DNA of 64,000 bases from IMG/VR virus record IMGVR_UViG_2671180724_000008. One strand, written 5' to 3'. Numbering within the stretch: the first letter of the stretch is position 1; every line of letters starts with the position of its first letter. A model generated the notes under the pieces. It was not told the DNA's origin. It did no database searches and saw only the letters and a list, made by a program, of their open reading frames with translations. The position numbers were made by a program, and so were the translations under genes. This stretch comes from a virus. Lineage: Duplodnaviria; Heunggongvirae; Uroviricota; Caudoviricetes. Below are positions 1 to 64,000 of this stretch, one piece after another.

Positions 1-1473
1 TCTGAACACTTCTTCTTTGATCTGCCCTCTTTCAGCGAAATGTTGCAGGCATGGACCCGCAGCGGTGCGTTGCAGGAGCAGGTGGCAAACAAAATGCAGG
101 AGTGGTTTGAATCTGGTCTGCAACAGTGGGATATCTCCCGCGACGCACCTTACTTCGGTTTTGAAATTCCGAACGCGCCGGGTAAATATTTCTACGTCTG
201 GCTGGACGCACCGATTGGCTACATGGGTTCCTTCAAGAATCTGTGCGACAAGCGCGGCGACACTACCAGCTTTGATGAATACTGGAAGAAAGACTCCACC
301 GCCGAGCTGTACCACTTCATCGGTAAAGATATCGTTTACTTCCACAGCCTGTTCTGGCCTGCCATGCTGGAAGGCAGCAACTTCCGCAAGCCGACCAACC
401 TGTTTGTTCACGGCTATGTGACGGTGAACGGCGCGAAGATGTCCAAGTCTCGCGGCACCTTTATTAAAGCCAGCACCTGGTTGAATCATTTTGACGCTGA
501 CAGCCTGCGTTACTACTACACCGCCAAACTGTCTTCGCGCATTGATGATATCGATCTCAACCTGGAAGATTTCGTTCAGCGCGTGAATGCCGATATCGTG
601 AACAAAGTGGTTAACCTGGCCTCCCGTAATGCGGGCTTTATCAACAAACGTTTTGACGGCGTGCTGGCAAGCGAACTGGCTGACCCGCAACTGTACAAAA
701 CCTTTACTGATGCCGCTGAAGTGATTGGCGAAGCATGGGAAAGCCGCGAATTTGGTAAAGCTATCCGTGAAATCATGGCATTGGCTGACCTAGCTAACCG
801 CTATGTCGATGAACAGGCTCCGTGGGTGGTGGCGAAGCAGGAAGGACGCGATGCCGATCTGCAGGCGATTTGCTCTATGGGCATTAACCTGTTCCGCGTG
901 CTGATGACTTACCTGAAACCGGTACTGCCGAAACTGACAGAACGTGCGGAAGCATTCCTCAATACGGAACTGACTTGGGATGGCATCCAGCAACCGCTGC
1001 TGGGCCATAAAGTGAATCCGTTCAAAGCACTGTATAACCGTATCGACATGAAACAGGTGGAAGCATTGGTGGAAGCGTCTAAAGAAGAAGTGAAAGCTAC
1101 TGCCGCGCCAGTTACTGGCCCGCTGGCAGACGACCCGATTCAGGAAACCATCACCTTTGACGACTTTGCCAAAGTTGACCTGCGCGTGGCGCTGATCGAA
1201 AACGCAGAGTTTGTTGAAGGTTCTGACAAACTGCTGCGCCTGACGCTGGATCTCGGCGGTGAAAAACGCAATGTCTTCTCAGGCATCCGTTCCGCTTATC
1301 CAGACCCACAGGCACTGATTGGCCGTCACACCATTATGGTGGCTAACCTGGCTCCGCGTAAAATGCGTTTCGGTATCTCCGAAGGCATGGTGATGGCTGC
1401 TGGCCCCGGCGGGAAAGACATCTTCCTGTTAAGCCCGGATGCTGGTGCTAAACCTGGCCACCAGGTTAAGTAA
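1..1473 (+). CDS. metG: Methionyl-tRNA synthetase, C-terminal ~477 aa (5' end lies upstream of the window)
   Basis: Translation is recognisable as E. coli-type MetG (KMSKS motif present as KMSKSRGT; C-terminal tRNA-binding domain); the frame is open from base 1, so the gene is truncated by the window edge. Confidence 0.93.
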
Positions 1474-1493
1474 TTAAGCAACCATTCTTCACA

Positions 1494-1521
1494 ATGCCCG
1501 GCAATACGCTGGGCATTTTCA
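1494..1521 (+). terminator. Rho-independent terminator of metG
   Basis: GC hairpin atgccc...gggcat followed by a T-run, 20 bp after the metG stop. Confidence 0.6.
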
Positions 1522-1556
1522 TATAGACACAATCCCTTCTGACTTTAACAAACCCT

Positions 1557-1622
1557 AAAACAATTTGTTTTCTGCCTTTTGTTGATTGAGATAATAAGCC
1601 ACATAAGAAAACAAATTGTTTC
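1557..1622 (+). promoter_or_regulatory. Early promoter with paired inverted operator palindromes (aaaacaatttgttttc at 1557-1572 and gaaaacaaattgtttc at 1607-1622) flanking a gataat -10 element
   Basis: Near-perfect palindromes read directly; the same motif recurs at 4241, 4725, 5633/5681, 6165, 15280/15306, 45383 and 48314. Confidence 0.55.
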
Positions 1623-1634
1623 GGAGTGGTTGAA

Positions 1635-1934
1635 ATGTTGAACATTACCCAAGCCTACCAGGTGGCATTGATCAGTTCATCTCATACATCAGAGGAAGAT
1701 GCTCGCCGATTCATGATCGCAAGCAATGAGCTGGATTGGGTTTCGCAAATTGACGGCGGTTGTATTGTCCACGCCGGGTTACAGGATGATGTCTGGAAAG
1801 ACGACTTGCGTCGATATGGTATATCCGAAGGCGCGATTGCTAACATTCAGAAAGTACTTGATGTAGGCTTTGACTCTGTACATTTTGATTGTGGTGCGCC
1901 GGTCGTTGAAGGGCTTGAGTGCTGGAACTGGTAA
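1635..1934 (+). CDS. Hypothetical early protein
   Basis: ORF with ggag RBS 8 nt upstream of ATG 1635; operator promoter upstream; no recognisable motif. Confidence 0.55.
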   Translation: MLNITQAYQVALISSSHTSEEDARRFMIASNELDWVSQIDGGCIVHAGLQDDVWKDDLRRYGISEGAIANIQKVLDVGFDSVHFDCGAPVVEGLECWNW

Positions 1935-1979
1935 CAGATATTAAAGCACTGGTAGTTTGTTTTTAGGATTATCAAAGAA

Positions 1980-2714
1980 ATGAAAAAGTTGAAAAGTTTA
2001 GAAATCCCTGGGACTGGTTATAAATTCTTTATGGACAACGCGGAGTGTGCACCTAACGCGTTGGAAAAAATACAAAGTCTTATCAACAGCCTTACTGAAG
2101 AAGCGAAAGAACTGAAGAGCGAGGCGACAAAGGACAATACAGCTAAAATCCAATGCTTAAATCTCGTTTCTTATTGTTTATATCAAGTGTCCAAAACACT
2201 GATTAAAGGCAATATCTATTACGACGATGAAGACACCTCGACACCTGAAGAAAAAGATAGCGATGAAGAACTCTATGAAGATATCTCTACTAGTGCGGGT
2301 CACGCTGCCTTCGATGCTATGGGTAAATCGTCAGGCATCAGATCATTTGTTGAACAGAACAATTCGACAATAATGATTGAGTACTGTGAACAAACAAGCT
2401 CCAAGGCCATACATGTTCTTCACGATGTTGCTGCAGGGGTTCGCTGTGAGGCTGAAGCGGTCAGAAAAGATGTATTTGGTGCAGACAGTAATACCGTGAA
2501 AGCGTTCATCAACAGTGCTCTGCTAAATTCTTACTCAAACCTTATCGTCAATGCGGCACTATGCGCAAATTCTGGTGAAGAACACATTGTCATAACCGAA
2601 ACCAAATATGAGCATCAACAGTCACCAACCATAGAAGAGGTAACTGCATTGGCTATCAAACAGGCGAGTGAAATTAGTGATGAAATTCTCTCTCTGCTAA
2701 ACAAAACTAAGTAA
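1980..2714 (+). CDS. Hypothetical protein (low GC, acidic)
   Basis: 244-aa ORF, AT-rich codon usage distinct from neighbours; no recognisable motif. Confidence 0.55.
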   Translation: MKKLKSLEIPGTGYKFFMDNAECAPNALEKIQSLINSLTEEAKELKSEATKDNTAKIQCLNLVSYCLYQVSKTLIKGNIYYDDEDTSTPEEKDSDEELYEDISTSAGHAAFDAMGKSSGIRSFVEQNNSTIMIEYCEQTSSKAIHVLHDVAAGVRCEAEAVRKDVFGADSNTVKAFINSALLNSYSNLIVNAALCANSGEEHIVITETKYEHQQSPTIEEVTALAIKQASEISDEILSLLNKTK

Positions 2715-2819
2715 AACATTGATAATGGCGGTCACAATTTGATTCTTTTCTATAAGAATCCGTTGATCGCCACTACTCCCCTTCCATACCTGCAATCACA
2801 TCCTTAAATATCAATAGGT

Positions 2820-3620
2820 TATAGTTGTTTACACAAACAAGAAAACAACTGAATAACAGATCAACGAAACGTCAACGCTTTCACCCGATTTGGTCTAAAA
2901 AATTGACGTTTTCACACATCACTTCTTATACCCGTAATCCTACGCAGCAGACAGCTCCACAGCGTCCAATTTTCACCACAGACGACTCAACACACTACCA
3001 ACAAAAACACATGCTCAAAATCGCTCCCGTTGCGTTACACAACCATATAAACAACTTATTTTCAGGTATAACAAAACAACTAAATAACACATATGCCATT
3101 ACCCAAAACAACCAACCTCTTTATGGCAGGCTACCGAAAAGACCCACCTCTTCTTCCCAGGCTACCGGACAACCAACCTAACTTTCACAGGCAATCCGAA
3201 AACATTCACACGCGCGATACCCACGACACGCCATTACCCAAACAGCGAAGAAACACCTGAACCACTGAAACCCCAACGAAGTCTGTAACCGCAAGGATTC
3301 TCTCAATCCCAAAAGACACGAAACAGAACAATCACGGGAAACGCCATTACCCAATACACGAATAACTACAAAAGCCCTTCACACACTCAGACAAACAACT
3401 CAAACACAATAACGAAAGCAATCGCCCACCTGCCATTACTCCATATACGGAGAAGAACAATCACCAAAACGACGAGAACACCCCATAGAAGAACCACCGC
3501 AAAACGAACGAAACCACATACACCGACAGAGAAAACAACACACCTAATCCACCAACAGAAATAGTCGCCGTATAGAACGTTCTGGTAGGAGTGAGCATTA
3601 ACGCCTATAGAGAGGTTGAG
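2820..3620. repeat. Strand-asymmetric C+A-rich non-coding stretch with four iteron-like direct repeats GCCATTAC(C/T)C(A)A (3095, 3229, 3342, 3432)
   Basis: Top strand almost devoid of G/T over about 800 bp; repeats read directly; ORFs here are low-complexity compositional artefacts. Confidence 0.6.
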
Positions 3621-3773
3621 ACAGATAAAACACGAAGAAAACACAACATGCATAGCGAAGAAGCCAGGTATGTATAAGTGGGGAGGGAAGGAGGGGGGTC
3701 GCCTCCTTTTTCGTATTTATTCAACTCCTGATTTTATCCCCCGTAACACCCCTGCGGTCAGCCTTCGGTCCAT

Positions 3774-3912
3774 ACAGGGAAAAGGCTGCATCCCGCTACA
3801 GAAACGGCTGGGTTGCCTTCGGGGGACGGCTGGAGGTTTTCAGGGAAACGGTCGAGTTGCCTGTGTGGGTTTCGGGAAAAGGCTCGATGCCGGTTCAGGA
3901 ACGGTGGCGTAC
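3774..3912. repeat. Cluster of five direct repeats with core GGGAAA(A/C)GG (cagggaaaaggctgcatccc, cagaaacggctgggttgcc, cagggaaacggtcgagttgcc, cgggaaaaggctcgatgcc, caggaacggtggcgtacc)
   Basis: Read directly; 19-21 bp units spaced 25-35 bp apart in G-rich non-coding DNA. Confidence 0.6.
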
Positions 3913-4220
3913 CGGTATAGCGTGAGAGAGAGTTGCGGCTGCCCACCTGTAATGTGCGGGAAGAAGAGAGGCGCTCACGTGCAGGCGAACTTACTTCCCG
4001 CTGGATTCCCTCTGAATGCCCAGCTACAGCGTAATTGTGCCAGACAGCCAGCGGGTCACAATCGATTTTAGTAGGTTTTCGGGTAGAGGATTATTCTGCC
4101 CACCAGCCACTTTCGGCCACTAAATCAGAATAATGTAAAAAGTGTACTCGGTACTAAACCTGAAAACTCACTGCCAAAACCACATTCACCGGAATAAAAT
4201 CCTTTTTCGCCTATGTGTTA

Positions 4221-4257
4221 TTACGATAATAACACCAATAAGAAAACACGTTGTTTA
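4221..4257 (+). promoter_or_regulatory. Early promoter (-10 gataat) with operator agaaaacacgttgttta
   Basis: Motif family member immediately upstream of CDS 4269. Confidence 0.5.
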
Positions 4258-4268
4258 AGGATTGCTTT

Positions 4269-4598
4269 ATGTTTGCACATATCGACATCAACCAAATCAA
4301 GAAATTAACTCAAAAAGAGTTTGATCAGTTTTATGAGTTAGAAGGTTGGTCTTCCACTCTGATCAATTCGCGGTGGGTGCTTGAGCTGATGACTCGTGAT
4401 GACGCACCTGCTTTGATGATTTGCGACATGGGTGAAGATGCTGACTTTATGGATATGAGCGAATTTTGTGTGGACACATACAACCGCAGCCAGAAGTACT
4501 ACTTCACATGCGATAGCGAGAATGACGTGATTTCTAAGGTCTATCTTCACCTTGTCCAGCATTGGGACGTTCAGGAGTTTCTTGAAGTATTCGCGTAA
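4269..4598 (+). CDS. Hypothetical early protein
   Basis: ORF; ATG 4269 chosen over the upstream TTG that lies inside the operator. Confidence 0.6.
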   Translation: MFAHIDINQIKKLTQKEFDQFYELEGWSSTLINSRWVLELMTRDDAPALMICDMGEDADFMDMSEFCVDTYNRSQKYYFTCDSENDVISKVYLHLVQHWDVQEFLEVFA

Positions 4599-4706
4599 TC
4601 CCAACCAAAGCCAGCAATGCTGGCTTAACTTCATCTGTAGCCGCAGGGAAGAACCTGCATATCGCTCATGCGCCTGATCAATATGCTTTGTAGCCGTTTT
4701 CTTACT

Positions 4707-4743
4707 GGTATTATTTACGCCATTGAGAAAACAAGTTGTTTAC
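4707..4743 (+). promoter_or_regulatory. Early promoter (-10 tattat) with operator gagaaaacaagttgtttac
   Basis: Motif family member upstream of CDS 4753. Confidence 0.5.
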
Positions 4744-4752
4744 GGAGTTGTG

Positions 4753-5064
4753 ATGAAAAAATCATTGGTTCTTGGTCTGGACAAAGACCAGAAGAGAAAA
4801 GAGAAGCCTGCGCTGGTTGCTCAATTAACTTTGCTGGACATCGTTGCCAATGGAACCTCTATTCGTCTGTTCCGTGAAACAGCGGTGTCTTTCGATAAAA
4901 ACACCTTTACTCGTTATGTAATGAATGTTCGTCGCCAGCGTGGAAAAGGCTGGGTGGCATTTCAAAGAATGTGGCCGGAACATCAGCTCGAACTGGCTTT
5001 GATGGAAGTTAACCGCGTGGCCCAGCAAGAGATTCAGAGAGCATCAGTGATGGCAATAGCCTGA
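4753..5064 (+). CDS. Hypothetical early protein (basic)
   Basis: ORF with acggag RBS 5 nt upstream of ATG 4753. Confidence 0.6.
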   Translation: MKKSLVLGLDKDQKRKEKPALVAQLTLLDIVANGTSIRLFRETAVSFDKNTFTRYVMNVRRQRGKGWVAFQRMWPEHQLELALMEVNRVAQQEIQRASVMAIA

Positions 5065-5099
5065 TAATGTGCAAGTGGTAATTAGTCGACAGTACGACA

Positions 5100-5126
5100 G
5101 CCCCGCCATCCTTACGGGGCTTTTTT
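5100..5126 (+). terminator. Rho-independent terminator
   Basis: gccccg...cggggc hairpin plus tttttt. Confidence 0.65.
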
Positions 5127-5190
5127 GTATTGTAAGTACATACTTACGGCTATAAAATAGAAAAATAACCAAGACACTACGGAGAGTGAA

Positions 5191-5586
5191 ATGACCGTTA
5201 AACGCGAAAAACTGACAGTTGATGTTTACTATGCCTCTGAAACCGCCGAAGGTAAGAATGTGGCAAAAATCACCGTTGTTACGTACAACACCGAAACTGG
5301 TGCCGAAGTACAGGCCAGTACGATCGTGCGTAAAGGTGATGCCTCCGGCGGCGAGTACGCGACTCAATACCAGTCCATTCTCGATGCAACTGACCCGCTG
5401 CTGCTGAAAATCGAGAACTACTTCCGCCAGGTTGATGAAGAGGTGTTTGAAACCATGATGAGTATGGTTAATTCCGTATTCACCTCCAGCCTGAACACCA
5501 GCACCACCTGGATTGGCCAGTATGGTCTGCGCATTACCTCCGGCATTCCTGCTGACACCTTAATCCCTGAAAGCGTATTCGCTTAA
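5191..5586 (+). CDS. Hypothetical protein
   Basis: 131-aa ORF between two terminators; TAAGTA-type palindrome gtaagtacatacttac at 5132-5147 upstream. Confidence 0.6.
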   Translation: MTVKREKLTVDVYYASETAEGKNVAKITVVTYNTETGAEVQASTIVRKGDASGGEYATQYQSILDATDPLLLKIENYFRQVDEEVFETMMSMVNSVFTSSLNTSTTWIGQYGLRITSGIPADTLIPESVFA

Positions 5587-5596
5587 TCCTCTTTAA

Positions 5597-5622
5597 ATGG
5601 CGCGTAAACCGCGCCATTTTCT
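5597..5622 (+). terminator. Rho-independent terminator
   Basis: atggcgcg...cgcgccat hairpin plus T-run. Confidence 0.6.
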
Positions 5623-5632
5623 TATGCCCGAT

Positions 5633-5697
5633 AACAATTTGTTTTCTGCCTTATCTGCACTGCGATAATTACAACAACAAGAAAACAACATGTTTAC
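5633..5697 (+). promoter_or_regulatory. Early promoter with paired operators (aacaatttgttttc 5633-5646; gaaaacaacatgtttac 5681-5697) flanking -10 gataat
   Basis: Same architecture as 1557-1622. Confidence 0.55.
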
Positions 5698-5714
5698 GCA
5701 GTGAGGATATGCTC

Positions 5715-5996
5715 ATGACTGATTTCACCATTACCACCAAAGCACAAAATGTATTCCTCGAATCATGGCTGGACTTGCCGGAAACAGAACAGCAAGAAAT
5801 GGATCATGTGGAATATGACGAGCAGGTAAGCACGCGATTCTTCCACTTTGAGGGATGCGTTTACGACATTGCCGACTTCATGCGAGATGACCGCTTCCCT
5901 GAATGGCACGCAAGCTATCCACTAAACGCCTTTGCCATGCTGATGATCCGTGTGGATGATTCAGGGGATACCATCGACATCGGTCTGCTCCACTGA
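5715..5996 (+). CDS. Hypothetical early protein
   Basis: ORF; gtgagga RBS 7 nt upstream of ATG 5715. Confidence 0.6.
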   Translation: MTDFTITTKAQNVFLESWLDLPETEQQEMDHVEYDEQVSTRFFHFEGCVYDIADFMRDDRFPEWHASYPLNAFAMLMIRVDDSGDTIDIGLLH

Positions 5997-6126
5997 AGAA
6001 TAAGGTCACCAATGCTGGTGGCCTTAAATGACCATCCTGCTTCCCTCAGGCTAAAAACACCAACCTCTTACCTCCAGGCAACCGACAAACCCACCTGTTC
6101 CCGTCCGGCTACCGCAACTTTCCACT

Positions 6127-6180
6127 TTGACGCCTTATTCGTACAACGATAATTAACACAAACAAGAAAACAATTTGTTA
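6127..6180 (+). promoter_or_regulatory. Sigma70-like promoter (ttgacg -35, about 16-17 bp spacer, AT-rich -10) with operator agaaaacaatttgtta
   Basis: Read directly; preceded by CAGGC(T)A...CCG...CCAACC repeats at 6040-6110. Confidence 0.55.
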
Positions 6181-6200
6181 TTTACGATAAGGAATTAATC

Positions 6201-6683
6201 ATGAATTTTATCGCTACTGTAAACGCACCCGCACATGGCAATATCGCTGTAACGTTCTCTGACATTGAAAAACGAGTACTTGGTGCATGGCGCGACAATG
6301 AGACGGTAGAACTGTCAGCACAAGAAAAATGCATTATTGCACGCGACATCATTGGCAATCGTCGTTACTCGCGGGTATTTGAGAAAGCGTATGTGGTAAA
6401 TTCTGGATTCGGAACGTTCGTCTTTCCGGTGCGCTCCGGGCGATTCTGCCAGTCCAAGCTGATTGAGTTCGCTACGCAGATTTCTTTCTGGATTAAAACT
6501 CAATCGTCGTTCAAATTTTCCGACGATGAAGCAGTATCGCAGGGGATGCGGATCGCCAACAATGCGATTAAATGCAAAAACATTACGTATACCGCTGGCG
6601 TTGACACATGGAAACTGTTTTGCGCTAACTTTATGCTGAATGTATACGCAAGCAACCGCATCCACATCCTTGATGGCGTGTAA
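6201..6683 (+). CDS. Hypothetical protein
   Basis: 160-aa ORF; no recognisable motif. Confidence 0.6.
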   Translation: MNFIATVNAPAHGNIAVTFSDIEKRVLGAWRDNETVELSAQEKCIIARDIIGNRRYSRVFEKAYVVNSGFGTFVFPVRSGRFCQSKLIEFATQISFWIKTQSSFKFSDDEAVSQGMRIANNAIKCKNITYTAGVDTWKLFCANFMLNVYASNRIHILDGV

Positions 6684-6691
6684 CTGAGAAG

Positions 6692-6715
6692 AGGGCCAGA
6701 AACGGCCCTTTATCT
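6692..6715 (+). terminator. Rho-independent terminator
   Basis: agggcc...ggccct hairpin plus tttatct. Confidence 0.5.
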
Positions 6716-6731
6716 ATAGCCACCAGCTGCC

Positions 6732-6819
6732 GCAGGGAAATTTTCAGAAACGGCGAGGAAAGCATTCATGAGCCGACGGGAAACGGCCAGGATTTTTTCG
6801 GGAAACGGCTGCATTCGCC
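6732..6819. repeat. Second cluster of GGGAAA(A/C)GG repeats (cagggaaattttcagaaacggcgagg, cgggaaacggccagg, cgggaaacggctgcattcgcc)
   Basis: Same core as the 3774-3912 cluster, in non-coding DNA. Confidence 0.55.
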
Positions 6820-7269
6820 TTTATGTAGAAAAAACATCGGGAAGCTGGTGGAATCCAACCAGCGGTTGTCGGACAGGTGAGCGGGGAAAATTATGATGAC
6901 TTTCGTCGCCTGAGACATCCAGATTTCTTTCGTAGCATAATCACATACGTGATTAAGTGGTGTGATTATGTGAAAAATCACGCGCACATAATACGCGAGC
7001 GGATACGGAACAAAACAAAATGCCGATCCGCGCCGACAAATAAACGCGGATCATAAAGCAAGACTAAAAGCCAATGATTAACCATACTCTATAGCGCAAT
7101 ATAACGCGTTTTAAGCGCGTTAATGTGTTAAGTAATGGGTATGTACTGGTAAGGATATAAAAGCGCGTCTATGGCGTTATTTTGGCGCTTATTTTTATGT
7201 TGTTGGAGTGAGTTAAAGACAATAAAAAACGCGCTAATGATGGCGCGTTATGGTGGGAGTATTGGAAAC

Positions 7270-7294
7270 GAAAAAAGCGCCCATAGTGGGCGCT
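7270..7294 (-). terminator. Terminator of the minus-strand block (probably bidirectional)
   Basis: gcgccc atagt gggcgc hairpin flanked by A-run on plus and T-run on minus; same hairpin recurs inverted at 7777-7795. Confidence 0.6.
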
Positions 7295-7299
7295 CGATT

Positions 7300-7530
7300 T
7301 TATTTGTGTAAACTGATTTTAAATCCCATTTCTACAAACGCTTTTAACATTAAAAATATATCAGCGTCGTTCACGTCTGCTTTTTTTCGCTCCTGGTCGC
7401 TCAATAAGTCAATTTTGCGCGTCGTTTCATCTATAAGCTCGACTGCGCGCCCAGCGTAACCAGCGATCCCAGCGATGCGATTAACATAATATTCATTATG
7501 GACGTTAACGCCAGCGATAAGAACAAACAT
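7300..7530 (-). CDS. Hypothetical small protein
   Basis: 76-aa ORF in AT-rich minus-strand block. Confidence 0.45.
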   Translation of the reverse strand: MFVLIAGVNVHNEYYVNRIAGIAGYAGRAVELIDETTRKIDLLSDQERKKADVNDADIFLMLKAFVEMGFKISLHK

Positions 7531-7549
7531 GATTAAGCTCCTTAAAAAA

Positions 7550-7798
7550 TTAAATAGAATTTTGAAGTTTTCCGATTAATGCGCTTAAACGTAAGTATTC
7601 ACGTTTGCGCTTGCAATCTCGCTTGCTGTTAAGCAAATCAGAAAACGTAAAATTTAATTGGTCGCGTTGCGCGATCAAATCATCGATTAATTCCAGTTTA
7701 TAAGCGCGATACTTTGCGCGATATTCCGCGCGGATCTTGTCATAGCTGACCATCTTTAAAGCTCCTTTAAAGCGCCCACTATGGGCGCTTGATTCCAT
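7550..7798 (-). CDS. Hypothetical small basic protein
   Basis: 82-aa ORF, Arg/Lys-rich C-terminal half. Confidence 0.45.
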   Translation of the reverse strand: MESSAHSGRFKGALKMVSYDKIRAEYRAKYRAYKLELIDDLIAQRDQLNFTFSDLLNSKRDCKRKREYLRLSALIGKLQNSI

Positions 7799-7801
7799 TA
7801 A

Positions 7802-8452
7802 TTACGCTTTGAAAGCATCAGCTAAATAATTGTAGAAATCATTTTTAATGAAGCGATATTGCTGAGTACCAGCTTTCGCGCTCCCAGCTCCTTTGACTTT
7901 TTCAACAAGTCCAAGACGTTCGCAAAGATTGATCAACTGGTTGGCTTGAGTATAGCCAGCGTCCAATTTAATTTCACACGCTTTTTTAGCTTCATTCATT
8001 AAATCGAAAACAGCGCCATTGGTGAACGTGTCGATCTCGTCGTTAATCATATCGATTAAAGCAAATACACGAGATCCTGACATATCAGCGATGGAATAAA
8101 CGCATTTACCAGATTTAATTGATTTAACCAGATAAACCAGTTTTTCCAGAGAATAACTATTAGTCATTGCATCACGGAAAAATACTTCTGGCGCTTGTTT
8201 GCTTGCTTTAATCGCATAGTAGAAAACAGAGCATAATTTTTCGTCTTCTACTGCGTTTACGACGTTGTTGATGAAGTAAGCAAGTTTAGTGGTCGCAGCT
8301 TGCATATTTGCTTTGTCTGCTTTAGTGTGCGTACCATTTTTATAATGTTCGTTATATGTTTGAGTTGCCAGATCTGCTTTTTCGCGCAGTTCATCGGATA
8401 CAATGGAAGCAGCTTCAATGATGGATTTTTTAGAAATGATAATGTTAGCCAT
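7802..8452 (-). CDS. Hypothetical protein, possible winged-helix C-terminus
   Basis: 216-aa ORF; AT-rich; C-terminal segment LINLCERLGLVEKVKG resembles a wHTH recognition element (weak). Confidence 0.5.
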   Translation of the reverse strand: MANIIISKKSIIEAASIVSDELREKADLATQTYNEHYKNGTHTKADKANMQAATTKLAYFINNVVNAVEDEKLCSVFYYAIKASKQAPEVFFRDAMTNSYSLEKLVYLVKSIKSGKCVYSIADMSGSRVFALIDMINDEIDTFTNGAVFDLMNEAKKACEIKLDAGYTQANQLINLCERLGLVEKVKGAGSAKAGTQQYRFIKNDFYNYLADAFKA

Positions 8453-8689
8453 GATAATTTTTCCTTATGTAAATTTAAAATTTATTGTCGTTAGCGTCTT
8501 CGCTTTCGACGAGTTCAATTATCGATACGCGAAAAAAGATTGCAAGTGTTTTTTTAAAATTTTTTGCAGGGATGAAAGTCCTAGAAATAAAAGCGAGATC
8601 GTCGAAGGTGTTCCCTAAATAAATAATCGATTGCGGCTTTAGACCTTATATATATTTAGGTTATTTGATTTGTAGATATAAAGAAGTGA

Positions 8690-8722
8690 TGTGAAAAATA
8701 ATAACCGGACTTAGCCGGTTAT
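8690..8722 (-). terminator. Terminator for the 8736-9044 gene
   Basis: aataaccgg...ccggttatt hairpin followed by T-run on the minus strand. Confidence 0.55.
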
Positions 8723-8735
8723 TAACCTTATAGAT

Positions 8736-9044
8736 TTATTGAACAGACTCTACAGCCTTACGATTGGTGTCAAATAGCGCATCAACGAACTGTGCCGATG
8801 ACTCGCTAGATTCGCAATCCAACATTGCCCTTTCTTCATTTGCCACTTTCTTACACAGTTCCACATTCTCACCTATCGCTTTTCCTGCTTTTACGGCTGC
8901 CGAAAATTGATACATGCAAACTGATACATTCTGAGACGTTGAGCACACGTCATTCATCAGCGACTGAATGACAGGCTTATAGTCCATTGCATTTGCCGCA
9001 ACTGAGCAAAGTAAAAATAATGGTGGTAACAATATCGATTTCAT
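8736..9044 (-). CDS. Secreted small protein (N-terminal signal peptide)
   Basis: Hydrophobic leader ending in AANA; several Cys residues. Confidence 0.55.
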   Translation of the reverse strand: MKSILLPPLFLLCSVAANAMDYKPVIQSLMNDVCSTSQNVSVCMYQFSAAVKAGKAIGENVELCKKVANEERAMLDCESSESSAQFVDALFDTNRKAVESVQ

Positions 9045-9047
9045 AAC

Positions 9048-9650
9048 TCAAAAAGGCAAAATTCGTTCAACCCAATCGAACAAAACAACTATTTTTCTAC
9101 CGTTCTCGACACGTAGTGTAACCTGACAAGCATCTGCGCCTGCTGACACCCCCTCAATTTCACGGCCATCCGCCATGTACACCCTTATAGATTTGTTTGC
9201 TTTGTAGGCTTGGTTGCAAATTGCAAAAAAATCGCGGCGTGATGGCCGATTATCGACATAATCAGGGTGAACTGTTAGTCGACCTTTGAAATCGTGAGCG
9301 ATACTGTCAACCACACCTGATTCAATTGTACTAATGCGTTCAAGTGGGAGCCTTATACGATTTTCTTTGTCAAAAGGGGCTGGGCAAAGGTCAACTTTGT
9401 TACGAGATGGCATGAGGCCATAAACGTACATGCAAAACGCCTGGCCATCTTCGAGAGTGACCCTTACAGGAATTTGTTCTCTGCGCCAGAACATCAGTAG
9501 TTTTTCAACGTTAGTGTAATCTCGCGGCCAGAGTTCAGCTTGGATACCGTAGGTAATATCTTTGGTTGTCATGTCATCACAGAGTTGTTGGCAGAATGTC
9601 GATGTCACCAGAATTGCTGGTGAACACCCTGAACGCTTTTGTGTCTCCAT
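9048..9650 (-). CDS. Hypothetical protein (start uncertain; alternative ATG at 9572)
   Basis: 200-aa ORF; overlaps the upstream lipoprotein ORF by 74 nt if the 9650 start is used. Confidence 0.5.
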   Translation of the reverse strand: METQKRSGCSPAILVTSTFCQQLCDDMTTKDITYGIQAELWPRDYTNVEKLLMFWRREQIPVRVTLEDGQAFCMYVYGLMPSRNKVDLCPAPFDKENRIRLPLERISTIESGVVDSIAHDFKGRLTVHPDYVDNRPSRRDFFAICNQAYKANKSIRVYMADGREIEGVSAGADACQVTLRVENGRKIVVLFDWVERILPF

Positions 9651-9999
9651 TCTTCAGAGTCGTTTCTCGCTCTTGACGAGCGGGGTTTAGAGCACATAAA
9701 CCTGCACCTTCAAGAGATGCACCCACAATTAATTCTCCGGCATTTAAATGGAAAGTCGCTTTTTCGCCTGTAGCCAGTTTTGCGACAGTTTCGCCGTTGA
9801 TGAAAATGGAAGCATCACATCCAGCTCCTACAAAACCTGTGTCTCTCATTACCACCAACGTAGCTGGCGCTGCGCTTTGATACTTGAACACTTTGGCCTG
9901 CGGTGCTGGTTTGGCGTCATGGATTGATATTGGGCGTGATTGGCACGCGGTAAGCATCAACACTGGTAACGTTAGTAGAGGGAGAAGCGAGTATTTCAT
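9577..9999 (-). CDS. Lipoprotein
   Basis: Signal peptide with lipobox LTAC when started at MKYSLLPLL (9999). Confidence 0.55.
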   Translation of the reverse strand: MKYSLLPLLTLPVLMLTACQSRPISIHDAKPAPQAKVFKYQSAAPATLVVMRDTGFVGAGCDASIFINGETVAKLATGEKATFHLNAGELIVGASLEGAGLCALNPARQERETTLKNGDTKAFRVFTSNSGDIDILPTTL

Positions 10000-10067
10000 G
10001 ATAGTTTTAGAACAGAAAGTGAACAGTATGGGAGACTTCATCTTTGTCTCCCTAATTGATAGCGTGA

Positions 10068-10346
10068 TTATTTTAATCTGCTTAATAGCGTTTCGAGATC
10101 TTCCTTTGTCATATTAGAGTTCTCATAGATACGCATGATTTTCTCACGAGTCTTAGCGGAAGCCCCGACAGAAGATATAACCTTGTCAAAGTCGGCCATT
10201 GTCAATTGTTCCAGAATGGTATTTATGACTTCAGCCTTAGACATTTTGATATTTTTTTCTTTTAGTTTCACTTGAAACTTTCCAAGTTTGTCATTGGCCT
10301 TATCAGACAATGCTACCTGACAATAAGTTGTTTTCTTTTCGCTCAT
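10068..10346 (-). CDS. Hypothetical small protein
   Basis: 92-aa Lys-rich ORF directly upstream (in transcription order) of the 8736-9999 genes. Confidence 0.5.
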   Translation of the reverse strand: MSEKKTTYCQVALSDKANDKLGKFQVKLKEKNIKMSKAEVINTILEQLTMADFDKVISSVGASAKTREKIMRIYENSNMTKEDLETLLSRLK

Positions 10347-10348
10347 AA

Positions 10349-11908
10349 CTAATCTCGTTTCAGAACTCCAAAATCGAATGCTCCATCAATAGGCAATACA
10401 CCTTCTGCAAAGCCAGGTGTGGTGTCGATGATGTGTTTTCGCTCATAAGAGTGAGACAACAGGTATTTGTTGCTAATGTCAATGAAATCAGTGATAAAAC
10501 ACACGTTTGCCTGATTTTTTTTGGCTCGTAAGCCACGACCGACACGCTGCCTCATTTCAACTTCTGCTTTCCCACCACCAGCAAGAATGACCGCACCAAC
10601 GCTTGGCACATCAACACCGACATCCAGAATAGTCGAGCCTATTAAAACATCTATTTCTCCAGACGCTAAACTGTTCAGCTTTGCTTGCCTTGTCGCCTGG
10701 TTAGATTCCCCATAGATGAAGTCAACTCTAAGGCCGGACTCTTTCATCATTTCCATCAGGATTTGCCCGTGGCGTTTAAGACGAACCAGAGTCATACAAT
10801 TGAGAGAATGTTGCTTATAGAGCAATGCTTCGCGAACAATGGCCTCGTTACGTCCCAAATTATACACGATCCCCAACTGATAAGCCTTTTGGTAGGCGGT
10901 GCTCATACCAACTCTAAAATTGAGGTGTTTGTTGGCAAGTTCGGCCTTGATTCTGGCCTCGTCTGGCTTGTAGGCAACTTTATGATAAAGGAAGTACGGC
11001 TTTGCCAGAATGCCTCGATCAATCAGGTACTTTTCTGTGACTTTAATTTCAATTCGCCCGGCCACCGCCATCAGGCGCATGTTGGCTTCCGTCGAATCCT
11101 TCATGAACGGCGTGGCTGTAAGCGCCAGACGATAGTCTGCGTTCACACATAATCTGGCGATGTCATAGAAATTTGAGCCTGAAGACTCATGCGCCTCTTC
11201 CAGAATAAGAAGAGAGACACTTGAAAGGAAGCGTTTCACCAACTCCCGACGTTTGAGGTGGTAGCTTTTCTTATCTGGTGTTGCATCGCGTGGTGGTTCT
11301 TCGAGGAAACTTGCAAGAGTTTGAACTGTAGCGACGTTGATATGTCGTGATACCTGGAACTCACCCGAGCCAATGACTCCAACCTTTTGGTCTTTTAACC
11401 ACGGTTCGCCATTTTCGGCGCGGTAGTCGATGGATCTCTGGAAGTTTTCGGCCATTTGAAACATCAGAACAGAGCGGGTTGTTAAAAATAATGTCATTCG
11501 ACCGATACGTGCAGCTGCTTTGCAGGCAACGTTAGATTTCCCGCCACCAGTAGCGATCTGCGCAATCATCATTCCCTCTCGAACCAGTGTTTCCACAGTC
11601 TGATCCTGATACGCATAATCAGGATTGTATGGGAATGGGTTAACCGCCGGATTTGGTTTACCAAGCGCCGGGGCTTTGTCTTTGCGGATATGAACACATT
11701 TGATGCCCGCCTTGTTCAAGTTCGCCGCTACAGGCTTGGCAAAGCCAGCAGGGAACGAGTTTTTACTCCAGTTGAACATCGTGCTTGTGCCCTTCCAGTC
11801 GCCAGTCTCGACTTCGTAGCTCAACATTTGCTGCACCAGTTGCTTTACCTTGTCATCTGCGCCAGAAATAAGCGCATTTACTGCGTTAGATACAATCCGA
11901 ACAGTCAT
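10349..11908 (-). CDS. Superfamily-2 DEAD/DEAH-type DNA helicase
   Basis: Walker A ATGGGKS, DEAH-like LILEEAHE, LTATP motif III, C-terminal helicase domain with arginine-finger motif QRVGRGLR. Confidence 0.8.
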   Translation of the reverse strand: MTVRIVSNAVNALISGADDKVKQLVQQMLSYEVETGDWKGTSTMFNWSKNSFPAGFAKPVAANLNKAGIKCVHIRKDKAPALGKPNPAVNPFPYNPDYAYQDQTVETLVREGMMIAQIATGGGKSNVACKAAARIGRMTLFLTTRSVLMFQMAENFQRSIDYRAENGEPWLKDQKVGVIGSGEFQVSRHINVATVQTLASFLEEPPRDATPDKKSYHLKRRELVKRFLSSVSLLILEEAHESSGSNFYDIARLCVNADYRLALTATPFMKDSTEANMRLMAVAGRIEIKVTEKYLIDRGILAKPYFLYHKVAYKPDEARIKAELANKHLNFRVGMSTAYQKAYQLGIVYNLGRNEAIVREALLYKQHSLNCMTLVRLKRHGQILMEMMKESGLRVDFIYGESNQATRQAKLNSLASGEIDVLIGSTILDVGVDVPSVGAVILAGGGKAEVEMRQRVGRGLRAKKNQANVCFITDFIDISNKYLLSHSYERKHIIDTTPGFAEGVLPIDGAFDFGVLKRD

Positions 11909-11954
11909 AAACCTCTTTCCTTAGTGCCTTTTGTATGTTATTTGGCTATTATAA

Positions 11955-11972
11955 TAAGTAAGTGATTACTTA
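11955..11972. promoter_or_regulatory. TAAGTA-N6-TACTTA palindrome in divergent promoter region
   Basis: taagtaagtgattactta between the minus-strand helicase start and the plus-strand ParB-like gene. Confidence 0.5.
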
Positions 11973-11990
11973 GTGGATTGTAGCAATAAA

Positions 11991-12671
11991 ATGGATGTAA
12001 AAATCACGATTTTGCAGGTTGATGTTGCCAACCTTCGCCCGAATACCTGGAACACCAATTCGGTTGGTGCGCAGAATTTTGAAAAACTGAAAGGTTCTAT
12101 CGAAAAATTGGGCTTTTTTAAGCCAATTTTGGCTCGTGAACTTGAAGATGGATTTTTTGAAATCCTCGGCGGCGAACATCGCTGGCGTGCTGCTATTGAG
12201 CAAGGAATTTCAACGGTTCCGGTGCTTTCTGTGGGCAAAATTAGCGATGTCGTAGCTAAACAGATGTCACTGGTGGACAACGAGCGATACGGTGAAGACG
12301 ACCAAATCGCATTGCAACGCTTCATTGAAGAAATTCAGTCAGAACTTGACTATCAACTGTCTGAAATCGCCCCGTATGACGACGAAATCTCGATGGTTTT
12401 AGCAAAAGAGGCGGCAATCGACCTTGAAGCACTGGAGGCGTTGTCTCGTGGTAGTGATGAGCCTGTCGATACCGACAAACGAGAGAAAACCGAACGTGTG
12501 GGTGCGGAACATCAGACCATGCGCTTCAAAGTAACTTTCGATGCGTCAGATCGTGTTGCAGAAACCATAAAAAACATCATCAAAGAGCAGGCTATTAACA
12601 CCGGTAATGAAATGGAGAACGCTGGTGAGGCTCTGGTGTGGCTGGTCGACTACTACAAGGAGCGTATGTAA
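11991..12671 (+). CDS. ParB-like nuclease domain protein 1
   Basis: ParB N-terminal domain signature ILGGEHRWRAA; acidic C-terminus; alternative GTG start at 11973. Confidence 0.7.
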   Translation: MDVKITILQVDVANLRPNTWNTNSVGAQNFEKLKGSIEKLGFFKPILARELEDGFFEILGGEHRWRAAIEQGISTVPVLSVGKISDVVAKQMSLVDNERYGEDDQIALQRFIEEIQSELDYQLSEIAPYDDEISMVLAKEAAIDLEALEALSRGSDEPVDTDKREKTERVGAEHQTMRFKVTFDASDRVAETIKNIIKEQAINTGNEMENAGEALVWLVDYYKERM

Positions 12672-13339
12672 TGACCAAAAAGTTTGAAATCGTATATCGC
12701 GACCCGGCAGATCTTATTCCCTATGAGATGAATGCCAAAAAGCATGATGAACAGCAGATCCGAGATCTAGCCGCAGCCATTAAAAAGCGCGGATTTGACC
12801 AGCCAATTACGGTCGATAAGAACGACGTAATTATTACTGGCCACGGCCGCCGTGAGGCTGCAATTTTTGCTGGACTTGAGCGCGTACCGGTTATTGTTCG
12901 CGATGATCTCAGTGATGACGAGGTTCGTGCGAAGCGCCTTGAAGATAACCGACTTGCCAGCATTGATTACGATGCAATTAAGCTACAGAAAGAGCTTGAG
13001 TCGCTTGTTCTGGACGATATCGAGGTTTTCGGCTTTGAAGAGCGTGAGTTGAATGTTCTCGTTGGCAGTATGACAGAAGAAATGGACACCGACTCGCTAG
13101 TTATCGATCTTGGCGAAGAAACTAAACGACAGAAGGATGAACACACCGAGATCAGTCGTGAAGTTGCAGCGGAAGAAGTACGTGTTGTCGACGTATTGGG
13201 CTTTAAAACGCTCCCTGCTGGCTCTGCCATTGTTGTTGGTGATTTGCTTGCCCACATGGAAGAAATGACGGGAGAAAGCGGGGTAGACGCATTTGTGGCA
13301 TATGCGGAGAAGATCTCTTCCGGGGAGATGGCTGCATGA
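12671..13339 (+). CDS. ParB-like nuclease domain protein 2
   Basis: ITGHGRREAA motif; aaggag RBS; ATG overlaps upstream stop (taATG). Confidence 0.7.
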   Translation: MTKKFEIVYRDPADLIPYEMNAKKHDEQQIRDLAAAIKKRGFDQPITVDKNDVIITGHGRREAAIFAGLERVPVIVRDDLSDDEVRAKRLEDNRLASIDYDAIKLQKELESLVLDDIEVFGFEERELNVLVGSMTEEMDTDSLVIDLGEETKRQKDEHTEISREVAAEEVRVVDVLGFKTLPAGSAIVVGDLLAHMEEMTGESGVDAFVAYAEKISSGEMAA

Positions 13340-14001
13340 GCAAATACATCATCAACGTATCGTTTCAGACACGCGTAAATAAAACCACGCGCACGTTGGA
13401 AATCGCTGAGTCGTTCGGGCTTGGCCTGGACGAAAAAGAGTGGACGCTTTACGACAATCTGGAGCTGGAAGTGAAGCAGGGCGATGTGGTGTACATCACC
13501 GGCCAATCCGGTTCCGGCAAATCCGTTGTGCTGCGCGAGTTGCAACGACAGATGAAGGATGAAGGGCTGTCTGTAGCCTCCATCGATGATTTTACCTTCG
13601 ATAATGAGGTTAACGTCATCGATCAGTTGGGCAAAACGACCAGTGATGCGCTTGGGTTGTTATCTATGGCTGGTCTGAACGATGCATATCTGTTTGTTCG
13701 CAAGCCTTCTGAAATGTCAGACGGCCAGAAATATCGTCTCAAGATTGCCAAACTGATTGAGTCAGGCGCTAAAGTGTGGGCTGCTGACGAGTTCGGCGCT
13801 GTTCTCGACCGTGTAACCGCTCAGGTTGTGGCGTCTAACCTCCAGCGTGCCGCTCGAAAGGTTGGTGCGACGGTAATGGTGGCGACGACTCACGAAGACC
13901 TGAAGAACGCGCTGCGCCCGGATATGCAGATCACCAAGCACTACAAAGAACGCGTGAAGGTGGAATATCACAATGGTAGTCACGATGAGGTCCATTCATG
14001 A
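13336..14001 (+). CDS. Small ABC-type/P-loop ATPase
   Basis: Walker A GQSGSGKS, signature-like SDGQKYRLKIA, Walker B VWAADEFG; ATGA overlap with upstream gene. Confidence 0.65.
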   Translation: MSKYIINVSFQTRVNKTTRTLEIAESFGLGLDEKEWTLYDNLELEVKQGDVVYITGQSGSGKSVVLRELQRQMKDEGLSVASIDDFTFDNEVNVIDQLGKTTSDALGLLSMAGLNDAYLFVRKPSEMSDGQKYRLKIAKLIESGAKVWAADEFGAVLDRVTAQVVASNLQRAARKVGATVMVATTHEDLKNALRPDMQITKHYKERVKVEYHNGSHDEVHS

Positions 14002-14888
14002 CGGACATCATCATTAAACGCTACCGCCCTGAAGAGTTTCCGCGTCATCTGGACTTTCTGGAGCGAATGACTGTTACAAAGGGAACTGTAGAGGACTGGC
14101 ACGCTCTTAAGTCGCTTCACTACAAAACAGACGGCAAACCTTTCGCGCCAACTTACTATCGCTGCGAACTTGATGACCGTCTGGTGGGCGTCGTGGTTAT
14201 GGCTTACCCGAAACTACTGTTGGCACCTCGCCACCGCATGTTTCCTAAGTTGAAACCAACCACTAATACCACCGTGGCTAACCAGTACTGGGGTCGGTAC
14301 GTGAATAACAACTTTGCGGTGATCAGTCGCTCAGTTGTGGATACTCAGTATCGTGGCGTAGGCGTCTCTTATCGAATGATTAACCTGGTTAGCAGGATGC
14401 ATGACCGGCCAATCATTGAGATCCAGTCCTCGATGAGCAAATACAATCCCTTCGCCATGAAAGCAGGGTTTAAGTTCATCCGCCCTGAGCGACCGAAGAG
14501 CTATGAAAGTGCACTGCGTGTATTCCAGCGCCATTTCCGTTCCGACCCGGGTGATAACGAGGCGATCGTCAAAGAGTTGTTCGCAATGAGCGAGTCTCGT
14601 CGTCGCCGTGCACTGCGTGATCTGGTGGCGGACTACCACAAGAACAGTTCCCTGGCAAAAGCTGGGCGGAATCGTGGCACGACGATTCAGGACATTGCCG
14701 ACAGTCTGGTGGACGAGGCCAGCATTGTGAAGTTGCTCAAGGACATTCACAACCTGAGCTTTACGTCTCCGTTGTATGGGGTGTATCGAAACCCTGACTT
14801 TGGTCGTCGACTGCCTGACACGCTGCCACTGCTGGCATTCGACAAACAACCTTTGGATAAACCGTTAGAAATTGCTTTACCGGCATAA
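13998..14888 (+). CDS. GNAT-like (acetyltransferase-fold) protein with basic C-terminal extension
   Basis: YRGVGVSYRMINLV resembles the GNAT acetyl-CoA-binding motif; ATGA overlap with upstream ATPase. Confidence 0.45.
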   Translation: MTDIIIKRYRPEEFPRHLDFLERMTVTKGTVEDWHALKSLHYKTDGKPFAPTYYRCELDDRLVGVVVMAYPKLLLAPRHRMFPKLKPTTNTTVANQYWGRYVNNNFAVISRSVVDTQYRGVGVSYRMINLVSRMHDRPIIEIQSSMSKYNPFAMKAGFKFIRPERPKSYESALRVFQRHFRSDPGDNEAIVKELFAMSESRRRRALRDLVADYHKNSSLAKAGRNRGTTIQDIADSLVDEASIVKLLKDIHNLSFTSPLYGVYRNPDFGRRLPDTLPLLAFDKQPLDKPLEIALPA

Positions 14889-14897
14889 GGATTTGCC

Positions 14898-15164
14898 ATG
14901 ACGTTAACCGATAAACAAAAGGACATCATCAAAACGCTCAATCTCGGTTATGAGCGAGGTCATCTACTTGATCTGGACGAATTGCTTGAAGTTTTGCCGT
15001 ACAAGACAACCAAGCAAAGTATCCAGTTCTCAATTCGCGCTCTGATAAAAAAGGGGCTTGTGGAGAAAGGGCATACGCGCCAACGCAGTGACAATCGCTA
15101 TCACCGCCGAACTCTTGGGTTAACCACTTTAGGTCGAGCCAAAGCGAAGTTACTGGTGATGTAA
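14898..15164 (+). CDS. Small winged-helix DNA-binding protein
   Basis: 88 aa; ALIKKGLVEK-type wHTH segment; basic C-terminus. Confidence 0.5.
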   Translation: MTLTDKQKDIIKTLNLGYERGHLLDLDELLEVLPYKTTKQSIQFSIRALIKKGLVEKGHTRQRSDNRYHRRTLGLTTLGRAKAKLLVM

Positions 15165-15188
15165 TCGGTCTGGGAGCTTATTTAAAGA

Positions 15189-15243
15189 CCTGCTTCTGTA
15201 TATATAAATAATAAGTAACTTATTAAATATATACGGAAGCAGG
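15189..15243. repeat. 55-bp composite palindrome, copy 1 (17-bp GC-anchored arms cctgcttcYgtatatat around an AT-rich core containing aataagtaacttatt)
   Basis: Read directly; second copy at 47394-47448 in inverted orientation judged by flank match gtcttt(t)aaa. Confidence 0.85.
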
Positions 15244-15279
15244 CTTAATAAGACATGCCCAGACCTAATTAAACAACCC

Positions 15280-15322
15280 AGAAAACAAGTTGGTTAGAAA
15301 ATGCAGTAAACAAGTTGTTTTA
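15280..15322 (+). promoter_or_regulatory. Two operator motifs (agaaaacaagttggtta; gtaaacaagttgtttta) upstream of the terminase operon
   Basis: Members of the GAAAACAA..TTGTTT family. Confidence 0.5.
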
Positions 15323-15360
15323 GAGCGCATGGACGCGCTCTGTGTGTTTTAGAGGGATCT

Positions 15361-15993
15361 ATGACGGTCGAAAAAGACGAGGTAAAAACTCGCCTGACAC
15401 CAGCGGAGTGGGCCGAAGCTGAAGCCAAATGGACGTCAGGCGAATATACACTCTCAAAGCTGGAGGAAGAGTACGGCATTCGTCGTGAAACACTCTCCAG
15501 ACATTTCAAAAAGCGAGGATTAGAGAAAGGCGCGGACTCTGTTGGGAAGATGGTTCGTGAGTCTCTTAAATCTGACGCAGAGCTTCGCGCTAAAGCCCGT
15601 GCGGAAAAGATAGAAGAACGTCGTACACGTTATGACGGCTGGGCGTATGCGTTGGGGCAGATGGTGATGGTCGAAGTCACTACGGCCAAACGTGAGGGTA
15701 AGCCTTTAGGGGCGATTGAGGATTCTCTCAAGAGCTTACAGAGAGCCAGTAATACCCTTGCAAAATGCTTTGAAGTTTCGTCCAAAGCATTGGGCATGGA
15801 TCATGCGGAAAATGACGAGGAAGAAATTCCGAACCTGGTATTTGGTGAGCTTACGCCTTCCCAGGTGGCGAAATTACGTCAGGAAGACGACGAGCCTGAA
15901 ATCATCGATGACGAATTGCTTGAGACGTTGGAAGAAGAAGCTCTAAGCGAATTTGATGCGACAGATGATGGAAGTGAAGGGGAGGACGAATAA
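15361..15993 (+). CDS. Terminase small subunit (putative)
   Basis: Position directly upstream of large terminase; basic N-terminal half, highly acidic C-terminus. Confidence 0.6.
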   Translation: MTVEKDEVKTRLTPAEWAEAEAKWTSGEYTLSKLEEEYGIRRETLSRHFKKRGLEKGADSVGKMVRESLKSDAELRAKARAEKIEERRTRYDGWAYALGQMVMVEVTTAKREGKPLGAIEDSLKSLQRASNTLAKCFEVSSKALGMDHAENDEEEIPNLVFGELTPSQVAKLRQEDDEPEIIDDELLETLEEEALSEFDATDDGSEGEDE

Positions 15994-17249
15994 TGGCAAT
16001 CCCGTCCTCGCTCAGTCTTGTGCAACTGCATTCTGGACAGATGAAAGTCTTCCAGTCTCCGCATCGATTTAAAGTTGTTTGTGCTGGTCGACGCTGGGGA
16101 AAATCCCGGTTGTCGATCTCCACTATTATTCGTGCGGCGGCAAAGGAAAAAAAGCAAAGGGTCTGGTATGTCGCTCCTACTTACCAGATGGCTCGCCAGA
16201 TTTTGTGGGACGATCTACAGGAAGTTCTGCCTCGTAAGTGGGTTAGGAAAAAGAACGACACCACGATGACAATCGTGTTGAAGAACGGTTCGGAGATCGC
16301 CCTCAAAGGTGCTGATAAGCCTGACACTCTGCGCGGCGTAGCGTTGCATTTTGTAGTGCTTGATGAATTTCAGGATATGAAGGCTGACACCTGGTACAAG
16401 GTGTTACGACCTACTCTTTCATCGACACGCGGCGGTGCACTTATCATTGGTACGCCAAAAGGTTTCTCGGAATTTCACAAACTGTGGACTATAGGCCAGA
16501 ACGTAGAGCTGCAAAGAAAGGGACAGTGGAAGAGCTGGCAGTTTGTAACTGCCGATTCTCCGTTTGTGCCTACGGCGGAAATTGAAGCTGCTAAGAACGA
16601 TATGGACCCGAAATCGTTCGCTCAGGAGTACCTGGCGAGCTTTGAGAACATGTCCGGGCGCGTTTACTACCCGTTCGATCGTAACGTGCATGTAAAACCG
16701 CTTCAGTTCAACCCTCGGTTGCCTATATGGGTAGGGCAGGACTTCAACATTGACCCGATGTCTTCAGTAATTTTGCAACCTCAGCCAAATGGTGAGCTAT
16801 GGGCAATTGATGAATTGGTGCTCTTTTCCTCTAACACGGCAGAGGTTTGTGATGAGCTTGAGAGACGCTTCTGGCGCTGGAAATCACAGATAACGGTATT
16901 TCCAGATCCGGCAGGTGCTTATCGCCAACATGCTCGCGGGGAGTCTGACGTCGACATATTCAAAGAGAAGGGATTCTTACGTGTCGATTATTCGAAAAAG
17001 CACCCGCCAATTGCGGATCGTGTTAATGCTGTTAACCGAATGCTGATGACCGCATCTGGAGATATCCGGTTGTATATCGATCCGAAGTGCAAGCATTTGA
17101 TTGATTCACTGGAAAAAGTCATCTACAAGCCTGGAACACGAGATATGGATAAGACAGGTGGCATTGAGCATAGTGCAGACGCATTGGGCTATCCAGTACA
17201 TCGTAGGTATCCAGTCAAAAACCGTGTTATTCTTGGTGGTTCTCGATAG
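15993..17249 (+). CDS. Terminase large subunit
   Basis: Walker A CAGRRWGKS, Walker B VVLDEF, C-terminal nuclease-type acidic residues; ATGG overlap with TerS stop. Confidence 0.85.
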   Translation: MAIPSSLSLVQLHSGQMKVFQSPHRFKVVCAGRRWGKSRLSISTIIRAAAKEKKQRVWYVAPTYQMARQILWDDLQEVLPRKWVRKKNDTTMTIVLKNGSEIALKGADKPDTLRGVALHFVVLDEFQDMKADTWYKVLRPTLSSTRGGALIIGTPKGFSEFHKLWTIGQNVELQRKGQWKSWQFVTADSPFVPTAEIEAAKNDMDPKSFAQEYLASFENMSGRVYYPFDRNVHVKPLQFNPRLPIWVGQDFNIDPMSSVILQPQPNGELWAIDELVLFSSNTAEVCDELERRFWRWKSQITVFPDPAGAYRQHARGESDVDIFKEKGFLRVDYSKKHPPIADRVNAVNRMLMTASGDIRLYIDPKCKHLIDSLEKVIYKPGTRDMDKTGGIEHSADALGYPVHRRYPVKNRVILGGSR

Positions 17250-17275
17250 GTAAGTAATTATCTAAGGTTATTCAA

Positions 17276-18850
17276 ATGGAATTGAACGACAAACAAATTA
17301 AGGATCTGGTGGCGCGACGCCACCCGGAATACGAAAAGAAAAAAGAACATTGGGACTTCCTCGCCAGCACTTACGCTGGCGGGCGTGGTTGGTTTACAGA
17401 CAATATCTTTCGTTACTTTAAAGAGGGAGATCAGGAGTTTAAGGAGCGAGTTGAGCGTGCTTATCGCTTCAACCACACTCGTGAGGTGGTAAACCTCATC
17501 AACAAATATCTCTTTAAAGAAGACATTCATAGAAATATCGAAGAGGCACCAGAGCAGATCCGCAATTTCTGGAAACGTGCGACTCGCCAGAATGCCTCTA
17601 TTGACTCATTTATGGCCGCTATTGATTTGCAGTCGTCTATTTACGGTCGCATATGGGTTGTTGTCGATAGCACGATGAGTGGTGATGTTGAGTCAGTAGC
17701 TGACGAGAAAAAGAAAGATGCTCGCGCCTACGCCTACTGGATTTCACCTCAGCAAATGCTGGATGTGGCATGGGACGACGACGGGAATATGTTGTGGGCG
17801 TTAATTGTGGAAGTCGCTCGTGATGACGCAGATCCTTTTACTTCTACAGGTCAGGAATACCAACGTTATCGTCTGTGGACACAAAACGAGTGGTATCTGT
17901 TCCGTGAGGAAGTGAAGAAGGGCGCTGGTGGAGCAGGTCGCCGTCAGGCAAAAGTTATTTTAGAGGATAGCGGTGAGCATAATCTCGGCGTAGTTCCTGT
18001 GTTTCCTGTTGATTGTATTGGAGAAAGTGAATCACCGTATTTCAGCCCATCGTTGATCGATGATATCGCTTATCTTGATCGTGCGGTTGCAAACTATCTG
18101 TCAAACCTTGATGCCATTATTCAGGATCAGACATTTAGCCAGTTGGCTATACCGGTACAGTCGCTTTTACCTGGTGATGAAAACCACACTAAAGTGCTTG
18201 AAATGGGCACAAAGCGAGTCTTCACCTACGATTCTGAAGGTGGAAACCAGCCGTTTTATTTGTCACCAGACCCGAAACAAGCTCAGATGATCATCACTAC
18301 GATTAAGACGGTGATTAACGAAATCTACCATTCAGTTGGTGTCGCTGGTGAGCGAACGAAGCAGGACAACGCACAGGGAATTGATAACTCATCTGGTGCC
18401 GCAAAAATGTATGACTTCCAGCGTGTAAATAGCTTGCTTGTCACAAAAGCAGAGCGTCTGGAAAGGGCTGAACGCCAAATCATGCTACTGGTTGCGAAAT
18501 GGATGGGGGTAGATCTGGACGAAGACCACTCTTTAATTGCGTATCCAGAAAGTTTCGATATTCGTGGCCTTACAGATGAATTTTCTGTTGCCGAGAAACT
18601 GTCATTACTTCAGGCACCGGACTCTGTACGTCGTCACCAGATGGAAATGCTTATTGAGAAGATTTTCCCGAACATTACTGAGGCGATGAAAAAGGAATTT
18701 GATAAAGATCTCTTGAATTTTCCGCCAAAAAATGATCTAAATACCCTTGAAAATAAGTCAGTACTTACTTATGATCGTGGTGCAGCCCAAGAAAGCGGGC
18801 AAGATCAACCCCGAGGGAATGGGGACTCATCTACTCAAGAGAACGAGTGA
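17276..18850 (+). CDS. Portal protein
   Basis: 524 aa, immediately after terminase; size and position typical. Confidence 0.75.
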   Translation: MELNDKQIKDLVARRHPEYEKKKEHWDFLASTYAGGRGWFTDNIFRYFKEGDQEFKERVERAYRFNHTREVVNLINKYLFKEDIHRNIEEAPEQIRNFWKRATRQNASIDSFMAAIDLQSSIYGRIWVVVDSTMSGDVESVADEKKKDARAYAYWISPQQMLDVAWDDDGNMLWALIVEVARDDADPFTSTGQEYQRYRLWTQNEWYLFREEVKKGAGGAGRRQAKVILEDSGEHNLGVVPVFPVDCIGESESPYFSPSLIDDIAYLDRAVANYLSNLDAIIQDQTFSQLAIPVQSLLPGDENHTKVLEMGTKRVFTYDSEGGNQPFYLSPDPKQAQMIITTIKTVINEIYHSVGVAGERTKQDNAQGIDNSSGAAKMYDFQRVNSLLVTKAERLERAERQIMLLVAKWMGVDLDEDHSLIAYPESFDIRGLTDEFSVAEKLSLLQAPDSVRRHQMEMLIEKIFPNITEAMKKEFDKDLLNFPPKNDLNTLENKSVLTYDRGAAQESGQDQPRGNGDSSTQENE

Positions 18851-18871
18851 TAAGTAACAAAGGGAATTTTT

Positions 18872-19759
18872 ATGAAACTGTGGCAAATGCTTTTGGCCCG
18901 TCGTGGTCTGATGGATGTTGCTGAAGCGCATGAGCGTGGGGGCGCTGGCGGTGTAGCTGCTGATAATGAGCAGAGTACACAAGATCCTGACAAGCAGGGT
19001 GAACAAAAAGAGCAGCCGAAGGGTGATGACGAATACGCTGGCATGACTCATGAAGAGTTACTGGCCGAACTTCGCAAAACCAAGAAAGCTGGTGCTGAAC
19101 TGCTGAAAGAGAACATGAAGCGCAAAGAGAAAGAGCGCACATTGGCCGATCAGCTTGCTCAGTACGGTGAAATCGACCCGGCGCGTGCTCGCCAGCTTTT
19201 AGAAGCTGAACAGGCCGCAGAAAACGCACGTCGTGAGGCGGAGCAAGCTGAACTGGAGCGTCGTGGTGAGTTCGATGCTGTTAAAAAACAGATGATCGAA
19301 GCACACCAGGCAGAGCTGGCACAGCGTGACGAACGTTATGCAGCACTGGAAAGTGAAAACGCATCACTGAAATCTCAATTAGTCGAGATGACCGTGGGCG
19401 CTTCCTTCAGTAACTCTCTCTTCCTACGTGACAAAGTTCTGATGACTCCGGCAAAAGCCCGCGTGATCTACGGTTCTCATTTTGAAGTGGGTGAAGACGG
19501 TAGCGTAGTGGGTTATGACAAACCGGCAGGTCATAAAGAACGAGCTGTTCTGGTTGACGGTGAAGGTAAGCCGTTGCCGTTTGAATCCGCGATTGAACGC
19601 ATTGTGCGGGCAGATCCGGAAGCTGACGCATTGATGCGTAGCGAAGCCAAGCAGGGTGTAGGCTCACATTCCAAATCGACCTACACAATATCCCAACCGA
19701 AGAACAAGTCGACTATGGATAAGTTGGCCTCCGGTCTGGGGAAAATTGGACTTAAGTAA
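18872..19759 (+). CDS. Scaffolding protein
   Basis: Ala/Glu/Arg-rich coiled-coil protein between portal and capsid. Confidence 0.6.
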   Translation: MKLWQMLLARRGLMDVAEAHERGGAGGVAADNEQSTQDPDKQGEQKEQPKGDDEYAGMTHEELLAELRKTKKAGAELLKENMKRKEKERTLADQLAQYGEIDPARARQLLEAEQAAENARREAEQAELERRGEFDAVKKQMIEAHQAELAQRDERYAALESENASLKSQLVEMTVGASFSNSLFLRDKVLMTPAKARVIYGSHFEVGEDGSVVGYDKPAGHKERAVLVDGEGKPLPFESAIERIVRADPEADALMRSEAKQGVGSHSKSTYTISQPKNKSTMDKLASGLGKIGLK

Positions 19760-19784
19760 CATCTAAATCAAAGGGAATTGATAG

Positions 19785-20660
19785 ATGCCATTACTGCGTG
19801 AAGAAGCTGAAAAGCTGTCTAACAACGAACTTGAACAGGGCGTGATTGAAACCATCATCGATCGCGATGACCTGTTTGCCATCCTGCCTTTTATGAAAAT
19901 TACTTCAAAGGCATATCTGTACAACCGTGAAAAAACGCTGAGTGAAGCTACCTTCATCGACGTTAACGACACCATCCCGGAAGGTGCAGCAACCTTCGAA
20001 GAATGCGTTGCGAAACTGCGTATTCTGGCTGGTGACGTAGACGTTGATAAATTCCTGGCAACCACTATGGCCGACACCAATAACCAGTTGGCTATTCAGG
20101 TTCGTCAGAAAGTTAAAGGTCTGGCTCGTGCGTTCCGTCGCAATCTGATTTTGGGTGACTCCAGCACCAACAACAAAGCGTTTGACGGCATTCCACGCCT
20201 GATGCACGCAGATCAGAAGATCGATATCGCCGGTGCATCTATGACTTTCTCTATGTTCGACGAACTGGTCGATGCGGTGAAAGATCTTGGTGCTGACTGC
20301 ATCATGATGCGTTCAGAGCACCTTCGTGCTTACCGTGCGCTGCTGCGTACAGTAAACGTAGGTCCGTCTGAAATCATGATGGAGAACTTCGGTCGTCCGA
20401 TGCTGTGTCATAACGGCGTTCCGTTCATCATCAACGACTTCATCCCGACTGATTCTGGCAAAGCAAGCATCTACTGCTTGCATCTGTCAGAAGAGAACGG
20501 CGTTACTGGTCTGTATGGCGGCGATAACGCAGGTATCGTTGTTGAAAACATTGGTACTGTACAGAACAAAGACGCAGTACGTACCCGTGTGAAGTGGTAC
20601 TGCTCTCTGGCGAATAAGCACGATAAGGCTATCGCTGCACTGACCAATGTAAAAATTTAA
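19785..20660 (+). CDS. Major capsid protein
   Basis: 291 aa, follows scaffold; followed by a strong terminator. Confidence 0.7.
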   Translation: MPLLREEAEKLSNNELEQGVIETIIDRDDLFAILPFMKITSKAYLYNREKTLSEATFIDVNDTIPEGAATFEECVAKLRILAGDVDVDKFLATTMADTNNQLAIQVRQKVKGLARAFRRNLILGDSSTNNKAFDGIPRLMHADQKIDIAGASMTFSMFDELVDAVKDLGADCIMMRSEHLRAYRALLRTVNVGPSEIMMENFGRPMLCHNGVPFIINDFIPTDSGKASIYCLHLSEENGVTGLYGGDNAGIVVENIGTVQNKDAVRTRVKWYCSLANKHDKAIAALTNVKI

Positions 20661-20694
20661 TCAGTATAGTAGATAAGTAGTTATCTATGTTAAA

Positions 20695-20721
20695 GGGTGG
20701 GCTATACGCCCACCCTTTTTG
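20695..20721 (+). terminator. Rho-independent terminator after capsid gene
   Basis: agggtgggc tatac gcccaccct hairpin plus tttt. Confidence 0.75.
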
Positions 20722-20733
20722 TAGGAGCGAGAA

Positions 20734-21654
20734 ATGCCAGAACAAAAGATGAAGATTACGGAAGAGGCATTTTCGGATTTTACGGGGCATATGTGCCGTG
20801 CCGGATTTACCAATTCTATCTCCGATGAACCTTTAACCGAGCGGCAACAAAGTCAGCTATCTGCTTGTTTGCAGGCGGTTCCCCTCTCCCAATCCGTAAA
20901 CATAACCCCGGCTTCACCGTCAGTTTTGGTTGGGAAAACTGTTCAACTTAGTGCAGGTATTAGTATGGGTAAGAGTGCCAGTTCATTCACCTGGAAGTCA
21001 GCCAATGACCAAATTGCAACCGTTAACGGCACTGGATTAGTAACTGGCGTAGCACCAGGCAAAGTAAAAATTACTGCAACTGATCAGGAAACCCAGCTTT
21101 CCGCTTCAGTGGAAGTCACCGTAAATCCGGTAGCCGTTCAATCCGTAACGGTAACGCCAGAATCAACGTCTGTTGAGAAAGGGAAATCAGTCAGTCTGAA
21201 AGCGAATGTTCAGCCGTCAAATGCGACGAATAAGGCTGTTACCTGGTCTTCCAAAAATGAAGATAAGGCAACGGTAGACCAGAGCGGGAACGTTACTGGT
21301 GTAGAAGTTGGCACTGCGACGATTGAGATCGTTTCCCAAGATGGCAGCAAAAAGGCAACTGCAACGGTGGAAGTAACTGCGCCTGTTGTGGCTGTTACCG
21401 GCGTCGAAATCGACCCAAATAGCACAACCGTTGAGGCAAACAAAACTGTTCAGCTGACAGCAAATGTCGAGCCGGCAGGAGCCACAAATAAAACCGTTAC
21501 TTGGGAATCCAAAAATACCGAGTTTGCAACGGTTGACAGCGAAACCGGTGTTGTAACTGGTGTTGCGGCTGGTACTGCCACAATCGAGGTTACTACCCAA
21601 GATGGTAGCCACAAAGCGACAGCAACTGTAGAAGTTACTGCCGCACAGGAATAA
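20734..21654 (+). CDS. Ig-like (Big_2-type) domain protein, probable capsid decoration or head fibre
   Basis: Three repeats of the VTGV..G.ATIE(V/I)...DGS.KATATVEVT pattern. Confidence 0.7.
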   Translation: MPEQKMKITEEAFSDFTGHMCRAGFTNSISDEPLTERQQSQLSACLQAVPLSQSVNITPASPSVLVGKTVQLSAGISMGKSASSFTWKSANDQIATVNGTGLVTGVAPGKVKITATDQETQLSASVEVTVNPVAVQSVTVTPESTSVEKGKSVSLKANVQPSNATNKAVTWSSKNEDKATVDQSGNVTGVEVGTATIEIVSQDGSKKATATVEVTAPVVAVTGVEIDPNSTTVEANKTVQLTANVEPAGATNKTVTWESKNTEFATVDSETGVVTGVAAGTATIEVTTQDGSHKATATVEVTAAQE

Positions 21655-21698
21655 CCGATATTGGGCGGCTTTCGCCGCCCAAGTGGAGAGAAAGCGTT

Positions 21699-22133
21699 AT
21701 GAAACCAGCAAAAATTGTTTTATTAGAACCGCAATTTTCCGGTTATTCGGGAATGCTGTGTGGCGTTCAGTTCGAGAACGGGGTATCCGTAGCGGAGTTG
21801 CCTTTTATCGATCAGCAGAGGATTTGTGCTTCAATGCGAGCGTCAACAGTAGAGGGCAAAAATGTTTCTCCGTCTGCCGCATACAGTGATCGTGGTGAAT
21901 TGACAGCAGACCTGATTACCGAGCCAGCAGCGCCTGACATTGTGCCAATGAAACGTGGGACACCAGATGAACCGGCCAAACAGATCCAGACTTTCACACG
22001 AGAAGAGCTGGAGTCAATTGCAGACAACGAAGGTATTGCCGGTCTACGAGTTATTGGTAATCAGGTTGGTGTCAAAGCGAAAGGAATTGTCGAAATGATT
22101 GACGGCATCCTGAAAGCACAAGGCGGTGAGTAA
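21699..22133 (+). CDS. Hypothetical head-associated protein
   Basis: ORF in head-completion position. Confidence 0.5.
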   Translation: MKPAKIVLLEPQFSGYSGMLCGVQFENGVSVAELPFIDQQRICASMRASTVEGKNVSPSAAYSDRGELTADLITEPAAPDIVPMKRGTPDEPAKQIQTFTREELESIADNEGIAGLRVIGNQVGVKAKGIVEMIDGILKAQGGE

Positions 22134-22966
22134 TGGCGCAGATCGACTCGTATCGTAGCGGTGAAGCTGTTTCTCTTTCATTTGCCTTCAACGTGCTGGA
22201 TATCGAATCTGCCACCTACACAGTAAAGGACAGCACCGGGGCTATTCTCGTTGATGGCGAGCCGCTAGAAATTACCAGCGGTCAAATGTCGATTCCGGTT
22301 GTCGTGTCGGCTGAATATAACCAGCTCTCTGAGAAAGAGCGAGATCTGCGGTACGTCATTGTGAAGGCTGTTGCATCGGGTCTGACGCATGAAGAGCGGC
22401 AAATGTATGTTCTGCTGAATAGTTTTGAACTGTCGATACCAGAACAGTCGTTTGCAACTGTCGCTGATGCTCAAATGCAGGCGATCGATATGCTGAATGG
22501 GGACACTTTGCTGTCGGATGGTGAAGGCTTAATGCGCAAGCGTCTCATTGAGGCTACCAGACGAATTAAAACTTTACCGTTCTCAATCCGCAAAATTCTA
22601 CGTATCGACTTTGACCGATACGATCGCCCTCAAAATATGCTGAATGTGTATGACATTCCGTGGGGAGCAGATGGAGCGTACCGGCATGATTTAGTCGATT
22701 GGGAAAAGATGACGCAGGAGAAGTTTGAAGAGTTCCCTGACTACTTCAAAGAAGCGTTGATGCTTGCCGTTGTCAACGAAGCGTGTGAGATCGCAAATGG
22801 CAATGATGTAGCCGCAGCACGAGAGGATGGCATTTTGTCAGAGTCCATCGGTGAAACAACCAACATGTACCGTACCGGTAAAGCTGCAAACGTGCATGTG
22901 GCTCGTAGTACCTGGCGCTTGCTGGTCAGTTACATCAACAACCGTATGATTGTTCGCCGTGCGTAA
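22133..22966 (+). CDS. Hypothetical structural protein (head-tail connector region)
   Basis: 277-aa ORF; ATGG overlap with upstream gene. Confidence 0.5.
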   Translation: MAQIDSYRSGEAVSLSFAFNVLDIESATYTVKDSTGAILVDGEPLEITSGQMSIPVVVSAEYNQLSEKERDLRYVIVKAVASGLTHEERQMYVLLNSFELSIPEQSFATVADAQMQAIDMLNGDTLLSDGEGLMRKRLIEATRRIKTLPFSIRKILRIDFDRYDRPQNMLNVYDIPWGADGAYRHDLVDWEKMTQEKFEEFPDYFKEALMLAVVNEACEIANGNDVAAAREDGILSESIGETTNMYRTGKAANVHVARSTWRLLVSYINNRMIVRRA

Positions 22967-23045
22967 CGCCAGTCGCATTATTTACTTTTGGTCGAAAGGT
23001 TTTTTGGCCAGTAATGAGAGCGACCGACAACAACAGGGAGAGAGC

Positions 23046-23390
23046 ATGAATATTTCATGGCAAACAGAAATTGCGATCTACCGCTTTGGCGCAAAGAACG
23101 TTTACGGTGAGGCGCAATTACAATTCGTCAGGAAGACGAATGTCGGCGTGGTTAAGTTCGAACAGAGTAATGAGAAATCGTCAGTTCGTGCTGATAGCTC
23201 TGGTAGTCGTGGTAAGGCGAGTCTGGAGCTGTTTGATGCTGTGTTAGTTGTCCCTTTAGAAGCGGCTGTACAACTTGATGATGTACTGATCCTTGAAGGT
23301 CAAAAATTAAAGGTGTCCAGTGTTCATCGCCGCTGGGGGCTACGAGGAAGACCTGGGCATCTTGAAGTAGGGGCGAATATATGGGTCTGA
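23046..23390 (+). CDS. Head-tail connector/closure protein (putative)
   Basis: Start moved to ATG 23046 with gggagag RBS; position between head and tail genes. Confidence 0.5.
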   Translation: MNISWQTEIAIYRFGAKNVYGEAQLQFVRKTNVGVVKFEQSNEKSSVRADSSGSRGKASLELFDAVLVVPLEAAVQLDDVLILEGQKLKVSSVHRRWGLRGRPGHLEVGANIWV

Positions 23391-23854
23391 AATACGATGC
23401 GCATCAGTTCAAACGTGCGGGGAATAGACTCAACAACAGCCAGAAAGCATTTAAGCGATATCTTATTCGGGACATGGAAAAGCTGGCGCGTTTGGTTGAG
23501 CGCCTCAGCCGTGCAATGGCCCCGCTGGAAACCGGATCTCTGGAGACAGCCATCTTTGCCAGGGTGATTAAAGAAGGTTATTCAGGGCTGCGTATTGAGC
23601 TTTCTGTGTCTGGAGCAAAACCACGTCAGGGGCATCCGGGCGTAGAAGTAGGTGACTATGCTAAGTACATGGAGCTGGGTAAATACCGACTCGGTTATCT
23701 TTCTCGAATGAAGAACGTGACAAACCCACCAATTGCCGGTGTTAAACCCCGTGTTGGGCCACACTTTCTGGAAAGAGCGGTGGAAATTAGCGAGAAGCAG
23801 TTCTCAGAAGCGATTCTTGAGGCTGCCAGAAAAGCCGGATTTACGAGAGGTTAA
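23381..23854 (+). CDS. Neck/tail-completion protein (putative)
   Basis: 157-aa ORF; position. Confidence 0.5.
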   Translation: MGLKYDAHQFKRAGNRLNNSQKAFKRYLIRDMEKLARLVERLSRAMAPLETGSLETAIFARVIKEGYSGLRIELSVSGAKPRQGHPGVEVGDYAKYMELGKYRLGYLSRMKNVTNPPIAGVKPRVGPHFLERAVEISEKQFSEAILEAARKAGFTRG

Positions 23855-23855
23855 T

Positions 23856-24239
23856 GTGTTTATTGAAGCGTTTGCAAGTTTGATGCAGAAGGCAAAGATT
23901 GGCACGGTCGGGACTGACATTTTCTGTCACTACTTGCCTGCCAATGTGAAATCTGGCGTCCTGCTTATTAACCCAAATACCGGTATCAGCATCGATCATG
24001 AGCTACAGGGCTTTTATCACGAATCATTCACAATCATTGTGCGTGGTTCGTCAATTACTACGACGGTTGAGAAAGCCAATAAAATCATTGAGATGTTTCC
24101 AGTAGAGGAAACGGAATCTGGTGGTGTTTATTTTCGACTGGTACGACCGATTGCGATGCCAATCATTTATCCCAAAAATGATGGAGCATTAATAGAAGCA
24201 GGCATTCCTGTTGAATTTGCTGGCTATTTATTGAATTAA
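23856..24239 (+). CDS. Tail completion/terminator protein (putative; GTG start)
   Basis: GTG 23856 with gagagg RBS 5 nt upstream, directly after the upstream stop; the ATG at 23733 would overlap 122 nt. Confidence 0.45.
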   Translation: MFIEAFASLMQKAKIGTVGTDIFCHYLPANVKSGVLLINPNTGISIDHELQGFYHESFTIIVRGSSITTTVEKANKIIEMFPVEETESGGVYFRLVRPIAMPIIYPKNDGALIEAGIPVEFAGYLLN

Positions 24240-24313
24240 GTTAATCGGTAAGTATATACTTACTATTAGCGCAATGAATGCGTAGAATTAACGGAAAAAG
24301 GAGTTTTCCATCA

Positions 24314-25060
24314 ATGTCTAATACCCATGTAAAAAACATCAAACTTGGTGCCTGTAAGGTGTCGTTTGGTGGTGTGGATTTGGGTTACACCAAAGGTGGT
24401 GTTCAGGTTGAAGTAGCCACTGAAACGCTGAAAGTCACTGTCGACCAGCACGGGCAGACAATTATGTCCGAGCTGGTGCAGGGTCGTAACATTACCATTA
24501 CTGCGCCGCTGGCCGAGTCTGTGTTGAAAAATATGGTCGATCTGATGCCGGGGTCTACTCTGAACGAAGACGACAACGCTGTGACCATCACTTCCGCACA
24601 GGGTGTCAACCTGATCGACGTAGCCAAAGAGCTGGTTCTGACTCCGCAGGACACTACCGACTACGTTCTGACCATCCCGAAAGCTGCGACCGCAGGTAAC
24701 TTCACCATGACTTACCAGTCTGATGATGTTCGTGTGTTCTCTGTTCAGTTCAGTGCGTACCCTGATGACGAAGGCGTTCTGGGAAGAATGAGCGGCCCTA
24801 AACCGGTAAAAACCGTGTCGATCAAACCGGAATCTCCAACCGTAAAAGCTGGAGAAACTGTGCAACTGACAGCCGAAATCACTCCAGCTGATGCCGCAGA
24901 CAAAACCGGTGTTTGGGAATCCGAAGACCAGGAAAAGGCCACGGTAGATCAAACGGGTCTTGTGCGCGGTGTGGCGCAGGGTACTGCAAACATCTCCTTC
25001 ACCAGCAATAGCGGTTCTAAGAAGGCTACTAAGTCAGTAACGATTAACTCCGCAGATTAA
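24314..25060 (+). CDS. Major tail protein with C-terminal Ig-like domain
   Basis: aaaaaggag RBS; C-terminal Big_2-like segment as in lambda gpV; position before chaperone genes. Confidence 0.7.
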   Translation: MSNTHVKNIKLGACKVSFGGVDLGYTKGGVQVEVATETLKVTVDQHGQTIMSELVQGRNITITAPLAESVLKNMVDLMPGSTLNEDDNAVTITSAQGVNLIDVAKELVLTPQDTTDYVLTIPKAATAGNFTMTYQSDDVRVFSVQFSAYPDDEGVLGRMSGPKPVKTVSIKPESPTVKAGETVQLTAEITPADAADKTGVWESEDQEKATVDQTGLVRGVAQGTANISFTSNSGSKKATKSVTINSAD

Positions 25061-25073
25061 TCAGTAACTAAGC

Positions 25074-25099
25074 AGAGGCTCAGGATGAGCCTCTCTTTT
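25074..25099 (+). terminator. Rho-independent terminator/attenuator after major tail gene
   Basis: gaggctca...tgagcctc hairpin plus tctttt. Confidence 0.6.
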
Positions 25100-25115
25100 A
25101 AAAGGATTTAAACCA

Positions 25116-25433
25116 ATGACCAAATTACTCGATCTCGATTCCATTCTGCCTCCGAAGAAAAGCATCAAATTTGGCGGTCAGGAATATCCCATCGTTGAAA
25201 TGACGGTAGGTTTGTTCGTTTCCATCAAGCAGATGGAAGGCAAAGATCTCATGAACATGTCTCCTGTTGAGCAAGTGACAGCTTATGCAGATCTGGTTCG
25301 TAAGGTTATCCCTTCAGTGCCTGATGAAGTTCTTGAAAAACTGACTGTTCCGCAACTCCAGCAGATCTTCACCTTCGCTATGGAAGTGATTGATGAAGAA
25401 AACGAAAAAGCGGCTGGCGAAGGGGCAAAGTAA
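25116..25433 (+). CDS. Tail assembly chaperone (gpG-like)
   Basis: 105-aa acidic protein directly upstream of tape measure. Confidence 0.7.
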   Translation: MTKLLDLDSILPPKKSIKFGGQEYPIVEMTVGLFVSIKQMEGKDLMNMSPVEQVTAYADLVRKVIPSVPDEVLEKLTVPQLQQIFTFAMEVIDEENEKAAGEGAK

Positions 25434-25783
25434 TTTCCCGCGATGAATCCGGGACAAGGACCGTCTCAATAGATCTCGGATTCTATTTCAGTCGTGTAGT
25501 TGCTCACTACGCCGTGTCGCCATTAGAGCTACTGAACGTTCCTCTCACGATGTTCTGGATGCTCAGTCGCAATATAGACCGTCTGCGTGCGGAAGAGGAT
25601 GTCCGCAACTTACAAGTCGCTCGTGCGTCCCAGGCGGATGGCGAGGCTGTGAAGGCGTTCATGGAGGGTTTGCAACTCAGGATTGGAAGACCAGTCGTAA
25701 CAGATAAAGTCTACGATCCAAGCCAGGATAAGGCAGACCCTGACGCCAAAGAGCAACTGATGCAAATATTTGGCAGAGGATGA
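25397..25783 (+). CDS. Tail assembly chaperone T-frame segment (expected as G-T fusion via -1 frameshift)
   Basis: The -1 frame is open from 25397, overlapping the last 34 nt of the G frame; A-rich run gaaaaag at 25404-25410; overlaps tape measure start. Confidence 0.5.
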   Translation, partial: RKRKSGWRRGKVISRDESGTRTVSIDLGFYFSRVVAHYAVSPLELLNVPLTMFWMLSRNIDRLRAEEDVRNLQVARASQADGEAVKAFMEGLQLRIGRPVVTDKVYDPSQDKADPDAKEQLMQIFGRG

Positions 25784-28700
25784 CAAGGGAATGTCACAAA
25801 ACGTAGAGTTTATCCTGTCGCTGGAAGACAAACAGTTTACAGCGTCAATCGATCGTGCGGGGAAACTGCTTACTCGATTTGGTGAGCAGGTAACAAAGCC
25901 TGCTCAAAAAATCCAAACCTTTGAACGCTCTTTGGGTTCGGTCGCCCGTATCATTGGCGTTCTGGAAAGCAAGCTCGATTCTACGGCAGATAAACTACAG
26001 GATGTAGCTGCCGGTTTTGAGCTTGCTTCAGATGCTACGCGTAAAATGCGTGGCAACATCACCAGCCTCAATTCTGGTCTTAAAGCCCTGATTGAGCGCG
26101 TCGATACGACAACTTCTTCAGTAGATAAACTCACCGCGTCATTACGTAAAGTGCAATCAGAGCTAAATGATTTCTCTGATTGGGCGACCTATGCAAGCAA
26201 AAGCGCAAGCCGCTTTGGTACGGAGGTCAAAGAAGCCTCTGCGTCCGTGAGTGGCATGAATACGCGCCTTAATACCACGACGAAGCGACTCAGTAATTGG
26301 GGTGTCACAACGAGTCAGGCTGCCGAGGGACTGAAAAAGGTTCGTGAGCAGATGGACGAAGTTATCGGACGTCAGCAACTGATTAGCAAGCCGGTACGCG
26401 TTCGTACATCTGGAAGTGGCGATGGTGGTAGCGGGCGGCGTAGCGGCGCTTCTGGCCATAGCGGTAAAAGTAACGAAGGAGGTATGTTCTCTGGCCTTCG
26501 TGGCAACATTTTCCTGCTTGGCGAGATCGGAGATGCAGCCAGAACGGTTACTGACATCATGTTTGGGTGGCAGAAGCCTATTGTTGAAGCTGCGGCCGAA
26601 ATGGAACGTATGCGGGTGATGCTTCGAGGGTTGAATAAGGAGAAGTCCAACCCTGGCCAGGCTGCCGCTGATGATATGAAGTACATCGTAGACATGGCGC
26701 AAAATGCGCCGTTCGCGATGCAGGCGTTAACAGATTCCTTCGTGAAGTTTCGTTCTGCTGGCTTAGATCCAACCGATGGTTCTCTGAAGGCGCTGGTGGA
26801 CTCCGTTGCTCGTTTTGGTGGTGATAGTGAGCTGTTGAAACGTGCGGCTGTGGCCGTTCAGCAGATGTCCGGTAAGGGCGTTGTGTCAATGGAAGAGCTA
26901 CGTCAGCAATTAGGTGAAGCCGTTCCTAACGCGATGCAGGCAATGGCAGACGCCGCAGGCATCACTATGGGGGAACTGACTAAAGCCGTTGCCAGCGGTA
27001 CGGTTGAGGCAAAACAGGCGTTGTCTCTGATGTTTGTTGGTCTGCGTGCGGAGAATGAGAACGCAGCGAAAGACATGATGCAAACCTACACAGGTGCGCT
27101 GGCGCAACTTCAGACGTCATTCACGTTATTTGCTGATCGGGTTGGTCAGGCCGGATATCTGGATTCTCTATCGAAGGGGATGAAAGAACTGGCTTCAATC
27201 ATGAATAGCGCCGAAGGGATTTCGTTTGCCAATTCTTTAGGCTCGGGGTTAACGACGGCAATTGATGGGTTGCGTCAGCTTGCTCAATGGTTAGCAAAGA
27301 ACCAAGAGCTGGTAATTAATCTCGGTAAGGTCGTGGCCGCGATGGTTGCGTTCAAACTGATGCGAGCAGGGATCATGGGGGTAGTTGGCGCAGGCAGCCA
27401 GATGGTTAGCACCTTTGCCACGATGGCGACCGCCATACAGACTCCATTTAACCTCGGCGCTACAGCAGTAACCCGATTCAATCGTGCGGCACGTATGGGG
27501 CTGGCTCCGATCCCCTCTCTTATTTTCGCCATCCGTGGGGCGATTACGGGGCTTAAAGGCGCTTTTGCTGGATTAACGGCGTTCATTGCAGCAAACCCTA
27601 TAGGGGCAGCATTTACAGTTGCCACTGTAGCTGTTGCTGGCCTAATCACGTACATGACCATGCTCCGCAGCGAAACTTCAAAGGTCGTTGACGAGATTAG
27701 GAAAATACCAGAGGCGATGACGGCGGCCAAACGTGCACAAATGGCCGACCGCGCAGAAAAGCTCGAAAAGCAGATTCTTGCTGATCAACGAGCATTAAAA
27801 ACTGGTGAGGGTGTTAATTACGTATCTAACTCTGCCGGTGTTATTACTCACAAAGAGTCGAAGGCTGACATCGAAGCACGCCTGAAAAAAAATCAGGAAG
27901 AGTATCAAAAGATAACCGGCACGATAGCTCTTGGTGACGGCGCTGTAGCAAAGCGTTTGGCTAAAGAGGCTGCCGAATCTCAGATTGAGAAAATTCGAGC
28001 GGAAAACCAGATTTTCGCGGCAACATTCGTGAAAGCCCGGCAGGAGGCTCTGGATAAGATCCAGAAAATCAATGATGACGGTTCACTTTCAGATGACGAA
28101 AAGAACAAGCTATTGGCACCGTTACGTGAAACGGTAAACAAAAGCTATCTGGAGCCTGCGCAAAAACTGGTTGATTCACTTTCTTCTCGTAAGAATGCGA
28201 CCGAGAAGCAAATCGCGACTCTTAATGATCAGCTTGAAAAAGCCAAAAAGGATGGCAATACCGAGCAAATCCAGAAACTGCAAGGCAGTATTCGTGGTTA
28301 TCAGGAGCATTTGGAAGCCGTTGCTCAGGAACTTACTCAGGCAGAGTTCGAGAGAGATAACGCGGCCAAAACTGGTAAGGGCGTAATGTCAAACCAGGGG
28401 ACTGTTCTTGGGTTAGGTACAACTGATAAAGCTGCTCAGAAGGCGTTGGCGCAATATATGCGAAACCAGATGGATTCTGCGACTTATCAGCGTACTTTGC
28501 CTGACGGCACTCCGATGATGGACTTCGAAGGTAAGCCGATTATTGGGCCTAAACAACTCAAGACGCAGCTTAATTTGCAGAAAGCATCCAGCGCCAGCTC
28601 TCTGGAGAAAATGAGCGATGAAGAGCGTGCCGCAGCCATTGCTGCACTAACTAAAGCTCGTGAACAGGATGCAGCAGCTGCCGAGAAAGCAGCCCAACGA

Positions 28701-30362
28701 TCAGCTAACGCCTCGCAGCGTACGGCCAAGAAGGAACAGGCAGCGCAACAGAAACTGGCAGCCGGATACCAGAAGGCTCTGGACAAAGCCGATCAGCTTA
28801 TGGGGCAAATGGGTGAAAGCTCTAAGGCTACGGTATCGTTTGATCAGTCTCTTCGCGATACAACGAAATCGCTGACAGATTTGGCTAATGCGGTTCCTAA
28901 CGAGTTCATCACTCAAGAGATGATCGACAAGGCGAAAAAACGTCTTGAAGACCTCAAAAATGCGACACCTGAATATCGTGAGATGTTTAATCGCCGCAAT
29001 GTTGAGCAGATGATCTCCACTTGGGCACCGGAGGCGGATTCCATTATTAGTGCTGGCTATACGCCGTCTCGCGAAGAGAAAGTTGCTGATTTCGAAGACA
29101 CCTACAACCGCAATCTCAAAGCGTTGATAGAACTTCGTGATAAGGCGTCTGATCCTAAAGTTGTGGCGCTTTATACAAAGAAAATCAATCAACTGATTGC
29201 TGCTGGCAATACCGCGCTTATTAAAGAGACGGGGACTGCGACGCAGAAGTTGGCACTGGAATACGAAAACTTGGCAGAGCAGATCGAAAGCACCTGGACT
29301 GATTTGTTTAGTGGCTTAACTGATGTCCTGACTGATTTCGTTATTAACGGGAAGATGAGCTTCTCCAGCCTATCTCAGTCCATTTTGAAAGATATCACCA
29401 ATATGGTCGTGAAGTCGCAAATCACGCTGCCTCTAATGAACATGTTGGGGATGGGAACCACCGCAGCTGGTAGTTCACAGAGTGGCAATTTGCTCACTGG
29501 AGTTGCTTCTGCCGTTGCCAATCAAGGTGTACGAATGGGCAACACTGTTAATGGCGACAAGTCGGTAGGAGAAGCCACGAAGGAGACGTCCAGTTCGGTA
29601 ACTGGATTGGGGCAAACAACACAGCAGACCACCAGCGCAATTGGCACAGCAACAAATGCGATTGGTAGCTGGGTATCGGGGCTATTTGATAGCACCGAAG
29701 CCAAAGATGCTGAGACAAAAGCAGTGAAGGACTCCATCTTCTCGATGCAGAACCTCAGCTCTGTTACCGGCGCTCTGTCTGCCGCGTTTGCAATGCTTGG
29801 AGCTAATGCTTCCGGCTCTGGTAATAAGTGGTTGAATTTCGGCGCGACAGTTGCATCTGGTTTGGTTTCAGTATGGGCTGGTGGTGGATTCGATGGATTG
29901 ATGTCCGGTTCTTCTGGCTCAACTTCCGGGTTCAACAATCTGACCAGTTCTGCTGCCGATGGCACGAATGGTATTCCTGCAATTCCGAAGTTTGCAAATG
30001 GTGGCATATTCGGAAAAGACGGCGTGATCCCGCTCCGGGCATACCAGAAAGGCGGTATCGCCAACTCACCTCAATTGGCGTTGTTTGGGGAAGGCGATAT
30101 GAATGAGGCGTATGTTCCATTGCCTGATGGTCGAACAATCCCTGTAACGCTCAGTACCGATGGTATGAGTGGAGGAGGAAATGTTCTTTCTCCGGTATCA
30201 ATTGAGATCAACGTCCATAGTGACGGTAGCACAACTGAATCCGGCGATACAGAAAGCATATGGAACAATGCCGCTCAACGGATGAAAGCAATCGCGCTTG
30301 AGACTATCGCTCAAGAGAAACGCCCTGGCGGATCACTCAACCCAAACACTCAACGTAACTAA
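25770..30362 (+). CDS. Tail tape measure protein
   Basis: 1530 aa, coiled-coil and Gly/Ala-rich hydrophobic segments, position. Confidence 0.9.
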   Translation: MAEDDKGMSQNVEFILSLEDKQFTASIDRAGKLLTRFGEQVTKPAQKIQTFERSLGSVARIIGVLESKLDSTADKLQDVAAGFELASDATRKMRGNITSLNSGLKALIERVDTTTSSVDKLTASLRKVQSELNDFSDWATYASKSASRFGTEVKEASASVSGMNTRLNTTTKRLSNWGVTTSQAAEGLKKVREQMDEVIGRQQLISKPVRVRTSGSGDGGSGRRSGASGHSGKSNEGGMFSGLRGNIFLLGEIGDAARTVTDIMFGWQKPIVEAAAEMERMRVMLRGLNKEKSNPGQAAADDMKYIVDMAQNAPFAMQALTDSFVKFRSAGLDPTDGSLKALVDSVARFGGDSELLKRAAVAVQQMSGKGVVSMEELRQQLGEAVPNAMQAMADAAGITMGELTKAVASGTVEAKQALSLMFVGLRAENENAAKDMMQTYTGALAQLQTSFTLFADRVGQAGYLDSLSKGMKELASIMNSAEGISFANSLGSGLTTAIDGLRQLAQWLAKNQELVINLGKVVAAMVAFKLMRAGIMGVVGAGSQMVSTFATMATAIQTPFNLGATAVTRFNRAARMGLAPIPSLIFAIRGAITGLKGAFAGLTAFIAANPIGAAFTVATVAVAGLITYMTMLRSETSKVVDEIRKIPEAMTAAKRAQMADRAEKLEKQILADQRALKTGEGVNYVSNSAGVITHKESKADIEARLKKNQEEYQKITGTIALGDGAVAKRLAKEAAESQIEKIRAENQIFAATFVKARQEALDKIQKINDDGSLSDDEKNKLLAPLRETVNKSYLEPAQKLVDSLSSRKNATEKQIATLNDQLEKAKKDGNTEQIQKLQGSIRGYQEHLEAVAQELTQAEFERDNAAKTGKGVMSNQGTVLGLGTTDKAAQKALAQYMRNQMDSATYQRTLPDGTPMMDFEGKPIIGPKQLKTQLNLQKASSASSLEKMSDEERAAAIAALTKAREQDAAAAEKAAQRSANASQRTAKKEQAAQQKLAAGYQKALDKADQLMGQMGESSKATVSFDQSLRDTTKSLTDLANAVPNEFITQEMIDKAKKRLEDLKNATPEYREMFNRRNVEQMISTWAPEADSIISAGYTPSREEKVADFEDTYNRNLKALIELRDKASDPKVVALYTKKINQLIAAGNTALIKETGTATQKLALEYENLAEQIESTWTDLFSGLTDVLTDFVINGKMSFSSLSQSILKDITNMVVKSQITLPLMNMLGMGTTAAGSSQSGNLLTGVASAVANQGVRMGNTVNGDKSVGEATKETSSSVTGLGQTTQQTTSAIGTATNAIGSWVSGLFDSTEAKDAETKAVKDSIFSMQNLSSVTGALSAAFAMLGANASGSGNKWLNFGATVASGLVSVWAGGGFDGLMSGSSGSTSGFNNLTSSAADGTNGIPAIPKFANGGIFGKDGVIPLRAYQKGGIANSPQLALFGEGDMNEAYVPLPDGRTIPVTLSTDGMSGGGNVLSPVSIEINVHSDGSTTESGDTESIWNNAAQRMKAIALETIAQEKRPGGSLNPNTQRN

Positions 30363-30404
30363 CTATCGACTGCCCCGACCGGGGCAGTCTCACAAGGATG
30401 TGAG

Positions 30405-30740
30405 ATGGAAAGACAAACGTTTAATTGGTATCCAGATTACGAATCTGAAAAAAGCGTAAAACCGAATGTAACGGTACTTAATTTTGGTGATGACTACGAG
30501 CAGCGACAGGCTCAAGGTCTTAATCGTATTAAAGAAGAATGGTCGTTAACCTTTACCAGATCATACAACGAAATTAATGCAATCGATGACTTCCTGACTG
30601 AGCGAGCAGGCGTTGAGTCGTTCTATTGGGTTAATCCAAGAGGAAAACGGATTGTAGTTGTATGTGACAGTCATACGGTCAAGCGATATCAGGGGTACGC
30701 AGTATTAACCGCTCCATTCAGACAAGTATTTGAGGCTTAA
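30405..30740 (+). CDS. Minor tail protein (lambda gpM-like)
   Basis: 111 aa, first gene after tape measure in an M-L-K-I-J order. Confidence 0.7.
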   Translation: MERQTFNWYPDYESEKSVKPNVTVLNFGDDYEQRQAQGLNRIKEEWSLTFTRSYNEINAIDDFLTERAGVESFYWVNPRGKRIVVVCDSHTVKRYQGYAVLTAPFRQVFEA

Positions 30741-30822
30741 GTATCTGGATAAGTAAGTACTAATTTACTATCATTGTGGCGCTGACAGGATGTTAGCGCC
30801 TACTTATTTCAAGGATGAAACA

Positions 30823-31521
30823 ATGGGAATTAAAGCTGATATTCAGAGCTTATCTCCCTCTGCACTCATTGAGTTGTTCGTACTGGATATGTCGAACACA
30901 ACTTCAGGGGGGAAGCTATTCTTCCACGCCGGAACAAACGAACTGATGCAACCGGTCGTCTGGCAAGGAGTGACATACGAGCCGTGGCCAATCAAAGCAT
31001 CAGGCTTTGACAAAACTGGCCAGGGAACGTTGCCACGTCCAAAAATTCAGGTATCGAACTTTGCCGGAACCGTCTCTGCGGAAGTTCAGGCAAACGACGA
31101 TCTTGTTGGCTGCCGCATTATTCGCAAGATGACGCTGGCTCGCTTCCTCGATGCCGTTAATTTTAAAGACGGCAACCCAACAGCAGATCCAAACCAACAT
31201 TTCCCGGATGAAATGTGGTTTATCGAACAGAAAACTCTCGAAACTCATCAGGTTGTCGAGTTTGAATTGTCCAGTGTGTTCGATTTGATGGGGGTGCAAC
31301 TGCCGTATCGTCAGATCATTAAAAACACCTGCCCGTGGAAATACCGAGGGCCAGAATGCGGCTATACCGGTCCATATTTCGACAAAAATAACCAGCAGAC
31401 GTCTATGTCTGGTGCGGATTACTGCACAAAACGTTATGACGCCTGTAATGCGCGTCGGAATTATTTTGCCGACGGTGTGATCCATTTTGGCGGATTTATT
31501 GGAGCTACGCGGTATGGGTAA
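30823..31521 (+). CDS. Minor tail protein (lambda gpL-like)
   Basis: C-terminal Cys cluster CPWKYRGPECGY...C...C as in gpL; aagga RBS. Confidence 0.75.
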   Translation: MGIKADIQSLSPSALIELFVLDMSNTTSGGKLFFHAGTNELMQPVVWQGVTYEPWPIKASGFDKTGQGTLPRPKIQVSNFAGTVSAEVQANDDLVGCRIIRKMTLARFLDAVNFKDGNPTADPNQHFPDEMWFIEQKTLETHQVVEFELSSVFDLMGVQLPYRQIIKNTCPWKYRGPECGYTGPYFDKNNQQTSMSGADYCTKRYDACNARRNYFADGVIHFGGFIGATRYG

Positions 31522-32311
31522 TAAAGCAATCCCTGAGCTTGGCTCTGACGTTATGCAGCAAATCTATCTCTGCGCCATAAATCGCTACCCTAATGAAGCG
31601 TGTGGCTTTCTGGTTAGAACTAATGGCGACAAATATCGCTTTATGGAAGCGCGGAATGTTTCGGAGAACCCGCAGAACACTTTTGTAATGCACGTTGACG
31701 ACATTATGGCGGCAGAGGATGCGGGTGATGTTATCGCAATCTGGCATTCACATACTGATGAATCAGCAGAAGCATCTGATGCCGATCGTGCAGGCTGCGA
31801 AGCGACGGAAGTTCCGTGGATGATTCTGGCTATTCGCAAGAATGTTGAGGGAGATGCCCCTTTCCATTTTAGCGAGATGAATGTGATCACTCCTGATGGT
31901 TTCGAAATGCCATACCTGGGCAGACCGTATGTATTTGGCGTATTCGATTGCTGGATGTTGTGTCGGGACTATTTGAAGCGTGAGTTTAACGTCGAACTAA
32001 ACCCGAACGCACACCTGCATATTCCATCATGGTACACCGGCGATAACGACATTCTCGACCAGAACTACCGAAACGAAGGATTGGTACGGCTTGCACCCGG
32101 AACAGAGCCTCAACGTGGGGACATCTTCTTTATCCAATACGGGAAAATGCCTGACCACTGCGCGGTTTATATCGGTGATGGAATGATTCTTCATCACCAG
32201 ATCGACCGCCTTAGTTGTCGTGCTTATTACGGCGGGATGTATCAGAAACATACGACGCATCACTTGCGTCACAAAGACTTGCTCAAGGGAGATGAGACGT
32301 GTCTGAGTTAG
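31514..32311 (+). CDS. Tail assembly protein (lambda gpK-like; JAB/MPN + NlpC/P60)
   Basis: JAMM motif HSHTDESAEASDAD and NlpC/P60-type Cys in FDCWMLCRDY. Confidence 0.85.
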   Translation: MGNKAIPELGSDVMQQIYLCAINRYPNEACGFLVRTNGDKYRFMEARNVSENPQNTFVMHVDDIMAAEDAGDVIAIWHSHTDESAEASDADRAGCEATEVPWMILAIRKNVEGDAPFHFSEMNVITPDGFEMPYLGRPYVFGVFDCWMLCRDYLKREFNVELNPNAHLHIPSWYTGDNDILDQNYRNEGLVRLAPGTEPQRGDIFFIQYGKMPDHCAVYIGDGMILHHQIDRLSCRAYYGGMYQKHTTHHLRHKDLLKGDETCLS

Positions 32312-32889
32312 TTCATGTGCAGCTTGGCGGCCCTATGGCCAAACATTTTGGCCGCCACTGGCATCTAAAGGTGCGCAATACAAAACAGGCTCTGGATTTA
32401 ATTGAGGCCAACAAGCCTGGGTTTAAAGCATGGATGAAGCGCAATATCAAAACCTATGACAGATACCACATCCAGATCACCAATAAACAGGGCCACAAGT
32501 GGTCTGTGGACGAGAGTGAATATCAGATGATGGGGCAGTCTGACAATATTGCAAAAATCCGCATTACCCCTGTTCCGCGAGGAAGTGGTGGATCTGCTTT
32601 TGGATGGTTTCAGACGGTTGTTGGAGCAGTATTAATGGTTGCCTCGATATGGGTGCCCGCTCTTGCGCCTCTCGGTTTGTCACTGATGATGGGCGGTATA
32701 GCGCAAATCATATCTCCGCAAGCCACTAACGAAAGTGTGAGGCAGGCGGATAACTCGAACTCTTATTACTTTGATGGACCTCAAAACACAACAAACCAGG
32801 GGAACCCTGTACAGCTTATCTATGGCGAGGAAATTTTAGTTGGCTCACAGGTCGTGAGTTCTTCTATCACCATCGACCAGCTTATGTAA
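32299..32889 (+). CDS. Tail assembly protein (lambda gpI-like)
   Basis: 196 aa, hydrophobic Gly-rich central segment, position before J. Confidence 0.7.
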   Translation: MSELVHVQLGGPMAKHFGRHWHLKVRNTKQALDLIEANKPGFKAWMKRNIKTYDRYHIQITNKQGHKWSVDESEYQMMGQSDNIAKIRITPVPRGSGGSAFGWFQTVVGAVLMVASIWVPALAPLGLSLMMGGIAQIISPQATNESVRQADNSNSYYFDGPQNTTNQGNPVQLIYGEEILVGSQVVSSSITIDQLM

Positions 32890-32900
32890 TCAAGGATTTT

Positions 32901-35900
32901 TTGGACATGGAACAGTTCAAGAAGAAAAAATTACCGCTTCTTATTGCCGGTGCTGGTGGCAAGAAAAGTAAAAGCTCCAGCCGTACACCGGTTGAAGCTG
33001 ATGATACTGTCAATTCTCGTGCTATGGCAGCCATCCTCGACCTTCTTGGCGAGGGGGTTATCGGTGGCCTGGTAAATGGCGCAAAGTCGATCTTCATCGA
33101 CGATTTACCGATCTTGAATGAAGATGGCTCTTCCAACTTCAGCGGTATTACATGGGATTTTCGTGACGGCTCACAAGACCAGACGCCAATGGCTGGTTTT
33201 GATTTTGTTGAAACGCCTAAGTCCGTAAATATTCAGCTTAAAAAAACACACGACGTTACGGTTTCAATCGATAACGATGAAGCTGATCGCGTTCGTGTCA
33301 TCATGAAATTCCCCTCTTTACGTAGCGTTGATAAAAGCTCTGGCGATACAAATGGCACTACGGTGAAGTACAAATTCCAGATCGCCAACGGAGACGCAAC
33401 ATTTTCTGATGTAGTGGCAGAAGGTGAGAAAAGCGTTGATATCACGCTAACGGCAAAGAAAACCGGCGTGTATTACCGTAGCTATGAGCTGAAACTGCCT
33501 AAGCCTGGTCGTGCATACAAGGTTAGGGTAATTCGTCTTACAGATGATAACAGTAGCCAGTACCTCTACAACGACACATGGGTTGATTCCATAGGTGAGA
33601 TTGTAGATACACCCATGAACTACCCTAATTCTGCACTTGTTGGCTTAAAGGTCAATTCAGAGCAGTTTGGTAGCACAATGCCTTCCCGTTCGTATTTGGT
33701 GCGCGGTATCAAAATTCGAGTACCGTCAAACTACAACGAATACACCAATACTTATGTCGGCGTATGGGACGGTACTTTTAAGCTGTTGTCTTCTTCAAAC
33801 CCTGCGTGGATTCTCTACGATTTGCTTACCAATACTCGGTATGGTCTTGGGCAATTTGTGTCGGAATCCATGATTGACCTCGGCCAGCTCTACCAGATTG
33901 GTCGATATTGTGACGAAGAGGTCGATGATGGCTTTGGGGGTAAAGAGAAACGCTTTGCAATCAATACGCAGATCACTAGTCGACAAGACGCATACCGATT
34001 AATTCAGGATATTGCCGGTGCATTCCGCGGCATGGTGTTTTGGGCTGGTGGCATGGTTAACATCATGCAGGATAGCCCATCAGATCCGGTAATGATGTTT
34101 ACCAACTCCAACGTCAAAGATGGGCTGTTTACCTATAAAGGTTCTGCGCGTAAAGATCGCCCATCCGTTGCGCTCGTAACCTACAACAACAAGGAGGACG
34201 GTTATAAGCAAAACATCGAGTACGTTGAAGATCAGGACGCAATGCGCCGTTATGGTGAGCGTAAAACAGAAGTCGTAGCATTTGGATGTACAAGCCGAGG
34301 CCAGGCTCACCGAGTTGGTTTGTGGCTTTTGTATACCGCCAGAATGGAGTCGGATGTAATTACATTTACTGCCGGCTTAGACGCCTCATTTCTGATGCCC
34401 GGTGAAACCGTTCTGATTCAGAACAAATATCGTGCAGGTAAACGTAACTCCGGTCGAATTGTGGAGTTTACCAAAAACAGCATCACTCTCGATGCGCCTG
34501 TGTCGTTAGCTAAAAGCGGCAGCTTTATTCGGATATTGAATCAGGAAGGCAAAATCGTTGAACGCGATGTTCTTGAAACTGGCGAAAACATAACAAAGGT
34601 TACGTTTTCAAAAGCCCTGTCGTCAGCGGAAACGCCTGTTTTGAACGGTGTCTGGACAATTACAGAACCAGATCTCGAACCTATGCGCGTTCGCATCGTT
34701 AACATCGCGCAGGGGGAAACGCCGGGTAGCTTTGACATCACCGCTGTTGAGAACAATCCGTCTAAATATGAGGCAATCGACAATGGTGCAACGCTTATCC
34801 CGCAGAATACGACGGTATTGGACCCGACTTACTCCAAGCCATCTAATTTGCAAATCACTGAAGGGACTTATCTCTCAAGCCCGGGAAACCTGTCAGTAAA
34901 ACTGACTGCAACATGGGAAGGGAAATCTCCAGAGTATTGGATCAGTTGGCGACGTTCTGATGAAAACAATGTATCGAACTGGCAATCGGCGCGTGTAACC
35001 GAAGAGCAATACGAAATCGTTAATGTCGCGGAGAATGGACGCTACGACTTCCAACTGTATGCGGTTTCATTCAACGGTAAAAAAACAGAAATTATCAGTA
35101 CCGTTTATCAGGTGCTGGGCACAATGACACCGCCGGATGCACCAACGTCATTAACGGCCGTTGGAGACTATCGTAATGTGATACTAAATTGGGTTAATCC
35201 AGATTCGGTAGACCTTGATCACATTAATGTTTACGCATCCCAGACCAACAATCTGGATACGGCGAAACTGATCGCGGAGTCTGCAAGCACCACCTTTACA
35301 CATGCTGGTCTTGGGGATAGTGAAACGTGGTATTACTGGGTTCGAGCATCGAACAAGCGCGGCATGTTAAGTCCTCCGAACTCAAACTTGGGTACAGAGG
35401 CGACAACTCGCGATGTACTGTCGTTCCTGGAAGGTAAGATTACATCGTCTGAGCTTGGTCAGGCTCTGCTTGAGGACATCCACAGCAAAGCCTCTCAAGA
35501 AGCAGTTGACGAGTTAAATGAGCATATCAACCAGAGCGTCGAATCTTTGGAGGGGGCGGTAAACGACGTTAAGGAAGATATAGCTGAATTAGATAAGCAG
35601 TTCAGCGATAACCTCGCGGATTTTGAAATAAAATTCAACGAGCGTAGCGATGCTTTGGAGAACGCACAAACCGAGCTTAAAGGTGAGGTTTCGGCAACGA
35701 TCGACAAGGTCAATGAAGCGTTTGAAAAAATTGGTGCTACTGATGCTGCAATTGTTGAAATCGAAAACACCGTATCTGAACACGATAAAGCTCTCGCTAA
35801 TACAGTCGAGGCAATAAAGGCTGCAAGAGATGAAGCAGCAGCTCTTATTGCTAAGGAAAGCGAGGCTCGTGTTGAAGGCGATGCTGCAAACGCTAAACAA

Positions 35901-37631
35901 CTGGAAGTGTTGCAGTCAACGGTAGAGGAAAGCTCCGCTGCCGTTGAAGAAATGAAAAAGACGGTTGCAGAGGTCGATCGTGCCAGTGCAGAACTGACTA
36001 CGAACATTGAGGCGTTAGCCAAAACAAATATTGACCTGGCTCTTCGTCAAGATGAAGACCAGCGCAAGCAGATGGTCAATAACGCGAAGATCGCAACAAC
36101 ACAGAAAACCTTTGCTGATGATATGTCTGCAATGGCCACGAAGGTTGAGGAAATTCGCGTAGAAATTGGCGAAGACATTAAGGCCAGTATTCTGGAAGAG
36201 TCCACCGCTCGTGCCGATGGCGATGAAGCGTTGGCAAAGCGTGTCACTCAGCTGCAATCTAAGTTTGAAGGAGATATCAGCGCGGCGATTAGTACAGAGC
36301 AGGAGGCTCGTACATCTGCCGATGAAGCTCTGACGACACAGATCACTCAGCTTGAGTCGAAAGTAAGCAACGATATCGTCGCAGCTATTAAGGAAGAGCA
36401 AGAAGCCCGAGCAACGGAAGATTCGGCTCTGGCAAGCCAGATCACCCAACTTCAGGCAAAGGTTGATGATGATATTTCTGCTGCAATACGTAGTGAGCAG
36501 GAGGCTCGAGCAAGCGGGGACTCTGCATTAGCCAAACAAATAAACCAGCTTCAGTCAAAGGTTGACGGTGATATATCCGCTGCCATCACTCAGGAGCAGG
36601 AGGCCAGGGCAAGTGCTGACCAGGCGCTCTCACGAGAAATTAACAGCCTGCGAGCACAGACCGGAACTGATATTGCCGCAGCGGTTGCTGTAGAGACAAA
36701 GGCAAGGACTGATGCCGATAGTGCATTGTCCACTCAGATTACGTCTCTTACAGCAAAAGCTAATGATCTCGAGGCATCTCTTGCCAGAGAAACAACGGCT
36801 CGTGCAGATGGTGATACCGCTTTAACAAAAGAGGTTTCAAGTTTAAAAGCACAGACTGCGAAAGATATTAGTGCGGCCGTTGCAGTTGAAACGCAGGCTC
36901 GAACTGATGCTGACTCGGCGTTGTCATCTCAGATCACCAAGCTGACCTCTCAATACAAAGAGGATATTAAAGCGGCTGTAGCAACCGAAACGAAAACGCG
37001 TACAGAGCAAGATGCGGCACTGGCGACTCAAATCACAAACTTAGAGTCTCAAACAGCAGCCAACATTTCTGCGGCGGTCACAACTGAAACGACAGCGAGA
37101 ACGCAGGCAGATAATGCTCTAAGTGGGCGAATCGATACTCTGAAAGCAGAGGTGGATGGAAATACCGCGACAATTCAACAGCAGGCAACGGCCATTGCTG
37201 ATACCAACAAAAAAGTCTCAACCGCGTGGACGTTGAAAATGGAGACTTCAACGAGCGGAGGGCAGAAGTATGTTGCCGGTATTGCGCTTGGTATCGACAC
37301 CACCGGTCTTTCTCAGTTTTTGGTGCAGGCGGACAGATTTGGTTTGGTCAACTCTGTTAACGGGAAGATCACCACGCCATTTGTTATCGAAAACAGTATC
37401 GCCTATATGAATGGTGCGTATATCAAGGATGGCACAATCACCAATGCAAAAGTAGGCGATCTGCAATCTACCAATTTTGTTAGCGGTAGATCTGGATGGC
37501 GGTTCGGCAAAAATGGAACGCTTGAGATCAACGGTAATAGCGGAGGTAATGGGCGACTGGTCATAAATGGTCAGCGGATTGACGTTTATGACGATAACAA
37601 CGTCCTACGAGTAAGAATTGGCCTTCTGTAA
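32901..37631 (+). CDS. Tail tip/host specificity protein (lambda gpJ-like) with C-terminal tandem coiled-coil repeats
   Basis: 1576 aa; after a ~850-aa N-terminal region, about 12 tandem copies of a ~31-aa unit (DISAAI..EQEAR..AD.AL..QIT.L..KV) span ~35500-37150. Confidence 0.85.
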   Translation: MDMEQFKKKKLPLLIAGAGGKKSKSSSRTPVEADDTVNSRAMAAILDLLGEGVIGGLVNGAKSIFIDDLPILNEDGSSNFSGITWDFRDGSQDQTPMAGFDFVETPKSVNIQLKKTHDVTVSIDNDEADRVRVIMKFPSLRSVDKSSGDTNGTTVKYKFQIANGDATFSDVVAEGEKSVDITLTAKKTGVYYRSYELKLPKPGRAYKVRVIRLTDDNSSQYLYNDTWVDSIGEIVDTPMNYPNSALVGLKVNSEQFGSTMPSRSYLVRGIKIRVPSNYNEYTNTYVGVWDGTFKLLSSSNPAWILYDLLTNTRYGLGQFVSESMIDLGQLYQIGRYCDEEVDDGFGGKEKRFAINTQITSRQDAYRLIQDIAGAFRGMVFWAGGMVNIMQDSPSDPVMMFTNSNVKDGLFTYKGSARKDRPSVALVTYNNKEDGYKQNIEYVEDQDAMRRYGERKTEVVAFGCTSRGQAHRVGLWLLYTARMESDVITFTAGLDASFLMPGETVLIQNKYRAGKRNSGRIVEFTKNSITLDAPVSLAKSGSFIRILNQEGKIVERDVLETGENITKVTFSKALSSAETPVLNGVWTITEPDLEPMRVRIVNIAQGETPGSFDITAVENNPSKYEAIDNGATLIPQNTTVLDPTYSKPSNLQITEGTYLSSPGNLSVKLTATWEGKSPEYWISWRRSDENNVSNWQSARVTEEQYEIVNVAENGRYDFQLYAVSFNGKKTEIISTVYQVLGTMTPPDAPTSLTAVGDYRNVILNWVNPDSVDLDHINVYASQTNNLDTAKLIAESASTTFTHAGLGDSETWYYWVRASNKRGMLSPPNSNLGTEATTRDVLSFLEGKITSSELGQALLEDIHSKASQEAVDELNEHINQSVESLEGAVNDVKEDIAELDKQFSDNLADFEIKFNERSDALENAQTELKGEVSATIDKVNEAFEKIGATDAAIVEIENTVSEHDKALANTVEAIKAARDEAAALIAKESEARVEGDAANAKQLEVLQSTVEESSAAVEEMKKTVAEVDRASAELTTNIEALAKTNIDLALRQDEDQRKQMVNNAKIATTQKTFADDMSAMATKVEEIRVEIGEDIKASILEESTARADGDEALAKRVTQLQSKFEGDISAAISTEQEARTSADEALTTQITQLESKVSNDIVAAIKEEQEARATEDSALASQITQLQAKVDDDISAAIRSEQEARASGDSALAKQINQLQSKVDGDISAAITQEQEARASADQALSREINSLRAQTGTDIAAAVAVETKARTDADSALSTQITSLTAKANDLEASLARETTARADGDTALTKEVSSLKAQTAKDISAAVAVETQARTDADSALSSQITKLTSQYKEDIKAAVATETKTRTEQDAALATQITNLESQTAANISAAVTTETTARTQADNALSGRIDTLKAEVDGNTATIQQQATAIADTNKKVSTAWTLKMETSTSGGQKYVAGIALGIDTTGLSQFLVQADRFGLVNSVNGKITTPFVIENSIAYMNGAYIKDGTITNAKVGDLQSTNFVSGRSGWRFGKNGTLEINGNSGGNGRLVINGQRIDVYDDNNVLRVRIGLL

Positions 37632-37723
37632 TGTAGAAAAAAATATTTACATCGGTAAAAATAAGTATGTACTTACTTAATGGCGGGCAAGGATAGCCCG
37701 CCAAATCAAGGAGCATATTCAAC

Positions 37724-40700
37724 ATGTGGTACAGGGAAGGTACTATCACATTTACACAGGGTAGCAATACTCTGGTTGGGGTTGGGACAGCCTGGAACGT
37801 AACAGCTAATGGTGTGTTGCCGGGGATGATCGTCATTGGCCCCGACAATAAGCTGTATGAGATCAAGCGCGTAACAAGCGATACGAATATTGTTCTCTCA
37901 GAACCTTATACCGGCGAAACTCAGTCTGAAGTTCCGTGCCGAATCATTACGACCTATGAAGGCGACTTAACACAGTTTAGCGCGCGCTTTACTGCGCTAA
38001 TGTCGCGTATGTCGGCTGATTCCAAGTCCATGCGCAGTTGGTTGACTGCTCTTGATGAGGTGACAATCGAGCGTGAAGACGGTACAGAAGTTACCGTTAA
38101 GCCGCTGATGCAGATCGTCAACGAGCACAACGAAAACGTTGAGTGGTATAAAAATAACACCGACGCGATTGACGCTGCTGGCGACAAAGCTCGTGAGGCG
38201 GCGGCCAGTGCTGCCGCAGCAGCAGAAAGCGCCAATACCGCTGGAGAAAAAGCCTCTCAAGCGTCTCAAAGTGCATCCGCTGCGGAATCCTCACAAAGTG
38301 CTGCAAGTGCGAGTGCAACTGCTGCGAAAAAATCTGAAACGAACGCAGAATCAGCATATGTCGCGGCAGCAGAATCAGCATCTGTAGCGTCGACTAAAGC
38401 ATCGGAGGCGGCCACATCTGCGTCCAGTGCCTCTGCATCTAAGGATGCGGCTAAAGCATCAGAGGCTAACGCTTCATCGAGTGCAAACGCGGCGGCATCA
38501 TTTGCAACAGAAGCTGAAAATTCGTCTAAGGCAGCAAAAGCGTCAGAGACAAACGCAAAAGCATCTGAAACGGCAGCCGGGCAGAGTGCATCGTCTGCAA
38601 ACAGTTCGAAATCTGCGGCAGAAGCGTCAGCAAGCGCAGCCTCAGCAAGTGCGGATAGTGCTTCATCAAGTGCAACTGCGGCAGGAAAATCTGCGGAAAG
38701 CGCGTCGTCATCAGCGGCAACAGCTACCGCAAAAGCGACTGAGGCGACGAATCAGGCTACAGCCGCTAAAAATTCAGCATCAGCAGCGAAAACCTCTGAA
38801 ACAAATGCAAAGTCTTCAGAAGACAATGCCGCTTCCTCTAAGACTGCGGCTGCTGAATCTGCAAGTTCTGCGTCAGCATCAGCCACCTCGGCGTCTGCTT
38901 CAAAGGATGAGGCGACCAAGCAGGCATCAGCTGCGAAGGGTAGTGCTTCAACGGCATCCACGAAAGCAACAGAGGCGGCAGGCAGTGCGACGGCTGCATC
39001 TCAGAGCAAAACTGCTGCTGAATCCGCTGCGACTCGTGCAGAAGCTGCCGCTGATCGTGCTGAAGAGATTGCCGGTGCAGTTGCGATGGAAGACGCAAGC
39101 CTTACAACTAAAGGTGTTGTGAAACTTAGCAGTGCTGTCGATAGCACCAGCGAATCACTGGCTGCAACTCCAAAGGCAGTTAAAGCTGCGAATGACAATG
39201 CGAATAGCCGATTGGCGAAGAACCAGAATGGTGCTGATATACCAGGTAAGGATACCTTCACGAAAAATATTGGCGCTGGGCGAGCATTTGGAGGCTCTGT
39301 AAGTACAACAGCAGGAAACTGGACTACGGCACAGTTTGTCGAATGGTTGGACTCTCAAGGGGCGTTTAATCATCCGTACTGGATGTGTAAAGGCTCATGG
39401 TCGTATGGCAACAACAAAATCATTACTGATACTGGTTGTGGCAATATTCATCTTGCCGGGGCAGTAATTGAGGTAATGGGGATAAAGTCAGCAATGACGA
39501 TCCGCGTTACCACACCAACAACATCTAGCGGTGGTGGTACTGCTAACGCTCAATTTACTTATATTAACCACGGGACAGATTATTCTCCAGGCTGGCGACG
39601 AGACTACAATACAAAATACAAACCTACGCCATCGGATATAGGTGCATTATCAACATCAGGAGGGACGGTTTCAGGTCCGTTGTCTGTTACTGGTGGATTA
39701 ACTGGTTCATTGAATGGCAATGCGAGTACCGCCACGAAATTGCAGACTGCAAGAACTATCGGCGGCGTGGCCTTCGATGGATCTGCGAACATAAATTTGC
39801 CTGGTGTAAACACGGCAGGTAATCAGAGCACTACTGGTAATGCCGCAACCGCTACAAAACTTCAAACGGCAAGAACGATTGGTGGCGTTTCATTTAACGG
39901 AACTGCCAACATCGACTTGCCCGGAGTTAACAAAGCTGGCAACCAAAGCACCACAGGTAATGCTGCTACAGCTACTAAATTGCAGACAGCAAGAACCATC
40001 GGTGGTGTAAGCTTCGATGGCACTGCGAATATTAATTTGCCTGGTGTTAATGCTGCCGGTAATCAGAACACTACCGGTAACGCGGCCACAGCGACCAAGT
40101 TGCAAACTGCTAGAACTATTAACGGGGTGTCGTTTAACGGCTCTGCGAATATTTCAATACCAACAATTACGTCCAGAGGACGCGTTACTGCGCTCACCGG
40201 TACAACACAAGGTGCTGCGACTGGATTGCAGATGTACGAGGCATATAACAATGGCTACCCTTCGACTTACGGGAATGTGCTTCATCTTAAGGGCGCAACG
40301 GCCGTTGGTGAAGGTGAGTTGTTCATAGGTTGGAGCGGTACAAGTGGTGCTCATGCGCCTGTACATGTACGTTCGCGACGAGATACGGATACATCCAGTT
40401 GGTCTGAATGGGCGCAAGTTTATACGTCCAAAGACTCTATTCCAGGTGTCAATGCCACCGGTAATCAGAACACTACTGGCAACGCAGCCTCTGCAACGAA
40501 GTTGCAGACAGCCAGAACAATTGGAGGTGTGTCGTTTAATGGTACCGCCAATATTAACTTGCCGGGTGTTAATATAGCGGGTAATCAGAATACGACTGGT
40601 AACGCAGCTTCAGCCACGAAGTTACAAACGGCTCGTACCATCGGTGGTGTTAGTTTTAACGGTACAGCCAATATTAACTTACCTGGTGTGAATACGACCG

Positions 40701-41251
40701 GTAATCAGAACACTACTGGTAATGCTGCAACCGCCACAAAATTGCAGACAGCAAGGAAAATTGCTGGTGTTGCGTTTGATGGCTCTGCCGATATAACTTT
40801 GACTGCGGCTAACCTTAATGCTTATACGAAAACAGAGGTAACAAACCTTCTAAGTTCCTATGTGAAGAGCAGTGCTCTTCCAAGCATGACTGTGCGAACT
40901 TCCTCTGTATCAGGTGGGGATATGGGCATGAGTTTGTCTGCGTTCATTAGCCACCTTAAATCAAATGGAGCGTTTAGCAAAAGTTATTGGATTGGCTTTG
41001 GCGATGCTATGGGATTCAATGCTGGTAGTATCAACAATATAACGGGATTTGGTGCTGTAGAATTAGCAGAATCTATAATCGAAGTTTTTAATCTACCTAA
41101 CGGTGATTATACAATTCGTTTAACAACATCACATAAAGCTGACTACGGTGGAGTTACAAACGCAATCCTCGTTTATCACTACCGTAGTAATAGAAGTCCG
41201 TCAGGTCAATGGCTGAAATTTGCCGGTACTGTTGGGGCAACAAGCAACTGA
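37724..41251 (+). CDS. Tail fibre protein
   Basis: 1175 aa; Ala/Ser-rich low-complexity segment (~38150-39100), then about 8 tandem ~35-aa repeats GNQ(N/S)TTGNAA(T/S)ATKLQTARTIGGV(S/A)F(N/D)G(T/S)ANI.LPGVN, distinct C-terminal domain. Confidence 0.85.
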   Translation: MWYREGTITFTQGSNTLVGVGTAWNVTANGVLPGMIVIGPDNKLYEIKRVTSDTNIVLSEPYTGETQSEVPCRIITTYEGDLTQFSARFTALMSRMSADSKSMRSWLTALDEVTIEREDGTEVTVKPLMQIVNEHNENVEWYKNNTDAIDAAGDKAREAAASAAAAAESANTAGEKASQASQSASAAESSQSAASASATAAKKSETNAESAYVAAAESASVASTKASEAATSASSASASKDAAKASEANASSSANAAASFATEAENSSKAAKASETNAKASETAAGQSASSANSSKSAAEASASAASASADSASSSATAAGKSAESASSSAATATAKATEATNQATAAKNSASAAKTSETNAKSSEDNAASSKTAAAESASSASASATSASASKDEATKQASAAKGSASTASTKATEAAGSATAASQSKTAAESAATRAEAAADRAEEIAGAVAMEDASLTTKGVVKLSSAVDSTSESLAATPKAVKAANDNANSRLAKNQNGADIPGKDTFTKNIGAGRAFGGSVSTTAGNWTTAQFVEWLDSQGAFNHPYWMCKGSWSYGNNKIITDTGCGNIHLAGAVIEVMGIKSAMTIRVTTPTTSSGGGTANAQFTYINHGTDYSPGWRRDYNTKYKPTPSDIGALSTSGGTVSGPLSVTGGLTGSLNGNASTATKLQTARTIGGVAFDGSANINLPGVNTAGNQSTTGNAATATKLQTARTIGGVSFNGTANIDLPGVNKAGNQSTTGNAATATKLQTARTIGGVSFDGTANINLPGVNAAGNQNTTGNAATATKLQTARTINGVSFNGSANISIPTITSRGRVTALTGTTQGAATGLQMYEAYNNGYPSTYGNVLHLKGATAVGEGELFIGWSGTSGAHAPVHVRSRRDTDTSSWSEWAQVYTSKDSIPGVNATGNQNTTGNAASATKLQTARTIGGVSFNGTANINLPGVNIAGNQNTTGNAASATKLQTARTIGGVSFNGTANINLPGVNTTGNQNTTGNAATATKLQTARKIAGVAFDGSADITLTAANLNAYTKTEVTNLLSSYVKSSALPSMTVRTSSVSGGDMGMSLSAFISHLKSNGAFSKSYWIGFGDAMGFNAGSINNITGFGAVELAESIIEVFNLPNGDYTIRLTTSHKADYGGVTNAILVYHYRSNRSPSGQWLKFAGTVGATSN

Positions 41252-41341
41252 TTTAGACATTATTTCTAATAAGGATAATTTATAAGATGGTTGTGAGGTC
41301 GATAAATATGGCCTCACAACCGCAGTTATAAGGATATATTT

Positions 41342-41596
41342 ATGAGCTATGGTGCACAGGTTTGGTCGCCATCAAGACAGGAGATGGTCGATGCGTTGGC
41401 CCCTGTTTATTACCTCGATTATTTTACTCCCTCTGGTTCTGGAAGTAGAACATATGATGTTGAGGCGGGATTGGGAATCGACTATTACATAATGGACGTA
41501 ACCAATGGGAAATACACAAGTCTTACGGTTTCTGGAAATACCATTTCATGGTCTGGAGCTAGTGGTAATTTAAACATATTGGTTTTTCAAAAATAA
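41342..41596 (+). CDS. Hypothetical protein (post-fibre, low GC)
   Basis: 84-aa ORF; AT-rich. Confidence 0.45.
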   Translation: MSYGAQVWSPSRQEMVDALAPVYYLDYFTPSGSGSRTYDVEAGLGIDYYIMDVTNGKYTSLTVSGNTISWSGASGNLNILVFQK

Positions 41597-42204
41597 TGTA
41601 CGGAAGCAAGATATATCGATCTGACGGGAAGGTCTGGATGTCTCCTTCTTTGTCTCCTATCGTTTTTCAGAGAAAGCAGGTTGTTTCTTTATCCGGCGGG
41701 ACAGAGTTTAACACCCAAATATCTCCAGATCGTTCACCGATGATTTTTGTTGCCTATTCGAAAGCTGTTTCATTAATAGCCAACAGAATAGTGCGTAACA
41801 ACCAGGTGATTTACAGTTTCGGAGGTCAGGGTAGCGACTCTAGTGCCACGATATACGTATTTTCGAAAGGTATAGCCAAAAAAGAAACTTGGGGCATGAG
41901 TTTTTTCAATGCACAAGGGGAGGAAATCTATAATACGGCAAATATCCCACTTTCATTTACCTTTCTTAATAATACGGAGTGGAACAGCTCTGGAGGGCAT
42001 GTTTTTGATTACCCACCAGCGATAATCCCAACGTATGCGAATGTGTTCGCTGTTCCAGTACCGGGCGGAGCCATGACAATGGTTTATGGATATGCGGCAT
42101 ATGGAAATACTGTTAGCTCGATATTCGTAAACCAACTTAATGGCGGCCATAGTTTTAGCGTAAATGGCAGAGTACCGGTAATAAATAGAAATCTGTATAA
42201 CTGA
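41596..42204 (+). CDS. Hypothetical protein (post-fibre, low GC)
   Basis: 202-aa ORF; ATGT overlap with upstream gene. Confidence 0.5.
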   Translation: MYGSKIYRSDGKVWMSPSLSPIVFQRKQVVSLSGGTEFNTQISPDRSPMIFVAYSKAVSLIANRIVRNNQVIYSFGGQGSDSSATIYVFSKGIAKKETWGMSFFNAQGEEIYNTANIPLSFTFLNNTEWNSSGGHVFDYPPAIIPTYANVFAVPVPGGAMTMVYGYAAYGNTVSSIFVNQLNGGHSFSVNGRVPVINRNLYN

Positions 42205-42211
42205 TGAGTAA

Positions 42212-42445
42212 ATGATGAAAAGATTATTTCTAACAATAGCTGTTGTTCTCTCTCTTACTGGCTGCCAGAAATTGCCGACACCTATATGTTATGGTGAGGC
42301 TATCATTGGTGGACAGGAGACTGTCATACCTATATATGCTGTTAAAAAAGTGAACGACTATACCTTATACAAAGCGGGTAGCATCTATAACTGGCGATGG
42401 GTTGGAGTAGGTGCTTTCTCATCAGTCCGTTGCAATGCTGAATGA
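42212..42445 (+). CDS. Small lipoprotein (candidate superinfection-exclusion protein)
   Basis: Signal peptide with lipobox LTGC; location immediately downstream of receptor-binding genes. Confidence 0.55.
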   Translation: MMKRLFLTIAVVLSLTGCQKLPTPICYGEAIIGGQETVIPIYAVKKVNDYTLYKAGSIYNWRWVGVGAFSSVRCNAE

Positions 42446-42514
42446 TAGGTAAGTACACACCTACAACAAAAGGGTGAAATGTGATATAAATCCGCCATCC
42501 CGATTTGACTTTTC

Positions 42515-42850
42515 ATGGAGGAAAACATGTCGAACGAGATGGCGGGCGTTACAACAGAGCAAGTTGAGCGTATTGCCGCGATCGTTGCTCGGGAGGTTGT
42601 TGGCAAATTAGGTAAAGAGCTACGTGAAGAAATTGGCCAGGAGGTCAATGATCAGCTGAAAACCTACTTTGGTGATATGACCCCGGCGCAACATAGTATT
42701 CAACACTCCAATCTGGACAAACTCCTTAACCGGTTAGATTCCATCTCAAGTGGGTTCTTTGGCGGCATTGTTTCTAAAATAACGTCGTTCATTATTACCG
42801 CACTGCTTTTGGGGTTAGCCGCGTATGGCGTAAAAAATGGACTGCAATAA
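42515..42850 (+). CDS. Tail-anchored membrane protein (possible holin or lysis regulator)
   Basis: Soluble N-terminal part and single C-terminal transmembrane helix; precedes the endolysin-like gene. Confidence 0.35.
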   Translation: MEENMSNEMAGVTTEQVERIAAIVAREVVGKLGKELREEIGQEVNDQLKTYFGDMTPAQHSIQHSNLDKLLNRLDSISSGFFGGIVSKITSFIITALLLGLAAYGVKNGLQ

Positions 42851-42863
42851 CAGGAGATCAAGG

Positions 42864-43556
42864 ATGAAGACTCCGAGAGGCATTCGTAATAATAACCCCG
42901 GTAATCTTGATAAAGGATCACCGTGGCAAGGTCTGGTTGTGAATCCAGACGAACCGCGCTTTTGCACGTTTAAAGACCCTGTTTGGGGGATTCGTGCGCT
43001 GGCGGTGACTCTAATTACCTACCACGACAAACGTCGCGCAAAAGACGGCTCAAGTATCGATACCATTCGTGAAGTTATTGAACGTTGGGCACCGCCGAAT
43101 GAAAACAACACTGACGCCTACATTAATGAGGTGTCTAAAGCCGTTGGTGTAACCGCAGACATGATCATCGATCTGCATGATTACGACATCCTTCGACCTT
43201 TGGTTGAGGCAATCATTCGCCACGAGAATGGTCGAGGTCCACTAAAAACGCTGAATACCTGGTATGCGGCAGAAGTTATTGAGGAAGGTCTGCGTCGAGC
43301 TGGCGTCGTTAAGCCGGTGAAAACCGTGAAGGCTGTTCCTGTAACTAAAGAAACAGCAGGCGCAACTGTCACAGCAGGTATTGGTCTGGCGCAGCTTGCC
43401 GATGTTATGCCGCAGGTTTCCGCTGCTATGGATAAGGCACAAGGTCATATCTCTAGCGGGGATACAGTACGCATCATCTTCGGTATTGCCACTATTGTTG
43501 TGGCAGGATTCATTGCCTGGTCGCAGGTAAGAAAACACCAGAAAGGGATGGTCTAA
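42864..43556 (+). CDS. Putative endolysin/peptidoglycan hydrolase with C-terminal hydrophobic segment
   Basis: N-terminal RNNNPGN-type motif (recalled from phage muramidase-like proteins, unverified); position immediately upstream of spanins; caggag RBS. Confidence 0.5.
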   Translation: MKTPRGIRNNNPGNLDKGSPWQGLVVNPDEPRFCTFKDPVWGIRALAVTLITYHDKRRAKDGSSIDTIREVIERWAPPNENNTDAYINEVSKAVGVTADMIIDLHDYDILRPLVEAIIRHENGRGPLKTLNTWYAAEVIEEGLRRAGVVKPVKTVKAVPVTKETAGATVTAGIGLAQLADVMPQVSAAMDKAQGHISSGDTVRIIFGIATIVVAGFIAWSQVRKHQKGMV

Positions 43557-43557
43557 T

Positions 43558-43809
43558 ATGCTAGGCAGCCTGATGACAAAGCTAAAAGTTGCTTTGATTA
43601 CGCTGGCTGCCGTTCTTTTCGTTCTGGTCGGCGCTTACACGATGGGCGGAAATGCGGCGCGACGAGCAATGGAAGAGAAGGCAAAACAGGAAGACAGGAA
43701 ACGACTTCAAAGCACATTGGACGTCAAAAATGAAACACTTGATGAGTTACGGAGCAAGGATGCTTCTACTGTTCATCATGAGTTGCACAATAAGTGGTTG
43801 CGTGATTAA
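43558..43809 (+). CDS. i-spanin (Rz-like)
   Basis: N-terminal transmembrane helix followed by charged coiled-coil periplasmic domain. Confidence 0.6.
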   Translation: MLGSLMTKLKVALITLAAVLFVLVGAYTMGGNAARRAMEEKAKQEDRKRLQSTLDVKNETLDELRSKDASTVHHELHNKWLRD

Positions 43810-43960
43810 GCCTCAACCCGCTGGTGTGCTTTTCTGCGATGCGGCTACACCGCTATACATCAGCCGTGATGATCTCATGACCGAAGAGACTGAAAGAGAG
43901 GTGCTTTTTCACAATATGATAGGGGAGCGATTGTGTGGATGGGGCAGAAAAGTACCCTAA
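43730..43960 (+). CDS. o-spanin (Rz1-like lipoprotein), overlapping Rz in the +1 frame
   Basis: Signal peptide with lipobox ISGC; gene starts inside the Rz-like gene in a different frame. Confidence 0.55.
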   Translation: MKHLMSYGARMLLLFIMSCTISGCVIKPQPAGVLFCDAATPLYISRDDLMTEETEREVLFHNMIGERLCGWGRKVP

Positions 43961-44137
43961 CAGAAGAGGAGTTTTCTAACATAAAATTTGCATATTATTA
44001 GAGCACAAGGTAGATTTGGCACATGGATGTCAAGTAAATCATCCCTTGCATTAATGCTGCGACGCATACTCGTAGCCTCTAAACCCTGACAAGGGTCGCC
44101 GCTATGACATTAAGTTAATACCGGCTAAGGTGGACAC

Positions 44138-44521
44138 ATGCTGAACGAAAAACGTTCTATACAAACAATTCGCGATTGCACGAGTGTTATCGCAACTCAT
44201 GTGCTGAATAAGCGCAAACTTGAGGTGCGTAAACTTAACAACGATGCGACTGCGCCAAAAGACACTCGCTTCATCGTAACTTTCAAAGACGATGTTGAGA
44301 ATGCTGGTGCCAGTGTAAAACCGTTGGCTGAAGCGATTTTCCTGAACGATCGTGTTCGTTTCATTGTGAAGCCAGCAAAACAATACCCTGAATTAGCACG
44401 GTTTAGTGACCAATTCTCTGAAATTATTGAGAGTGCAATTCGCCGCTTTCTTAATACTCATGGTAGCATTGTCAGCAATACAACTGCTGATGGTACTGCT
44501 CTAAGATGGCACCTACACTAG
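44138..44521 (+). CDS. Hypothetical protein
   Basis: 127-aa ORF after lysis cassette. Confidence 0.5.
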   Translation: MLNEKRSIQTIRDCTSVIATHVLNKRKLEVRKLNNDATAPKDTRFIVTFKDDVENAGASVKPLAEAIFLNDRVRFIVKPAKQYPELARFSDQFSEIIESAIRRFLNTHGSIVSNTTADGTALRWHLH

Positions 44522-45258
44522 AACGCACATACTCTAAAAATCTTTATGAGTTTCCTCACCGTGGGGAAACTCGCGTTTCACGTTTTGGCTACCTCATCAA
44601 CGAAGCATCGCTTTTCAAAATATCTGAAATAACCATTATCGAGCCTGATGATGATATCTGTCTGTATATCCTGATGGAGAAAGTTGGAGCACGAGATCAG
44701 GGTGAACTGATGGACTTCATTCTGGACAGAGGCGAAGATGGAATGTCTGATTCGGACATTATTCAAGCAATTCTGCGTTCCGACATGCTCGATCAGAGCA
44801 GAAACACGATAGCAGGCAGAATTGCATTGCGTGAATACACATTCATCGAGGATGGGGTAGAGATTGACTGCTATCAGATTGCAGGTGTTGAAACAGAAAG
44901 AGCAATAAGGCAAAGGGGACTGTGCAACCTCACGTATCGCTTCCTCCTTCATTGGTACGAACATCTTGTCTGTGATTACAATCAGACCATTCCTGGCGCA
45001 AAAATCTGGGCCGGTCCATTAATGCGAACAGGTGATGTAAGAATTTACAACGCAAAAACTGAGACGTTCGAGGATGTGTTAGGCGAATATGGGATGGGAA
45101 AAGAAACCGGCTTTTTGCCGTGGAACAGAGGATTGTTACTTGATCCAGAATTAAGCTCTTGGTTTCCAAATAAGGTGCAAGTTAACGTTGAGAAATTTAT
45201 CGTACTTATCATCTCCCGCAAAACAAGAACCCCAGTTGGTTTATATCTAAAAGATTAA
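44506..45258 (+). CDS. Hypothetical protein
   Basis: 250-aa ORF; no recognisable motif. Confidence 0.5.
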   Translation: MAPTLERTYSKNLYEFPHRGETRVSRFGYLINEASLFKISEITIIEPDDDICLYILMEKVGARDQGELMDFILDRGEDGMSDSDIIQAILRSDMLDQSRNTIAGRIALREYTFIEDGVEIDCYQIAGVETERAIRQRGLCNLTYRFLLHWYEHLVCDYNQTIPGAKIWAGPLMRTGDVRIYNAKTETFEDVLGEYGMGKETGFLPWNRGLLLDPELSSWFPNKVQVNVEKFIVLIISRKTRTPVGLYLKD

Positions 45259-45382
45259 CAATTAGGCGACTTCTGTCGCCTTTTTTGTTAACAGCCATTG
45301 ATTCTCGCCTAAAAATTCTAAGGCAGCACCTACCATTTAACCTTTACACAGCAGCCGTAGGCATTTAGGCTATATCACATAT

Positions 45383-45399
45383 AAGAAAACAAGTTGTTT
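45383..45399 (+). promoter_or_regulatory. Operator motif agaaaacaagttgtttc upstream of parA-like gene
   Basis: Member of the early operator family. Confidence 0.5.
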
Positions 45400-45434
45400 C
45401 AGACAATAATAATAGACGCAAAGGGAACTCTCCA

Positions 45435-46103
45435 ATGACCAAGATCTTTGTGGTTGGCGGCACAAAGGGCGGGCCTGGCAAATCCACTGTTGCCCAGCAA
45501 ATTGCCGTTTGCCTGAAAGTCAAAAAGAAGAAGAAGGTTTATATCACTGATATAGATATTCAGCGCACGACAACAAGCTGGTGTGAAGACCGTCGACAGA
45601 ACGAAGACCTTGAGCTGATTCCTTTTGCCTACGTTCAGGATGACATCATTAAGCACCTAAAATCGCTTCAGGGTAGAGCTGAGTTTGTAGTGGTAGATGC
45701 TGGTGGCTTTGACTCCGAAATTCAGCGACAAGCGATGCTGATGGCCGACGTTATCATTATCCCGCTGCGTCCTAAGCGTCGTGATTTGAAATCTCTGCGT
45801 GACATCGATCCTATTATCGACAATGTTCGTAATGTAAACGATAAAGTGAAGGTCCGCGCGGTCATGAACCAGTGCCCGGCTTTGCCATCACAAGTGTCTC
45901 GCATTCTGGCGGCTAAAGAGATTGTCGAGACGTTTGGCATCGAGTCTGCGCCAGTCAATCTATATAACCGCAACGTCTACGATGATGCGGAAGAGTCTGG
46001 TCGTTCTATCTTCGAAATGACCGGTAGCGAGCGCGACAAAAAGGCTGAAGCCGAGTTTGAAGAATTTGTAGATTATCTGTTGAGTCTGGAGGAAGAAGAA
46101 TAA
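45435..46103 (+). CDS. ParA/MinD-family partition ATPase
   Basis: Deviant Walker A GGTKGGPGKST; small ParA size typical of type Ib partition systems. Confidence 0.8.
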   Translation: MTKIFVVGGTKGGPGKSTVAQQIAVCLKVKKKKKVYITDIDIQRTTTSWCEDRRQNEDLELIPFAYVQDDIIKHLKSLQGRAEFVVVDAGGFDSEIQRQAMLMADVIIIPLRPKRRDLKSLRDIDPIIDNVRNVNDKVKVRAVMNQCPALPSQVSRILAAKEIVETFGIESAPVNLYNRNVYDDAEESGRSIFEMTGSERDKKAEAEFEEFVDYLLSLEEEE

Positions 46104-46462
46104 TGTCCATGAAAATGGGTGACCTAGCAAAGCGCAAAGAGCCTGATGCACCGGCTAAGAACACAACTCCTTTGCGCCAACCAGTCAGACCACAGGGACG
46201 CCCGACTCGTGGCAAAGAGAAAATTAAGAGCCGCACGATGTCACTGGAGGACGAATACTTCGAACTGCTGGAGATGATGAAGTTCATCCCTCGTTTCGAG
46301 AAATTCACCCGTTCAGACGTGATTCGCGCAGCCATTTTCCATCTGGCAGAGAAGTCACCGCAGGAAATCGAGGACATCGTGAAACTTAACGAGGCGATCA
46401 CAGCTGCCGATGTCACGATGCGTACCGATGAAATCAAACGAGAGTTGATGAAAAAAGGTTAA
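46103..46462 (+). CDS. Ribbon-helix-helix centromere-binding partner (ParG-like)
   Basis: Basic disordered N-terminus, C-terminal RHH-like segment; ATGT overlap with parA-like stop. Confidence 0.55.
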   Translation: MSMKMGDLAKRKEPDAPAKNTTPLRQPVRPQGRPTRGKEKIKSRTMSLEDEYFELLEMMKFIPRFEKFTRSDVIRAAIFHLAEKSPQEIEDIVKLNEAITAADVTMRTDEIKRELMKKG

Positions 46463-46466
46463 AAAT

Positions 46467-46500
46467 CATGCATTGGCGCAATGTACGCGCCAATGCATGA
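46467..46500. repeat. Perfect 14-bp inverted repeat tcatgcattggcgc / gcgccaatgcatga (7-nt loop) between convergent genes
   Basis: Read directly; A-run upstream makes it a plausible terminator for the minus-strand gene. Confidence 0.7.
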
Positions 46501-46514
46501 CTACAGTGTCAGCT

Positions 46515-47282
46515 TTATGCCGCGCTAACACTATGTTCAGTCCTAACCACCCCAACCTTCACAAAAGGGCTACCGTAGCTTGGTGGCTTCTTGATTAATT
46601 TGCCTACATACAGTTTTCTAATATGCTCATCGGCTATTCTGCCAACAAATTCATAACGTTTTGTGTCGGGGCCAAGAGCTATATCCCTTGTAAAGTACTG
46701 CTGAGAACCGGCTTTGACCCAGCATTCAATCCGATAAACTTCCATTATCAGCCCACCATATGTAGCGTAGGCATATTTGAGATTCTCGTCTCTTGGAACC
46801 TTTGCCCATACGCCACGCGTAGCTTCATATAATGCCAGAGCGGACATTCCTGACTTGTAGGTGCTGTTTAGCAGGAAGGCAAGACCGGCGTGCTCAGGAG
46901 CAATTTCAGTTTCCTCTTGCAGCACTAAGTGATGGTAGGCGTCCAGTGATATTCTGCCCATCATGGAACCACTTCCTCGTACCTTATTCGTAAGCTCTCC
47001 GACCCCCATAAGGTCGATGCATGTCGCCTCAACAAGTTTGGCTGTGGTTTCATCCATACCATGACGAAGTATATCTATGCCTAATTTTTTATTAGCCAAA
47101 AGTTCTTTGATCCGCATGGATTTGGGAGAGTCATCGGGATACTTGATGTGATCGAGACAACGAGTCGATTTGCCTTTTCCTATGTAAAACGGTCTTTTCA
47201 TCTTGTCTTCTGTATCATAGAGACAGTAAACATAGTATTTAGCCTTATCCAATGATCTCGCGTATACCGATAAATCGTCCAT
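46515..47282 (-). CDS. GIY-YIG nuclease family protein
   Basis: N-terminal YYVYCLYD...FYIGKGKSTR matches the GIY-YIG motif; only minus-strand gene within ~35 kb of plus-strand genes. Confidence 0.65.
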   Translation of the reverse strand: MDDLSVYARSLDKAKYYVYCLYDTEDKMKRPFYIGKGKSTRCLDHIKYPDDSPKSMRIKELLANKKLGIDILRHGMDETTAKLVEATCIDLMGVGELTNKVRGSGSMMGRISLDAYHHLVLQEETEIAPEHAGLAFLLNSTYKSGMSALALYEATRGVWAKVPRDENLKYAYATYGGLIMEVYRIECWVKAGSQQYFTRDIALGPDTKRYEFVGRIADEHIRKLYVGKLIKKPPSYGSPFVKVGVVRTEHSVSAA

Positions 47283-47393
47283 TATTGCATCTCTTAGCTA
47301 CTGACTAATGCGTTCTATTTTACACATAAGTTTTTAATCAATTTAACAGGCTCAAAGTGTAGAGCTTCTGGGCGTCTAAGACGACAAGTTATG

Positions 47394-47448
47394 CCTGCTT
47401 CCGTATATATAAATAATAAGTAACTTATTAAATATATACAGAAGCAGG
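47394..47448. repeat. 55-bp composite palindrome, copy 2
   Basis: cctgcttccgtatatataaataataagtaacttattaaatatatacagaagcagg followed by tcttttaaaag; matches copy 1 at 15189-15243. Confidence 0.85.
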
Positions 47449-47555
47449 TCTTTTAAAAGACACCACCAGAACAACTCCCTTCCGTTTCCACTTCCAAAAA
47501 CTGCCACCAGTCGCTATCATCCGCCCATTGTGATAAGTAAGTAACTACCTACCAG

Positions 47556-48305
47556 GTGAGCCACATGAGCCAAATCTTTTTCGACACCATCGACAACGAC
47601 CAGTACGACTTCATGACAGAGTGGAATACCGCTGTTATGGATAAGTGGGTTGCTGAAAACATTGGTTTGTCGCGTTGCAAAGACGAGGCTGAACTCTTCG
47701 ATACGAAGTGGTTTGATTACCGCGACATGCATCCTCTTATGGCCACCTGTCTGTTTACAGAGGCATACAAACGTCAGTACTCAAATATCATGCTGACGCA
47801 CGGTCGAGAACACTTTGAAACAGCTCCGTTCACCACCGGGTTAAAACGCCTGCCTTATCAGGAGTTGTCGACTGCCAATAAAACGTCGCTATGGAAAGCA
47901 CGCCAGTTTGCTGACCGCTATTGCTGCTCATACGACTACTTTATTTCCACCGTTCTTTCCGCAGCTGCACGACGACTGTGGGACAAGCTGCCGCGTCCGC
48001 AGCATTTGTGGCAGCCAGAACTGATTGAGATATTCGAAGATAAATTAGCCAGACGCGCAACAACCCGTCTGGATGACTCTCTGGTTAGCTTTAAGCATAT
48101 GGGAGACATGCAGTTCAACCCGATTCAGGAAAGCTATTTTGAGTGGATTCTGGAGCGTTTACGCGCCATCCCCCGCAGCAAGCGCATACGCGCAATTTTC
48201 TCCGCTATCTGGCTAATGGAAATCGTTCCAGAGCGCCTTATTTCCGCCCACTTTCCAGAAGAACTGGAAGAAGCACGGCGGTTTATTGATCCCCTATCTA
48301 ATTAA
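47556..48305 (+). CDS. Hypothetical protein
   Basis: 249-aa ORF at the head of the replication module. Confidence 0.5.
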   Translation: MSHMSQIFFDTIDNDQYDFMTEWNTAVMDKWVAENIGLSRCKDEAELFDTKWFDYRDMHPLMATCLFTEAYKRQYSNIMLTHGREHFETAPFTTGLKRLPYQELSTANKTSLWKARQFADRYCCSYDYFISTVLSAAARRLWDKLPRPQHLWQPELIEIFEDKLARRATTRLDDSLVSFKHMGDMQFNPIQESYFEWILERLRAIPRSKRIRAIFSAIWLMEIVPERLISAHFPEELEEARRFIDPLSN

Positions 48306-48313
48306 CTAATACT

Positions 48314-48330
48314 AGAAAACAATTTGTTTA
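48314..48330 (+). promoter_or_regulatory. Operator motif agaaaacaatttgttta upstream of helicase gene
   Basis: Member of the early operator family. Confidence 0.5.
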
Positions 48331-48348
48331 AAAAACAAAGGAAAGCAC

Positions 48349-49689
48349 ATGACCGAACTTTGCCATACAGGACGCGGGCTGTCCGAAGAGTTTGATGAAG
48401 ATTTCCAGAACAGACTGACGGCATATTTTTGTCGTGATCACGAGTTTCTTACTCGTGCGGGAGATCTGGTTGTGCCTAGCCAATTTGCCAATGCGGCCAA
48501 TGCCATATTGGTTAATATGGTTTCGGGCTATTACCGTATGTACAAGAGCGCGCCCTCTTCATCTGCAATTCTGGATATGCTTAAGCGTGCGAAACGCGAT
48601 AAGACTATCCGTGAGGAACTATTCGCCGATGTTGTTGCTGCGTTTAAGCGCATCCTTGCAGAAAAATTGTCCGATACCTCGTACATGGTTGACCAGGTAT
48701 CAACCTTCGCAAAAAGCGTAGCGTTTGATGATGCTCTGATTAAGGCTGCTGAACTGAAAGAGAAGGGCGACTTTCAGGGGGCGATGGCAATCATGGCCAA
48801 GGTTCAGCAGATTGGATCGAATGAAGCGACCGGAATCTATGACTACTACACCTCCGCAAGTGAGCGATTGAAAGCGCGTGAATATGAGGCTTCAGAGGAG
48901 TATGTACCAAACAGTATTACAACTGGACTCCCTCTTCTCGATAGGTTGCTGTACCAAAAAGGCTGGGCAAAGCGCGAAATGGTGCTCTTCATGGGGTTCG
49001 CTAAATCCGGTAAATCGACCGCAATGGGTGAGTTTTCCATAAACGCAACGCTTGCCGGCTACAATGTTCTGTATCTCTCGCTGGAGGTTCACACCAACAT
49101 TTTGTCCGACCGCTTTGATGCAAGATTGTCGGAGACGGAAATGTCCAAGCTGGTGGAACGGCGCGATGAAGTTCATCGTAAGTTGGCAGAGTTGGGAGCC
49201 ACGAAGGGGATTGGTAGTTTGTGGGTTGTTGAGCGTCCGTCAGGAAGTATGTCACCGGCCGATCTGGACCGTATGCTTAACAGTATGAAAGCCAATGGCA
49301 TGGTGCCTGACATGGTTGTTGTCGACTACGCAGATTTGATGCGTGCCAGTTATGACCTTCGTGATGATCGCGCCAATATTCGTAGTATCTACACCGATTT
49401 ACGTGCTCTTTATGACAAACATAACGTTGCTGGGATCACGGCATCGCAGACAAACCGTGAAGGTGGCGCGTCAGAAGTTGCCACAATGATGCACGCTGCC
49501 GACAACATCGAAAAAGTACGTATTGCTGACCTGGTAATAACGATCAACAAAACCGAAGAAGAAGAAGCGAAAGGAGAGGCTCGTCTCTACTTTGCTGGTT
49601 CGCGTAACCAGCAGGGAGGGATCAGCATTCGCGTTAAACAAAACCTCGAACAAATGCGCTTCATTGAGCGAATCTTAGACGTTACCTAA
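48349..49689 (+). CDS. DnaB-like replicative helicase (RecA-fold ATPase)
   Basis: Walker A GFAKSGKST, Walker B-like VVVDYADL, size 446 aa. Confidence 0.75.
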   Translation: MTELCHTGRGLSEEFDEDFQNRLTAYFCRDHEFLTRAGDLVVPSQFANAANAILVNMVSGYYRMYKSAPSSSAILDMLKRAKRDKTIREELFADVVAAFKRILAEKLSDTSYMVDQVSTFAKSVAFDDALIKAAELKEKGDFQGAMAIMAKVQQIGSNEATGIYDYYTSASERLKAREYEASEEYVPNSITTGLPLLDRLLYQKGWAKREMVLFMGFAKSGKSTAMGEFSINATLAGYNVLYLSLEVHTNILSDRFDARLSETEMSKLVERRDEVHRKLAELGATKGIGSLWVVERPSGSMSPADLDRMLNSMKANGMVPDMVVVDYADLMRASYDLRDDRANIRSIYTDLRALYDKHNVAGITASQTNREGGASEVATMMHAADNIEKVRIADLVITINKTEEEEAKGEARLYFAGSRNQQGGISIRVKQNLEQMRFIERILDVT

Positions 49690-49770
49690 AAAATAAGCGT
49701 GGAGAACACCTCCACGCTTGATTCATTGGTGAAACAACTTTTCTTTTGCCAAACCACAAAAGAAAAACAC

Positions 49771-50952
49771 ATGAGCCTTTATGTTATATCAACATTTAGG
49801 TTGGTCACAATATTGCCTGTTAAAAGTGGAATTATCGTGAGCGAGCTGAAAGAGCTAATTACCGAATTAGATTTTGAACAATGGTTGGACACTGAAGGTA
49901 TCGTTTATCGACGTGGAGGTGTGAGTGCTCGCGGTCGTGAAGTGAATATCAAGGAGTGTCCGGTATGCGGCAGCTCCAACTGGAAGGTATATTTCAATCT
50001 GACCAGTGGCGTCGGCAAATGCTTCGCTGGTGATCATCCCGAAGAGATTCAGTTCAATAAGCTGGTCTTCCTCAAGCACTACAGCGGTAAATCACGACGA
50101 CAGTTCGAGGAATATGTGCAGAACGCTCTTCTTTCCCAGGGGTGGGCACCAAAGAAAGAAGAGATAGTGCTTGCAAGCACAGTCGAGTTAGAGGGACCAC
50201 TTGCACTCCCTCGTCATTACGAGCTTCCTATAGATGGCCGTCTTCCAGACTATCTGGTTGAACGAAACATATCACCTGAAATGGCAAAGTATTTTGACCT
50301 ACGATACTGCGTCGAAGGCAAGCACGCTTATGTAGATCCGTATACAGATCAGGTAAAAGGACAGATATTCGATATGCGAGTACTGATACCGGTTTACGAT
50401 CTGGATGGGGTAATGAAGACATTTCAGGGACGAGACATTACCGGTACAGCAGACCGCCGCTACCTCTTTCCTATGCAGCTTCCAGCTTCAGGTAAGTTTC
50501 TCTACAACGGCCATAATGCGGTCGGCAAACAGACTGTAGTTGTCTGTGAGGGGGCGTTCGATGTTATGGGGGTTAAACGAGCTATTTTTGATGAAGAAAC
50601 ATTACGTGATTACGTGGAACCGATAGGAACGTTCGGGATGCATCTATCTGGTAACACCACTCAGGATGCAGAAGATCAGTTAGGCGCGTTCCTGACGCTC
50701 AAGGCGCGTGGGTTACGTAATGTGATCATGATGTGGGATAGTGAAAAGCAAGCTATACGCAACACTATGGCCGCAGCCAGGCGACTGACCAGTATCGGTC
50801 TTAATGTCAAAGTTGCGTGTTTGGGTGAGGAAGGACTCGACCCAGGCGGTGCAACGCCAGAACAAATTATCAAAGCCTATTATCGGGCAAAACCGTATAC
50901 CAAACAGTTGGAGTTGCAAAGCAAGGTTTTGGGCATTAAGGCTCTATCGTAA
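49771..50952 (+). CDS. DNA primase (zinc-finger + TOPRIM)
   Basis: CPVCGSSNWKV...C zinc-binding motif and TOPRIM-like VVVCEGAFD; start set at ATG 49771 because the 49699 start lies inside a hairpin. Confidence 0.75.
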   Translation: MSLYVISTFRLVTILPVKSGIIVSELKELITELDFEQWLDTEGIVYRRGGVSARGREVNIKECPVCGSSNWKVYFNLTSGVGKCFAGDHPEEIQFNKLVFLKHYSGKSRRQFEEYVQNALLSQGWAPKKEEIVLASTVELEGPLALPRHYELPIDGRLPDYLVERNISPEMAKYFDLRYCVEGKHAYVDPYTDQVKGQIFDMRVLIPVYDLDGVMKTFQGRDITGTADRRYLFPMQLPASGKFLYNGHNAVGKQTVVVCEGAFDVMGVKRAIFDEETLRDYVEPIGTFGMHLSGNTTQDAEDQLGAFLTLKARGLRNVIMMWDSEKQAIRNTMAAARRLTSIGLNVKVACLGEEGLDPGGATPEQIIKAYYRAKPYTKQLELQSKVLGIKALS

Positions 50953-51027
50953 CAAACGCCGTTAAAATAAGTAGATGATTACTTATCTTTCTGTAAGAAT
51001 ACTTTCATCTGTTAGCTAGGAGTTGGT

Positions 51028-51810
51028 ATGAAAGACGAAATTCAGAAATTAGCCTGCGACATCATTGATAAAACTGGTTTAGAAATCAGCGAGAGCAATC
51101 GACTAGACATCATTGAAAAAGCGGTAAAAACAGCAATGGATCATATCGCCACTCGTTTGGTTGAGATCCCGCTACCAGGGCTACCTTATCTGAAGGTTGA
51201 GTTACACGTATGGGGTGAACCTTCTTGTGCACGGCGTTCTGCATTAGTTGTTTTTATTAGCAAAGAAAACCCGCTCAGTCTTAAAGTGCAGGTTGGTGCA
51301 TGGATGGATGGAAAAGTGATCTACACAAATACCGTTTTTTGTGCGCCAAACGACAGTATTATTGAAGAGGCTATTCAGGAATCACTTCTAACTATGCATA
51401 GCTTAGTTTTGCTGGAAGACAAGCAAAACTACGAAGAGTACTTACGGTCGATAAAAGGTGAGAGAACATTGTCACTTAAAGCCGATTTTGTTACCCCGAC
51501 AAACCTGTTGGAAGTCTTGCTTAATAAAGGGGCTAATGATGCCGTAAATGTAATCAGAGAGAGTGAGTATGCGTCTCTTTGCGACATGTGCAAAAGCCAG
51601 TTGGATCTGGTGCATATCGTTATTGATGCTGGGAAGGCATGTGATGGCGTAATGGCGGAATTTGCTGGGAAGATGGTCAGGATTGCTAACGAATTACCGA
51701 TGATAGAGCAAGAGGCTAAATCATACGCCACCAATCATGTCACAGAGCTTCTTGTCCCCTATCGCTTAGAAAGCAATCAGCGCAAGATGGTTAGCTGGGG
51801 AAGTTGGTAA
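51028..51810 (+). CDS. Hypothetical protein
   Basis: 260-aa ORF. Confidence 0.5.
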   Translation: MKDEIQKLACDIIDKTGLEISESNRLDIIEKAVKTAMDHIATRLVEIPLPGLPYLKVELHVWGEPSCARRSALVVFISKENPLSLKVQVGAWMDGKVIYTNTVFCAPNDSIIEEAIQESLLTMHSLVLLEDKQNYEEYLRSIKGERTLSLKADFVTPTNLLEVLLNKGANDAVNVIRESEYASLCDMCKSQLDLVHIVIDAGKACDGVMAEFAGKMVRIANELPMIEQEAKSYATNHVTELLVPYRLESNQRKMVSWGSW

Positions 51811-51865
51811 TCTCTCCGCGCGTCGTTTTTTACGCAAATAACGATAGGTAAGTACAAGATTATTT

Positions 51866-52348
51866 ATGGCGGTAGTTGTGAAAGCTGATTTGTCAAAAAT
51901 CCCCTCTATTTCAGGAAATAATGGTTATTCACTTCGTTGTGAGGAAGTAAAGATAAACGGTGAGTCGGCATATTGCAGCTACTCCGTTTGCCAGCACACC
52001 ATTCTTGCCTTCAAAGAAAACCGTCTTCCTCGAACTTCATTCCAGTCGTGCGCAACCACTATCAAAGCAGGCAAATGCAAGGCGTTAAAAATGATGGTTG
52101 AAGAGATTCGTAAAGGAGAATCTCTGTATTTCGAAGATATGACCGCGCTCATTAAGGAGGTTGAAGAACGGAATAAACAAGCCAGAACTATAAAACGAAA
52201 ACGTGACAGTGTAACGATTAATAGCATGGTTAAGAAGAGCACCACATCACAAACAGCGATCACTGACGTGTATGCGGCGTTGCTTGAAGAAACAACAAAA
52301 GAAACACATGAGCAAATCGATCAACATATGGAGGCAAAACAACAATGA
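51866..52348 (+). CDS. Hypothetical protein (Cys-containing, basic)
   Basis: 160-aa ORF. Confidence 0.5.
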   Translation: MAVVVKADLSKIPSISGNNGYSLRCEEVKINGESAYCSYSVCQHTILAFKENRLPRTSFQSCATTIKAGKCKALKMMVEEIRKGESLYFEDMTALIKEVEERNKQARTIKRKRDSVTINSMVKKSTTSQTAITDVYAALLEETTKETHEQIDQHMEAKQQ

Positions 52349-53667
52349 AAAAGTTGATCGCACTTAAGCATAAGCTGGACGAAATGAAAGCTATGGGAAC
52401 CAATGCAAAAAAAGAGGCATTGGCCAACATGGATGACTTCGAGCAAAGCATGGTTTCATTGATGCTCAACCCTTTCATCCGTTTTGGGGTAAAGAAATAC
52501 AAAGTGGCAGAGCCGCTTAGTGAGTCCGTCCCAAGTGACGAAAAAGCCATTGATATACTGAATAAGCTGGCCTCTCGCGAGCTGACGGGGAACGCAGCAA
52601 TAGCTGCTGTTGAGTCTATCGTGGCGTCAATGTGCGCCGATGGGCAGGACGTGTTCCGTCGTTTCCTCTTAAAAGATCCGAAAGCTGGCGTTGGGATTAG
52701 CCTATGCAACAAGGTTTTTGAAAATCCCATTCCGAAATTCGAGGTGCAGCTGGCGTCACCGTATAAAGAAAAAGGCGACAAATACCCCTTCAAGCCAAAT
52801 CCTAAAGCAAAATGGCCGATGATTGGCAGCCTTAAGCTCGATGGTTTGCGAGTAATTTGCGAGGTTATTGTTGACGAGGAAGAGGTGAACTTCCTTTCTC
52901 GTACTGGTAATCCAATCACGTCTCTCGATCACCTAAAGCCAGCCATGCTCGAATTAGGCAAACTTTCAGGCCACAAACACATCTTCTTCGATGGTGAAGG
53001 AACAGCCGGTTCATTTAACAAGTCCGTATCTGCATTGCGCAAAAAGAACGTGCAGGCAATTGGCGCTATTTATCATGTTTTCGACTTCTTCCTACCGGAA
53101 TGGCGGGCACAGGCTAAATCCAAAGAGTATGCAAAGACAGGTATGAAGCTGAAAGAGCGCCTGGCTATTCTCGTGGCGTTGTTCAAAAACGATCGCAGTG
53201 AAGACTACGCGCAAGACATTCACCTACATCCGTTCTACATCATCCATAGCCACGAAGACTTCATCGAACGCTTCATGAAACGCCTGGACGATAACGAAGA
53301 AGGGGAGATGGGCAAAGATCCGAACTCTGTTTACGAGTTTAAACGTACCCGCAGCTGGTGGAAGTTAAAAGACGAAGATTCAGAAGATGGTGAAATTATC
53401 GACTTTGAGCCGGGCGACCCGGACTCTGGTTTTGCCAACACACTTGGAAAAATTGTTATTCGTCTTGAAAACGGCGTCATCGTTCGTGCGAGCGGCATTA
53501 AGCATAAATATCTGGACGAGATCTGGAACAACAAAGAGAAGTACCGTGGTCGTATTGTCGAGGTTCATTGTCACGAGAAAACACCGGACGGCAGCTTACG
53601 CCACCCACGACTGAAATGGCCGCGTTGCTTACGCGATACAGAAGATCGAATCGGAGATAAAGAATGA
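52345..53667 (+). CDS. ATP-dependent DNA ligase
   Basis: Adenylation motif GSLKLDGLR (KxDG), size 440 aa. Confidence 0.8.
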   Translation: MKKLIALKHKLDEMKAMGTNAKKEALANMDDFEQSMVSLMLNPFIRFGVKKYKVAEPLSESVPSDEKAIDILNKLASRELTGNAAIAAVESIVASMCADGQDVFRRFLLKDPKAGVGISLCNKVFENPIPKFEVQLASPYKEKGDKYPFKPNPKAKWPMIGSLKLDGLRVICEVIVDEEEVNFLSRTGNPITSLDHLKPAMLELGKLSGHKHIFFDGEGTAGSFNKSVSALRKKNVQAIGAIYHVFDFFLPEWRAQAKSKEYAKTGMKLKERLAILVALFKNDRSEDYAQDIHLHPFYIIHSHEDFIERFMKRLDDNEEGEMGKDPNSVYEFKRTRSWWKLKDEDSEDGEIIDFEPGDPDSGFANTLGKIVIRLENGVIVRASGIKHKYLDEIWNNKEKYRGRIVEVHCHEKTPDGSLRHPRLKWPRCLRDTEDRIGDKE

Positions 53668-53843
53668 TGCTCGGCTGGATGATTGCATTTTTAGCGGTTG
53701 GTTTTTTAATCGGTATTGTGGTGATGTCCAGTTGCATCAATGACTACATTAAAAGCGGTGTTATAGAACGACGCGGTCGTATTTATCGCATTGTAGAAAT
53801 AACCCACACAGTGAAGGAGATTAAGGATGATCGTATTAAGTAA
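53664..53843 (+). CDS. Small membrane protein (59 aa)
   Basis: Below the ORF-track cutoff; transmembrane helix plus RIYRIVEITH motif shared with the 54039 paralogue; ATGA overlap with ligase. Confidence 0.4.
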   Translation: MMLGWMIAFLAVGFLIGIVVMSSCINDYIKSGVIERRGRIYRIVEITHTVKEIKDDRIK

Positions 53844-54042
53844 GCGGGAGAAGGAAACGCTTCATGAAATCAGTAAGTGGCCGGAGTTCCCTGAGTACTG
53901 GAAGCCTAAAACGCGGGCTAAGTTAGAGCGGTTAGGGTTGGTTGCAAACGTTTCTGAAACGTGGTGTTCGGCCAACTACCAGTTAACTGATAAAGGGAAA
54001 GTATTGCTACAGCAATTAGTAGAATCAGGAGCGTTCAAATGA
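53827..54042 (+). CDS. Hypothetical small protein
   Basis: 71-aa ORF; ATGA overlap with next gene. Confidence 0.45.
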   Translation: MIVLSKREKETLHEISKWPEFPEYWKPKTRAKLERLGLVANVSETWCSANYQLTDKGKVLLQQLVESGAFK

Positions 54043-54191
54043 TTCCATACATCTCATTAGCTTTTATGGGTGGCTTCCTTATTGGCTTCGGCATCTGTCG
54101 TGATTTAATTAAGCAGGAACTTAAAACCAAAACACTGTGCATCGGAAAGCGTGTGTATCGGGTAGTTCATGAAACAAAGGTGAAAAAATGA
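54039..54191 (+). CDS. Small membrane protein (50 aa), paralogue of 53664-53843
   Basis: MIPYISLAFMGGFLIGF... single transmembrane helix; RVYRVVHETKV motif; ATGA overlaps on both sides. Confidence 0.4.
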   Translation: MIPYISLAFMGGFLIGFGICRDLIKQELKTKTLCIGKRVYRVVHETKVKK

Positions 54192-54478
54192 GCAATTTAA
54201 CTTCTTGGGAATGGTGGTTGGCCACCTATTTCTTAGCGGCCGGAGTCGCATTCGCCTTTTACGTAGGTCAGTTAGTCGTAAAACTGTTGCTGATTAAATT
54301 TGCTAGTCATAAACGTATCGATGATGGTCTGTGGCGTCTTGGCACCCTGGTGGAAACTCGCTACGGGCAACTTAAGGAGAACGAAACCATTACTATCCAA
54401 GCGAAACGATTCACTGCCACCATCACAAGAACACCTAGTCGTAGAGTGGCATTGATCAAAAAAGTCACAACCGAATAA
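54188..54478 (+). CDS. Small membrane protein (96 aa)
   Basis: N-terminal transmembrane helix; basic C-terminus. Confidence 0.5.
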   Translation: MSNLTSWEWWLATYFLAAGVAFAFYVGQLVVKLLLIKFASHKRIDDGLWRLGTLVETRYGQLKENETITIQAKRFTATITRTPSRRVALIKKVTTE

Positions 54479-54868
54479 AAACATATTGATAAGTATTTAC
54501 TTACTTATCTTTTGTGTATAAGATGACTTTGTTTTCGTTGAGACGCGACTGTTTGAACTTAAATACAAGTGCAAACGAAGAAGTCTATCTGGCAGTAGCC
54601 TAATAAGCCAAACACCAGCGAGGTCAGTTTCCAGCCTCGTTACCGAAATGGGACACACTGAGCGAGTGTGATTGCAGAACGCAGGAGGGAACATTCATGT
54701 TCCCTCCGATGAAGTAACAGAATGGGCGGTTGGTATATTTTCAACTCCATATGACTCCCGGATTCTTAGCCACTGACCGCCCATCCTGTTACGTCATTTT
54801 GTTCAATTATGTCGTTTATACTGGGTTAAAAAGCGGCGACGTAGCCCGGCTGGTATGGTTAGCCAGCA

Positions 54869-54990
54869 CACAACGTTGAGGCCATTACATTTTTATCAAT
54901 TCTAAGGTTCTATTCACAGAGATACCGGCGAGCGTTGATATGTAACATGTTGGGCAAACATTCAATCGGAGTAGTGGCCTCAACGTTGTG
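54869..54990. repeat. Long-range inverted repeat (20-bp arms cacaacgttgaggccattac / gtagtggcctcaacgttgtg, ~80-nt loop)
   Basis: Read directly; one of five large hairpins in the tRNA region. Confidence 0.6.
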
Positions 54991-55255
54991 AAGACGGGAT
55001 TGTTGTGTAGGTTTAACCACTGTTGCCATTGGTGCCTGTTTTCACAACAAATGATTCCATACATCACATTGTATAAATTACAAAGTAGGTGCTGTCCTCA
55101 GAAACATCATCTACTTAAAGATTTTGCCTTCTACTATTGAGCGAAGTCGAAAGCGTCTGGCACTAACGAAAAGTGCAAGTAGCGGTGCGTTTCCTGGCAG
55201 AAACTAAACCGTCGCGATTGGCACTGTTGAGTAATAAATACTGGCAGTGCTGAAT

Positions 55256-55331
55256 TGATGGTGTAGCTCAGCGGTAGAGCAGTTGGCTGTTAACCAACTG
55301 GTCGGTGGTTCGAATCCACCCACCATCGCCA
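55256..55331 (+). tRNA. tRNA-Asn (anticodon GTT), phage-type
   Basis: Manual cloverleaf fold: acceptor GATGGTG/CACCATC, anticodon loop CTGTTAA, T-loop GGTTCGAATCC, encoded CCA; differs from E. coli tRNA-Asn. Confidence 0.85.
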
Positions 55332-55336
55332 ATTTA

Positions 55337-55423
55337 GGGGAGTTAGTCCGTAGAGGTAGCGGTGTAGACTGTAAATCTACTGTCATTGCGACTCGGGTGG
55401 TTCGACTCCATCACTCCCCACCA
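55337..55423 (+). tRNA. tRNA-Tyr (anticodon GTA) with long variable arm
   Basis: Acceptor GGGGAGT/ACTCCCC, anticodon loop CTGTAAA, T-loop GGTTCGACTCC, encoded CCA. Confidence 0.8.
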
Positions 55424-55427
55424 AATT

Positions 55428-55503
55428 GCCGGTTTAGCTCAGTTGGTAGAGCGCCTGCCTTGTAAGCAGGATGTCAGCGGTTCGTGTCCGTTAACCGGCA
55501 CCA
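55428..55503 (+). tRNA. tRNA-Thr (anticodon TGT)
   Basis: Acceptor GCCGGTT/AACCGGC, anticodon loop CTTGTAA, T-loop GGTTCGTGTCC, encoded CCA. Confidence 0.8.
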
Positions 55504-55507
55504 ACAT

Positions 55508-55595
55508 AATATTGAGAACATTGGCGTAACGGGGTCATATCCCAATCTATGAATAAATGTTACGTTGCCGCGTGACAACCAGTGTTCTCAACATT
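55508..55595. repeat. Nested inverted repeat immediately 3' of tRNA-Thr (aatattgagaacattgg / ccagtgttctcaacatt with inner cgtaac/gttacg)
   Basis: Read directly; candidate processing element or small structured RNA. Confidence 0.55.
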
Positions 55596-56170
55596 GTGGT
55601 GAATGCACAGGCTGATGTGCCGCAACTACAGTAGTGCGCGCTTTGCGGGGCTTGCTACAACCCTGTGTCGGAGATCAGCGCCGACCATCACAATTTGGCT
55701 CTCTTGCAACAGCATAACGCTGAAATATGTCCAACCTGGTGCGGCCTGTTCACCCGCCGTTAGCTCCACGAAACGGAGCGCACAACAGATAAGAGAACTT
55801 CCCATATGGGGCTTGGCTTAAATGCATCGAGTTCTCTTATCGCTGTGTCACAGACAAATTTCCGACAGCCCTGTTTATCATCGGACGCAACCTAAAAGGT
55901 CGAGGCAAAGCCAGGTAATAGCGGAGGGAGTGACACAGCACACAACAGGTAAGAGCATTTGTAGAGTTCGACTCTCTACCGTGGGCTTTTTCCCGCGATG
56001 CGAGCCATAAATGCTCTTTCCGTTGTGGTGGATTCGCAGACTGATGCGATAGCTTTCTTGGATGTTAGGGAAATGCGGCCGCAAATCTTCCCTTTCGCGA
56101 GCGGTGATCGTCCGTAGTCCTAATTGGCTGCACCGTATGCCGGAGATTCAGTACCGGCCACCACAACGGC

Positions 56171-56257
56171 CGGAGAGTAGGGAGCATGGTGCTCAAGCGG
56201 TCTTGAAAACCGTCCCATTGTGCAAACGATGATGGTTCGATTCCATTACTCTCCGCC
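56171..56257 (+). tRNA. tRNA-Ser (anticodon TGA) with long variable arm
   Basis: Acceptor GGAGAGT/ACTCTCC, anticodon loop CTTGAAA, T-loop GGTTCGATTCC, encoded CCA. Confidence 0.8.
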
Positions 56258-56260
56258 AGA

Positions 56261-56336
56261 CACAGCGTTGAGCGGTTTGGCCTTTTAATCAACTCGATTA
56301 AGACTCCGCTAACATAAACCAGACCGCTCAACGCTG
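56261..56336. repeat. 19-bp-arm inverted repeat immediately 3' of tRNA-Ser (acagcgttgagcggtttgg / ccagaccgctcaacgctgt)
   Basis: Read directly; one mismatch, 38-nt loop. Confidence 0.6.
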
Positions 56337-56414
56337 TGATAGACAATTACGGCAGACGTTCTTAACCATAGCTTGCTAACATCCTAGCAACACTTTTTTT
56401 CAGCGCAAAATTCA

Positions 56415-56436
56415 AAGGGGCTTCGGCCCCTTTTTT
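56415..56436. terminator. Bidirectional rho-independent terminator
   Basis: ggggc ttcg gcccc hairpin with A-run upstream and tttttt downstream; sits between the tRNA region and the end of the minus-strand gene. Confidence 0.7.
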
Positions 56437-56453
56437 GAAAGCAATGGGCAAGT

Positions 56454-57788
56454 TCATGCCAAATTATCCAGATTTCTTTTCTTTTTTTCAATTATATTTC
56501 TCGCGCCAGAAAAAATTTTACTCAAAATAATTGATTTGCTTGCTCTATTATTAAGATGTAACAACGCGCTATAAAATACATAGTTATCTATTTTACTATT
56601 TAAAGTATTCCCAAGCTTCCCGTTATATGTGCTATTAATAGTATTAAAATATACATGTTCAGGACCTATATTACAAATACCCCTATCAACTCGCTTTAAA
56701 TAATGTTTAACTAAAGAAATAGCATCTTCCTTATCATTAATAACATAAAGTCCTGAGCGTTTACCTAGCTTGCTGTCCGAGAATAATTTATAACCAACAA
56801 GTTCATTTAACGTATTATCCACTTTTGTCAACTCTTTGTTGGCAATCTCCAAATAATACTCAATCTCTTTCTCCATATTACTTATTAAAGAGTTAAATTC
56901 TGCTCGTAACAAATCACCACCAGGTGATTTATAACTCCATAAAATTGAATTGGTAATACGTACTACGTCAGATACTTCTGGTTTCTCTGAATAGTTTTTG
57001 TATCTAGTGCAAATAATGCTGTGCTTTATATATTCTCTAACTAATGATCGATAATCCCTTTCGAAAAGGTTTTTGACATCTAGTCTTCCATTGCTTGTTG
57101 TTATTAAGGTGGTGTTTAAAACTGGGTCGCCTTCAAAAAAATTATATTTATTTAGTAATCGTTTTAGCTTGTGTGAATTATGTGATGTTTCGCCATAATA
57201 ATTTATCCCAAAAATAGCAATTATTAGCATAACATCAGGAGTGATGAAATGTCGTAATTGCTCGGCATAAACTTTTTTATCTTCGATTTTCGAAGATGGA
57301 GAGTAAAAACCTTTGTCTATATATTCTAATATTGAAACAATATTACTAACATAACGTATAAAAACTTGATTCATTACAACGGAATCATAAACCTGATGCA
57401 AATAATCTACTCTCAAGTTGTTTTTTATTTTTTCCCCTGTACTAGATGATAACTCTTCTTTTACCTGCCCAAGTAGCTTTTCGTGGTGCTCCAGCAATGT
57501 TTTAAACCATTGTTCAAATGATGATTTTCTTGCCTCAGTTAATGAATCTGATGTTATCTGGACAGCTTTCATAGCTGCTTTCGCACTTTTCTTTGCTTCA
57601 TAAGCGTTCCATGCTGAAGCACAAAAAGCTGCCGCCGTGATGCAACTGGTAAAAATAGAAATCCTATCTGCAACATTCAAGCTCCAGAACCAATCAGACG
57701 ATGAAATCAAAACCACAGATATTACGGGAACAATGAAAATCAAAACAGGCATGTATGTACTCGCTCTAATAGTTATTAGTCGAGGCAA
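56454..57788 (-). CDS. Low-GC 444-aa membrane-anchored protein of unknown function (candidate abortive-infection or defence cargo)
   Basis: Two N-terminal transmembrane segments then a large Lys/Asn/Tyr/Ile-rich soluble domain; strongly AT-rich codon usage unlike the rest of the element; own promoter and terminator. Confidence 0.6.
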   Translation of the reverse strand: MPRLITIRASTYMPVLIFIVPVISVVLISSSDWFWSLNVADRISIFTSCITAAAFCASAWNAYEAKKSAKAAMKAVQITSDSLTEARKSSFEQWFKTLLEHHEKLLGQVKEELSSSTGEKIKNNLRVDYLHQVYDSVVMNQVFIRYVSNIVSILEYIDKGFYSPSSKIEDKKVYAEQLRHFITPDVMLIIAIFGINYYGETSHNSHKLKRLLNKYNFFEGDPVLNTTLITTSNGRLDVKNLFERDYRSLVREYIKHSIICTRYKNYSEKPEVSDVVRITNSILWSYKSPGGDLLRAEFNSLISNMEKEIEYYLEIANKELTKVDNTLNELVGYKLFSDSKLGKRSGLYVINDKEDAISLVKHYLKRVDRGICNIGPEHVYFNTINSTYNGKLGNTLNSKIDNYVFYSALLHLNNRASKSIILSKIFSGARNIIEKKKRNLDNLA

Positions 57789-57845
57789 ATATTATATAAA
57801 TCTCGTTATGATTTACAGACATGTATACGTATTGCTAATTATCAC

Positions 57846-57883
57846 CAACAAATGATAGGTGTGTACATATCTATCATTTGTTG
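57846..57883. promoter_or_regulatory. Perfect 13-bp inverted repeat caacaaatgatag / ctatcatttgttg in the divergent promoter region
   Basis: Read directly; lies between the start of the minus-strand 444-aa gene and the plus-strand glutaredoxin gene. Confidence 0.55.
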
Positions 57884-57930
57884 TAAAATTAATGTATACG
57901 CTATGAATACACTAATAATATGAGGTAATC

Positions 57931-58176
57931 ATGACTATCGTTATCTACGGACGAGATAACTGTTCATACTGCAAACGTGCGGTCGAGCTGGCGAAGCAAC
58001 TAAAGGGACATGGCTACGGTGATTATGAGTACATCGACATCACTACTACCGGTATCGATAAGGAAAAACTTAGCGAAATTGTTGGTAAACCGGTAGAGAC
58101 TATACCCCAGGTACTGATCGATGGCCAGCCGATTGGCGGATACACAGAACTGGCTGCATACGTCAGCACCCTCTGA
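57931..58176 (+). CDS. Glutaredoxin (NrdH/Grx-like)
   Basis: 81 aa with CSYC active-site motif near the N-terminus and thioredoxin-fold length. Confidence 0.75.
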   Translation: MTIVIYGRDNCSYCKRAVELAKQLKGHGYGDYEYIDITTTGIDKEKLSEIVGKPVETIPQVLIDGQPIGGYTELAAYVSTL

Positions 58177-58180
58177 TTTT

Positions 58181-58206
58181 AACGGCTCACAGGAGCCGTT
58201 TTTATT
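58181..58206 (+). terminator. Rho-independent terminator after glutaredoxin gene
   Basis: aacggctc acag gagccgtt hairpin plus ttta. Confidence 0.6.
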
Positions 58207-58254
58207 CCCACCAAACTCACTCCCGTTTCCCTTAAAATTCAAAAAACAACGTCA

Positions 58255-58288
58255 AAATGATTCCATACCTACTATGTATGGAATCATT
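58255..58288. promoter_or_regulatory. 13-bp inverted repeat aatgattccatac / gtatggaatcatt (7-nt spacer) upstream of integrase
   Basis: Read directly; the half-site aaatgattccatac also occurs at 54031-54050 and 55046-55063. Confidence 0.55.
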
Positions 58289-58386
58289 CGTGAAAATGAG
58301 TTACTTTTACTCTTGATCCTATAAGAATCTATGCCTAATATACTGTTTACTTATACAGTGAATCGGCGTAACTCGGTGATTGTCAT

Positions 58387-59490
58387 ATGAAAAATAGCTT
58401 TGACAGAGCACGCGCTGCGGAGAACACCTCAAAAGAGGCGATTGAGTATCTCGAAAGAGCATCTCAAATGCAGGCCGTTATGATCTCGCAGGTTAGCAAT
58501 GACATGAGATTCTCGGACGCATTCATGTTATTCACTCGCTTATCTCTGCTTATAACCAGACGTCGGCCAGAGATCGCTGTTCATTGTATTTTGATACATG
58601 TTTTGCCGCACATTGCTGATGTAAAAGTAAGTGACATTAATAGGTTCATGGTGAACCAACTGGTAAACCCACTAATACTGGATGGCAAAATTGTTATGGG
58701 CCGCCGCGTTTTCTCTCTGATGAAGCAGTTCCTTAGCTGGTGCGCCTTCCAGGGGATGATAGACGTGTCACCGTTAAACGATATGTCACTAAACAAAGTT
58801 GCCGGTGGCGCAAAGCCCACACCTCGCGAGCGGAAGCTGACCGACGCAGAGGTATGGGTGTTCTGGAATATATGGGACTACTTCAATGTGTGCGCTGGTA
58901 CAAAATGGGCGGCCAGGCTGTGTCTTGTATCAGCAAGACGACCTGACGAAGTACTGCGGGCTAAAAAAAGTGAGTTCAATCTTAAGCGTGGGGTTTGGAA
59001 TCAAGGCAAGAGAAACAAGTCAGCACGTGAGCATTCGCTGCCTTTAAGCACATTAATGCGCACATGCATTGAAGAGTTGTTCGAATACGGTAAAGACAGC
59101 CAGTGGCTCGTGCCTTCGAATAAAAAAATCGGGAAAGACCTTCCTATGTCTAAAGTGGCAATAGCCCAGGCATTACGTCGTATTCTGGAACGACCAGAAC
59201 TGATGGAGCTTGAGCCATTTACACCCCGAGATTTGCGCCGTACTGCGCGTAGTTACTTCCCAGCATTAGGCATAAGCCAGGAGGTATCACGCAAAATCAT
59301 GAACCACAGTCTTGAGGGGATAGATCGGGTCTACGACCGGCACGATTATATGGACGAGATGCGAGACGCCTTAGAAAGTTTCTCGACGTACATCGCATCA
59401 ATCGTAGAGCAACCGGATTTAGACGAAATTGACCACAAATTCAAGGGAGATCGTCTATCAACAGAGCTTATTCGTGTAAATTTTTCATAG
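58387..59490 (+). CDS. Tyrosine integrase (site-specific recombinase)
   Basis: C-terminal catalytic pattern: Arg in RRPDEV, HSLEGIDRVYDRHDY region with His/Arg and terminal Tyr; 367 aa. Confidence 0.85.
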   Translation: MKNSFDRARAAENTSKEAIEYLERASQMQAVMISQVSNDMRFSDAFMLFTRLSLLITRRRPEIAVHCILIHVLPHIADVKVSDINRFMVNQLVNPLILDGKIVMGRRVFSLMKQFLSWCAFQGMIDVSPLNDMSLNKVAGGAKPTPRERKLTDAEVWVFWNIWDYFNVCAGTKWAARLCLVSARRPDEVLRAKKSEFNLKRGVWNQGKRNKSAREHSLPLSTLMRTCIEELFEYGKDSQWLVPSNKKIGKDLPMSKVAIAQALRRILERPELMELEPFTPRDLRRTARSYFPALGISQEVSRKIMNHSLEGIDRVYDRHDYMDEMRDALESFSTYIASIVEQPDLDEIDHKFKGDRLSTELIRVNFS

Positions 59491-59871
59491 AGACTTTATG
59501 GCCTCAACAACCTTTTGTGATGCGCCTTTCTCTTTACCGAATCGCTCGTTATATGCAGCAAGAACCTGTTTTTCGTCCTCGTTAAGAGGAGCGGTGCCTT
59601 CTTTGTATAAAAATGCTGCGAGTTCAGGTTGGCGTTCTTCCAGCACCATCATCATAAGACGACTTGGCTCAATACCCAGCGCCAGCGCCAGCGGACGAAC
59701 CTTATCGATAGGCAAAGGAATTTTGCCACTTTTAATTAAAGAAAGGTTGTTGGCATTTTTATAACCAATAAGTCTGGCTATTTGGGCCTGACTCATAGGT
59801 GAGGATTCAATCAGCCCTGCGATAAAAGCAGCATAGCGACTTTCTATAAATTCAATCTTGTTGTCAGACAT
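59485..59871 (-). CDS. XRE-family helix-turn-helix transcriptional regulator (CI/Cro-like repressor)
   Basis: HTH segment SQAQIARLIGYKNANNLSLIKSG; convergent with integrase, 6-nt overlap. Confidence 0.75.
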   Translation of the reverse strand: MSDNKIEFIESRYAAFIAGLIESSPMSQAQIARLIGYKNANNLSLIKSGKIPLPIDKVRPLALALGIEPSRLMMMVLEERQPELAAFLYKEGTAPLNEDEKQVLAAYNERFGKEKGASQKVVEAIKSL

Positions 59872-60122
59872 TGTTACAACCTTTGCGCGTTTAATTCTCT
59901 CTGGTAAGTGCTTACCGATATTACATCAAAGGTTAGGGTTGTAAAGCTATTATCATTTTTTTCGGCAGGCACTTGTAAGACCGAGCAAAGGTCCATGCAT
60001 GGAGAAAAACTAGCCCAAAATAGGTAAGAAAATTAACTTGCATCTGATATAGATGTATTCAGTATTGATACAAATTTTAGTAGTATTCCTTACCATAGTA
60101 TAAGTTAGAATGGATTGATTGA

Positions 60123-60335
60123 ATGAAAACCACTATTTCCAGCCTAATCGCTCTTGAGATCGGACACGTACAGAAATTAGCTGATGAGTGTGTAGCTGAC
60201 ATCCTCACCGATCTACCGAATGAGCAGATTCAGGTTGGTGTGAATGACACAACTGGCTTTATATTCGAACTTAACAACAAACGCTTCACGCTTCTCAATA
60301 CCGGCTCCGGGTCTTTAGCCGTCAGAATCTGTTAA
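60123..60335 (+). CDS. Hypothetical small protein
   Basis: 70-aa ORF divergent from the repressor gene. Confidence 0.4.
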   Translation: MKTTISSLIALEIGHVQKLADECVADILTDLPNEQIQVGVNDTTGFIFELNNKRFTLLNTGSGSLAVRIC

Positions 60336-60433
60336 CCCCTCTTCTCCCTGCGCGAATGGCTTAGTTCCCTGTTCGCGCAGTGCTACATTAAACACACTAG
60401 TAAATAATTTGTTTTCATAACAAAGGATTAGCC

Positions 60434-62542
60434 ATGTCTAAAAAACGTTCCATCAAAGAGGTTCAGGACTTCCGTGACAGTGTAAAACGAGTAGTCGCTC
60501 TCCTTTCAGGTAAAAACATCCCTGTTGCAGAACGAGGGGACGACGCTTATGTACGCTATAACGATGATGGAGAGCCAATTCTCGTAAACATCCCATCAAT
60601 CCCGGATAACGCAACACCGGCATTGATGAATGCTGTGCGCGGATTTCTCGATCATGAGGTTGCTCACATTTTGTTTACCGATATTCGTGTGTCCAACAAA
60701 ATGAGAGAAAAAGGACGCGTTCCTTCCTGGTCGCTATGGAATGCCTTAGAAGACGTGTTCATCGAGCGAAAAATGGGGCAGGTCTTTAACGGAACAAGAC
60801 GTAATCTGATGGCAACTCAGCGCCTTATAATCGAAAAAGTCTTTAAACCAAAGGCTTCAGAGGCTATTGCTTATTGTGGCAAAGATCAGCGCGCGCTTTT
60901 TCTAAACTTCTTTCTCTGTCCGGTTGTAAGAGCCTGGGATGGCCAAGCACCGTTCGTAGATTTCATGGATGAATACTGGCCTGTCATTGAGAAACCAATT
61001 TCATTATTAAAAGAACATGGTATCGATGTGGCCGTGCGTAACATGTCTTGCACCGAGGATTGTGTAAAGGTGGCTGCGACCATAGCTAAGATCCTCAAAG
61101 ACACTGAAAGTGAAAGCAAAGGTAAGGAGTCAGCTCCGGGAAAAACTTCCGATCCTTCAGACGCTGACCAGACGGATGCCTCTGGAGAAAACAATGAAGA
61201 CAACGAAGATCATGAGACACCCTCAGCGTTAGATAATCACAAATCTATCGAATCAGAATCACACAGTAAGCACAAACATGATAATAACGACAGTGATGAT
61301 TCAGATAATTCTGAATCATCAGAAACAATATTCGATGATACAGAAAATGATAAAGAGGTATCAGATTCTGATGCTTCTGATAACGCGGCGTCAGAATCAT
61401 TAACCGCTGGCCACGAAAAAAGAAAAACGACAGAAGACGGCTCTTCAGATATTCCAACTCCGTCAAAAATGAGTCTGGAAGAGGCTTTAGAGGAGCTGGA
61501 TAGCATAGAAGATGAAGTCGGAGGCATGACAGAAGATGCTCTATCCGAAACGATTAAAAGCGAGTTAACAGAAAGCTCGAAAAGCGAATACAGGCCATAC
61601 AATCGCTCATACGACTTCATCGGCTCGATTGATCAGGCAGAAGCCCATATCAAACGGCTTATTAAAACATTCTCCGATATTGATTTAGGAGGATATCCAA
61701 TCAGCCGCTATCGCATCGTTCCTGAAGGCAACCAGCTCTTCGACAAATATATTGAAAAGCATCTTTCGTCAGGTGTTTCGTCGACGCTGGCAAAAGACCT
61801 GGAGCGAGCAATAGCAAGCAGAAACAGAGTTCAGTTTATACCGGGCCAGCGTCGGGGGCGCATTCATGGTTCTAGTATCTACAGATTAGCAATGAATGAT
61901 GATCGCGTGTTTCGTAAAAAAGAAGAATCTAAAGCCGTTAACGCCTGTGTTCAACAAGTGATTGATTTATCAGGTTCAATGAGTGGCGAAACGATAAAAC
62001 TAGCTCTTGCAAGTGCATATACCATCGCCGATGCTCTTGATCGAATAAATGTTCCCAACATTATCACCGGCTTCACTACATTTGGCAGTCATCTGGCAGC
62101 GATAGAACTTAAGGCTATCAAGTATGAGTTCTCTCGCTTTGAATCTTTAATGCTACCTATCATCAAAAATTGGAATGAAAAAGCAAATTCTCGCGAAGTT
62201 CGCTCACGTATGGGGTGCGTAGGCTACACATTCCCACTTCTTAATAACGTGGATGGTGAAAGCATAGCCAGCCTTGCATCGTTATTTTCCGGTCGCATGG
62301 AGGACAGGAAGATCATGCTTGTTCTGAGCGATGGCGAGCCGCTGGCTGTTGGGAGAGGTTTTGACGCTCATTTGCGTTCGGTTGCGAAGCAAATTGAAAC
62401 GCAGACTGACATTGATTTGATGGCAATTGGCATCATGACTGACGCACCGGAGAGATTTTACGCAAATCATGCCCTGGTAACGAGCGTTGATAGTCTTGGT
62501 TCATCTGTAGTTACTGAACTATCTCGTATCATTTTGAAGTGA
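60434..62542 (+). CDS. von Willebrand factor A (vWA) domain protein with acidic Ser/Asp-rich linker (CobT-like)
   Basis: C-terminal MIDAS motif DLSGSMSGE; long acidic low-complexity linker around residues 230-330; 702 aa. Confidence 0.7.
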   Translation: MSKKRSIKEVQDFRDSVKRVVALLSGKNIPVAERGDDAYVRYNDDGEPILVNIPSIPDNATPALMNAVRGFLDHEVAHILFTDIRVSNKMREKGRVPSWSLWNALEDVFIERKMGQVFNGTRRNLMATQRLIIEKVFKPKASEAIAYCGKDQRALFLNFFLCPVVRAWDGQAPFVDFMDEYWPVIEKPISLLKEHGIDVAVRNMSCTEDCVKVAATIAKILKDTESESKGKESAPGKTSDPSDADQTDASGENNEDNEDHETPSALDNHKSIESESHSKHKHDNNDSDDSDNSESSETIFDDTENDKEVSDSDASDNAASESLTAGHEKRKTTEDGSSDIPTPSKMSLEEALEELDSIEDEVGGMTEDALSETIKSELTESSKSEYRPYNRSYDFIGSIDQAEAHIKRLIKTFSDIDLGGYPISRYRIVPEGNQLFDKYIEKHLSSGVSSTLAKDLERAIASRNRVQFIPGQRRGRIHGSSIYRLAMNDDRVFRKKEESKAVNACVQQVIDLSGSMSGETIKLALASAYTIADALDRINVPNIITGFTTFGSHLAAIELKAIKYEFSRFESLMLPIIKNWNEKANSREVRSRMGCVGYTFPLLNNVDGESIASLASLFSGRMEDRKIMLVLSDGEPLAVGRGFDAHLRSVAKQIETQTDIDLMAIGIMTDAPERFYANHALVTSVDSLGSSVVTELSRIILK

Positions 62543-62637
62543 TTAAAACAGCCTTAACGATAAGTAACTACTTATGATAGTTAATGATATATTTATATAA
62601 GAAGTTGAACGCTCATTAGAGAACAAAGGAAAAACGC

Positions 62638-63873
62638 ATGACTACTACTGCACTGCAAAATGAAAAAAATCCTTCTGATTACCTTGTTTGCAAGTGGTGC
62701 GGAAAATCATTTCACTATTTTAAGTCCCATGTAGCCTATGGTAATTGCGAGGGCATTCCTGAGTCGGTAAAAGATGCCGATCCTGACACCGTACTGAAAA
62801 TGTACACAACGCAGTTTCCAGATGAACCAACGCTATCGAAAAAGGCACTTGATGCAATTCAAGCTAAACGTGCCGAGCAAAAAAGCGAAATGGCCAAATC
62901 TTCTGGTGTGACCAGTAGCCCAGGCTACATAGGCACAGTTGAGTACAAGACAGATCTGGTCGCAGCTCACGAACTGCTAGACGTAACGGTGGAAGAACTC
63001 GGAACAAAACGTGGGACGCCGCTCATGGTTAGCGTCAACGTCAATACGCCGTTTCCAGAGTTCGTTCCTGAAGTGAAGAAGGGCTACGTATATGGCGACT
63101 TCGAACTGATCAAAGACATTTTCATGATGCTTGAACTTGGCATACCAGGCTATTTGTGGGGACATGCAGGAACAGGCAAATCGTCATTGCCTACACAGCT
63201 ATGTGCTTTGCTCAATCGTCCGTTGATCCGTGCCCAACATACAGCATCAATGGAAGAAGCTCATGTTACGGGTCAAATTCTGGCGCGTGATGGCTCTACG
63301 TATTTCGAGCCAGGCTTGCTTGCGCTCGCAATGAAGCATGGCTGGGTTTACCTCGCGGATGAATACGACTTTGCGTTTCCACAAATTCTTGGCGTGTATC
63401 AGCCAGTGCTGGAAGGTGAAGCGTTGGTCATCAAAGAGGCGACACCAGAATGGCGTCGCATTACTCCGCATAAACGGTTTGCTTTTATTGGCACTGGCAA
63501 CACGAACGGATCTGGTGATGAAACCGGCTTGTACCAGGGTACAAACATCCAGAACGCCGCGAACTTTTCGCGTTTTGGCATCGTTTCGAATGTGAAATAC
63601 ATGAGCAAAGAGGCAGAGATCAACATGTTGATAAATGCCGGCATTGTGGATGAGTACGCTGAAAAGATGGTTAAGTTTGCCGGTATCGTTCGCGATGGTT
63701 ACGAAGAACACAATATCAGCCAACCGATTGGGCCTCGTGAGCTTTTGTTGTCGGCCAAGATTGGAATGATGCGAGGCGACTTTGTGACAGGTATTGAGCG
63801 TTCTTTCATTAACAAACTCCCTTCAGCTTCTGCACAAGCGGCTCGTGAAGTTGTTCAAAAAATATTTGGTTGA
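62638..63873 (+). CDS. AAA+ ATPase (MoxR/CobS-like)
   Basis: Walker A GHAGTGKSS, Walker B VYLADEYD; N-terminal CxxC...C segment; directly downstream of the vWA gene. Confidence 0.75.
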   Translation: MTTTALQNEKNPSDYLVCKWCGKSFHYFKSHVAYGNCEGIPESVKDADPDTVLKMYTTQFPDEPTLSKKALDAIQAKRAEQKSEMAKSSGVTSSPGYIGTVEYKTDLVAAHELLDVTVEELGTKRGTPLMVSVNVNTPFPEFVPEVKKGYVYGDFELIKDIFMMLELGIPGYLWGHAGTGKSSLPTQLCALLNRPLIRAQHTASMEEAHVTGQILARDGSTYFEPGLLALAMKHGWVYLADEYDFAFPQILGVYQPVLEGEALVIKEATPEWRRITPHKRFAFIGTGNTNGSGDETGLYQGTNIQNAANFSRFGIVSNVKYMSKEAEINMLINAGIVDEYAEKMVKFAGIVRDGYEEHNISQPIGPRELLLSAKIGMMRGDFVTGIERSFINKLPSASAQAAREVVQKIFG

Positions 63874-63882
63874 TCGTGCGTA

Positions 63883-64000
63883 AAGGATGTTTCGGCTCTC
63901 TTATCGCTGCTTCTGAAACTGGTAAGGCTTGTCTGGTGTGTCCAGACAAGCCCGATTGTCACCAATCAGCAAAAGAAGTTGCGATTTCGATGCACGGGAA
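63883..64000 (+). CDS. Partial Cys-rich ORF running off the window (GTG start, uncertain)
   Basis: Open frame with C..C...C..C pattern to the last base; too short to classify. Confidence 0.25.

Follow-up and report, generated by a model that had tools for sequence, protein, structure and literature searches.

Described systems and the present locus

Phage morons and superinfection-exclusion lipoproteins, such as Llp of T5 and Cor of phi80, are small variable genes that lie between conserved ones. Integrons hold arrays of small ORFs without promoters, and every ORF is associated with an inverted repeat (attC) that can fold into a hairpin and is 57–141 nt long, imperfect and provided with extrahelical bases. 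In the promoter-early stem-loop (PeSL) cassettes of T4-type phages, small variable ORFs are bordered by copies of a short conserved stem-loop, and the differences between relatives start and stop at this motif (PMC2839356, PMC4122927). Hairpin loop inversions and quasipalindrome template-switch mutations exchange a loop for its exact reverse complement, while the arms and the remaining sequence stay identical (PMC8794818, PMC7202029); template switching is the cause to which this pattern has been attributed (PMC8794818). FljA-like proteins, including a plasmid-borne one, are translational repressors of fliC (PMC2652032).

The block studied here occupies positions 7270–10346 of a 64,000-nt window, the whole stretch of viral DNA that was analyzed. 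It resembles the morons in that small genes for exported proteins or lipoproteins, variable in presence and low in GC content, lie between conserved phage genes. However, three of its genes (g6, g5, and g4) belong to a longer operon and are predicted to be translationally coupled, rather than being provided with a separate promoter and terminator for each gene, and profile searches found no homology between the proteins of the block and known exclusion proteins. Like an integron, the locus has small promoterless ORFs accompanied by a hairpin-forming repeat. This repeat is a 17-nt perfect palindrome, unlike attC, and only two cassette families are present; a search of the block revealed neither an integrase nor attI nor a Pc promoter, and no integrase domain occurred in the block or its neighbors. 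The similarity to PeSL cassettes is that the 17-mer flanks every kind of unit, whether g1-type, g2-type, or empty. In contrast to PeSL, the motif comprises 17 nt, a T run and a ribosome-binding site without a promoter, and its internal copy runs straight into a ribosome-binding site and an ATG; the motif is restricted to one locus with two cassette families, instead of occurring in many hyperplastic regions, and it is near-identical family-wide with a loop that inverts. The loop changes match the template-switch mutations in being exact, but here they are recurrent at one functionally placed hairpin in a mobile element.

Genome context of the block

The window was identified as an SSU5-type phage-plasmid that shares 98–99.6% identity with the E. 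coli phage CMS-2020a and with plasmids of E. coli. A sequence-only reading had described the block as seven minus-strand ORFs (76–216 aa) of low GC content that included a secreted protein, a lipoprotein, and a possible winged-helix protein, and this description agreed with our results. All seven ORFs (g1–g7) were found, and they are regarded as real genes because each matched a PHROG family end to end (E 2.6e-39 to 3.6e-139). The GC content of the block was 0.405 vs. 0.462 for the window, which placed it at the 2.6th percentile among stretches of the same length. The low value came from g1, g2, g3, g7, and a 283-nt intergenic region (0.31–0.40), and g5 and g6 had average GC contents (0.45–0.47). 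The secreted protein was g4, with a signal peptide, the lipoprotein was g6, with a lipobox, and the winged-helix protein was g3, whose structure model carried this fold at the C-terminus.

The same reading had placed the block upstream of the helicase. The DEAD/DEAH helicase (UvsW-like, 519 aa, 10349–11908; Pfam ResIII, DEAD, and Helicase_C; annotated in phages Cyrano and SSU5) is encoded on the minus strand too, 2 nt from g7, and the block is therefore transcriptionally downstream of it. This helicase is the first gene of the minus-strand unit shared with the block, and it served as the anchor of the comparative analysis. As for the hairpins supposed to bound the block, there was a distal terminator at the g1 end and no hairpin on the helicase side. 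The block did have terminators of its own, predicted after g4, g3 (weak), and g1, but not one per gene. Beyond g1, the convergent intergenic region between orf160 (plus strand) and g1 (minus strand; 6684–7299) contained repeat family D3 and several terminator-like GC hairpins, located at 7295–7275, 7249–7228, 7053–7024, and 6997–6981 on the minus strand and at 7165–7189 on the plus strand. They resemble degenerate versions of the hairpin unit described below.

Conserved scaffold and variable slots

In all 71 non-redundant relatives, the interval from the helicase to g3 contained g7, g5, and g3 in constant order after the helicase, and the same layout was seen in Klebsiella plasmids whose helicase was only ~70% identical. 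The other four genes (g1, g2, g4, and g6) had a patchy distribution and fell into three slots, which held other genes in relatives; 28 different gene arrangements were counted. This architecture was observed directly in the genomes compared. It is therefore our favored and probable reading that the block, rather than being an island, forms the distal portion of a minus-strand region that is conserved among SSU5-type phage-plasmids and composed of a scaffold and three slots. The fixed scaffold comprises the helicase, g7, g5, and g3, and the accessory genes turn over in the slots; g3 has a predicted promoter, a leader hairpin, and a predicted terminator to itself.

An alternative is that the whole AT-rich block of seven genes on the opposite strand, with its own terminators, was horizontally acquired as an island beside the helicase. 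Such an origin would fit the GC difference, the patchiness of four of the seven genes and the terminator at the distal end, but we regard it as very improbable. The genes g7, g5, and g3 were universal and syntenic in all lineages, the distant Klebsiella elements included. The two with the lowest GC content, g3 and g7, are among these conserved genes, and thus composition is no mark of recent acquisition here. The helicase shares the strand of the block and lies 2 nt away from it, with no boundary element on that side. In addition, all seven genes belonged to PHROG families, and homologs of g3 and g5 came almost only from SSU5-type elements. Thus, the earlier idea of an acquired accessory module applies to g1, g2, g4, and g6, which are patchy and sit in slots, but not to g3, g5, and g7. 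The comparison of relatives suggested along with that idea found the scaffold conserved and syntenic, and none of the seven proteins matched a known replication accessory factor.

The scaffold gene g7 (92 aa, 10068–10346, minus strand; PHROG 1466) starts 2 nt past the helicase stop codon, and its sequence pattern suggests a ribbon-helix-helix fold. When the seven genes were compared with the PADLOC defense models, only two weak matches were obtained, both to g7 (E 0.006–0.008). The third small scaffold gene, g3 (216 aa, 7802–8452, minus strand), encodes a putative DNA-binding protein, modeled as a long helical hairpin at the N-terminus and a winged helix-turn-helix at the C-terminus. Its homologs were confined almost exclusively to SSU5-type elements and shared 47–100% identity among relatives. 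A sigma-70 promoter, conserved family-wide, was predicted in front of g3 (8487–8545 including the leader, minus strand), with TTGCAA at 8545–8540, GATAAT at 8523–8518, and an upstream A-tract. The leader contained a conserved hairpin (8510–8487, GUCG-AA-AGCG-AAGA-CGCU-AA-CGAC, -9.8 kcal/mol), in which three of the eight pairs showed changes on both sides among relatives, that is, covariation.

Slots 1 and 2 lie on either side of g5. In this element, slot 1 holds the lipoprotein gene g6 (9577–10041, minus strand; 154 aa, or 140 aa from an ATG at 9999; lipobox LTAC), which matched the PHROG 890 'lipoprotein' family (E 9e-52) and, weakly, DUF2846; many relatives had other genes at this position. 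Slot 2 holds g4 (102 aa, 8736–9044, minus strand; PHROG 9536), a Cys-rich secreted protein whose signal peptide was read from the sequence as MKSILLPPLFLLCSVAANA|M. It occurred in some relatives only, and elsewhere it was absent or replaced by other signal-peptide proteins. The gaps between g6, g5, and g4 are 4 and 3 nt, consistent with translational coupling. A terminator-like hairpin after g4 (8699–8724, minus strand, -12.6 kcal/mol) is the predicted end of the helicase-g7-g6-g5-g4 unit. Across the relatives compared, the proteins of slots 1 and 2 mostly carried signal peptides or lipoboxes, and they may be surface-modifying or superinfection-exclusion-type proteins. Some relatives had defense-like proteins with HEPN_LA2681, SMEK_N, HNH, or DUF3800 domains in these slots, where defense-type genes would take the place of those for exported proteins.

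The FljA-family protein g5

The scaffold gene g5 (minus strand) probably starts later than its longest ORF and then spans 9048–9572 (174 aa). It matched Pfam PF03614 (Flag1_repress) over profile positions 1–170 of 170 with 281.7 bits (cutoff 24, E 2.5e-84). In a library of 1.84 billion proteins, it shared 36% identity (E 1.2e-25) with a cluster named FljA of Salmonella by NCBI, and it was 35% identical to a flagellin-linked FljA on the sequence L185. It is thus a full-length homolog of Salmonella FljA and of similar size (174 vs. 179 aa). The structure model contained two tandem Sm/Hfq-like domains, with an N-terminal helix followed by a five-stranded bent beta-sheet; g5 was modeled as a monomer with a pTM of 0.54, and the mutual placement of the two domains is uncertain. 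Such a model would fit an RNA-binding translational repressor, and by analogy with FljA this is the most likely function of g5.

There were also clear differences from FljA. In the canonical operon on L185, the flagellin gene precedes fljA, whereas g5 has no flagellin partner: no flagellin or invertase gene was found in positions 6000–14000, and its neighbors are the lipoprotein gene g6 and the secreted-protein gene g4. It has no invertible promoter and is a fixed phage-plasmid backbone gene between genes for exported proteins. The SSU5-type g5 proteins formed two clades of their own, 25–37% identical to canonical FljA and equally far from each other, and they are maintained in non-flagellated hosts. 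Klebsiella is classically non-flagellated and Y. pestis is non-motile. Among the 835 plasmids carrying the g5 subfamily, 345 were from Klebsiella and 62 from Y. pestis, and most hosts were motile enterobacteria (E. coli, Salmonella, Enterobacter, Citrobacter, and Cronobacter). Between Klebsiella plasmid alleles, the dN/dS of g5 was 0.15–0.17 with synonymous sites near saturation, which indicated that the gene is maintained in this host. Alleles have also been replaced, as the synonymous difference (pS) of g5 was 0.62 in genome pairs whose adjacent helicase genes showed values of 0.03–0.08, and g5 identity among relatives ranged from 32 to 100%.

One possible, though not the leading, explanation is that g5 is a lysogenic-conversion factor that binds the leader of the host fliC mRNA and stops flagellin synthesis, with cost saving, TLR5 evasion or exclusion of flagellum-dependent phages as the gain. 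It is compatible with the scaffold-and-slot reading, and g5 may indeed silence host flagellin in motile hosts. The strong membership of g5 in the FljA family, the predominance of motile enterobacteria among its hosts and the repression of fliC translation by FljA-like proteins, one of them plasmid-borne (PMC2652032), all point this way. However, the many carrier plasmids in Klebsiella and Y. pestis, the selection acting on g5 in Klebsiella, the lack of the linked flagellin gene seen on L185, and the low identity to canonical FljA speak against it, and a literature search found no paper tying SSU5-type elements to motility. Since g5 lacks a flagellin partner and is under purifying selection in non-flagellated Klebsiella, its target may not be flagellin; retention in Klebsiella points to another mRNA target, possibly one encoded by the element.

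The FljA family was represented by only 26 cluster representatives among the 1.84 billion proteins, and the full-length diversity found here was mostly on SSU5-type plasmids, including those of hosts without flagella. We speculate, with considerable doubt, that the family consists primarily of phage-plasmid RNA-binding regulators of the tandem-Sm type, which act mainly on something other than flagellin, that in SSU5-type elements g5, g3, and the invariant 17-nt hairpin form an element-specific circuit governing the expression of the swappable cassettes, and that the FljA of Salmonella phase variation is an offshoot recruited from this mobile-element regulator. Hin, which is related to phage invertases, offers a parallel for such recruitment.

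The 17-nt hairpin and slot 3

The 64-kb window contains two oppositely oriented copies of the exact 17-mer GCGCCCATAGTGGGCGC and no others (chance expectation 0.06). The 17-mer has the form GCGCCCA-N3-TGGGCGC, a perfect palindrome. The sequence-only reading had reported an inverted hairpin pair, which is real and in opposite orientation, but the second copy lies at 7772–7788 instead of 7777–7795. The terminal copy (7277–7293, minus strand) is conserved in relatives and would give the transcript GCGCCCA-CUA-UGGGCGC followed by U6 (9-bp stem, -15.5 kcal/mol). The U6 directly after the hairpin makes it the predicted intrinsic terminator of the g3-g2-g1 unit. This hairpin scored as a plus-strand terminator too. 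A backup terminator hairpin, AACGCGCCAUCAUUAGCGCGUU with a U run (7228–7249, minus strand, -10.2 kcal/mol), lies 44 nt past it and was present in the contexts of most relatives. The internal copy (7772–7788, minus strand, -15.1 kcal/mol) is 13 nt past the g3 stop, and its loop is inverted relative to the terminal copy. It has the same stem, but only UUU before the ribosome-binding site UUUAAAGGAG, after which comes the g2 ATG, and it received no call in the terminator scan. This copy is likely a leaky terminator and a 3′ stabilizer.

Slot 3, after g3, is empty or contains one or two small genes, all of which belong to just two families. Here it contains g2 and g1, both of variable presence. 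The g2 protein (cassette family B) is basic and probably coiled-coil, and it aligned with PHROG 6145 over residues 1–67 of 67 (E 5.9e-47); the likely start is the shorter one (7550–7753, minus strand, 67 aa), as the hairpin lies inside the N-terminal extension of the longer ORF. Its database name, 'MIT family metal ion transporter', was unsupported, with no match to CorA or a transporter in Pfam. The g1 protein (cassette family A; 76 aa, 7300–7530, minus strand; PHROG 1585, E 2.6e-39) is a small cytoplasmic protein, and a paralog with 45–51% identity exists in relatives. Copies of the hairpin bracketed g1-type and g2-type units in relatives, and empty tandem units occurred as well. In Klebsiella relatives, tandem hairpin units lay at the convergent intergenic position, and one locus (L078) had three identical units with a 44-nt period. 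The copy number ranged from one to three, in register with the cassettes. No hairpin separates the two genes of the g2-g1 pair, so that a rule of one hairpin per gene is not strict. With two cassette families only, slot 3 represents a small presence/absence polymorphism and not an open-ended array.

Of the 58 unique contexts that follow g3, 56 had exact stems, even where g3 identity had dropped to 49%. The 17-mer was confined to this locus across ~1.28 Mb of related loci, and 92 of 102 new loci with an exact match in IMG/VR were this locus. The flipped loop form appeared in ~14% of the unique contexts, in at least six independent ones. Six cases had identical 40-nt flanks on either side, and in every one of them exact loop inversion was the sole difference, a change observed directly. 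These observations make it very unlikely that the hairpins are ordinary intrinsic terminators, identical through close kinship only, and that the inverted pair is meaningless. The GC stem with a T run is typical of terminators, and many loci were >90% identical in the helicase; however, the stems remained identical where g3 identity was 49% and synonymous sites were saturated, and close kinship would not account for the register with cassettes, the repeated loop inversions within identical flanks or the near-uniqueness of the 17-mer to this locus across IMG/VR.

In the scaffold-and-slot reading, the hairpin would act at two levels. On RNA it would form a strong stem-loop, a leaky terminator where UUU and a ribosome-binding site follow and a full terminator where U6 follows. 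On DNA it is the sole sequence common to the alternative cassettes and, judging from their end points, would be the short-homology joint for cassette gain, loss, and duplication. The perfect palindrome would also undergo template switching during replication, by which its loop is flipped.

The stems are near-invariant beyond what a terminator needs, whereas the leader hairpin of g3 does show covariation in these genomes, and a sequence-specific reader is therefore possible. The palindrome could then be primarily a recognition site, either a DNA operator (e.g., for a g3 dimer) or an RNA hairpin for g5, gating read-through into the cassettes and kept invariant by selection. As expected for a symmetric dimer site, the stems are constant in the 56 contexts and the central 3 nt vary and flip; covariation in the leader shows that a pure structural constraint permits change; g3, with its winged-helix domain, is always immediately upstream; and an unrelated viral contig carried TGCCCATAGTGGGCA and GCGCCCATAGTGGGCGC around a TATAAT box in an operator-like arrangement. 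We nevertheless consider this rather unlikely. The hairpin is downstream of g3 and not at its promoter, near which half-sites were looked for and none found; a T run always follows, as in a terminator; and the candidate binders g5 and g3 vary widely, whereas the site is constant.

Significance

In clinical E. coli, Klebsiella, Salmonella (pHCM2), and Y. pestis (pMT1), phage-plasmids of the SSU5 type are very common, and more than 800 PLSDB plasmids carried this locus. The findings overturn no current views. Mapping the fixed and the turning-over parts shows where host-modifying genes, such as those for surface proteins and defense, ride on these elements. The diversity of g5 provides a testable handle on a little-studied RNA-binding fold and on the origin of the Salmonella phase-variation repressor. 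The invariant hairpin with its flipping loop offers a compact natural example of template switching driven by a palindrome and of gene shuffling through a short motif.

Identity of the Element

The region 7000–12000 was 98.3% identical to Escherichia phage CMS-2020a, and it was matched piecewise by phage Cyrano and Salmonella phage SSU5. A 5.8-kb query matched 715 PLSDB plasmids (top identity 99.6%), whose hosts were Klebsiella, Escherichia, Enterobacter, Yersinia pestis (pMT1), Salmonella (pHCM2-type), and Citrobacter. These matches indicated that the window was an SSU5-type phage-plasmid, a group described previously (PMC7969092). The comparison set comprised 80 IMG/VR loci with the helicase, together with Cyrano, SSU5, and three Klebsiella plasmids.

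Organization of the Block

The block at 7270–10346 comprised seven minus-strand genes, numbered g7 to g1 from the helicase side onward, and each aligned with a PHROG family along its entire length (E = 2.6e-39 to 3.6e-139). The likely starts of g2 (7550–7753, 67 aa; PHROG alignment 1–67 of 67) and g5 (9048–9572, 174 aa) were shorter than the longest ORFs. The sequence-only reading had placed the block upstream of the helicase and opposite to the flanking genes. The block does lie on the minus strand, but the helicase (10349–11908) shares this strand and stops 2 nt short of g7, so the block is downstream of the helicase rather than opposed to it. On the plus strand, divergent from the helicase, a cluster at 11973–14888 encoded two ParB-like proteins and an ABC-type ATPase, as well as a 296-aa protein that the Cyrano annotation describes as a fusion of an ATPase and an acetyltransferase; this cluster was conserved and syntenic in SSU5, Cyrano, and the Klebsiella plasmids.

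The low GC content noted earlier holds for the block as a whole (0.405 vs. 0.462 for the window, 2.6th percentile) but not for g5 and g6, which were average; the deficit sits in g1, g2, g3, g7, and the g3–g4 spacer. The lowest GC content of the window (0.34–0.39, below that of the block) was at 56001–58000. Terminator-like hairpins, attributed earlier to the genes in general, were found only after g4, g3, and g1, with a backup behind g1. The gaps between g6 (9577–10041), g5, and g4 (8736–9044) were 4 and 3 nt, which implied translational coupling.

The predicted secreted protein and lipoprotein were borne out by a signal peptide in g4 and a lipobox in g6, and the possible winged-helix protein by g3 (7802–8452), whose best model (pLDDT 83, pTM 0.76; 58–66 for the remaining four models) had a long helical hairpin at the N-terminus and a winged helix at the C-terminus. 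This gene fell outside any Pfam family, and its homologues came nearly all from enterobacterial SSU5-type plasmid-sized contigs. A predicted sigma-70 promoter and the leader of g3, both conserved family-wide, were located at 8487–8545 on the minus strand (A-tract, TTGCAA, 16-nt spacer, GATAAT). A hairpin interrupted by an internal loop (AA/AA) was likewise conserved in the leader, directly after the promoter; three of its eight pairs were altered on both sides, and it may serve as a 5′ mRNA stabilizer or bind a regulator.

NCBIfam profiles matched none of the seven proteins, PADLOC gave nothing beyond two weak matches to g7, and Rfam at E ≤ 1 gave just three sub-threshold chance matches across 6000–12500. 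Database searches gave no informative match for g1 (7300–7530), g2, or g7. The annotation of g2 as an "MIT family metal ion transporter" (GenBank/PHROG) was rejected, as the 67-aa product contains no transporter domain; the label of SSU5_119/phrog_6145 looks like an annotation error, and g2 is basic and probably coiled-coil. The N-terminus of g7 (10068–10346, 92 aa) reads like a short beta-strand with two helices after it (TYCQVALSD...KAEVINTILEQL). This pattern would fit a DNA-binding protein of the ribbon-helix-helix type whose gene is coupled to that of the helicase, a reading for which profile searches gave no supporting match.

Conserved Scaffold and Accessory Slots

The order helicase, g7, slot 1, g5, slot 2, g3 was found in 71/71 non-redundant helicase-to-g3 intervals, even at ~70% helicase identity and 49% g3 identity. 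A third slot follows g3 and holds the g2 and g1 units. Within the helicase-to-g3 intervals, the slots showed 28 distinct gene arrangements, and the majority of slot proteins had signal peptides or lipoboxes. The likeness of such exported-protein slots to the moron or exclusion genes of phages is no more than an analogy. The g5 gene was also swapped: between the window and two of its relatives (L001 or L011), the synonymous difference was 3–8% in the helicase and ~62% in g5. The fixed order, the varied slots, and the swapped g5 indicated a conserved scaffold holding turnover hotspots, not a single island. The earlier proposal of an acquired accessory module therefore stands for the three slots, which turn over, and fails for g7, g5, and g3, whose order is fixed. 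With coordinates and gene starts corrected, the sequence-only observation was largely right, and half of its interpretation holds. The region consists of a scaffold found throughout the family and of three accessory slots, whose functions we infer.

Genes of defense or conflict type were located between the g7 and g3 homologues in four relatives: L071 (607-aa ORF), L072 (337 aa), L022 (377 aa), and L069 (385 aa). The domains in slots flanking the FljA-like gene of a few relatives were HEPN_LA2681 (E = 7e-37), SMEK_N plus EAD11 (E = 2e-30), HNH endonuclease, and DUF3800. The HEPN_LA2681, SMEK_N, HNH, and DUF3800 genes mark the g7-to-g3 region as an accessory and defense hotspot.

An FljA-Family Gene in the Scaffold

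The g5 product clearly belonged to the FljA family (Pfam Flag1_repress; 281.7 bits, E = 2.5e-84). Along its whole length, it shared 35% identity with an FljA encoded behind a flagellin gene on an IncF plasmid of E. coli, and it was 36% identical to a cluster named Salmonella FljA by NCBI; its sequence had no match in the PDB. The family is small, with 26 representatives (50% identity clusters, E ≤ 0.001) among 1.84 billion proteins, of which only four were near full length. It split into three clades at about equal mutual distances, the canonical flagellin-linked one and two from phage-plasmids. In sequence, g5 belongs to the FljA family, whereas the defining genomic context of FljA is absent around it.

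Repression of flagellin in motile hosts is the role that this family membership would suggest, and for g5 we consider it plausible, though less likely than not. A homologue was encoded on 835 plasmids (at least 80% of g5 covered in 826), including 345 from Klebsiella, a classically non-flagellated genus, and 62 from the non-motile Y. pestis. Across three Klebsiella plasmids, the dN/dS of g5 was 0.15–0.17 with synonymous sites near saturation, which showed that the gene is maintained there. Flagellin repression cannot be its whole story. A literature search found no paper tying SSU5 or phage-plasmids to fljA and nothing relevant joining SSU5 and motility, and flagella go unmentioned in the main phage-plasmid survey (PMC7969092).

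A Hairpin Bordering Small Cassettes

The 17-mer GCGCCCATAGTGGGCGC, a palindrome of the form GCGCCCA-N3-TGGGCGC, occurred exactly twice in the 64 kb (chance expectation 0.06), at 7277–7293 (+) and 7772–7788 (−). Both copies of the inverted pair reported earlier are thus real, the second lying ~5 nt from the coordinate given for it. The motif was present downstream of g3 in all relatives, in one to three copies. As a non-circular check, 75 nt past each g3 stop codon were taken without presupposing the motif: exact 7+7 stems were found in 56 of 58 distinct contexts, the others being a single mismatch and a related variant. An exact scan of IMG/VR recovered 104 stretches, and 92 of 102 new loci were this same locus in SSU5-type contigs. 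The remaining ten were single exact matches, mostly in high-GC coding sequence and consistent with chance; one contig pair was operator-like and two were terminator-like. In that pair of unrelated viral contigs (L089:2146–2202 and L163:525–581; GC 0.51), a TATGCTATAAT box lies between TGCCCATAGTGGGCA and GCGCCCATAGTGGGCGC, a short way before a ribosome-binding site, an operator-like layout of this palindrome core in another phage. The idea that the fliC leader bears a similar hairpin was dropped, as the E. coli flagellin leaders examined show only a small CAGGUAAGCCUG stem-loop, unlike the 17-mer.

The units between hairpin copies came from two small-protein families only: family A (g1 and a paralogue, 45–51% identity) and family B (g2 with a distant homologue of 67 aa). 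There were also empty units, with a spacing of 27–63 nt, Klebsiella plasmids included. Internal copies were followed by T3–4, AAGGAG, and ATG, and terminal copies by T6; the RNA stems were stable, with a free energy of −15 kcal/mol. In loci with both g2 and g1, the window included, no hairpin stands at its expected place between the two genes, and their junction (...ATTTAA/TTTTTTAAGGAGCTTAATCATG) reads as a precise hairpin loss. Past the cassettes, the convergent intergenic region (window 6684–7299; relatives L078 11552–11656 and L186 6811–7010) contained a series of hairpin-plus-T-run units, with three identical tandem units of 44-nt period in L078 and progressively degenerate copies in the window, which suggests repeated slippage-type duplication and then decay.

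Loop Flipping and Stem Invariance

Read in gene sense, the loop was CTA in 83 of 111 unique contexts and TAG in 16, and the other loops formed complementary pairs (TTG/CAA, TTA/TAA, TCA/TGA). Where both 40-nt flanks were identical and the loop differed, the change was an exact reverse complement in all six cases. Template switching across a perfect palindrome leaves this signature (PMC8794818; for quasipalindromes in E. coli, see PMC7202029). The two "inverted copies" are therefore the same element with one loop flipped. An invertible segment between the 17-mers was rejected: both loop orientations occurred at both positions in near-identical relatives with the same gene order (L003 vs. L004), and g2 and g1 were inverted in no relative.

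The g3 leader hairpin of the same genomes varied by compensatory substitutions, so structure alone permits change. The invariant stem may either be homogenized by frequent exchange at the hairpin or be read as a sequence by something. That the 17-mer hairpin is a recognition site we regard as improbable; its candidate readers would be g3 on DNA and g5 on RNA.

Relation to Known Systems

Hairpin-bordered units work similarly in the PeSL cassettes of T4-type phages (PMC2839356, PMC4122927). However, the units described here have no promoter, are confined to one locus, and belong to two cassette families. An integron-like cassette array was rejected because neither an integrase nor an attC-type structure was present. 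Two features seem not to have been described before: the hairpin at the borders of small cassettes, almost invariant but with a flipping loop, and an orphan tandem-Sm gene of the FljA family, which SSU5-type elements carry as a core gene even where the host has no flagella.

What the first reader, a model, noticed from the sequence alone, without database searches (positions are those of the whole stretch)
11991..15164. Tandem ParB-like pair + ABC-type ATPase + GNAT-like protein + winged-helix protein as a translationally coupled cluster upstream of terminase
Five consecutive plus-strand genes are joined by start/stop overlaps (taATG at 12671, ATGA at 13336 and 13998): two ParB/sulfiredoxin-fold proteins, a minimal P-loop ATPase with an ABC-like signature (SDGQKYR), a 296-aa protein with a GNAT-like acetyl-CoA-binding motif and a basic tail, and a small winged-helix protein. 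A separate ParA/RHH partition pair exists at 45.4-46.5 kb, so this cluster is probably not the partition system. ParB-fold nucleases with NTPase partners occur in DNA-modification, packaging-initiation and anti-restriction contexts; the exact role here is open.
Basis: partly seen in the sequence, partly recalled or inferred. Interest (0 to 1): 0.6.

Follow-up and report, generated by a model that had tools for sequence, protein, structure and literature searches.

The report
Split viral ParB–ABC ATPase–acetyltransferase module
The five genes are real and form the split version of a ParB + ABC-ATPase + GNAT-acyltransferase module that many tailed viruses of bacteria and archaea carry next to their DNA-packaging genes; its function has not been tested, and the best guess is an ATP-driven chemical modification of the viral DNA.

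Summary

The new result is that g3+g4 align colinearly with a large family of single-chain ABC–GNAT proteins. Several independent clusters of that family also carry an N-terminal ParB domain. The ParB → ABC(–GNAT) arrangement recurs in unrelated phages of Proteobacteria, Actinobacteria, Firmicutes, Spirochaetes and Bacteroidetes, and the fused gene recurs in archaeal proviruses. It usually lies beside the terminase or at the end of the late operon. It sometimes lies next to methyl-, formyl- or decarboxylase genes.

It is not the partition system: a ParA pair sits at 45.4 kb, and the module occurs in non-plasmid viruses.

Best reading (about 0.4): a late, ATP-dependent acyl-transfer machine acting on phage DNA, analogous to Mom. 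Main rival (about 0.25): a packaging-initiation accessory. I found no paper describing the module.

The parts
10349..11908 (-). UvsW-like SF2 helicase, transcribed divergently from g1; a syntenic neighbour of the module in the SSU5, nickie and Rhizobium phage lineages
   Evidence: Pfam ResIII/DEAD/Helicase_C and phrog_16. The same divergent helicase is present in L002, L003, nickie and RHph_N1_10.
11909..11990 (.). 82-bp divergent intergenic region; the presumed promoter region of the g1-g5 unit (inferred)
   Evidence: Sequence. The scan found no strong sigma-70 consensus here.
11991..12671 (+). g1: ParB/Srx N-domain protein, class 'a' (motif GGEHRWRAA at residue 60), with an acidic C-terminal half
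   Evidence: Pfam ParB_N 50 bits. phrog_723. Aligns to Spo0J/ParB/Noc structures. Its motif class matches the ParB domain fused to archaeal ABC-GNAT proteins. pI 4.55.
12671..13339 (+). g2: second ParB/Srx N-domain protein, class 'b' (motif GHGRREAA at residue 57), with an acidic C-terminal half
   Evidence: Pfam ParB_N 35.2 bits. phrog_930; resembles the N-domain of phage ParB-methyltransferases (phrog_498, E 1.7e-31). PADLOC MTase_II E 2.9e-17. Class alignment.
13336..14001 (+). g3: stand-alone ABC nucleotide-binding domain, corresponding to the N-terminal half of fused ABC-GNAT proteins
   Evidence: Pfam ABC_tran. Hits to solved ABC nucleotide-binding domains in the PDB. All catalytic motifs present. 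Colinear alignment with the fused family.
13998..14888 (+). g4: GNAT-fold acyltransferase domain (about residues 1-168) plus a helical C-domain, corresponding to the C-terminal half of fused ABC-GNAT proteins
14898..15164 (+). g5: 88-aa MarR-like winged-helix protein that follows g4 in all relatives of this lineage
15167..15265 (.). Imperfect 39-nt-arm palindrome with an AT-rich centre, lying between g5 and the TerS-like gene. It may be a terminator, a boundary or a packaging-related site (function not shown).
   Evidence: the repeat finder I1/I2. The arms CCTGCTTC/GAAGCAGG are kept in 90%-identity relatives. The SSU5 and Cyrano GenBank records end at about window 15225.
15361..17249 (+). Context: TerS-like gene (15361-15993, phrog_867) overlapping the terminase large subunit gene (15993-17249)
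   Evidence: Pfam Terminase_6N/Terminase_3 and phrogs. TAATG junction.

Best explanation
**What it is**
- g1-g4 are the split form of a widespread viral three-part enzyme.
- The parts are a ParB/Srx-fold subunit (here two paralogues), an ABC ATPase and a GNAT acyltransferase.
- g5 is a small winged-helix DNA-binding partner or regulator specific to this lineage.

**What is shown**
- The domain identities.
- That g3+g4 equal one fused protein elsewhere.
- That ParB is fused to it in several lineages.
- That the unit is conserved in the late or packaging-proximal region of very different viruses.

**What is inferred**
- The complex uses ATP-driven dimerisation of the ABC domains to engage phage DNA.
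- The ParB-like subunits act as loaders or activators.
- The GNAT domain transfers an acyl group from an acyl-CoA to a base or a pre-modified base.
- The genome would thus be marked before it is packaged, protecting it from restriction in the next host.
- This would resemble Mom of phage Mu in fold and timing, and TmcA/NAT10 in coupling ATP hydrolysis to a GNAT that acts on nucleic acid (the latter from established knowledge).
For: **Rosetta-stone fusions**
- Concatenated g3+g4 aligns end to end with about 450-500-aa ABC-GNAT proteins, with all ABC motifs and GNAT motif A conserved.
- ParB_N-ABC-GNAT triple fusions occur in Bathyarchaeia loci L127, L133, L142 and L160, and in 5 of the top 150 representative clusters.

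**The enzymes look active**
- Invariant residues fall in the GNAT pyrophosphate-binding loop and motif B across 34 family members down to 42% identity.
- g3 has intact Walker A, signature, Walker B (D-E) and H-loop.
- g4 is basic (pI 9.8), as expected for a nucleic-acid binder.

**Neighbouring genes elsewhere are group-transfer or tailoring enzymes**
- A methyltransferase in Gordonia BiggityBass.
- An aspartate decarboxylase in Gordonia Jace.
- A PurN-like formyltransferase in two unrelated phages: Burkholderia phiE255, at the position after the tail-fibre genes (where, from memory, mom sits in Mu), and Porphyromonas phage009a.
- An ASCH-domain gene in Streptococcus 315.4.

**ParB-like domains are recurrent partners of phage DNA-modifying enzymes**
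- g2 resembles the N-domain of ParB-methyltransferases.
- A ParB-like partner is required for one class of phage thymine dioxygenases (bioRxiv 10.1101/2025.08.14.668559).

**GNAT enzymes do modify DNA**
- PaMx11 gp48 acetylates 5-aminomethyl-dU in DNA (PMC8989533).

**The module is not tied to the terminase**
- It sits away from the terminase in phiE255 and Nonlabens P12024S.
- It coexists with a separately annotated TerS in Pmp13 and Jace, and with a TerS-like gene here.
Against: - No modified base is known for SSU5-like phages, and none was or could be tested here.
- The structural resemblance to Mom is no stronger than to dozens of other GNATs, including protein N-acetyltransferases.
- g1 and g2 are acidic (pI 4.5) and show no HTH, so they may not bind DNA themselves.
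- The strongest contextual signal is adjacency to TerL or the morphogenesis genes. TerL is immediately upstream in 33/80 archaeal genome loci and 43/80 IMG/VR loci. That fits a packaging role equally well.
- The ParB GxxR motif is not conserved across lineages (GNHT in Gordonia phages).
- The substrate could be RNA, tRNA, a protein or a small molecule.
Confidence: 0.4

Rival explanations
1. Packaging-initiation accessory. The ParB-like proteins, the ABC-GNAT pair and the winged helix would mark or remodel the packaging site, or load or regulate the terminase. Acetylation, if any, would target a packaging protein.
For: - The module lies directly upstream of TerS/TerL here and in nickie, RHph_N1_10, Pmp13, LE4, BiggityBass and 315.4.
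- In archaeal proviruses TerL is the immediately upstream gene in 33/80 and 43/80 loci.
- The gene often sits at contig or genome ends.
- BiggityBass has no annotated TerS: genes 1 and 2 are ParB and ABC-GNAT, followed by a methyltransferase and then the terminase.
- A conserved palindrome lies between g5 and the TerS-like gene.
Against: - A separate TerS-like gene overlaps TerL in this window, and TerS is annotated in Pmp13 and Jace.
- The module is separated from the terminase operon by a 196-bp gap with hairpins.
- In phiE255 and Nonlabens P12024S it is not next to the terminase.
- Strict conservation of the acyl-CoA-binding motifs argues for chemistry rather than a purely architectural role.
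- In half of the archaeal virus loci the gene follows tail genes, not TerL.
Confidence: 0.25
2. ATP-dependent acetylation of something other than DNA: a host or viral protein, a tRNA or aminoacyl-tRNA, or a small molecule. The purpose would be host takeover, counter-defence or virion maturation.
For: - g3 resembles transporter-type and ABC-F-type nucleotide-binding domains rather than Rad50/SMC.
- Formyltransferase-fold neighbours also include the tRNA-formylating Fmt family (established knowledge; neighbours seen).
- The ParB/Srx fold also occurs in kinases and NTPases (weak SbnI hit).
Against: - Fusion and adjacency to ParB N-domains, and the resemblance of g2 to ParB-methyltransferase N-domains, point to DNA.
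- The consistent position among DNA-handling and late genes also points to DNA.
- Occasional fusions or adjacent calls with family-B DNA polymerase point the same way.
Confidence: 0.17
3. A second plasmid-partition or maintenance system of the phage-plasmid. This could be a ParB-based system, or a GNAT-toxin/winged-helix-antitoxin addiction pair (g4/g5).
For: - Two ParB_N proteins sit on a plasmid-prophage.
- GNAT toxins with small DNA-binding antitoxins exist (established knowledge).
- The genes are annotated as 'ParB-like partition protein' in PHROGs.
Against: - A ParA-type locus exists elsewhere in the window.
- g1 and g2 score below the partition-ParB model cut-off and lack a detectable HTH.
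- The module is conserved in chromosomal prophages, Mu-like phages, other phages not described as plasmids and archaeal proviruses.
- g4 is fused to an ABC ATPase in most relatives, unlike GNAT toxins.
- PADLOC gave no hit to g4.
Confidence: 0.04

Closest known systems
Uncharacterised fused 'ABC-type ATPase with predicted acetyltransferase domain' proteins (the COG2401/MK0520-type annotation used by JGI and in the Cyrano record)
   Same: - g3+g4 align colinearly over the full length, with the same ABC motifs, the same HY[KR] motif and GNAT motifs A and B.
- They share the viral, late-gene context.
   Different: - Here the protein is split into two translationally coupled genes (ATGA overlap).
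- The g4 branch has its own C-terminal extension (YG.Y.NPD ... P.LAFD.Q).
- The family has no tested function.
Phage ParB-domain partners of DNA-modifying enzymes: ParB-methyltransferase fusions (phrog_498) and ParB-dependent thymine dioxygenases (bioRxiv 10.1101/2025.08.14.668559)
   Same: - A ParB/Srx N-domain without the partition HTH is coupled, by fusion or adjacency, to an enzyme, in phage genomes and often near the terminase.
- g2 matches phrog_498 at E 1.7e-31.
   Different: - The enzyme here is an ABC ATPase plus a GNAT, not a methyltransferase or dioxygenase.
- There are two ParB paralogues.
- No activity has been measured.
Mom of phage Mu (GNAT-fold DNA adenine methylcarbamoylase, PDB 8bv8)
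   Same: - Late-gene position. In Mu-like phiE255 the ABC-GNAT gene sits after the tail-fibre genes, which from memory is where mom sits in Mu.
   Different: - No sequence-level family membership.
- Mom works without an ABC ATPase or ParB partner.
- The similarity is no better than to many other GNATs.
TmcA / NAT10 (ATP-dependent GNAT cytidine acetyltransferases of RNA) and PaMx11 gp48 (GNAT acetylating 5-aminomethyl-dU in DNA, PMC8989533)
   Same: - The principle of a GNAT acting on a nucleic-acid base.
- In TmcA/NAT10 this is coupled to an ATPase (established knowledge; NAT10 is cited).
   Different: - The ATPase there is helicase-like, not ABC.
- gp48 needs no ATPase.
- No homology beyond the GNAT fold was shown.
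Chromosomal and plasmid ParB (Spo0J/Noc) CTPase clamps
   Same: - The N-terminal ParB fold, with a GxxRxxA-type motif (g1: GEHRWRAA) and a DN motif.
- Best PDB sequence hits are Spo0J, ParB and Noc.
   Different: - No HTH or C-terminal dimerisation domain was detected.
- The proteins are acidic.
- They score below the partition-family cut-offs.
- They are not paired with ParA.

Membership tests
ParB/Srx superfamily (N-terminal domain) | Significant match to the ParB_N profile | tested here: met
   g1 scores 50.0 bits and g2 35.2 bits against a gathering cut-off of 26.3.
ParB/Srx superfamily (N-terminal domain) | GxxRxxA nucleotide-binding motif | tested here: met
   g1 has GGEHRWRAA at residue 60 and g2 has GHGRREAA at residue 57. 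The arginine is not kept in all partner ParBs elsewhere (Gordonia: GNHTLKAA).
Partition-type ParB (ParB/RepB/Spo0J, TIGR00180) | Whole-protein score above the family cut-off; HTH DNA-binding domain; adjacent ParA | tested here: not met
   TIGR00180 scores 43.2 and 43.1 bits against a cut-off of 58.45. No HTH family was found by Pfam. ParA lies 30 kb away with its own small partner.
ABC ATPase superfamily | ABC_tran profile match plus Walker A, signature (LSGGQ-like), Walker B D-E and H-loop | tested here: met
   50.1 bits against a cut-off of 25. GQSGSGKS, SDGQ, AADEF and TTHE are present. Hits to solved ABC nucleotide-binding domains down to E 2e-13.
ABC transporter | Associated membrane permease or substrate-binding genes | tested here: not met
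   None occurs in the cluster or in any of the related loci examined. The 'ABC transporter' product name is a domain-level carry-over.
GNAT acyltransferase superfamily | Sequence-profile membership | tested here: not met
   The best Pfam hit is Acetyltransf_10 at 14.4 bits against a cut-off of 23.6. There is no NCBIfam hit.
GNAT acyltransferase superfamily | GNAT fold with the acyl-CoA pyrophosphate-binding loop (motif A, R/Q-x-x-G-x-G/A) and motif B | tested here: met
   [not shown]
Fused ABC-GNAT family ('ABC-type ATPase with predicted acetyltransferase domain') | Colinear homology of both halves to the single-chain proteins | tested here: met
   The profile of the g4 family hits the C-terminal halves of ABC-containing proteins (E to 1e-27). 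The g3+g4 concatenation aligns over the full length. Family HMMs hit the phage homologues.
Mom family (phage Mu DNA modification) | Sequence-family membership and adenine methylcarbamoylation activity | tested here: inconclusive
   Only fold-level similarity was found. No sequence-family hit was returned in the Pfam, PHROG or NCBIfam searches. Activity cannot be tested here.
Winged-helix (MarR/HxlR/PadR-like) DNA-binding proteins | alpha1-beta1-alpha2-alpha3-beta2-beta3 topology and structural match | tested here: met
   [not shown]
Terminase small subunit | Any of g1-g5 being the TerS of this phage | tested here: not met
   A separate 210-aa gene with an N-terminal HTH-like segment and an acidic tail overlaps TerL (TAATG) and is phrog_867. 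Annotated TerS genes coexist with the module in Pmp13 and Jace.

The most novel reading that the evidence does not exclude
ParB + ABC ATPase + GNAT is a previously undescribed, ancient, ATP-dependent DNA-acylation system shared by tailed viruses of Bacteria and Archaea. ABC-domain dimerisation on DNA, gated by a ParB/Srx subunit, would deliver a GNAT active site to a base. The result would be a new acyl mark on packaged genomes, with lineage-specific tailoring by neighbouring formyl-, methyl- or decarboxylase enzymes.
Probability: 0.3. Interest if true: 0.85.

Novelty: new variant of a known kind. Interest (0 to 1): 0.6.

Why it matters
- SSU5-type phage-plasmids are common in clinical Enterobacteriaceae. 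The 3.5-kb query matched 792 PLSDB plasmid records, 741 of them over at least 80% of its length.
- All five genes are currently annotated only with generic or domain-level names ('ParB', 'ABC transporter', 'hypothetical protein', 'DNA-binding protein').
- The analysis shows they are one unit, with fused counterparts in viruses from Bathyarchaeia to Gordonia. That gives a concrete hypothesis that can be tested in E. coli.
- If the module modifies DNA, it would add a new enzyme architecture and probably a new base modification to the phage anti-restriction repertoire. It would also explain a conserved late gene in many archaeal viruses.
- If it instead acts in packaging, it would be a new class of terminase accessory.
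- Either way, the 'ABC transporter' and 'partition protein' annotations are misleading and should be revised.

Tried and rejected
**Rejected readings**
- Partition system: rejected on the separate ParA locus, the sub-threshold partition-ParB scores and the distribution in non-plasmid viruses.
- ABC transporter: rejected because there is no permease anywhere in 13 lineages.
- Known defence or counter-defence families: PADLOC gave only generic P-loop and MTase-N-domain hits and nothing for g4.
- GNAT toxin-antitoxin: rejected because most homologues are fused to ABC and occur in virus structural modules.
- TerS replacement: rejected because TerS or TerS-like genes coexist with the module.

**Searches that gave little or nothing**
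- A sequence search of g4 against the PDB found nothing (best E 0.98).
- Literature searches for the module found no description: COG2401, 'ABC-type ATPase fused', ParB+GNAT+ABC, SSU5+ParB, and archaeal or Bathyarchaeia viruses.
- The ABC-ATPase classification of Krishnan et al. 2020 (NAR 48:10045), which might name this clade, is not held in the library.
- The afdb50 fold library was unavailable.
- The IMG/VR scan with the g4 alignment returned only near-identical SSU5-like loci and added little.
- The promoter and terminator scans gave counts no higher than shuffled sequence.
Full report
**What the window is**

The 3.5-kb region 11900-15400 is 100% identical to E. coli plasmid CP057685.1. 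It matches 792 PLSDB plasmids from Klebsiella, Escherichia, Enterobacter, Yersinia and Salmonella, most of them non-mobilizable. It is 98-99% identical to Escherichia phages CMS-2020a, PhiR41_1 and Cyrano, and 85% identical to Salmonella phage SSU5. The window is therefore an SSU5-type phage-plasmid.

**Check of the observation**

The ORF listing and direct reading of the junctions confirm five + strand genes:
- g1: 11991-12671
- g2: 12671-13339
- g3: 13336-14001
- g4: 13998-14888
- g5: 14898-15164

The junctions are TAATG, ATGA and ATGA. A 9-nt gap precedes g5. The GenBank annotations of PhiR41_1 and Cyrano use the same coordinates.

A 196-bp non-coding stretch follows g5. After it comes a 210-aa TerS-like gene (phrog_867) that overlaps the terminase large subunit gene, and then the portal gene. 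Upstream, a UvsW-like SF2 helicase is transcribed divergently from an 82-bp spacer.

**Identity of each protein**

- g1 and g2 pass the Pfam ParB_N threshold. Their best solved relatives are Spo0J, ParB and Noc, and the match covers only the N-terminal domain.
- g1 and g2 score below the partition-ParB model, show no HTH and are acidic (pI 4.5, with C-terminal halves at pI about 4.2-4.4).
- g3 is a complete ABC nucleotide-binding domain with Walker A, SDGQ signature, Walker B D-E and H-loop.
- g4 has only a sub-threshold GNAT hit by sequence and nothing in the PDB by sequence.
- A 34-sequence family alignment of g4, down to 42% identity, shows invariant residues in the GNAT motif A loop (R..G.G) and motif B (N..A..AGF).

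**The ATPase and the GNAT protein are one protein elsewhere**

A profile of the g4 family searched against 1.8 billion representative proteins gave 912 hits. Beyond the close family, most hits are proteins of about 450-500 aa in which the g4-like part is C-terminal. Pfam places an ABC_tran domain at their N-terminus.

Concatenated g3+g4 aligns colinearly with 39 such proteins. All ABC motifs, an HY[KR] motif and GNAT motif A are conserved. JGI and the Cyrano record already name homologues 'ABC-type ATPase with (fused to a) predicted acetyltransferase domain'. So g3 and g4 are a split ABC-GNAT enzyme. This also explains their ATGA coupling.

**ParB belongs to the same machine**

A scan of one genome per species with the fused family found 349 loci. 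The best 80 are all archaeal: Nitrososphaeria, Bathyarchaeia and Caldarchaeales.

Four of them (L127, L133, L142, L160) encode single chains of ParB_N-ABC-GNAT, confirmed by Pfam. Five of the top 150 representative clusters are such triple fusions, with GE[HQ]R or GQQR motifs.

The ParB domain of the archaeal fusions resembles g1 (GEHR class). g2 (GHGR class) resembles the single ParB found next to ABC-GNAT in Pasteurella and Streptococcus phages, and the N-domain of phage ParB-methyltransferases.

**Conservation as a unit**

Relatives of g4 at 42-45% identity, in a 3.3-Mb metagenomic contig (L002) and in Ectothiorhodospira (L003), keep the full order. That order is helicase (divergent), ParB, ParB, ABC, one to three inserted small genes in those two loci, g4, g5, a gap, then TerS-like, TerL and portal. 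Pseudomonas phage nickie and Rhizobium phage RHph_N1_10 do the same.

Outside that lineage the arrangements are:

| Virus | Arrangement |
|---|---|
| Pasteurella Pmp13 | ParB → fused ABC-GNAT → TerS, TerL |
| Leptospira LE4 | ParB → fused ABC-GNAT → three small genes → TerL |
| Gordonia BiggityBass | genes 1 and 2 (ParB, ABC-GNAT), then a methyltransferase, then terminase |
| Gordonia Jace | ParB → ABC-GNAT → aspartate decarboxylase; TerS 3 kb further on |
| Streptococcus prophage 315.4 | ParB → ABC, then an 89-aa ORF keeping only a motif-A-like remnant, an ASCH gene, then TerL |
| Burkholderia phiE255 (Mu-like) | ABC-GNAT plus a PurN-like formyltransferase after the tail genes, no ParB |
| Porphyromonas phage009a | ABC-GNAT plus a PurN-like formyltransferase after the tail genes, no ParB |
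| Nonlabens P12024S | ABC-GNAT between primase and helicase |

Family-specific HMMs confirm that all of these belong to the same ABC clade (E 1e-28 to 1e-85) and, apart from the phiE255 protein, carry the GNAT part.

In the archaeal loci the neighbouring genes are those of tailed viruses: TerL by Pfam, a Mu-type portal and an HK97-gp10-like protein. TerL is the gene immediately upstream in 33 of 80 genome loci and in 43 of 80 IMG/VR loci. In the IMG/VR loci the ABC-GNAT gene is the last gene of the structural block, and contigs often end just after it.

**What it is not**

- It is not the partition system. A ParA-type ATPase with a small partner lies at 45435-46462, and the module occurs in non-plasmid viruses.
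- It is not a transporter. No permease occurs in any lineage examined.
- It is not a known defence system.
- It is not the small terminase, which is present separately.

**Most likely mechanism**

Shown:
- A three-part ParB/ABC/GNAT enzyme exists.
- It has intact ATPase and acyl-CoA motifs.
- It is encoded with late or packaging-proximal genes.

Inferred:
- ATP-dependent dimerisation of the ABC domains engages DNA.
- The ParB/Srx subunits act as loaders or activators.
- The GNAT domain acylates a base before or during packaging, giving protection from restriction.

Support comes from four lines:
- ParB domains recurrently partner phage DNA-modifying enzymes.
- The neighbouring genes elsewhere are variable tailoring enzymes: methyl-, formyl- and decarboxylases.
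- There is precedent for GNAT enzymes acting on DNA: Mom by fold, and PaMx11 gp48 by experiment (PMC8989533).
- In some lineages the module is not adjacent to the terminase.

I put this at about 0.4.

The main rival, a packaging-initiation accessory, is supported by the striking adjacency to TerL across two domains of life and by the position near genome ends. I put it at about 0.25. A non-DNA substrate (protein, tRNA or small molecule) cannot be excluded (about 0.17).

**Comparison with the known, and novelty**

The genes themselves are known and annotated in hundreds of records. I found no description of their joint function in the searchable literature. One potentially relevant classification paper could not be read.

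The closest known kinds are:
- ParB-partnered DNA modifiers (ParB-methyltransferases, ParB-dependent dioxygenases);
- GNAT DNA modifiers (Mom, gp48);
- ATP-coupled GNAT RNA acetylases (TmcA/NAT10).

The ParB + ABC + GNAT combination differs from all three in its ATPase type and subunit make-up. I therefore rate it a new variant of a known kind. There is a 0.3 chance that it is a truly new DNA-acylation system.

**Verdict**

Interest is 0.6: the function is unproven, but the unit is ancient, widespread, mis-annotated and directly testable in E. coli.

Noticed in passing
window 15167-15265 (centre about 15217): An imperfect palindrome with 39-nt arms (72% complementary) encloses a near-perfect AT-rich 16-nt-arm palindrome, between g5 and the TerS-like gene. 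The arms CCTGCTTC/GAAGCAGG are kept in 90%-identity relatives. The SSU5 and Cyrano GenBank records end at about window 15225, close to its centre. It could be a bidirectional terminator, or it could relate to the packaging site or genome end.
   Followed up: partly
window 15269-15342: Two 25-nt direct repeats share the core AAACAAGTTG (15269-15318). A GC-rich hairpin with a T-tract follows (15321-15342), just upstream of the TerS-like start. These may be a regulator-binding site or a terminator in front of the packaging operon.
   Followed up: no
window 40-1473: An ORF encodes the C-terminal two-thirds of a methionyl-tRNA synthetase (tRNA-synt_1g, Anticodon_3, tRNA_bind) on the phage-plasmid. 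It may start upstream of the window.
   Followed up: no
window 60434-63873: A CobT-like VWA protein (702 aa) is followed by a dynein-type AAA_5 ATPase (411 aa). I recognise this from memory as a CobS/CobT-like pair; its role in this element is unknown.
   Followed up: no
window 45435-46462: A ParA/MipZ-type ATPase (222 aa) overlaps a 119-aa partner that has no Pfam hit. This is the likely true partition locus.
   Followed up: partly
window 48349-53667 and 58387-59490: A replication block holds a DnaB-like helicase, a primase-like protein and an ATP-dependent DNA ligase. A tyrosine recombinase lies at 58.4 kb.
   Followed up: no
L171 (Burkholderia phiE255) 4971-6703; L173 (Porphyromonas phage009a) 4956-6559: Two unrelated phages share the gene pair ABC-GNAT followed by a PurN-like formyltransferase after their tail genes. 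This looks like a mobile two-gene cassette that hints at group-transfer chemistry.
   Followed up: partly
L175 (Gordonia phage Jace) 4438-6517; L168 (Gordonia BiggityBass) 1-2473: The ParB + ABC-GNAT pair is followed by an aspartate decarboxylase in Jace and by a methyltransferase in BiggityBass. In BiggityBass the pair occupies genes 1 and 2 at the genome end, and no TerS is annotated.
   Followed up: partly
proteins P0164, P0208, P0179, P0154, P0184/P0197/P0233: Unusual architectures occur in the ABC-GNAT family. One has an intein with LAGLIDADG inside the ABC domain. Others have N-terminal family-B DNA polymerase (possibly merged gene calls), a C-terminal TFIIB repeat, or a second N-terminal P-loop NTPase of about 440 aa.
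   Followed up: no
L167 (Streptococcus prophage 315.4) 5283-5552: The 89-aa ORF after the ABC gene keeps a GNAT motif-A-like QGVGLG (weak HMM hit, E 5e-5). This suggests a decayed or mis-called GNAT half. An ASCH-domain gene follows.
   Followed up: partly
L177-L256 (IMG/VR archaeal virus contigs): In many contigs the sequence ends within a few hundred bases after the ABC-GNAT gene. This could reflect a genome terminus or a provirus boundary called by the pipeline.
   Followed up: no

What the first reader, a model, noticed from the sequence alone, without database searches (positions are those of the whole stretch)
15189..47448. Two inverted copies of a 55-bp composite palindrome bracket the entire late (packaging, structural, lysis, partition) block
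The element cctgcttcYgtatatat-(AT-rich core with aataagtaacttatt)-atatacRgaagcagg occurs at 15189-15243 and 47394-47448. Flank matching (gtcttt(t)aaa on opposite sides) indicates the copies are inverted relative to each other. Each has 17-bp GC-anchored arms and contains the TAAGTA-type motif found at other promoters in the element. Copy 1 sits between a winged-helix gene and the terminase operon; copy 2 sits between the GIY-YIG gene and the replication module. Possible roles are insulating bidirectional terminators (the T-runs face outward), binding sites for the adjacent winged-helix protein, packaging or resolution sites, or recombination sites that could invert or exchange the ~32-kb late block. 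I cannot distinguish these from sequence alone.
Basis: seen in the sequence. Interest (0 to 1): 0.75.

Follow-up and report, generated by a model that had tools for sequence, protein, structure and literature searches.

The report
Repeated terminator-like hairpin at operon ends
The two 55-bp palindromes are real, but they are direct (not inverted) copies of a roughly 100-nt stem-loop that SSU5-type phage-plasmids keep at the ends of their two or three long operons, most likely to stop transcription between gene blocks, which is a fairly ordinary job done by an unusually well-conserved sequence.

Summary
The 55-mer is present at 15189-15243 and 47394-47448 (53/55 identical). The copies are direct repeats, not inverted: inverted identity is only 38/55, because the asymmetric AT-rich core has the same orientation in both. 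Each 55-mer is the top of a longer imperfect hairpin (15167-15265, dG -50.6 kcal/mol, z -11; 47362-47477, dG -38.5). The window is an E. coli SSU5-family phage-plasmid. The element occurs in about 800 family plasmids and never on E. coli chromosomes, always at the same positions: c1 (before terS), c2 (before the replication module), and c3 in SSU5 and many relatives. Each copy normally starts 23-28 nt after a sense-strand stop codon. c2 and c3 carry a sense-strand T-tract; c1 does not. In the close relative Cyrano, published RNA-seq drops about 100-fold across the gap holding c2. Distant relatives keep a hairpin at these positions with different arms, and one has a long U-tract at c1. Inversion and deletion junctions are absent from about 840 plasmids. 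Best reading: paralogous intrinsic-terminator or insulator hairpins. Still unexplained: sequence conservation above that of neighbouring genes, concerted evolution of the copies, and the missing U-tract at c1. A DNA-level role (for example packaging) is not excluded.

The parts
15189..15243 (+). Copy 1 (c1) of the 55-nt hairpin core. The 17-bp arms have a U.G wobble at pair 9/47 on the sense strand. No T-tract follows (CTTAATAAGACA).
   Evidence: dG -27.7 kcal/mol on +, -22.2 on -
15167..15265 (+). Extended c1 stem-loop, closed by GGTCTGGG / CCCAGACC. It is the longest local inverted repeat in the window.
   Evidence: (dG -50.6, z -11.0), I1, and covariation in the outer helix
47394..47448 (+). 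Copy 2 (c2) of the 55-nt hairpin core. It has the same core orientation as c1. Pair 9/47 is C/A, a rare variant seen in 3 of 120 relatives.
   Evidence: dG -23.7 on +
47449..47454 (+). TCTTTT tract immediately 3' of the c2 stem. It is conserved after c2 in relatives.
   Evidence: mean longest T-run 4.46 after c2 versus 1.97 after c1
47362..47477 (+). Extended imperfect palindrome around c2, with outer TTCTGG / CCAGAA pairing.
   Evidence: dG -38.5, z -6.35; the TCTGG...CCAGA motif is kept even where the upstream genes differ
15321..15350 (+). Separate canonical terminator-like hairpin (GAGCGC-atggac-GCGCTC plus TGTGTGTTTT), 78 nt after c1 and just before the terS ATG.
14898..15164 (+). 88-aa MarR-like winged-helix gene, the last gene of the ParB_N/ABC-ATPase operon. 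Its stop codon is 24 nt before c1.
   Evidence: phrog_900; pLDDT 81.8; TM 0.68-0.76 to MarR/MepR
15361..17249 (+). terS (15361-15993) and terL (15993-17249), the first genes of the late block downstream of c1.
   Evidence: (Terminase_6N/Terminase_3)
45435..46462 (+). parA (45435-46103) and a 119-aa partner gene (46103-46462). In relatives this operon runs up to c2.
46515..47282 (-). GIY-YIG (LEM-3-like) cargo gene, inserted on the opposite strand in the variable spot just upstream of c2.
   Evidence: no SSU5 homology for the window chunk starting at 46501
47556..49689 (+). Conserved phrog_2500 gene and DnaB-like helicase, the start of the replication block downstream of c2.

Best explanation
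The two 55-mers are paralogous, same-orientation copies of a long stem-loop that SSU5-family phage-plasmids place at the 3' ends of their long rightward transcription units. c1 closes the ParB_N/ABC-ATPase/winged-helix operon before the late (terminase-to-lysis-to-par) block. c2 closes the late/par/cargo unit before the replication block. c3, present in SSU5 and many relatives, closes the replication and nucleotide-metabolism block. As RNA, the stem-loop followed by a U-tract (c2, c3) acts as a strong factor-independent terminator. It insulates blocks that must be silent in the plasmid state from neighbours that are expressed (par genes, cargo 'morons'). c1 has the same hairpin without a U-tract and is followed 78 nt later by a canonical terminator. 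It is probably a weak or auxiliary terminator, or a 3'-end-protecting hairpin. Shown: anatomy, orientation, family-wide positions, strand-specific T-tracts, structural conservation with changed arms, and an RNA-seq drop across c2 in a close relative. Inferred: that the hairpin itself causes that drop, that it works the same way in this window, and the role of c1.
For: (1) Position: each SSU5 copy starts 23-28 nt after a sense-strand stop codon. Window c1 starts 24 nt after a stop, and Cyrano c2 25 nt after CYRAN_30. (2) All 120 IMG/VR sites fall into the same three positions with the same core orientation relative to the genes. (3) Strand asymmetry: T-tracts follow c2 and c3 on the sense strand only (longest T-run 4.46 and 3.93, against about 2.0 for upstream A-runs). 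The polymorphic pair is U.G on the sense strand in 81 of 120 copies and C.A in 3. (4) Very stable RNA folds (z -11 and -6.4), with compensatory changes in the outer helix. (5) The structure is conserved at the same positions when the sequence is not: L132 has ACCGCGCTTCC/GGGAACGCGGT arms, the 102-kb K. pneumoniae relative has other arms, and the K. michiganensis-type c1 has degenerate arms plus TATTTTTTTTATTTTTT. (6) In vivo: Cyrano RNA-seq (PMC9928086, S1 Table) gives CYRAN_28-30 log2 values of 5.2-10.8 and CYRAN_31 values of 2.3-4.2 in all 10 samples, about 100-fold where the upstream genes are expressed. The 193-nt gap between them contains c2. (7) Variable cargo sits immediately upstream of c2, and homology to SSU5 resumes exactly at c2, as expected for genes added in front of an operon's terminator.
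Against: c1 has no U-tract in the E. coli and SSU5 lineages. The simple terminator scan did not call either copy. In this window the gene immediately upstream of c2 is on the opposite strand, and c2 carries a C.A mismatch on the sense strand that costs about 4 kcal/mol. The primary sequence is more conserved (about 93-95%) than neighbouring genes (about 80%) and is shared by all copies in a genome, with lineage-specific core changes. A structure-only element does not need that. The RNA-seq evidence is at gene level and from a relative, and expression on both sides of c1 is too low to be informative. In the 102-kb K. pneumoniae relative, the palindromes at the c2 position lack T-tracts. The excess of U.G over C.A could partly reflect ancestry rather than selection.
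Confidence: 0.6

Rival explanations
1. The element works at the DNA level as a sequence-specific site for a phage protein: a packaging initiation site (pac/cos) at c1 read by TerS/TerL, or a site for the winged-helix or ParB_N proteins encoded just upstream. c2 and c3 would be secondary sites.
For: c1 sits directly upstream of terS in every lineage, including pMT1, which keeps only c1. SSU5's virion-derived linear record begins and ends inside c1. The arm sequence is conserved beyond what structure requires and is shared among copies. c1 lacks a U-tract. The neighbouring 88-aa protein is a MarR-like winged helix. An AT-rich centre with GC clamps favours cruciform extrusion (general knowledge).
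Against: There are two or three copies per genome, 32-45 kb apart, which is awkward for a cos site. SSU5's record ends fall exactly at the last base shared by c1 and c2 and at the first base shared by c1 and c3, as expected from an assembly break at a repeat. Cyrano's start was copied from SSU5. TerL is of the Terminase_6N/Terminase_3 type, closest to T4 gp17 and to chain 4zni among solved structures, not the lambda GpA type. Arms differ completely in relatives that keep terS and the winged-helix gene. The strand-specific T-tracts and the fixed distance from stop codons have no DNA-level rationale. No paper mapping the termini was found.
Confidence: 0.15
2. The element is an RNA processing or stability element rather than a terminator. 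The 25-40-bp double-stranded stem would be an RNase III substrate, or a 3'-end protector, that separates or stabilises segments of long polycistronic transcripts, as the intergenic RNase III sites do in T7.
For: The stem is far longer than typical terminators: 24 pairs in the 55-mer and about 40 in the extended c1. c1 has no U-tract. The outer helix lies beyond the U-tract of c2, so it would form only on read-through transcripts. The element sits between gene blocks.
Against: Conserved U-tracts directly after c2 and c3 point to termination. The roughly 100-fold drop across c2 fits termination more simply than cleavage. There is no direct evidence of cleavage. RNase III has little sequence specificity, so this reading does not explain the sequence conservation either.
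Confidence: 0.12
3. The copies are recombination sites that invert, excise or exchange the 32-kb late block, either site-specifically or as homologous-recombination anchors.
For: Two near-identical 55-bp sequences bracket a functional module. The copies evolve in concert, which implies some sequence exchange between them. The phage family encodes its own exonuclease and recombinase. The cargo region abuts c2.
Against: The copies are direct, not inverted (53/55 versus 38/55). No record among about 840 family plasmids has a single place covering at least 80% of either the synthetic inversion junction or the deletion junction; the best coverage is 54-55%. None of 120 IMG/VR sites has a recombinant flank combination. 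No recombinase gene is adjacent to either copy. The identity profile against SSU5 shows only a modest step at c1.
Confidence: 0.03
4. The copies are plasmid-maintenance sites: dispersed partition centromeres, as in N15, or replication origins.
For: The element is a phage-plasmid with a parA operon about 1 kb upstream of c2. The sites are palindromic and dispersed around the replicon. c2 precedes the helicase/primase genes.
Against: The distance from parAB to c2 varies with the cargo. pMT1 keeps only c1, far from any par locus. The arm sequences are not conserved in relatives that keep homologous ParA. SSU5 has a separate replication-gene region with large flanking intergenic spaces at 59-61 kb. 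The strand-specific T-tracts are not explained.
Confidence: 0.05

Closest known systems
Rho-independent (intrinsic) terminators at operon and 'moron' boundaries of temperate phages
   Same: It is a GC-anchored stem-loop just after a stop codon. A U-tract follows at c2 and c3. It sits between differently regulated blocks, accessory genes accumulate just upstream, and expression drops sharply across it.
   Different: The stem is much longer (a 55-nt core and a unit of about 100 nt). The same primary sequence is reused at two or three sites and is kept across genera at higher identity than the coding genes. One copy (c1) has no U-tract.
Intergenic RNase III processing hairpins of phage T7
   Same: Both are repeated long hairpins placed between genes of long polycistronic units on one strand.
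   Different: T7 sites have characteristic internal loops and are not followed by U-tracts. No cleavage evidence exists here, and c2 and c3 look like terminators.
Dispersed palindromic centromere sites of phage-plasmid N15 (SopB-binding inverted repeats)
   Same: Both are a few palindromes scattered around a phage-plasmid genome, in intergenic regions near phage operons.
   Different: N15 sites are short protein-binding dyads with no fixed relation to stop codons or T-tracts. Here the arms are not conserved in relatives that keep ParA, and pMT1 keeps a copy far from any par locus.
ERIC/REP-type enterobacterial intergenic palindromic repeats
   Same: Both are imperfect palindromes of about 100 nt in transcribed intergenic regions, able to affect mRNA 3' ends.
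   Different: Those are host-chromosomal and occur in many copies. This element has no chromosomal copy in 5,426 E. coli genomes, has fixed syntenic positions, and gave no Rfam match.

Membership tests
Intrinsic (Rho-independent) terminator | Stable GC-containing RNA stem-loop on the transcribed strand | tested here: met
   c1 folds at -27.7 and c2 at -23.7 kcal/mol for the 55-mer alone. The extended forms fold at -50.6 and -38.5, with z -11 and -6.4.
Intrinsic (Rho-independent) terminator | U-rich tract immediately 3' of the stem | tested here: inconclusive
   Met for c2 (TCTTTT at 47449-47454, conserved in relatives) and for c3. Not met for c1 in the window (CTTAATAAG) or in SSU5. Met at c1 in the K. 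michiganensis-type relative.
Intrinsic (Rho-independent) terminator | Located at the 3' end of a co-oriented transcription unit | tested here: met
   The copies start 23-28 nt after sense-strand stop codons in SSU5, Cyrano and window c1. In the window, c2 has an opposite-strand cargo gene interposed.
Intrinsic (Rho-independent) terminator | Transcription stops there in vivo | tested here: inconclusive
   Published gene-level RNA-seq in the close relative Cyrano shows about a 100-fold drop across the gap that holds c2, and only a 2-5-fold drop at low levels across c1. There is no nucleotide-level 3'-end mapping and no data for this exact element.
Invertible DNA segment (Hin/Gin/Cin type) | Inverted repeats flanking the segment | tested here: not met
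   Identity is 53/55 direct and 38/55 inverted. The core orientation is identical in both copies and in all oriented relatives.
Invertible DNA segment (Hin/Gin/Cin type) | Both orientations of the segment found among isolates | tested here: not met
   No record among about 840 plasmids has a place covering at least 80% of the synthetic inversion junction. No recombinant flank combination occurs among 120 IMG/VR sites.
Phage cos/pac packaging site | Adjacent to the terminase genes | tested here: met
   c1 lies 117 nt upstream of terS in the window, and in the same position in all lineages. c2 and c3 are not near the terminase genes.
Phage cos/pac packaging site | Virion DNA ends map to the site | tested here: inconclusive
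   SSU5's linear record ends inside c1, but exactly at the boundaries of identity with c2 and c3, which suggests an assembly break. Cyrano's start was copied from SSU5. No termini study was found.
Host REP/ERIC-like dispersed repeat | Many copies in unrelated chromosomal contexts | tested here: not met
   There are 402 places in 258 of 5,426 E. coli genomes, all on plasmids and none on chromosomes. All 120 IMG/VR sites are syntenic.
Protelomerase target (telRL of N15-type linear plasmid prophages) | Palindrome next to a protelomerase gene on a linear replicon with hairpin ends | tested here: not met
   The PhiR41_1 and pMT1 records are circular. The neighbouring genes are ParB_N, ABC ATPase, winged helix, terminase, GIY-YIG and helicase, with no protelomerase near either copy. 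There are two or three copies per genome.
RNase III processing site | At least about 20 bp of double-stranded RNA, cleaved by RNase III | not testable with these tools
   The length criterion is met structurally. Cleavage cannot be assessed by computation.

The most novel reading that the evidence does not exclude
The hairpins are more than passive terminators. Their invariant arms (CCTGCTTCYGTATA / TATACRGAAGCAGG), kept across genera above coding-sequence identity and homogenised among the two or three copies in each genome, could be the recognition sites of a phage-encoded factor. That factor might be an antiterminator, a structure-specific nuclease or the terminase. It could switch all block boundaries together when the plasmid turns lytic, with the U-tract-less c1 doubling as the packaging entry site next to terS.
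Probability: 0.12. Interest if true: 0.55.

Novelty: new member of a known kind. Interest (0 to 1): 0.3.

Why it matters
SSU5-type phage-plasmids are common in clinical Klebsiella, E. coli, Enterobacter, Salmonella (pHCM2) and Yersinia pestis (pMT1), and they carry resistance and toxin cargo. Three practical points follow if these hairpins really are the punctuation marks that separate plasmid-state genes from lytic blocks.

- They define the transcription units of a poorly annotated family.
- They explain why cargo accumulates just upstream of c2, where inserted genes can be expressed without reading into the replication genes.
- They provide a compact, family-specific sequence marker (about 800 plasmids, no chromosomal hits).

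The finding also corrects a tempting over-reading. The late block is not an invertible or excisable cassette. The unexplained sequence conservation and concerted evolution are modestly interesting, but the core function appears ordinary.

Tried and rejected
- **Inversion or excision sites:** rejected. The copies are direct, and synthetic inversion and deletion junctions are absent from about 840 plasmids and from 120 IMG/VR sites.
- **cos site inferred from SSU5 and Cyrano record starts:** downgraded. Cyrano is pLF82 re-annotated and compared with SSU5. SSU5's ends coincide with inter-copy identity boundaries.
- **Host REP-like repeat:** rejected.
- **Known RNA family:** none. Rfam at gathering threshold found only three tRNAs.
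- **Consensus terminator and promoter scan:** it did not call the 55-mers. It found only the 15321-15350 hairpin and no sigma-70-like promoters near either copy.
- **attC/integron-like site:** the paper that surfaced (PMC9892861) mentions SSU5 only in passing. No GTTRRRY cores were seen in the element by eye.
- **Literature:** no description of the element or of SSU5-type termini was found.
- **Core TAAGT/ACTTA as an operator shared with other TAAGTA dyads:** weak, because the core varies or is absent in other lineages.
- **U.G versus C.A asymmetry as proof of RNA function:** only suggestive. C/A is two steps from the probably ancestral T/G.
- **Sequence search of the 88-aa protein and TerS against solved structures:** uninformative. 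The fold search worked.
- **Mosaic-breakpoint test against SSU5:** only a modest identity step at c1. At c2 the break is a cargo replacement.


Full report
**1. Observation**

The two copies are 53/55 identical and have 17-bp arms around a 21-bp AT-rich core. No further copy exists in the window at up to three arm mismatches.

The claim that the copies are inverted does not hold. Ungapped identity is 53/55 in direct register and 38/55 in inverted register, because the asymmetric core AAATAATAAGTAACTTATTAA has the same orientation in both. Only one arm pair looks swapped: T9/G47 in copy 1 and C9/A47 in copy 2. Copy 1's upstream flank aligns with the reverse complement of its own downstream flank about as well as with copy 2's.

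The real unit is about 100 nt. GGTCTGGG...CCCAGACC closes a stem-loop at 15167-15265 (dG -50.6 kcal/mol, z -11.0). This is the longest local inverted repeat in the window (I1). Copy 2 has an analogous extended structure at 47362-47477 (dG -38.5, z -6.35).

**2. What the window is**

The window is an E. coli phage-plasmid of the SSU5 family. It is 98-99% identical to Escherichia phages CMS-2020a, PhiR41_1 and Cyrano (pLF82), and about 80% identical to Salmonella phage SSU5 and to Klebsiella phage-plasmids.

- Copy 1 lies 24 nt after the stop of an 88-aa gene and 117 nt before terS/terL.
- Copy 2 lies between a minus-strand GIY-YIG gene and a conserved gene followed by DnaB-like helicase and primase. 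parA and its 119-aa partner lie about 1 kb upstream.

**3. Distribution**

The element is family-specific, not a generic repeat.

- It matches 800 PLSDB plasmids, almost all about 100-120 kb and non-mobilizable. The hosts are Klebsiella, Escherichia, Enterobacter, Yersinia pestis (pMT1), Salmonella, Citrobacter and Cronobacter.
- It occurs in 258 of 5,426 complete E. coli genomes, at 402 places, all on plasmids and none on chromosomes.
- About 840 plasmids carry the flanking genes, so roughly 95% of family members keep a BLAST-detectable element.
- SSU5 has three copies: at the junction of its linear record, at 33458-33513 and at 78304-78360. Each starts 23-28 nt after the stop codon of a plus-strand gene (SSU5_130, SSU5_037, SSU5_088).
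- A pattern scan of IMG/VR returned 120 sites. By flank homology, all fall into these three positions: c1 37, c2 54 and c3 29. No site has a recombinant flank combination.
- pMT1 keeps only c1.

**4. Orientation and strand-specific features**

Once oriented by the neighbouring genes, every copy has its core in the same orientation. In most E. coli relatives, c2 is identical (55/55) to the window's c1. The window's C9/A47 is a rare variant. Across the 120 copies the pair is T/G in 81, C/G in 26, T/A in 10 and C/A in 3.

T-tracts follow c2 (mean longest run 4.46) and c3 (3.93) but not c1 (1.97). No copy has an upstream A-tract (about 2.0), so the signal is unidirectional and on the sense strand. 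A TCTGG...CCAGA outer motif is kept even where the genes upstream of c2 differ completely. At c1 the outer helix shows GC-to-AU compensatory changes.

**5. Distant relatives**

These were found through proteins, not through the element. All keep a long hairpin at the same positions, but the sequences change.

| Relative | Relatedness to the window | What sits at the position |
|---|---|---|
| L132 (metagenome) | TerS 50% identical | c1: arms ACCGCGCTTCC/GGGAACGCGGT inside a GGCAT/ATGCC clamp |
| Moellerella, Xenorhabdus | TerS 55-58% identical | c1: longer AT-rich hairpins; the Xenorhabdus one ends CAAGG\|CTTTTAC |
| 102-kb K. pneumoniae plasmid | TerS 53% identical | Unrelated arms at c1 and c2 |
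| Raoultella | TerS 60% identical | CCTGCT/AGCAGG clamp kept at both positions |
| L140 | c2-downstream protein 64% identical | c2: arms kept, followed by a T-rich tail (TCGCTTTTAAAC) |
| K. michiganensis type | TerS 61% identical | c1: degenerate arms followed by TATTTTTTTTATTTTTT, a textbook terminator tail |

A conserved structure with a changeable sequence, plus U-tracts that appear at c1 in some lineages, argues for a hairpin function at transcript ends.

**6. In vivo evidence from the literature**

Cyrano's c2 has the same arms, a different core and a TCTTTT tail. It lies 25 nt after CYRAN_30. In the S1 Table of PMC9928086, log2(fpkm+5) values are:

| Gene | Range over 10 samples |
|---|---|
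| CYRAN_28 to CYRAN_30 | 5.2-10.8 |
| CYRAN_31 | 2.3-4.2 |
| CYRAN_123 (upstream of c1) | 2.9-6.6 |
| CYRAN_1 (terS, downstream of c1) | 2.7-5.6 |

Across the 193-nt gap that contains c2, this is about a 100-fold drop wherever the upstream genes are expressed. I saw no other hairpin in that gap when reading the sequence. Across c1, both sides are low and the drop is only 2-5-fold, which is uninformative. This evidence is at gene level and comes from a relative, so it supports termination at c2 but does not prove it.

**7. Best explanation**

The copies are paralogous terminator or insulator hairpins that mark the ends of the two or three long rightward transcription units. c2 and c3 look like strong intrinsic terminators. 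c1 is the same hairpin without a U-tract and is followed 78 nt later by a canonical terminator-like hairpin (15321-15350). It is probably auxiliary.

The layout makes biological sense. par and cargo genes are expressed in the plasmid state and must not read into the replication genes. Cargo accumulates just upstream of c2, and homology to SSU5 resumes exactly at c2. My confidence is about 0.6.

**8. Rival explanations**

- **Recombination or inversion** is essentially excluded for fixed rearrangements. The copies are direct. No record among about 840 plasmids has a place covering at least 80% of either synthetic junction (best coverage 54-55%).
- **A packaging role for c1 stays open but weak.** SSU5's linear record ends inside c1. 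However, its right end is the last base shared by c1 and c2, and its left end is the first base of the run shared by c1 and c3. That is what an assembly break at a repeat would give. Cyrano's start was simply aligned to SSU5. TerL is of the Terminase_6N/Terminase_3 type, closest to 4zni and T4 gp17 among solved structures. No paper mapping termini was found.
- **An RNase III processing role** is structurally plausible but untestable here.
- **Centromere or origin roles** fit poorly.

**9. What remains odd**

- The 55-mer is about 93-95% identical between lineages whose flanking genes are about 80% identical.
- All copies in a genome share the same arms.
- The cores change together within lineages. 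In E. coli, c1 and c2 both read AATAAGTAAC. In the SSU5 and Klebsiella types, c1 and c2 both read ACTAAGTKAC.

Structure alone does not require any of this. Gene conversion is one candidate, since the family encodes its own exonuclease and recombinase. A sequence-specific trans factor is the other. This is the basis of the 'novel case', to which I give about 12%.

**10. Verdict**

This is a real, family-wide element. It is a new member of a known kind, of modest interest (0.3).

Noticed in passing
window 1540-1625, 2825-2854, 4226-4260, 4711-4745, 5633-5699, 6150-6179, 15265-15324, 45363-45403, 48299-48333, 60384-60413: A dyad box AAACAAnTTGTTT (extended form AGAAAACAAnTTGTTT) recurs at 11 or more intergenic sites. 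It is often found in inverted pairs 32 nt apart (1558-1621, 5633-5694). Two boxes lie between c1 and terS, one upstream of parA and one upstream of the DnaB helicase. It looks like the operator set of a phage regulator.
   Followed up: partly
window 5133, 11955, 18754, 24249, 37662, 50968, 54490, 62561 (and a half-site at 47533): A second dyad, TAAGTA-N4-TACTTA, recurs. Where I checked (11955, 47533) it sits about 18-23 nt upstream of an ORF start. The 55-mer core contains TAAGT-A-ACTTA at a different spacing. Because the core varies between lineages, the resemblance may be coincidental.
   Followed up: partly
window 15321-15350: A canonical terminator-like hairpin (GAGCGC-atggac-GCGCTC followed by TGTGTGTTTT) sits directly upstream of the terS start codon, after the two dyad boxes. 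This resembles a promoter-proximal terminator that would need antitermination for late expression.
   Followed up: no
window 46466-46500: A perfect 14-bp hairpin (TCATGCATTGGCGC/GCGCCAATGCATGA) lies at the convergent junction between the parA partner gene and the GIY-YIG gene. It has a T-run only on the minus strand, so it probably terminates the GIY-YIG cargo gene.
   Followed up: no
window 46463-47393; SSU5 31522-33457; Cyrano 30331-31158: The stretch just upstream of c2 is a cargo hot spot with different genes in each lineage: GIY-YIG here, CYRAN_30 in Cyrano, and DUF2971 and others in SSU5. Upstream flanks were unmatched at 25 of 54 IMG/VR c2 sites.
   Followed up: partly
L135 about 1794-1831 and about 2338-2378 (102-kb K. 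pneumoniae plasmid, GCA_022968745.1): In this distant relative, a different palindrome of about 38 bp (arms TTAATGCTAATG) occurs on both sides of a minus-strand cargo gene at the c2 position. Neither copy has a T-tract. The cargo may have been inserted next to or into the hairpin, duplicating it.
   Followed up: no
SSU5 record JQ965645 / NC_018843, position 1 and position 103299: The deposited linear SSU5 genome starts and ends inside c1, exactly where c1 stops being identical to c3 (left end) and to c2 (right end). This suggests the 'ends' are assembly breaks at a repeat rather than mapped virion termini.
   Followed up: partly
window 11973-14888: The operon upstream of c1 encodes two ParB_N-domain proteins, an ABC-type ATPase and a 296-aa protein in a PHROG family annotated as an ABC ATP-binding subunit, ending with the winged-helix gene. 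It is conserved from E. coli to Xenorhabdus and in pMT1. Its function is unknown and could be DNA modification or defence.
   Followed up: no
window 55257-55500: Three adjacent tRNA genes were detected by Rfam.
   Followed up: no
L136 2287-2500 (Raoultella relative, c1 position): Here the arm-like sequences appear in reversed order: TATATATCGGAAGCAGG, then 43 nt, then CCTGCTCCTCATATAT. This looks like two adjacent degenerate elements or a rearranged one, and it folds into a different large hairpin.
   Followed up: no
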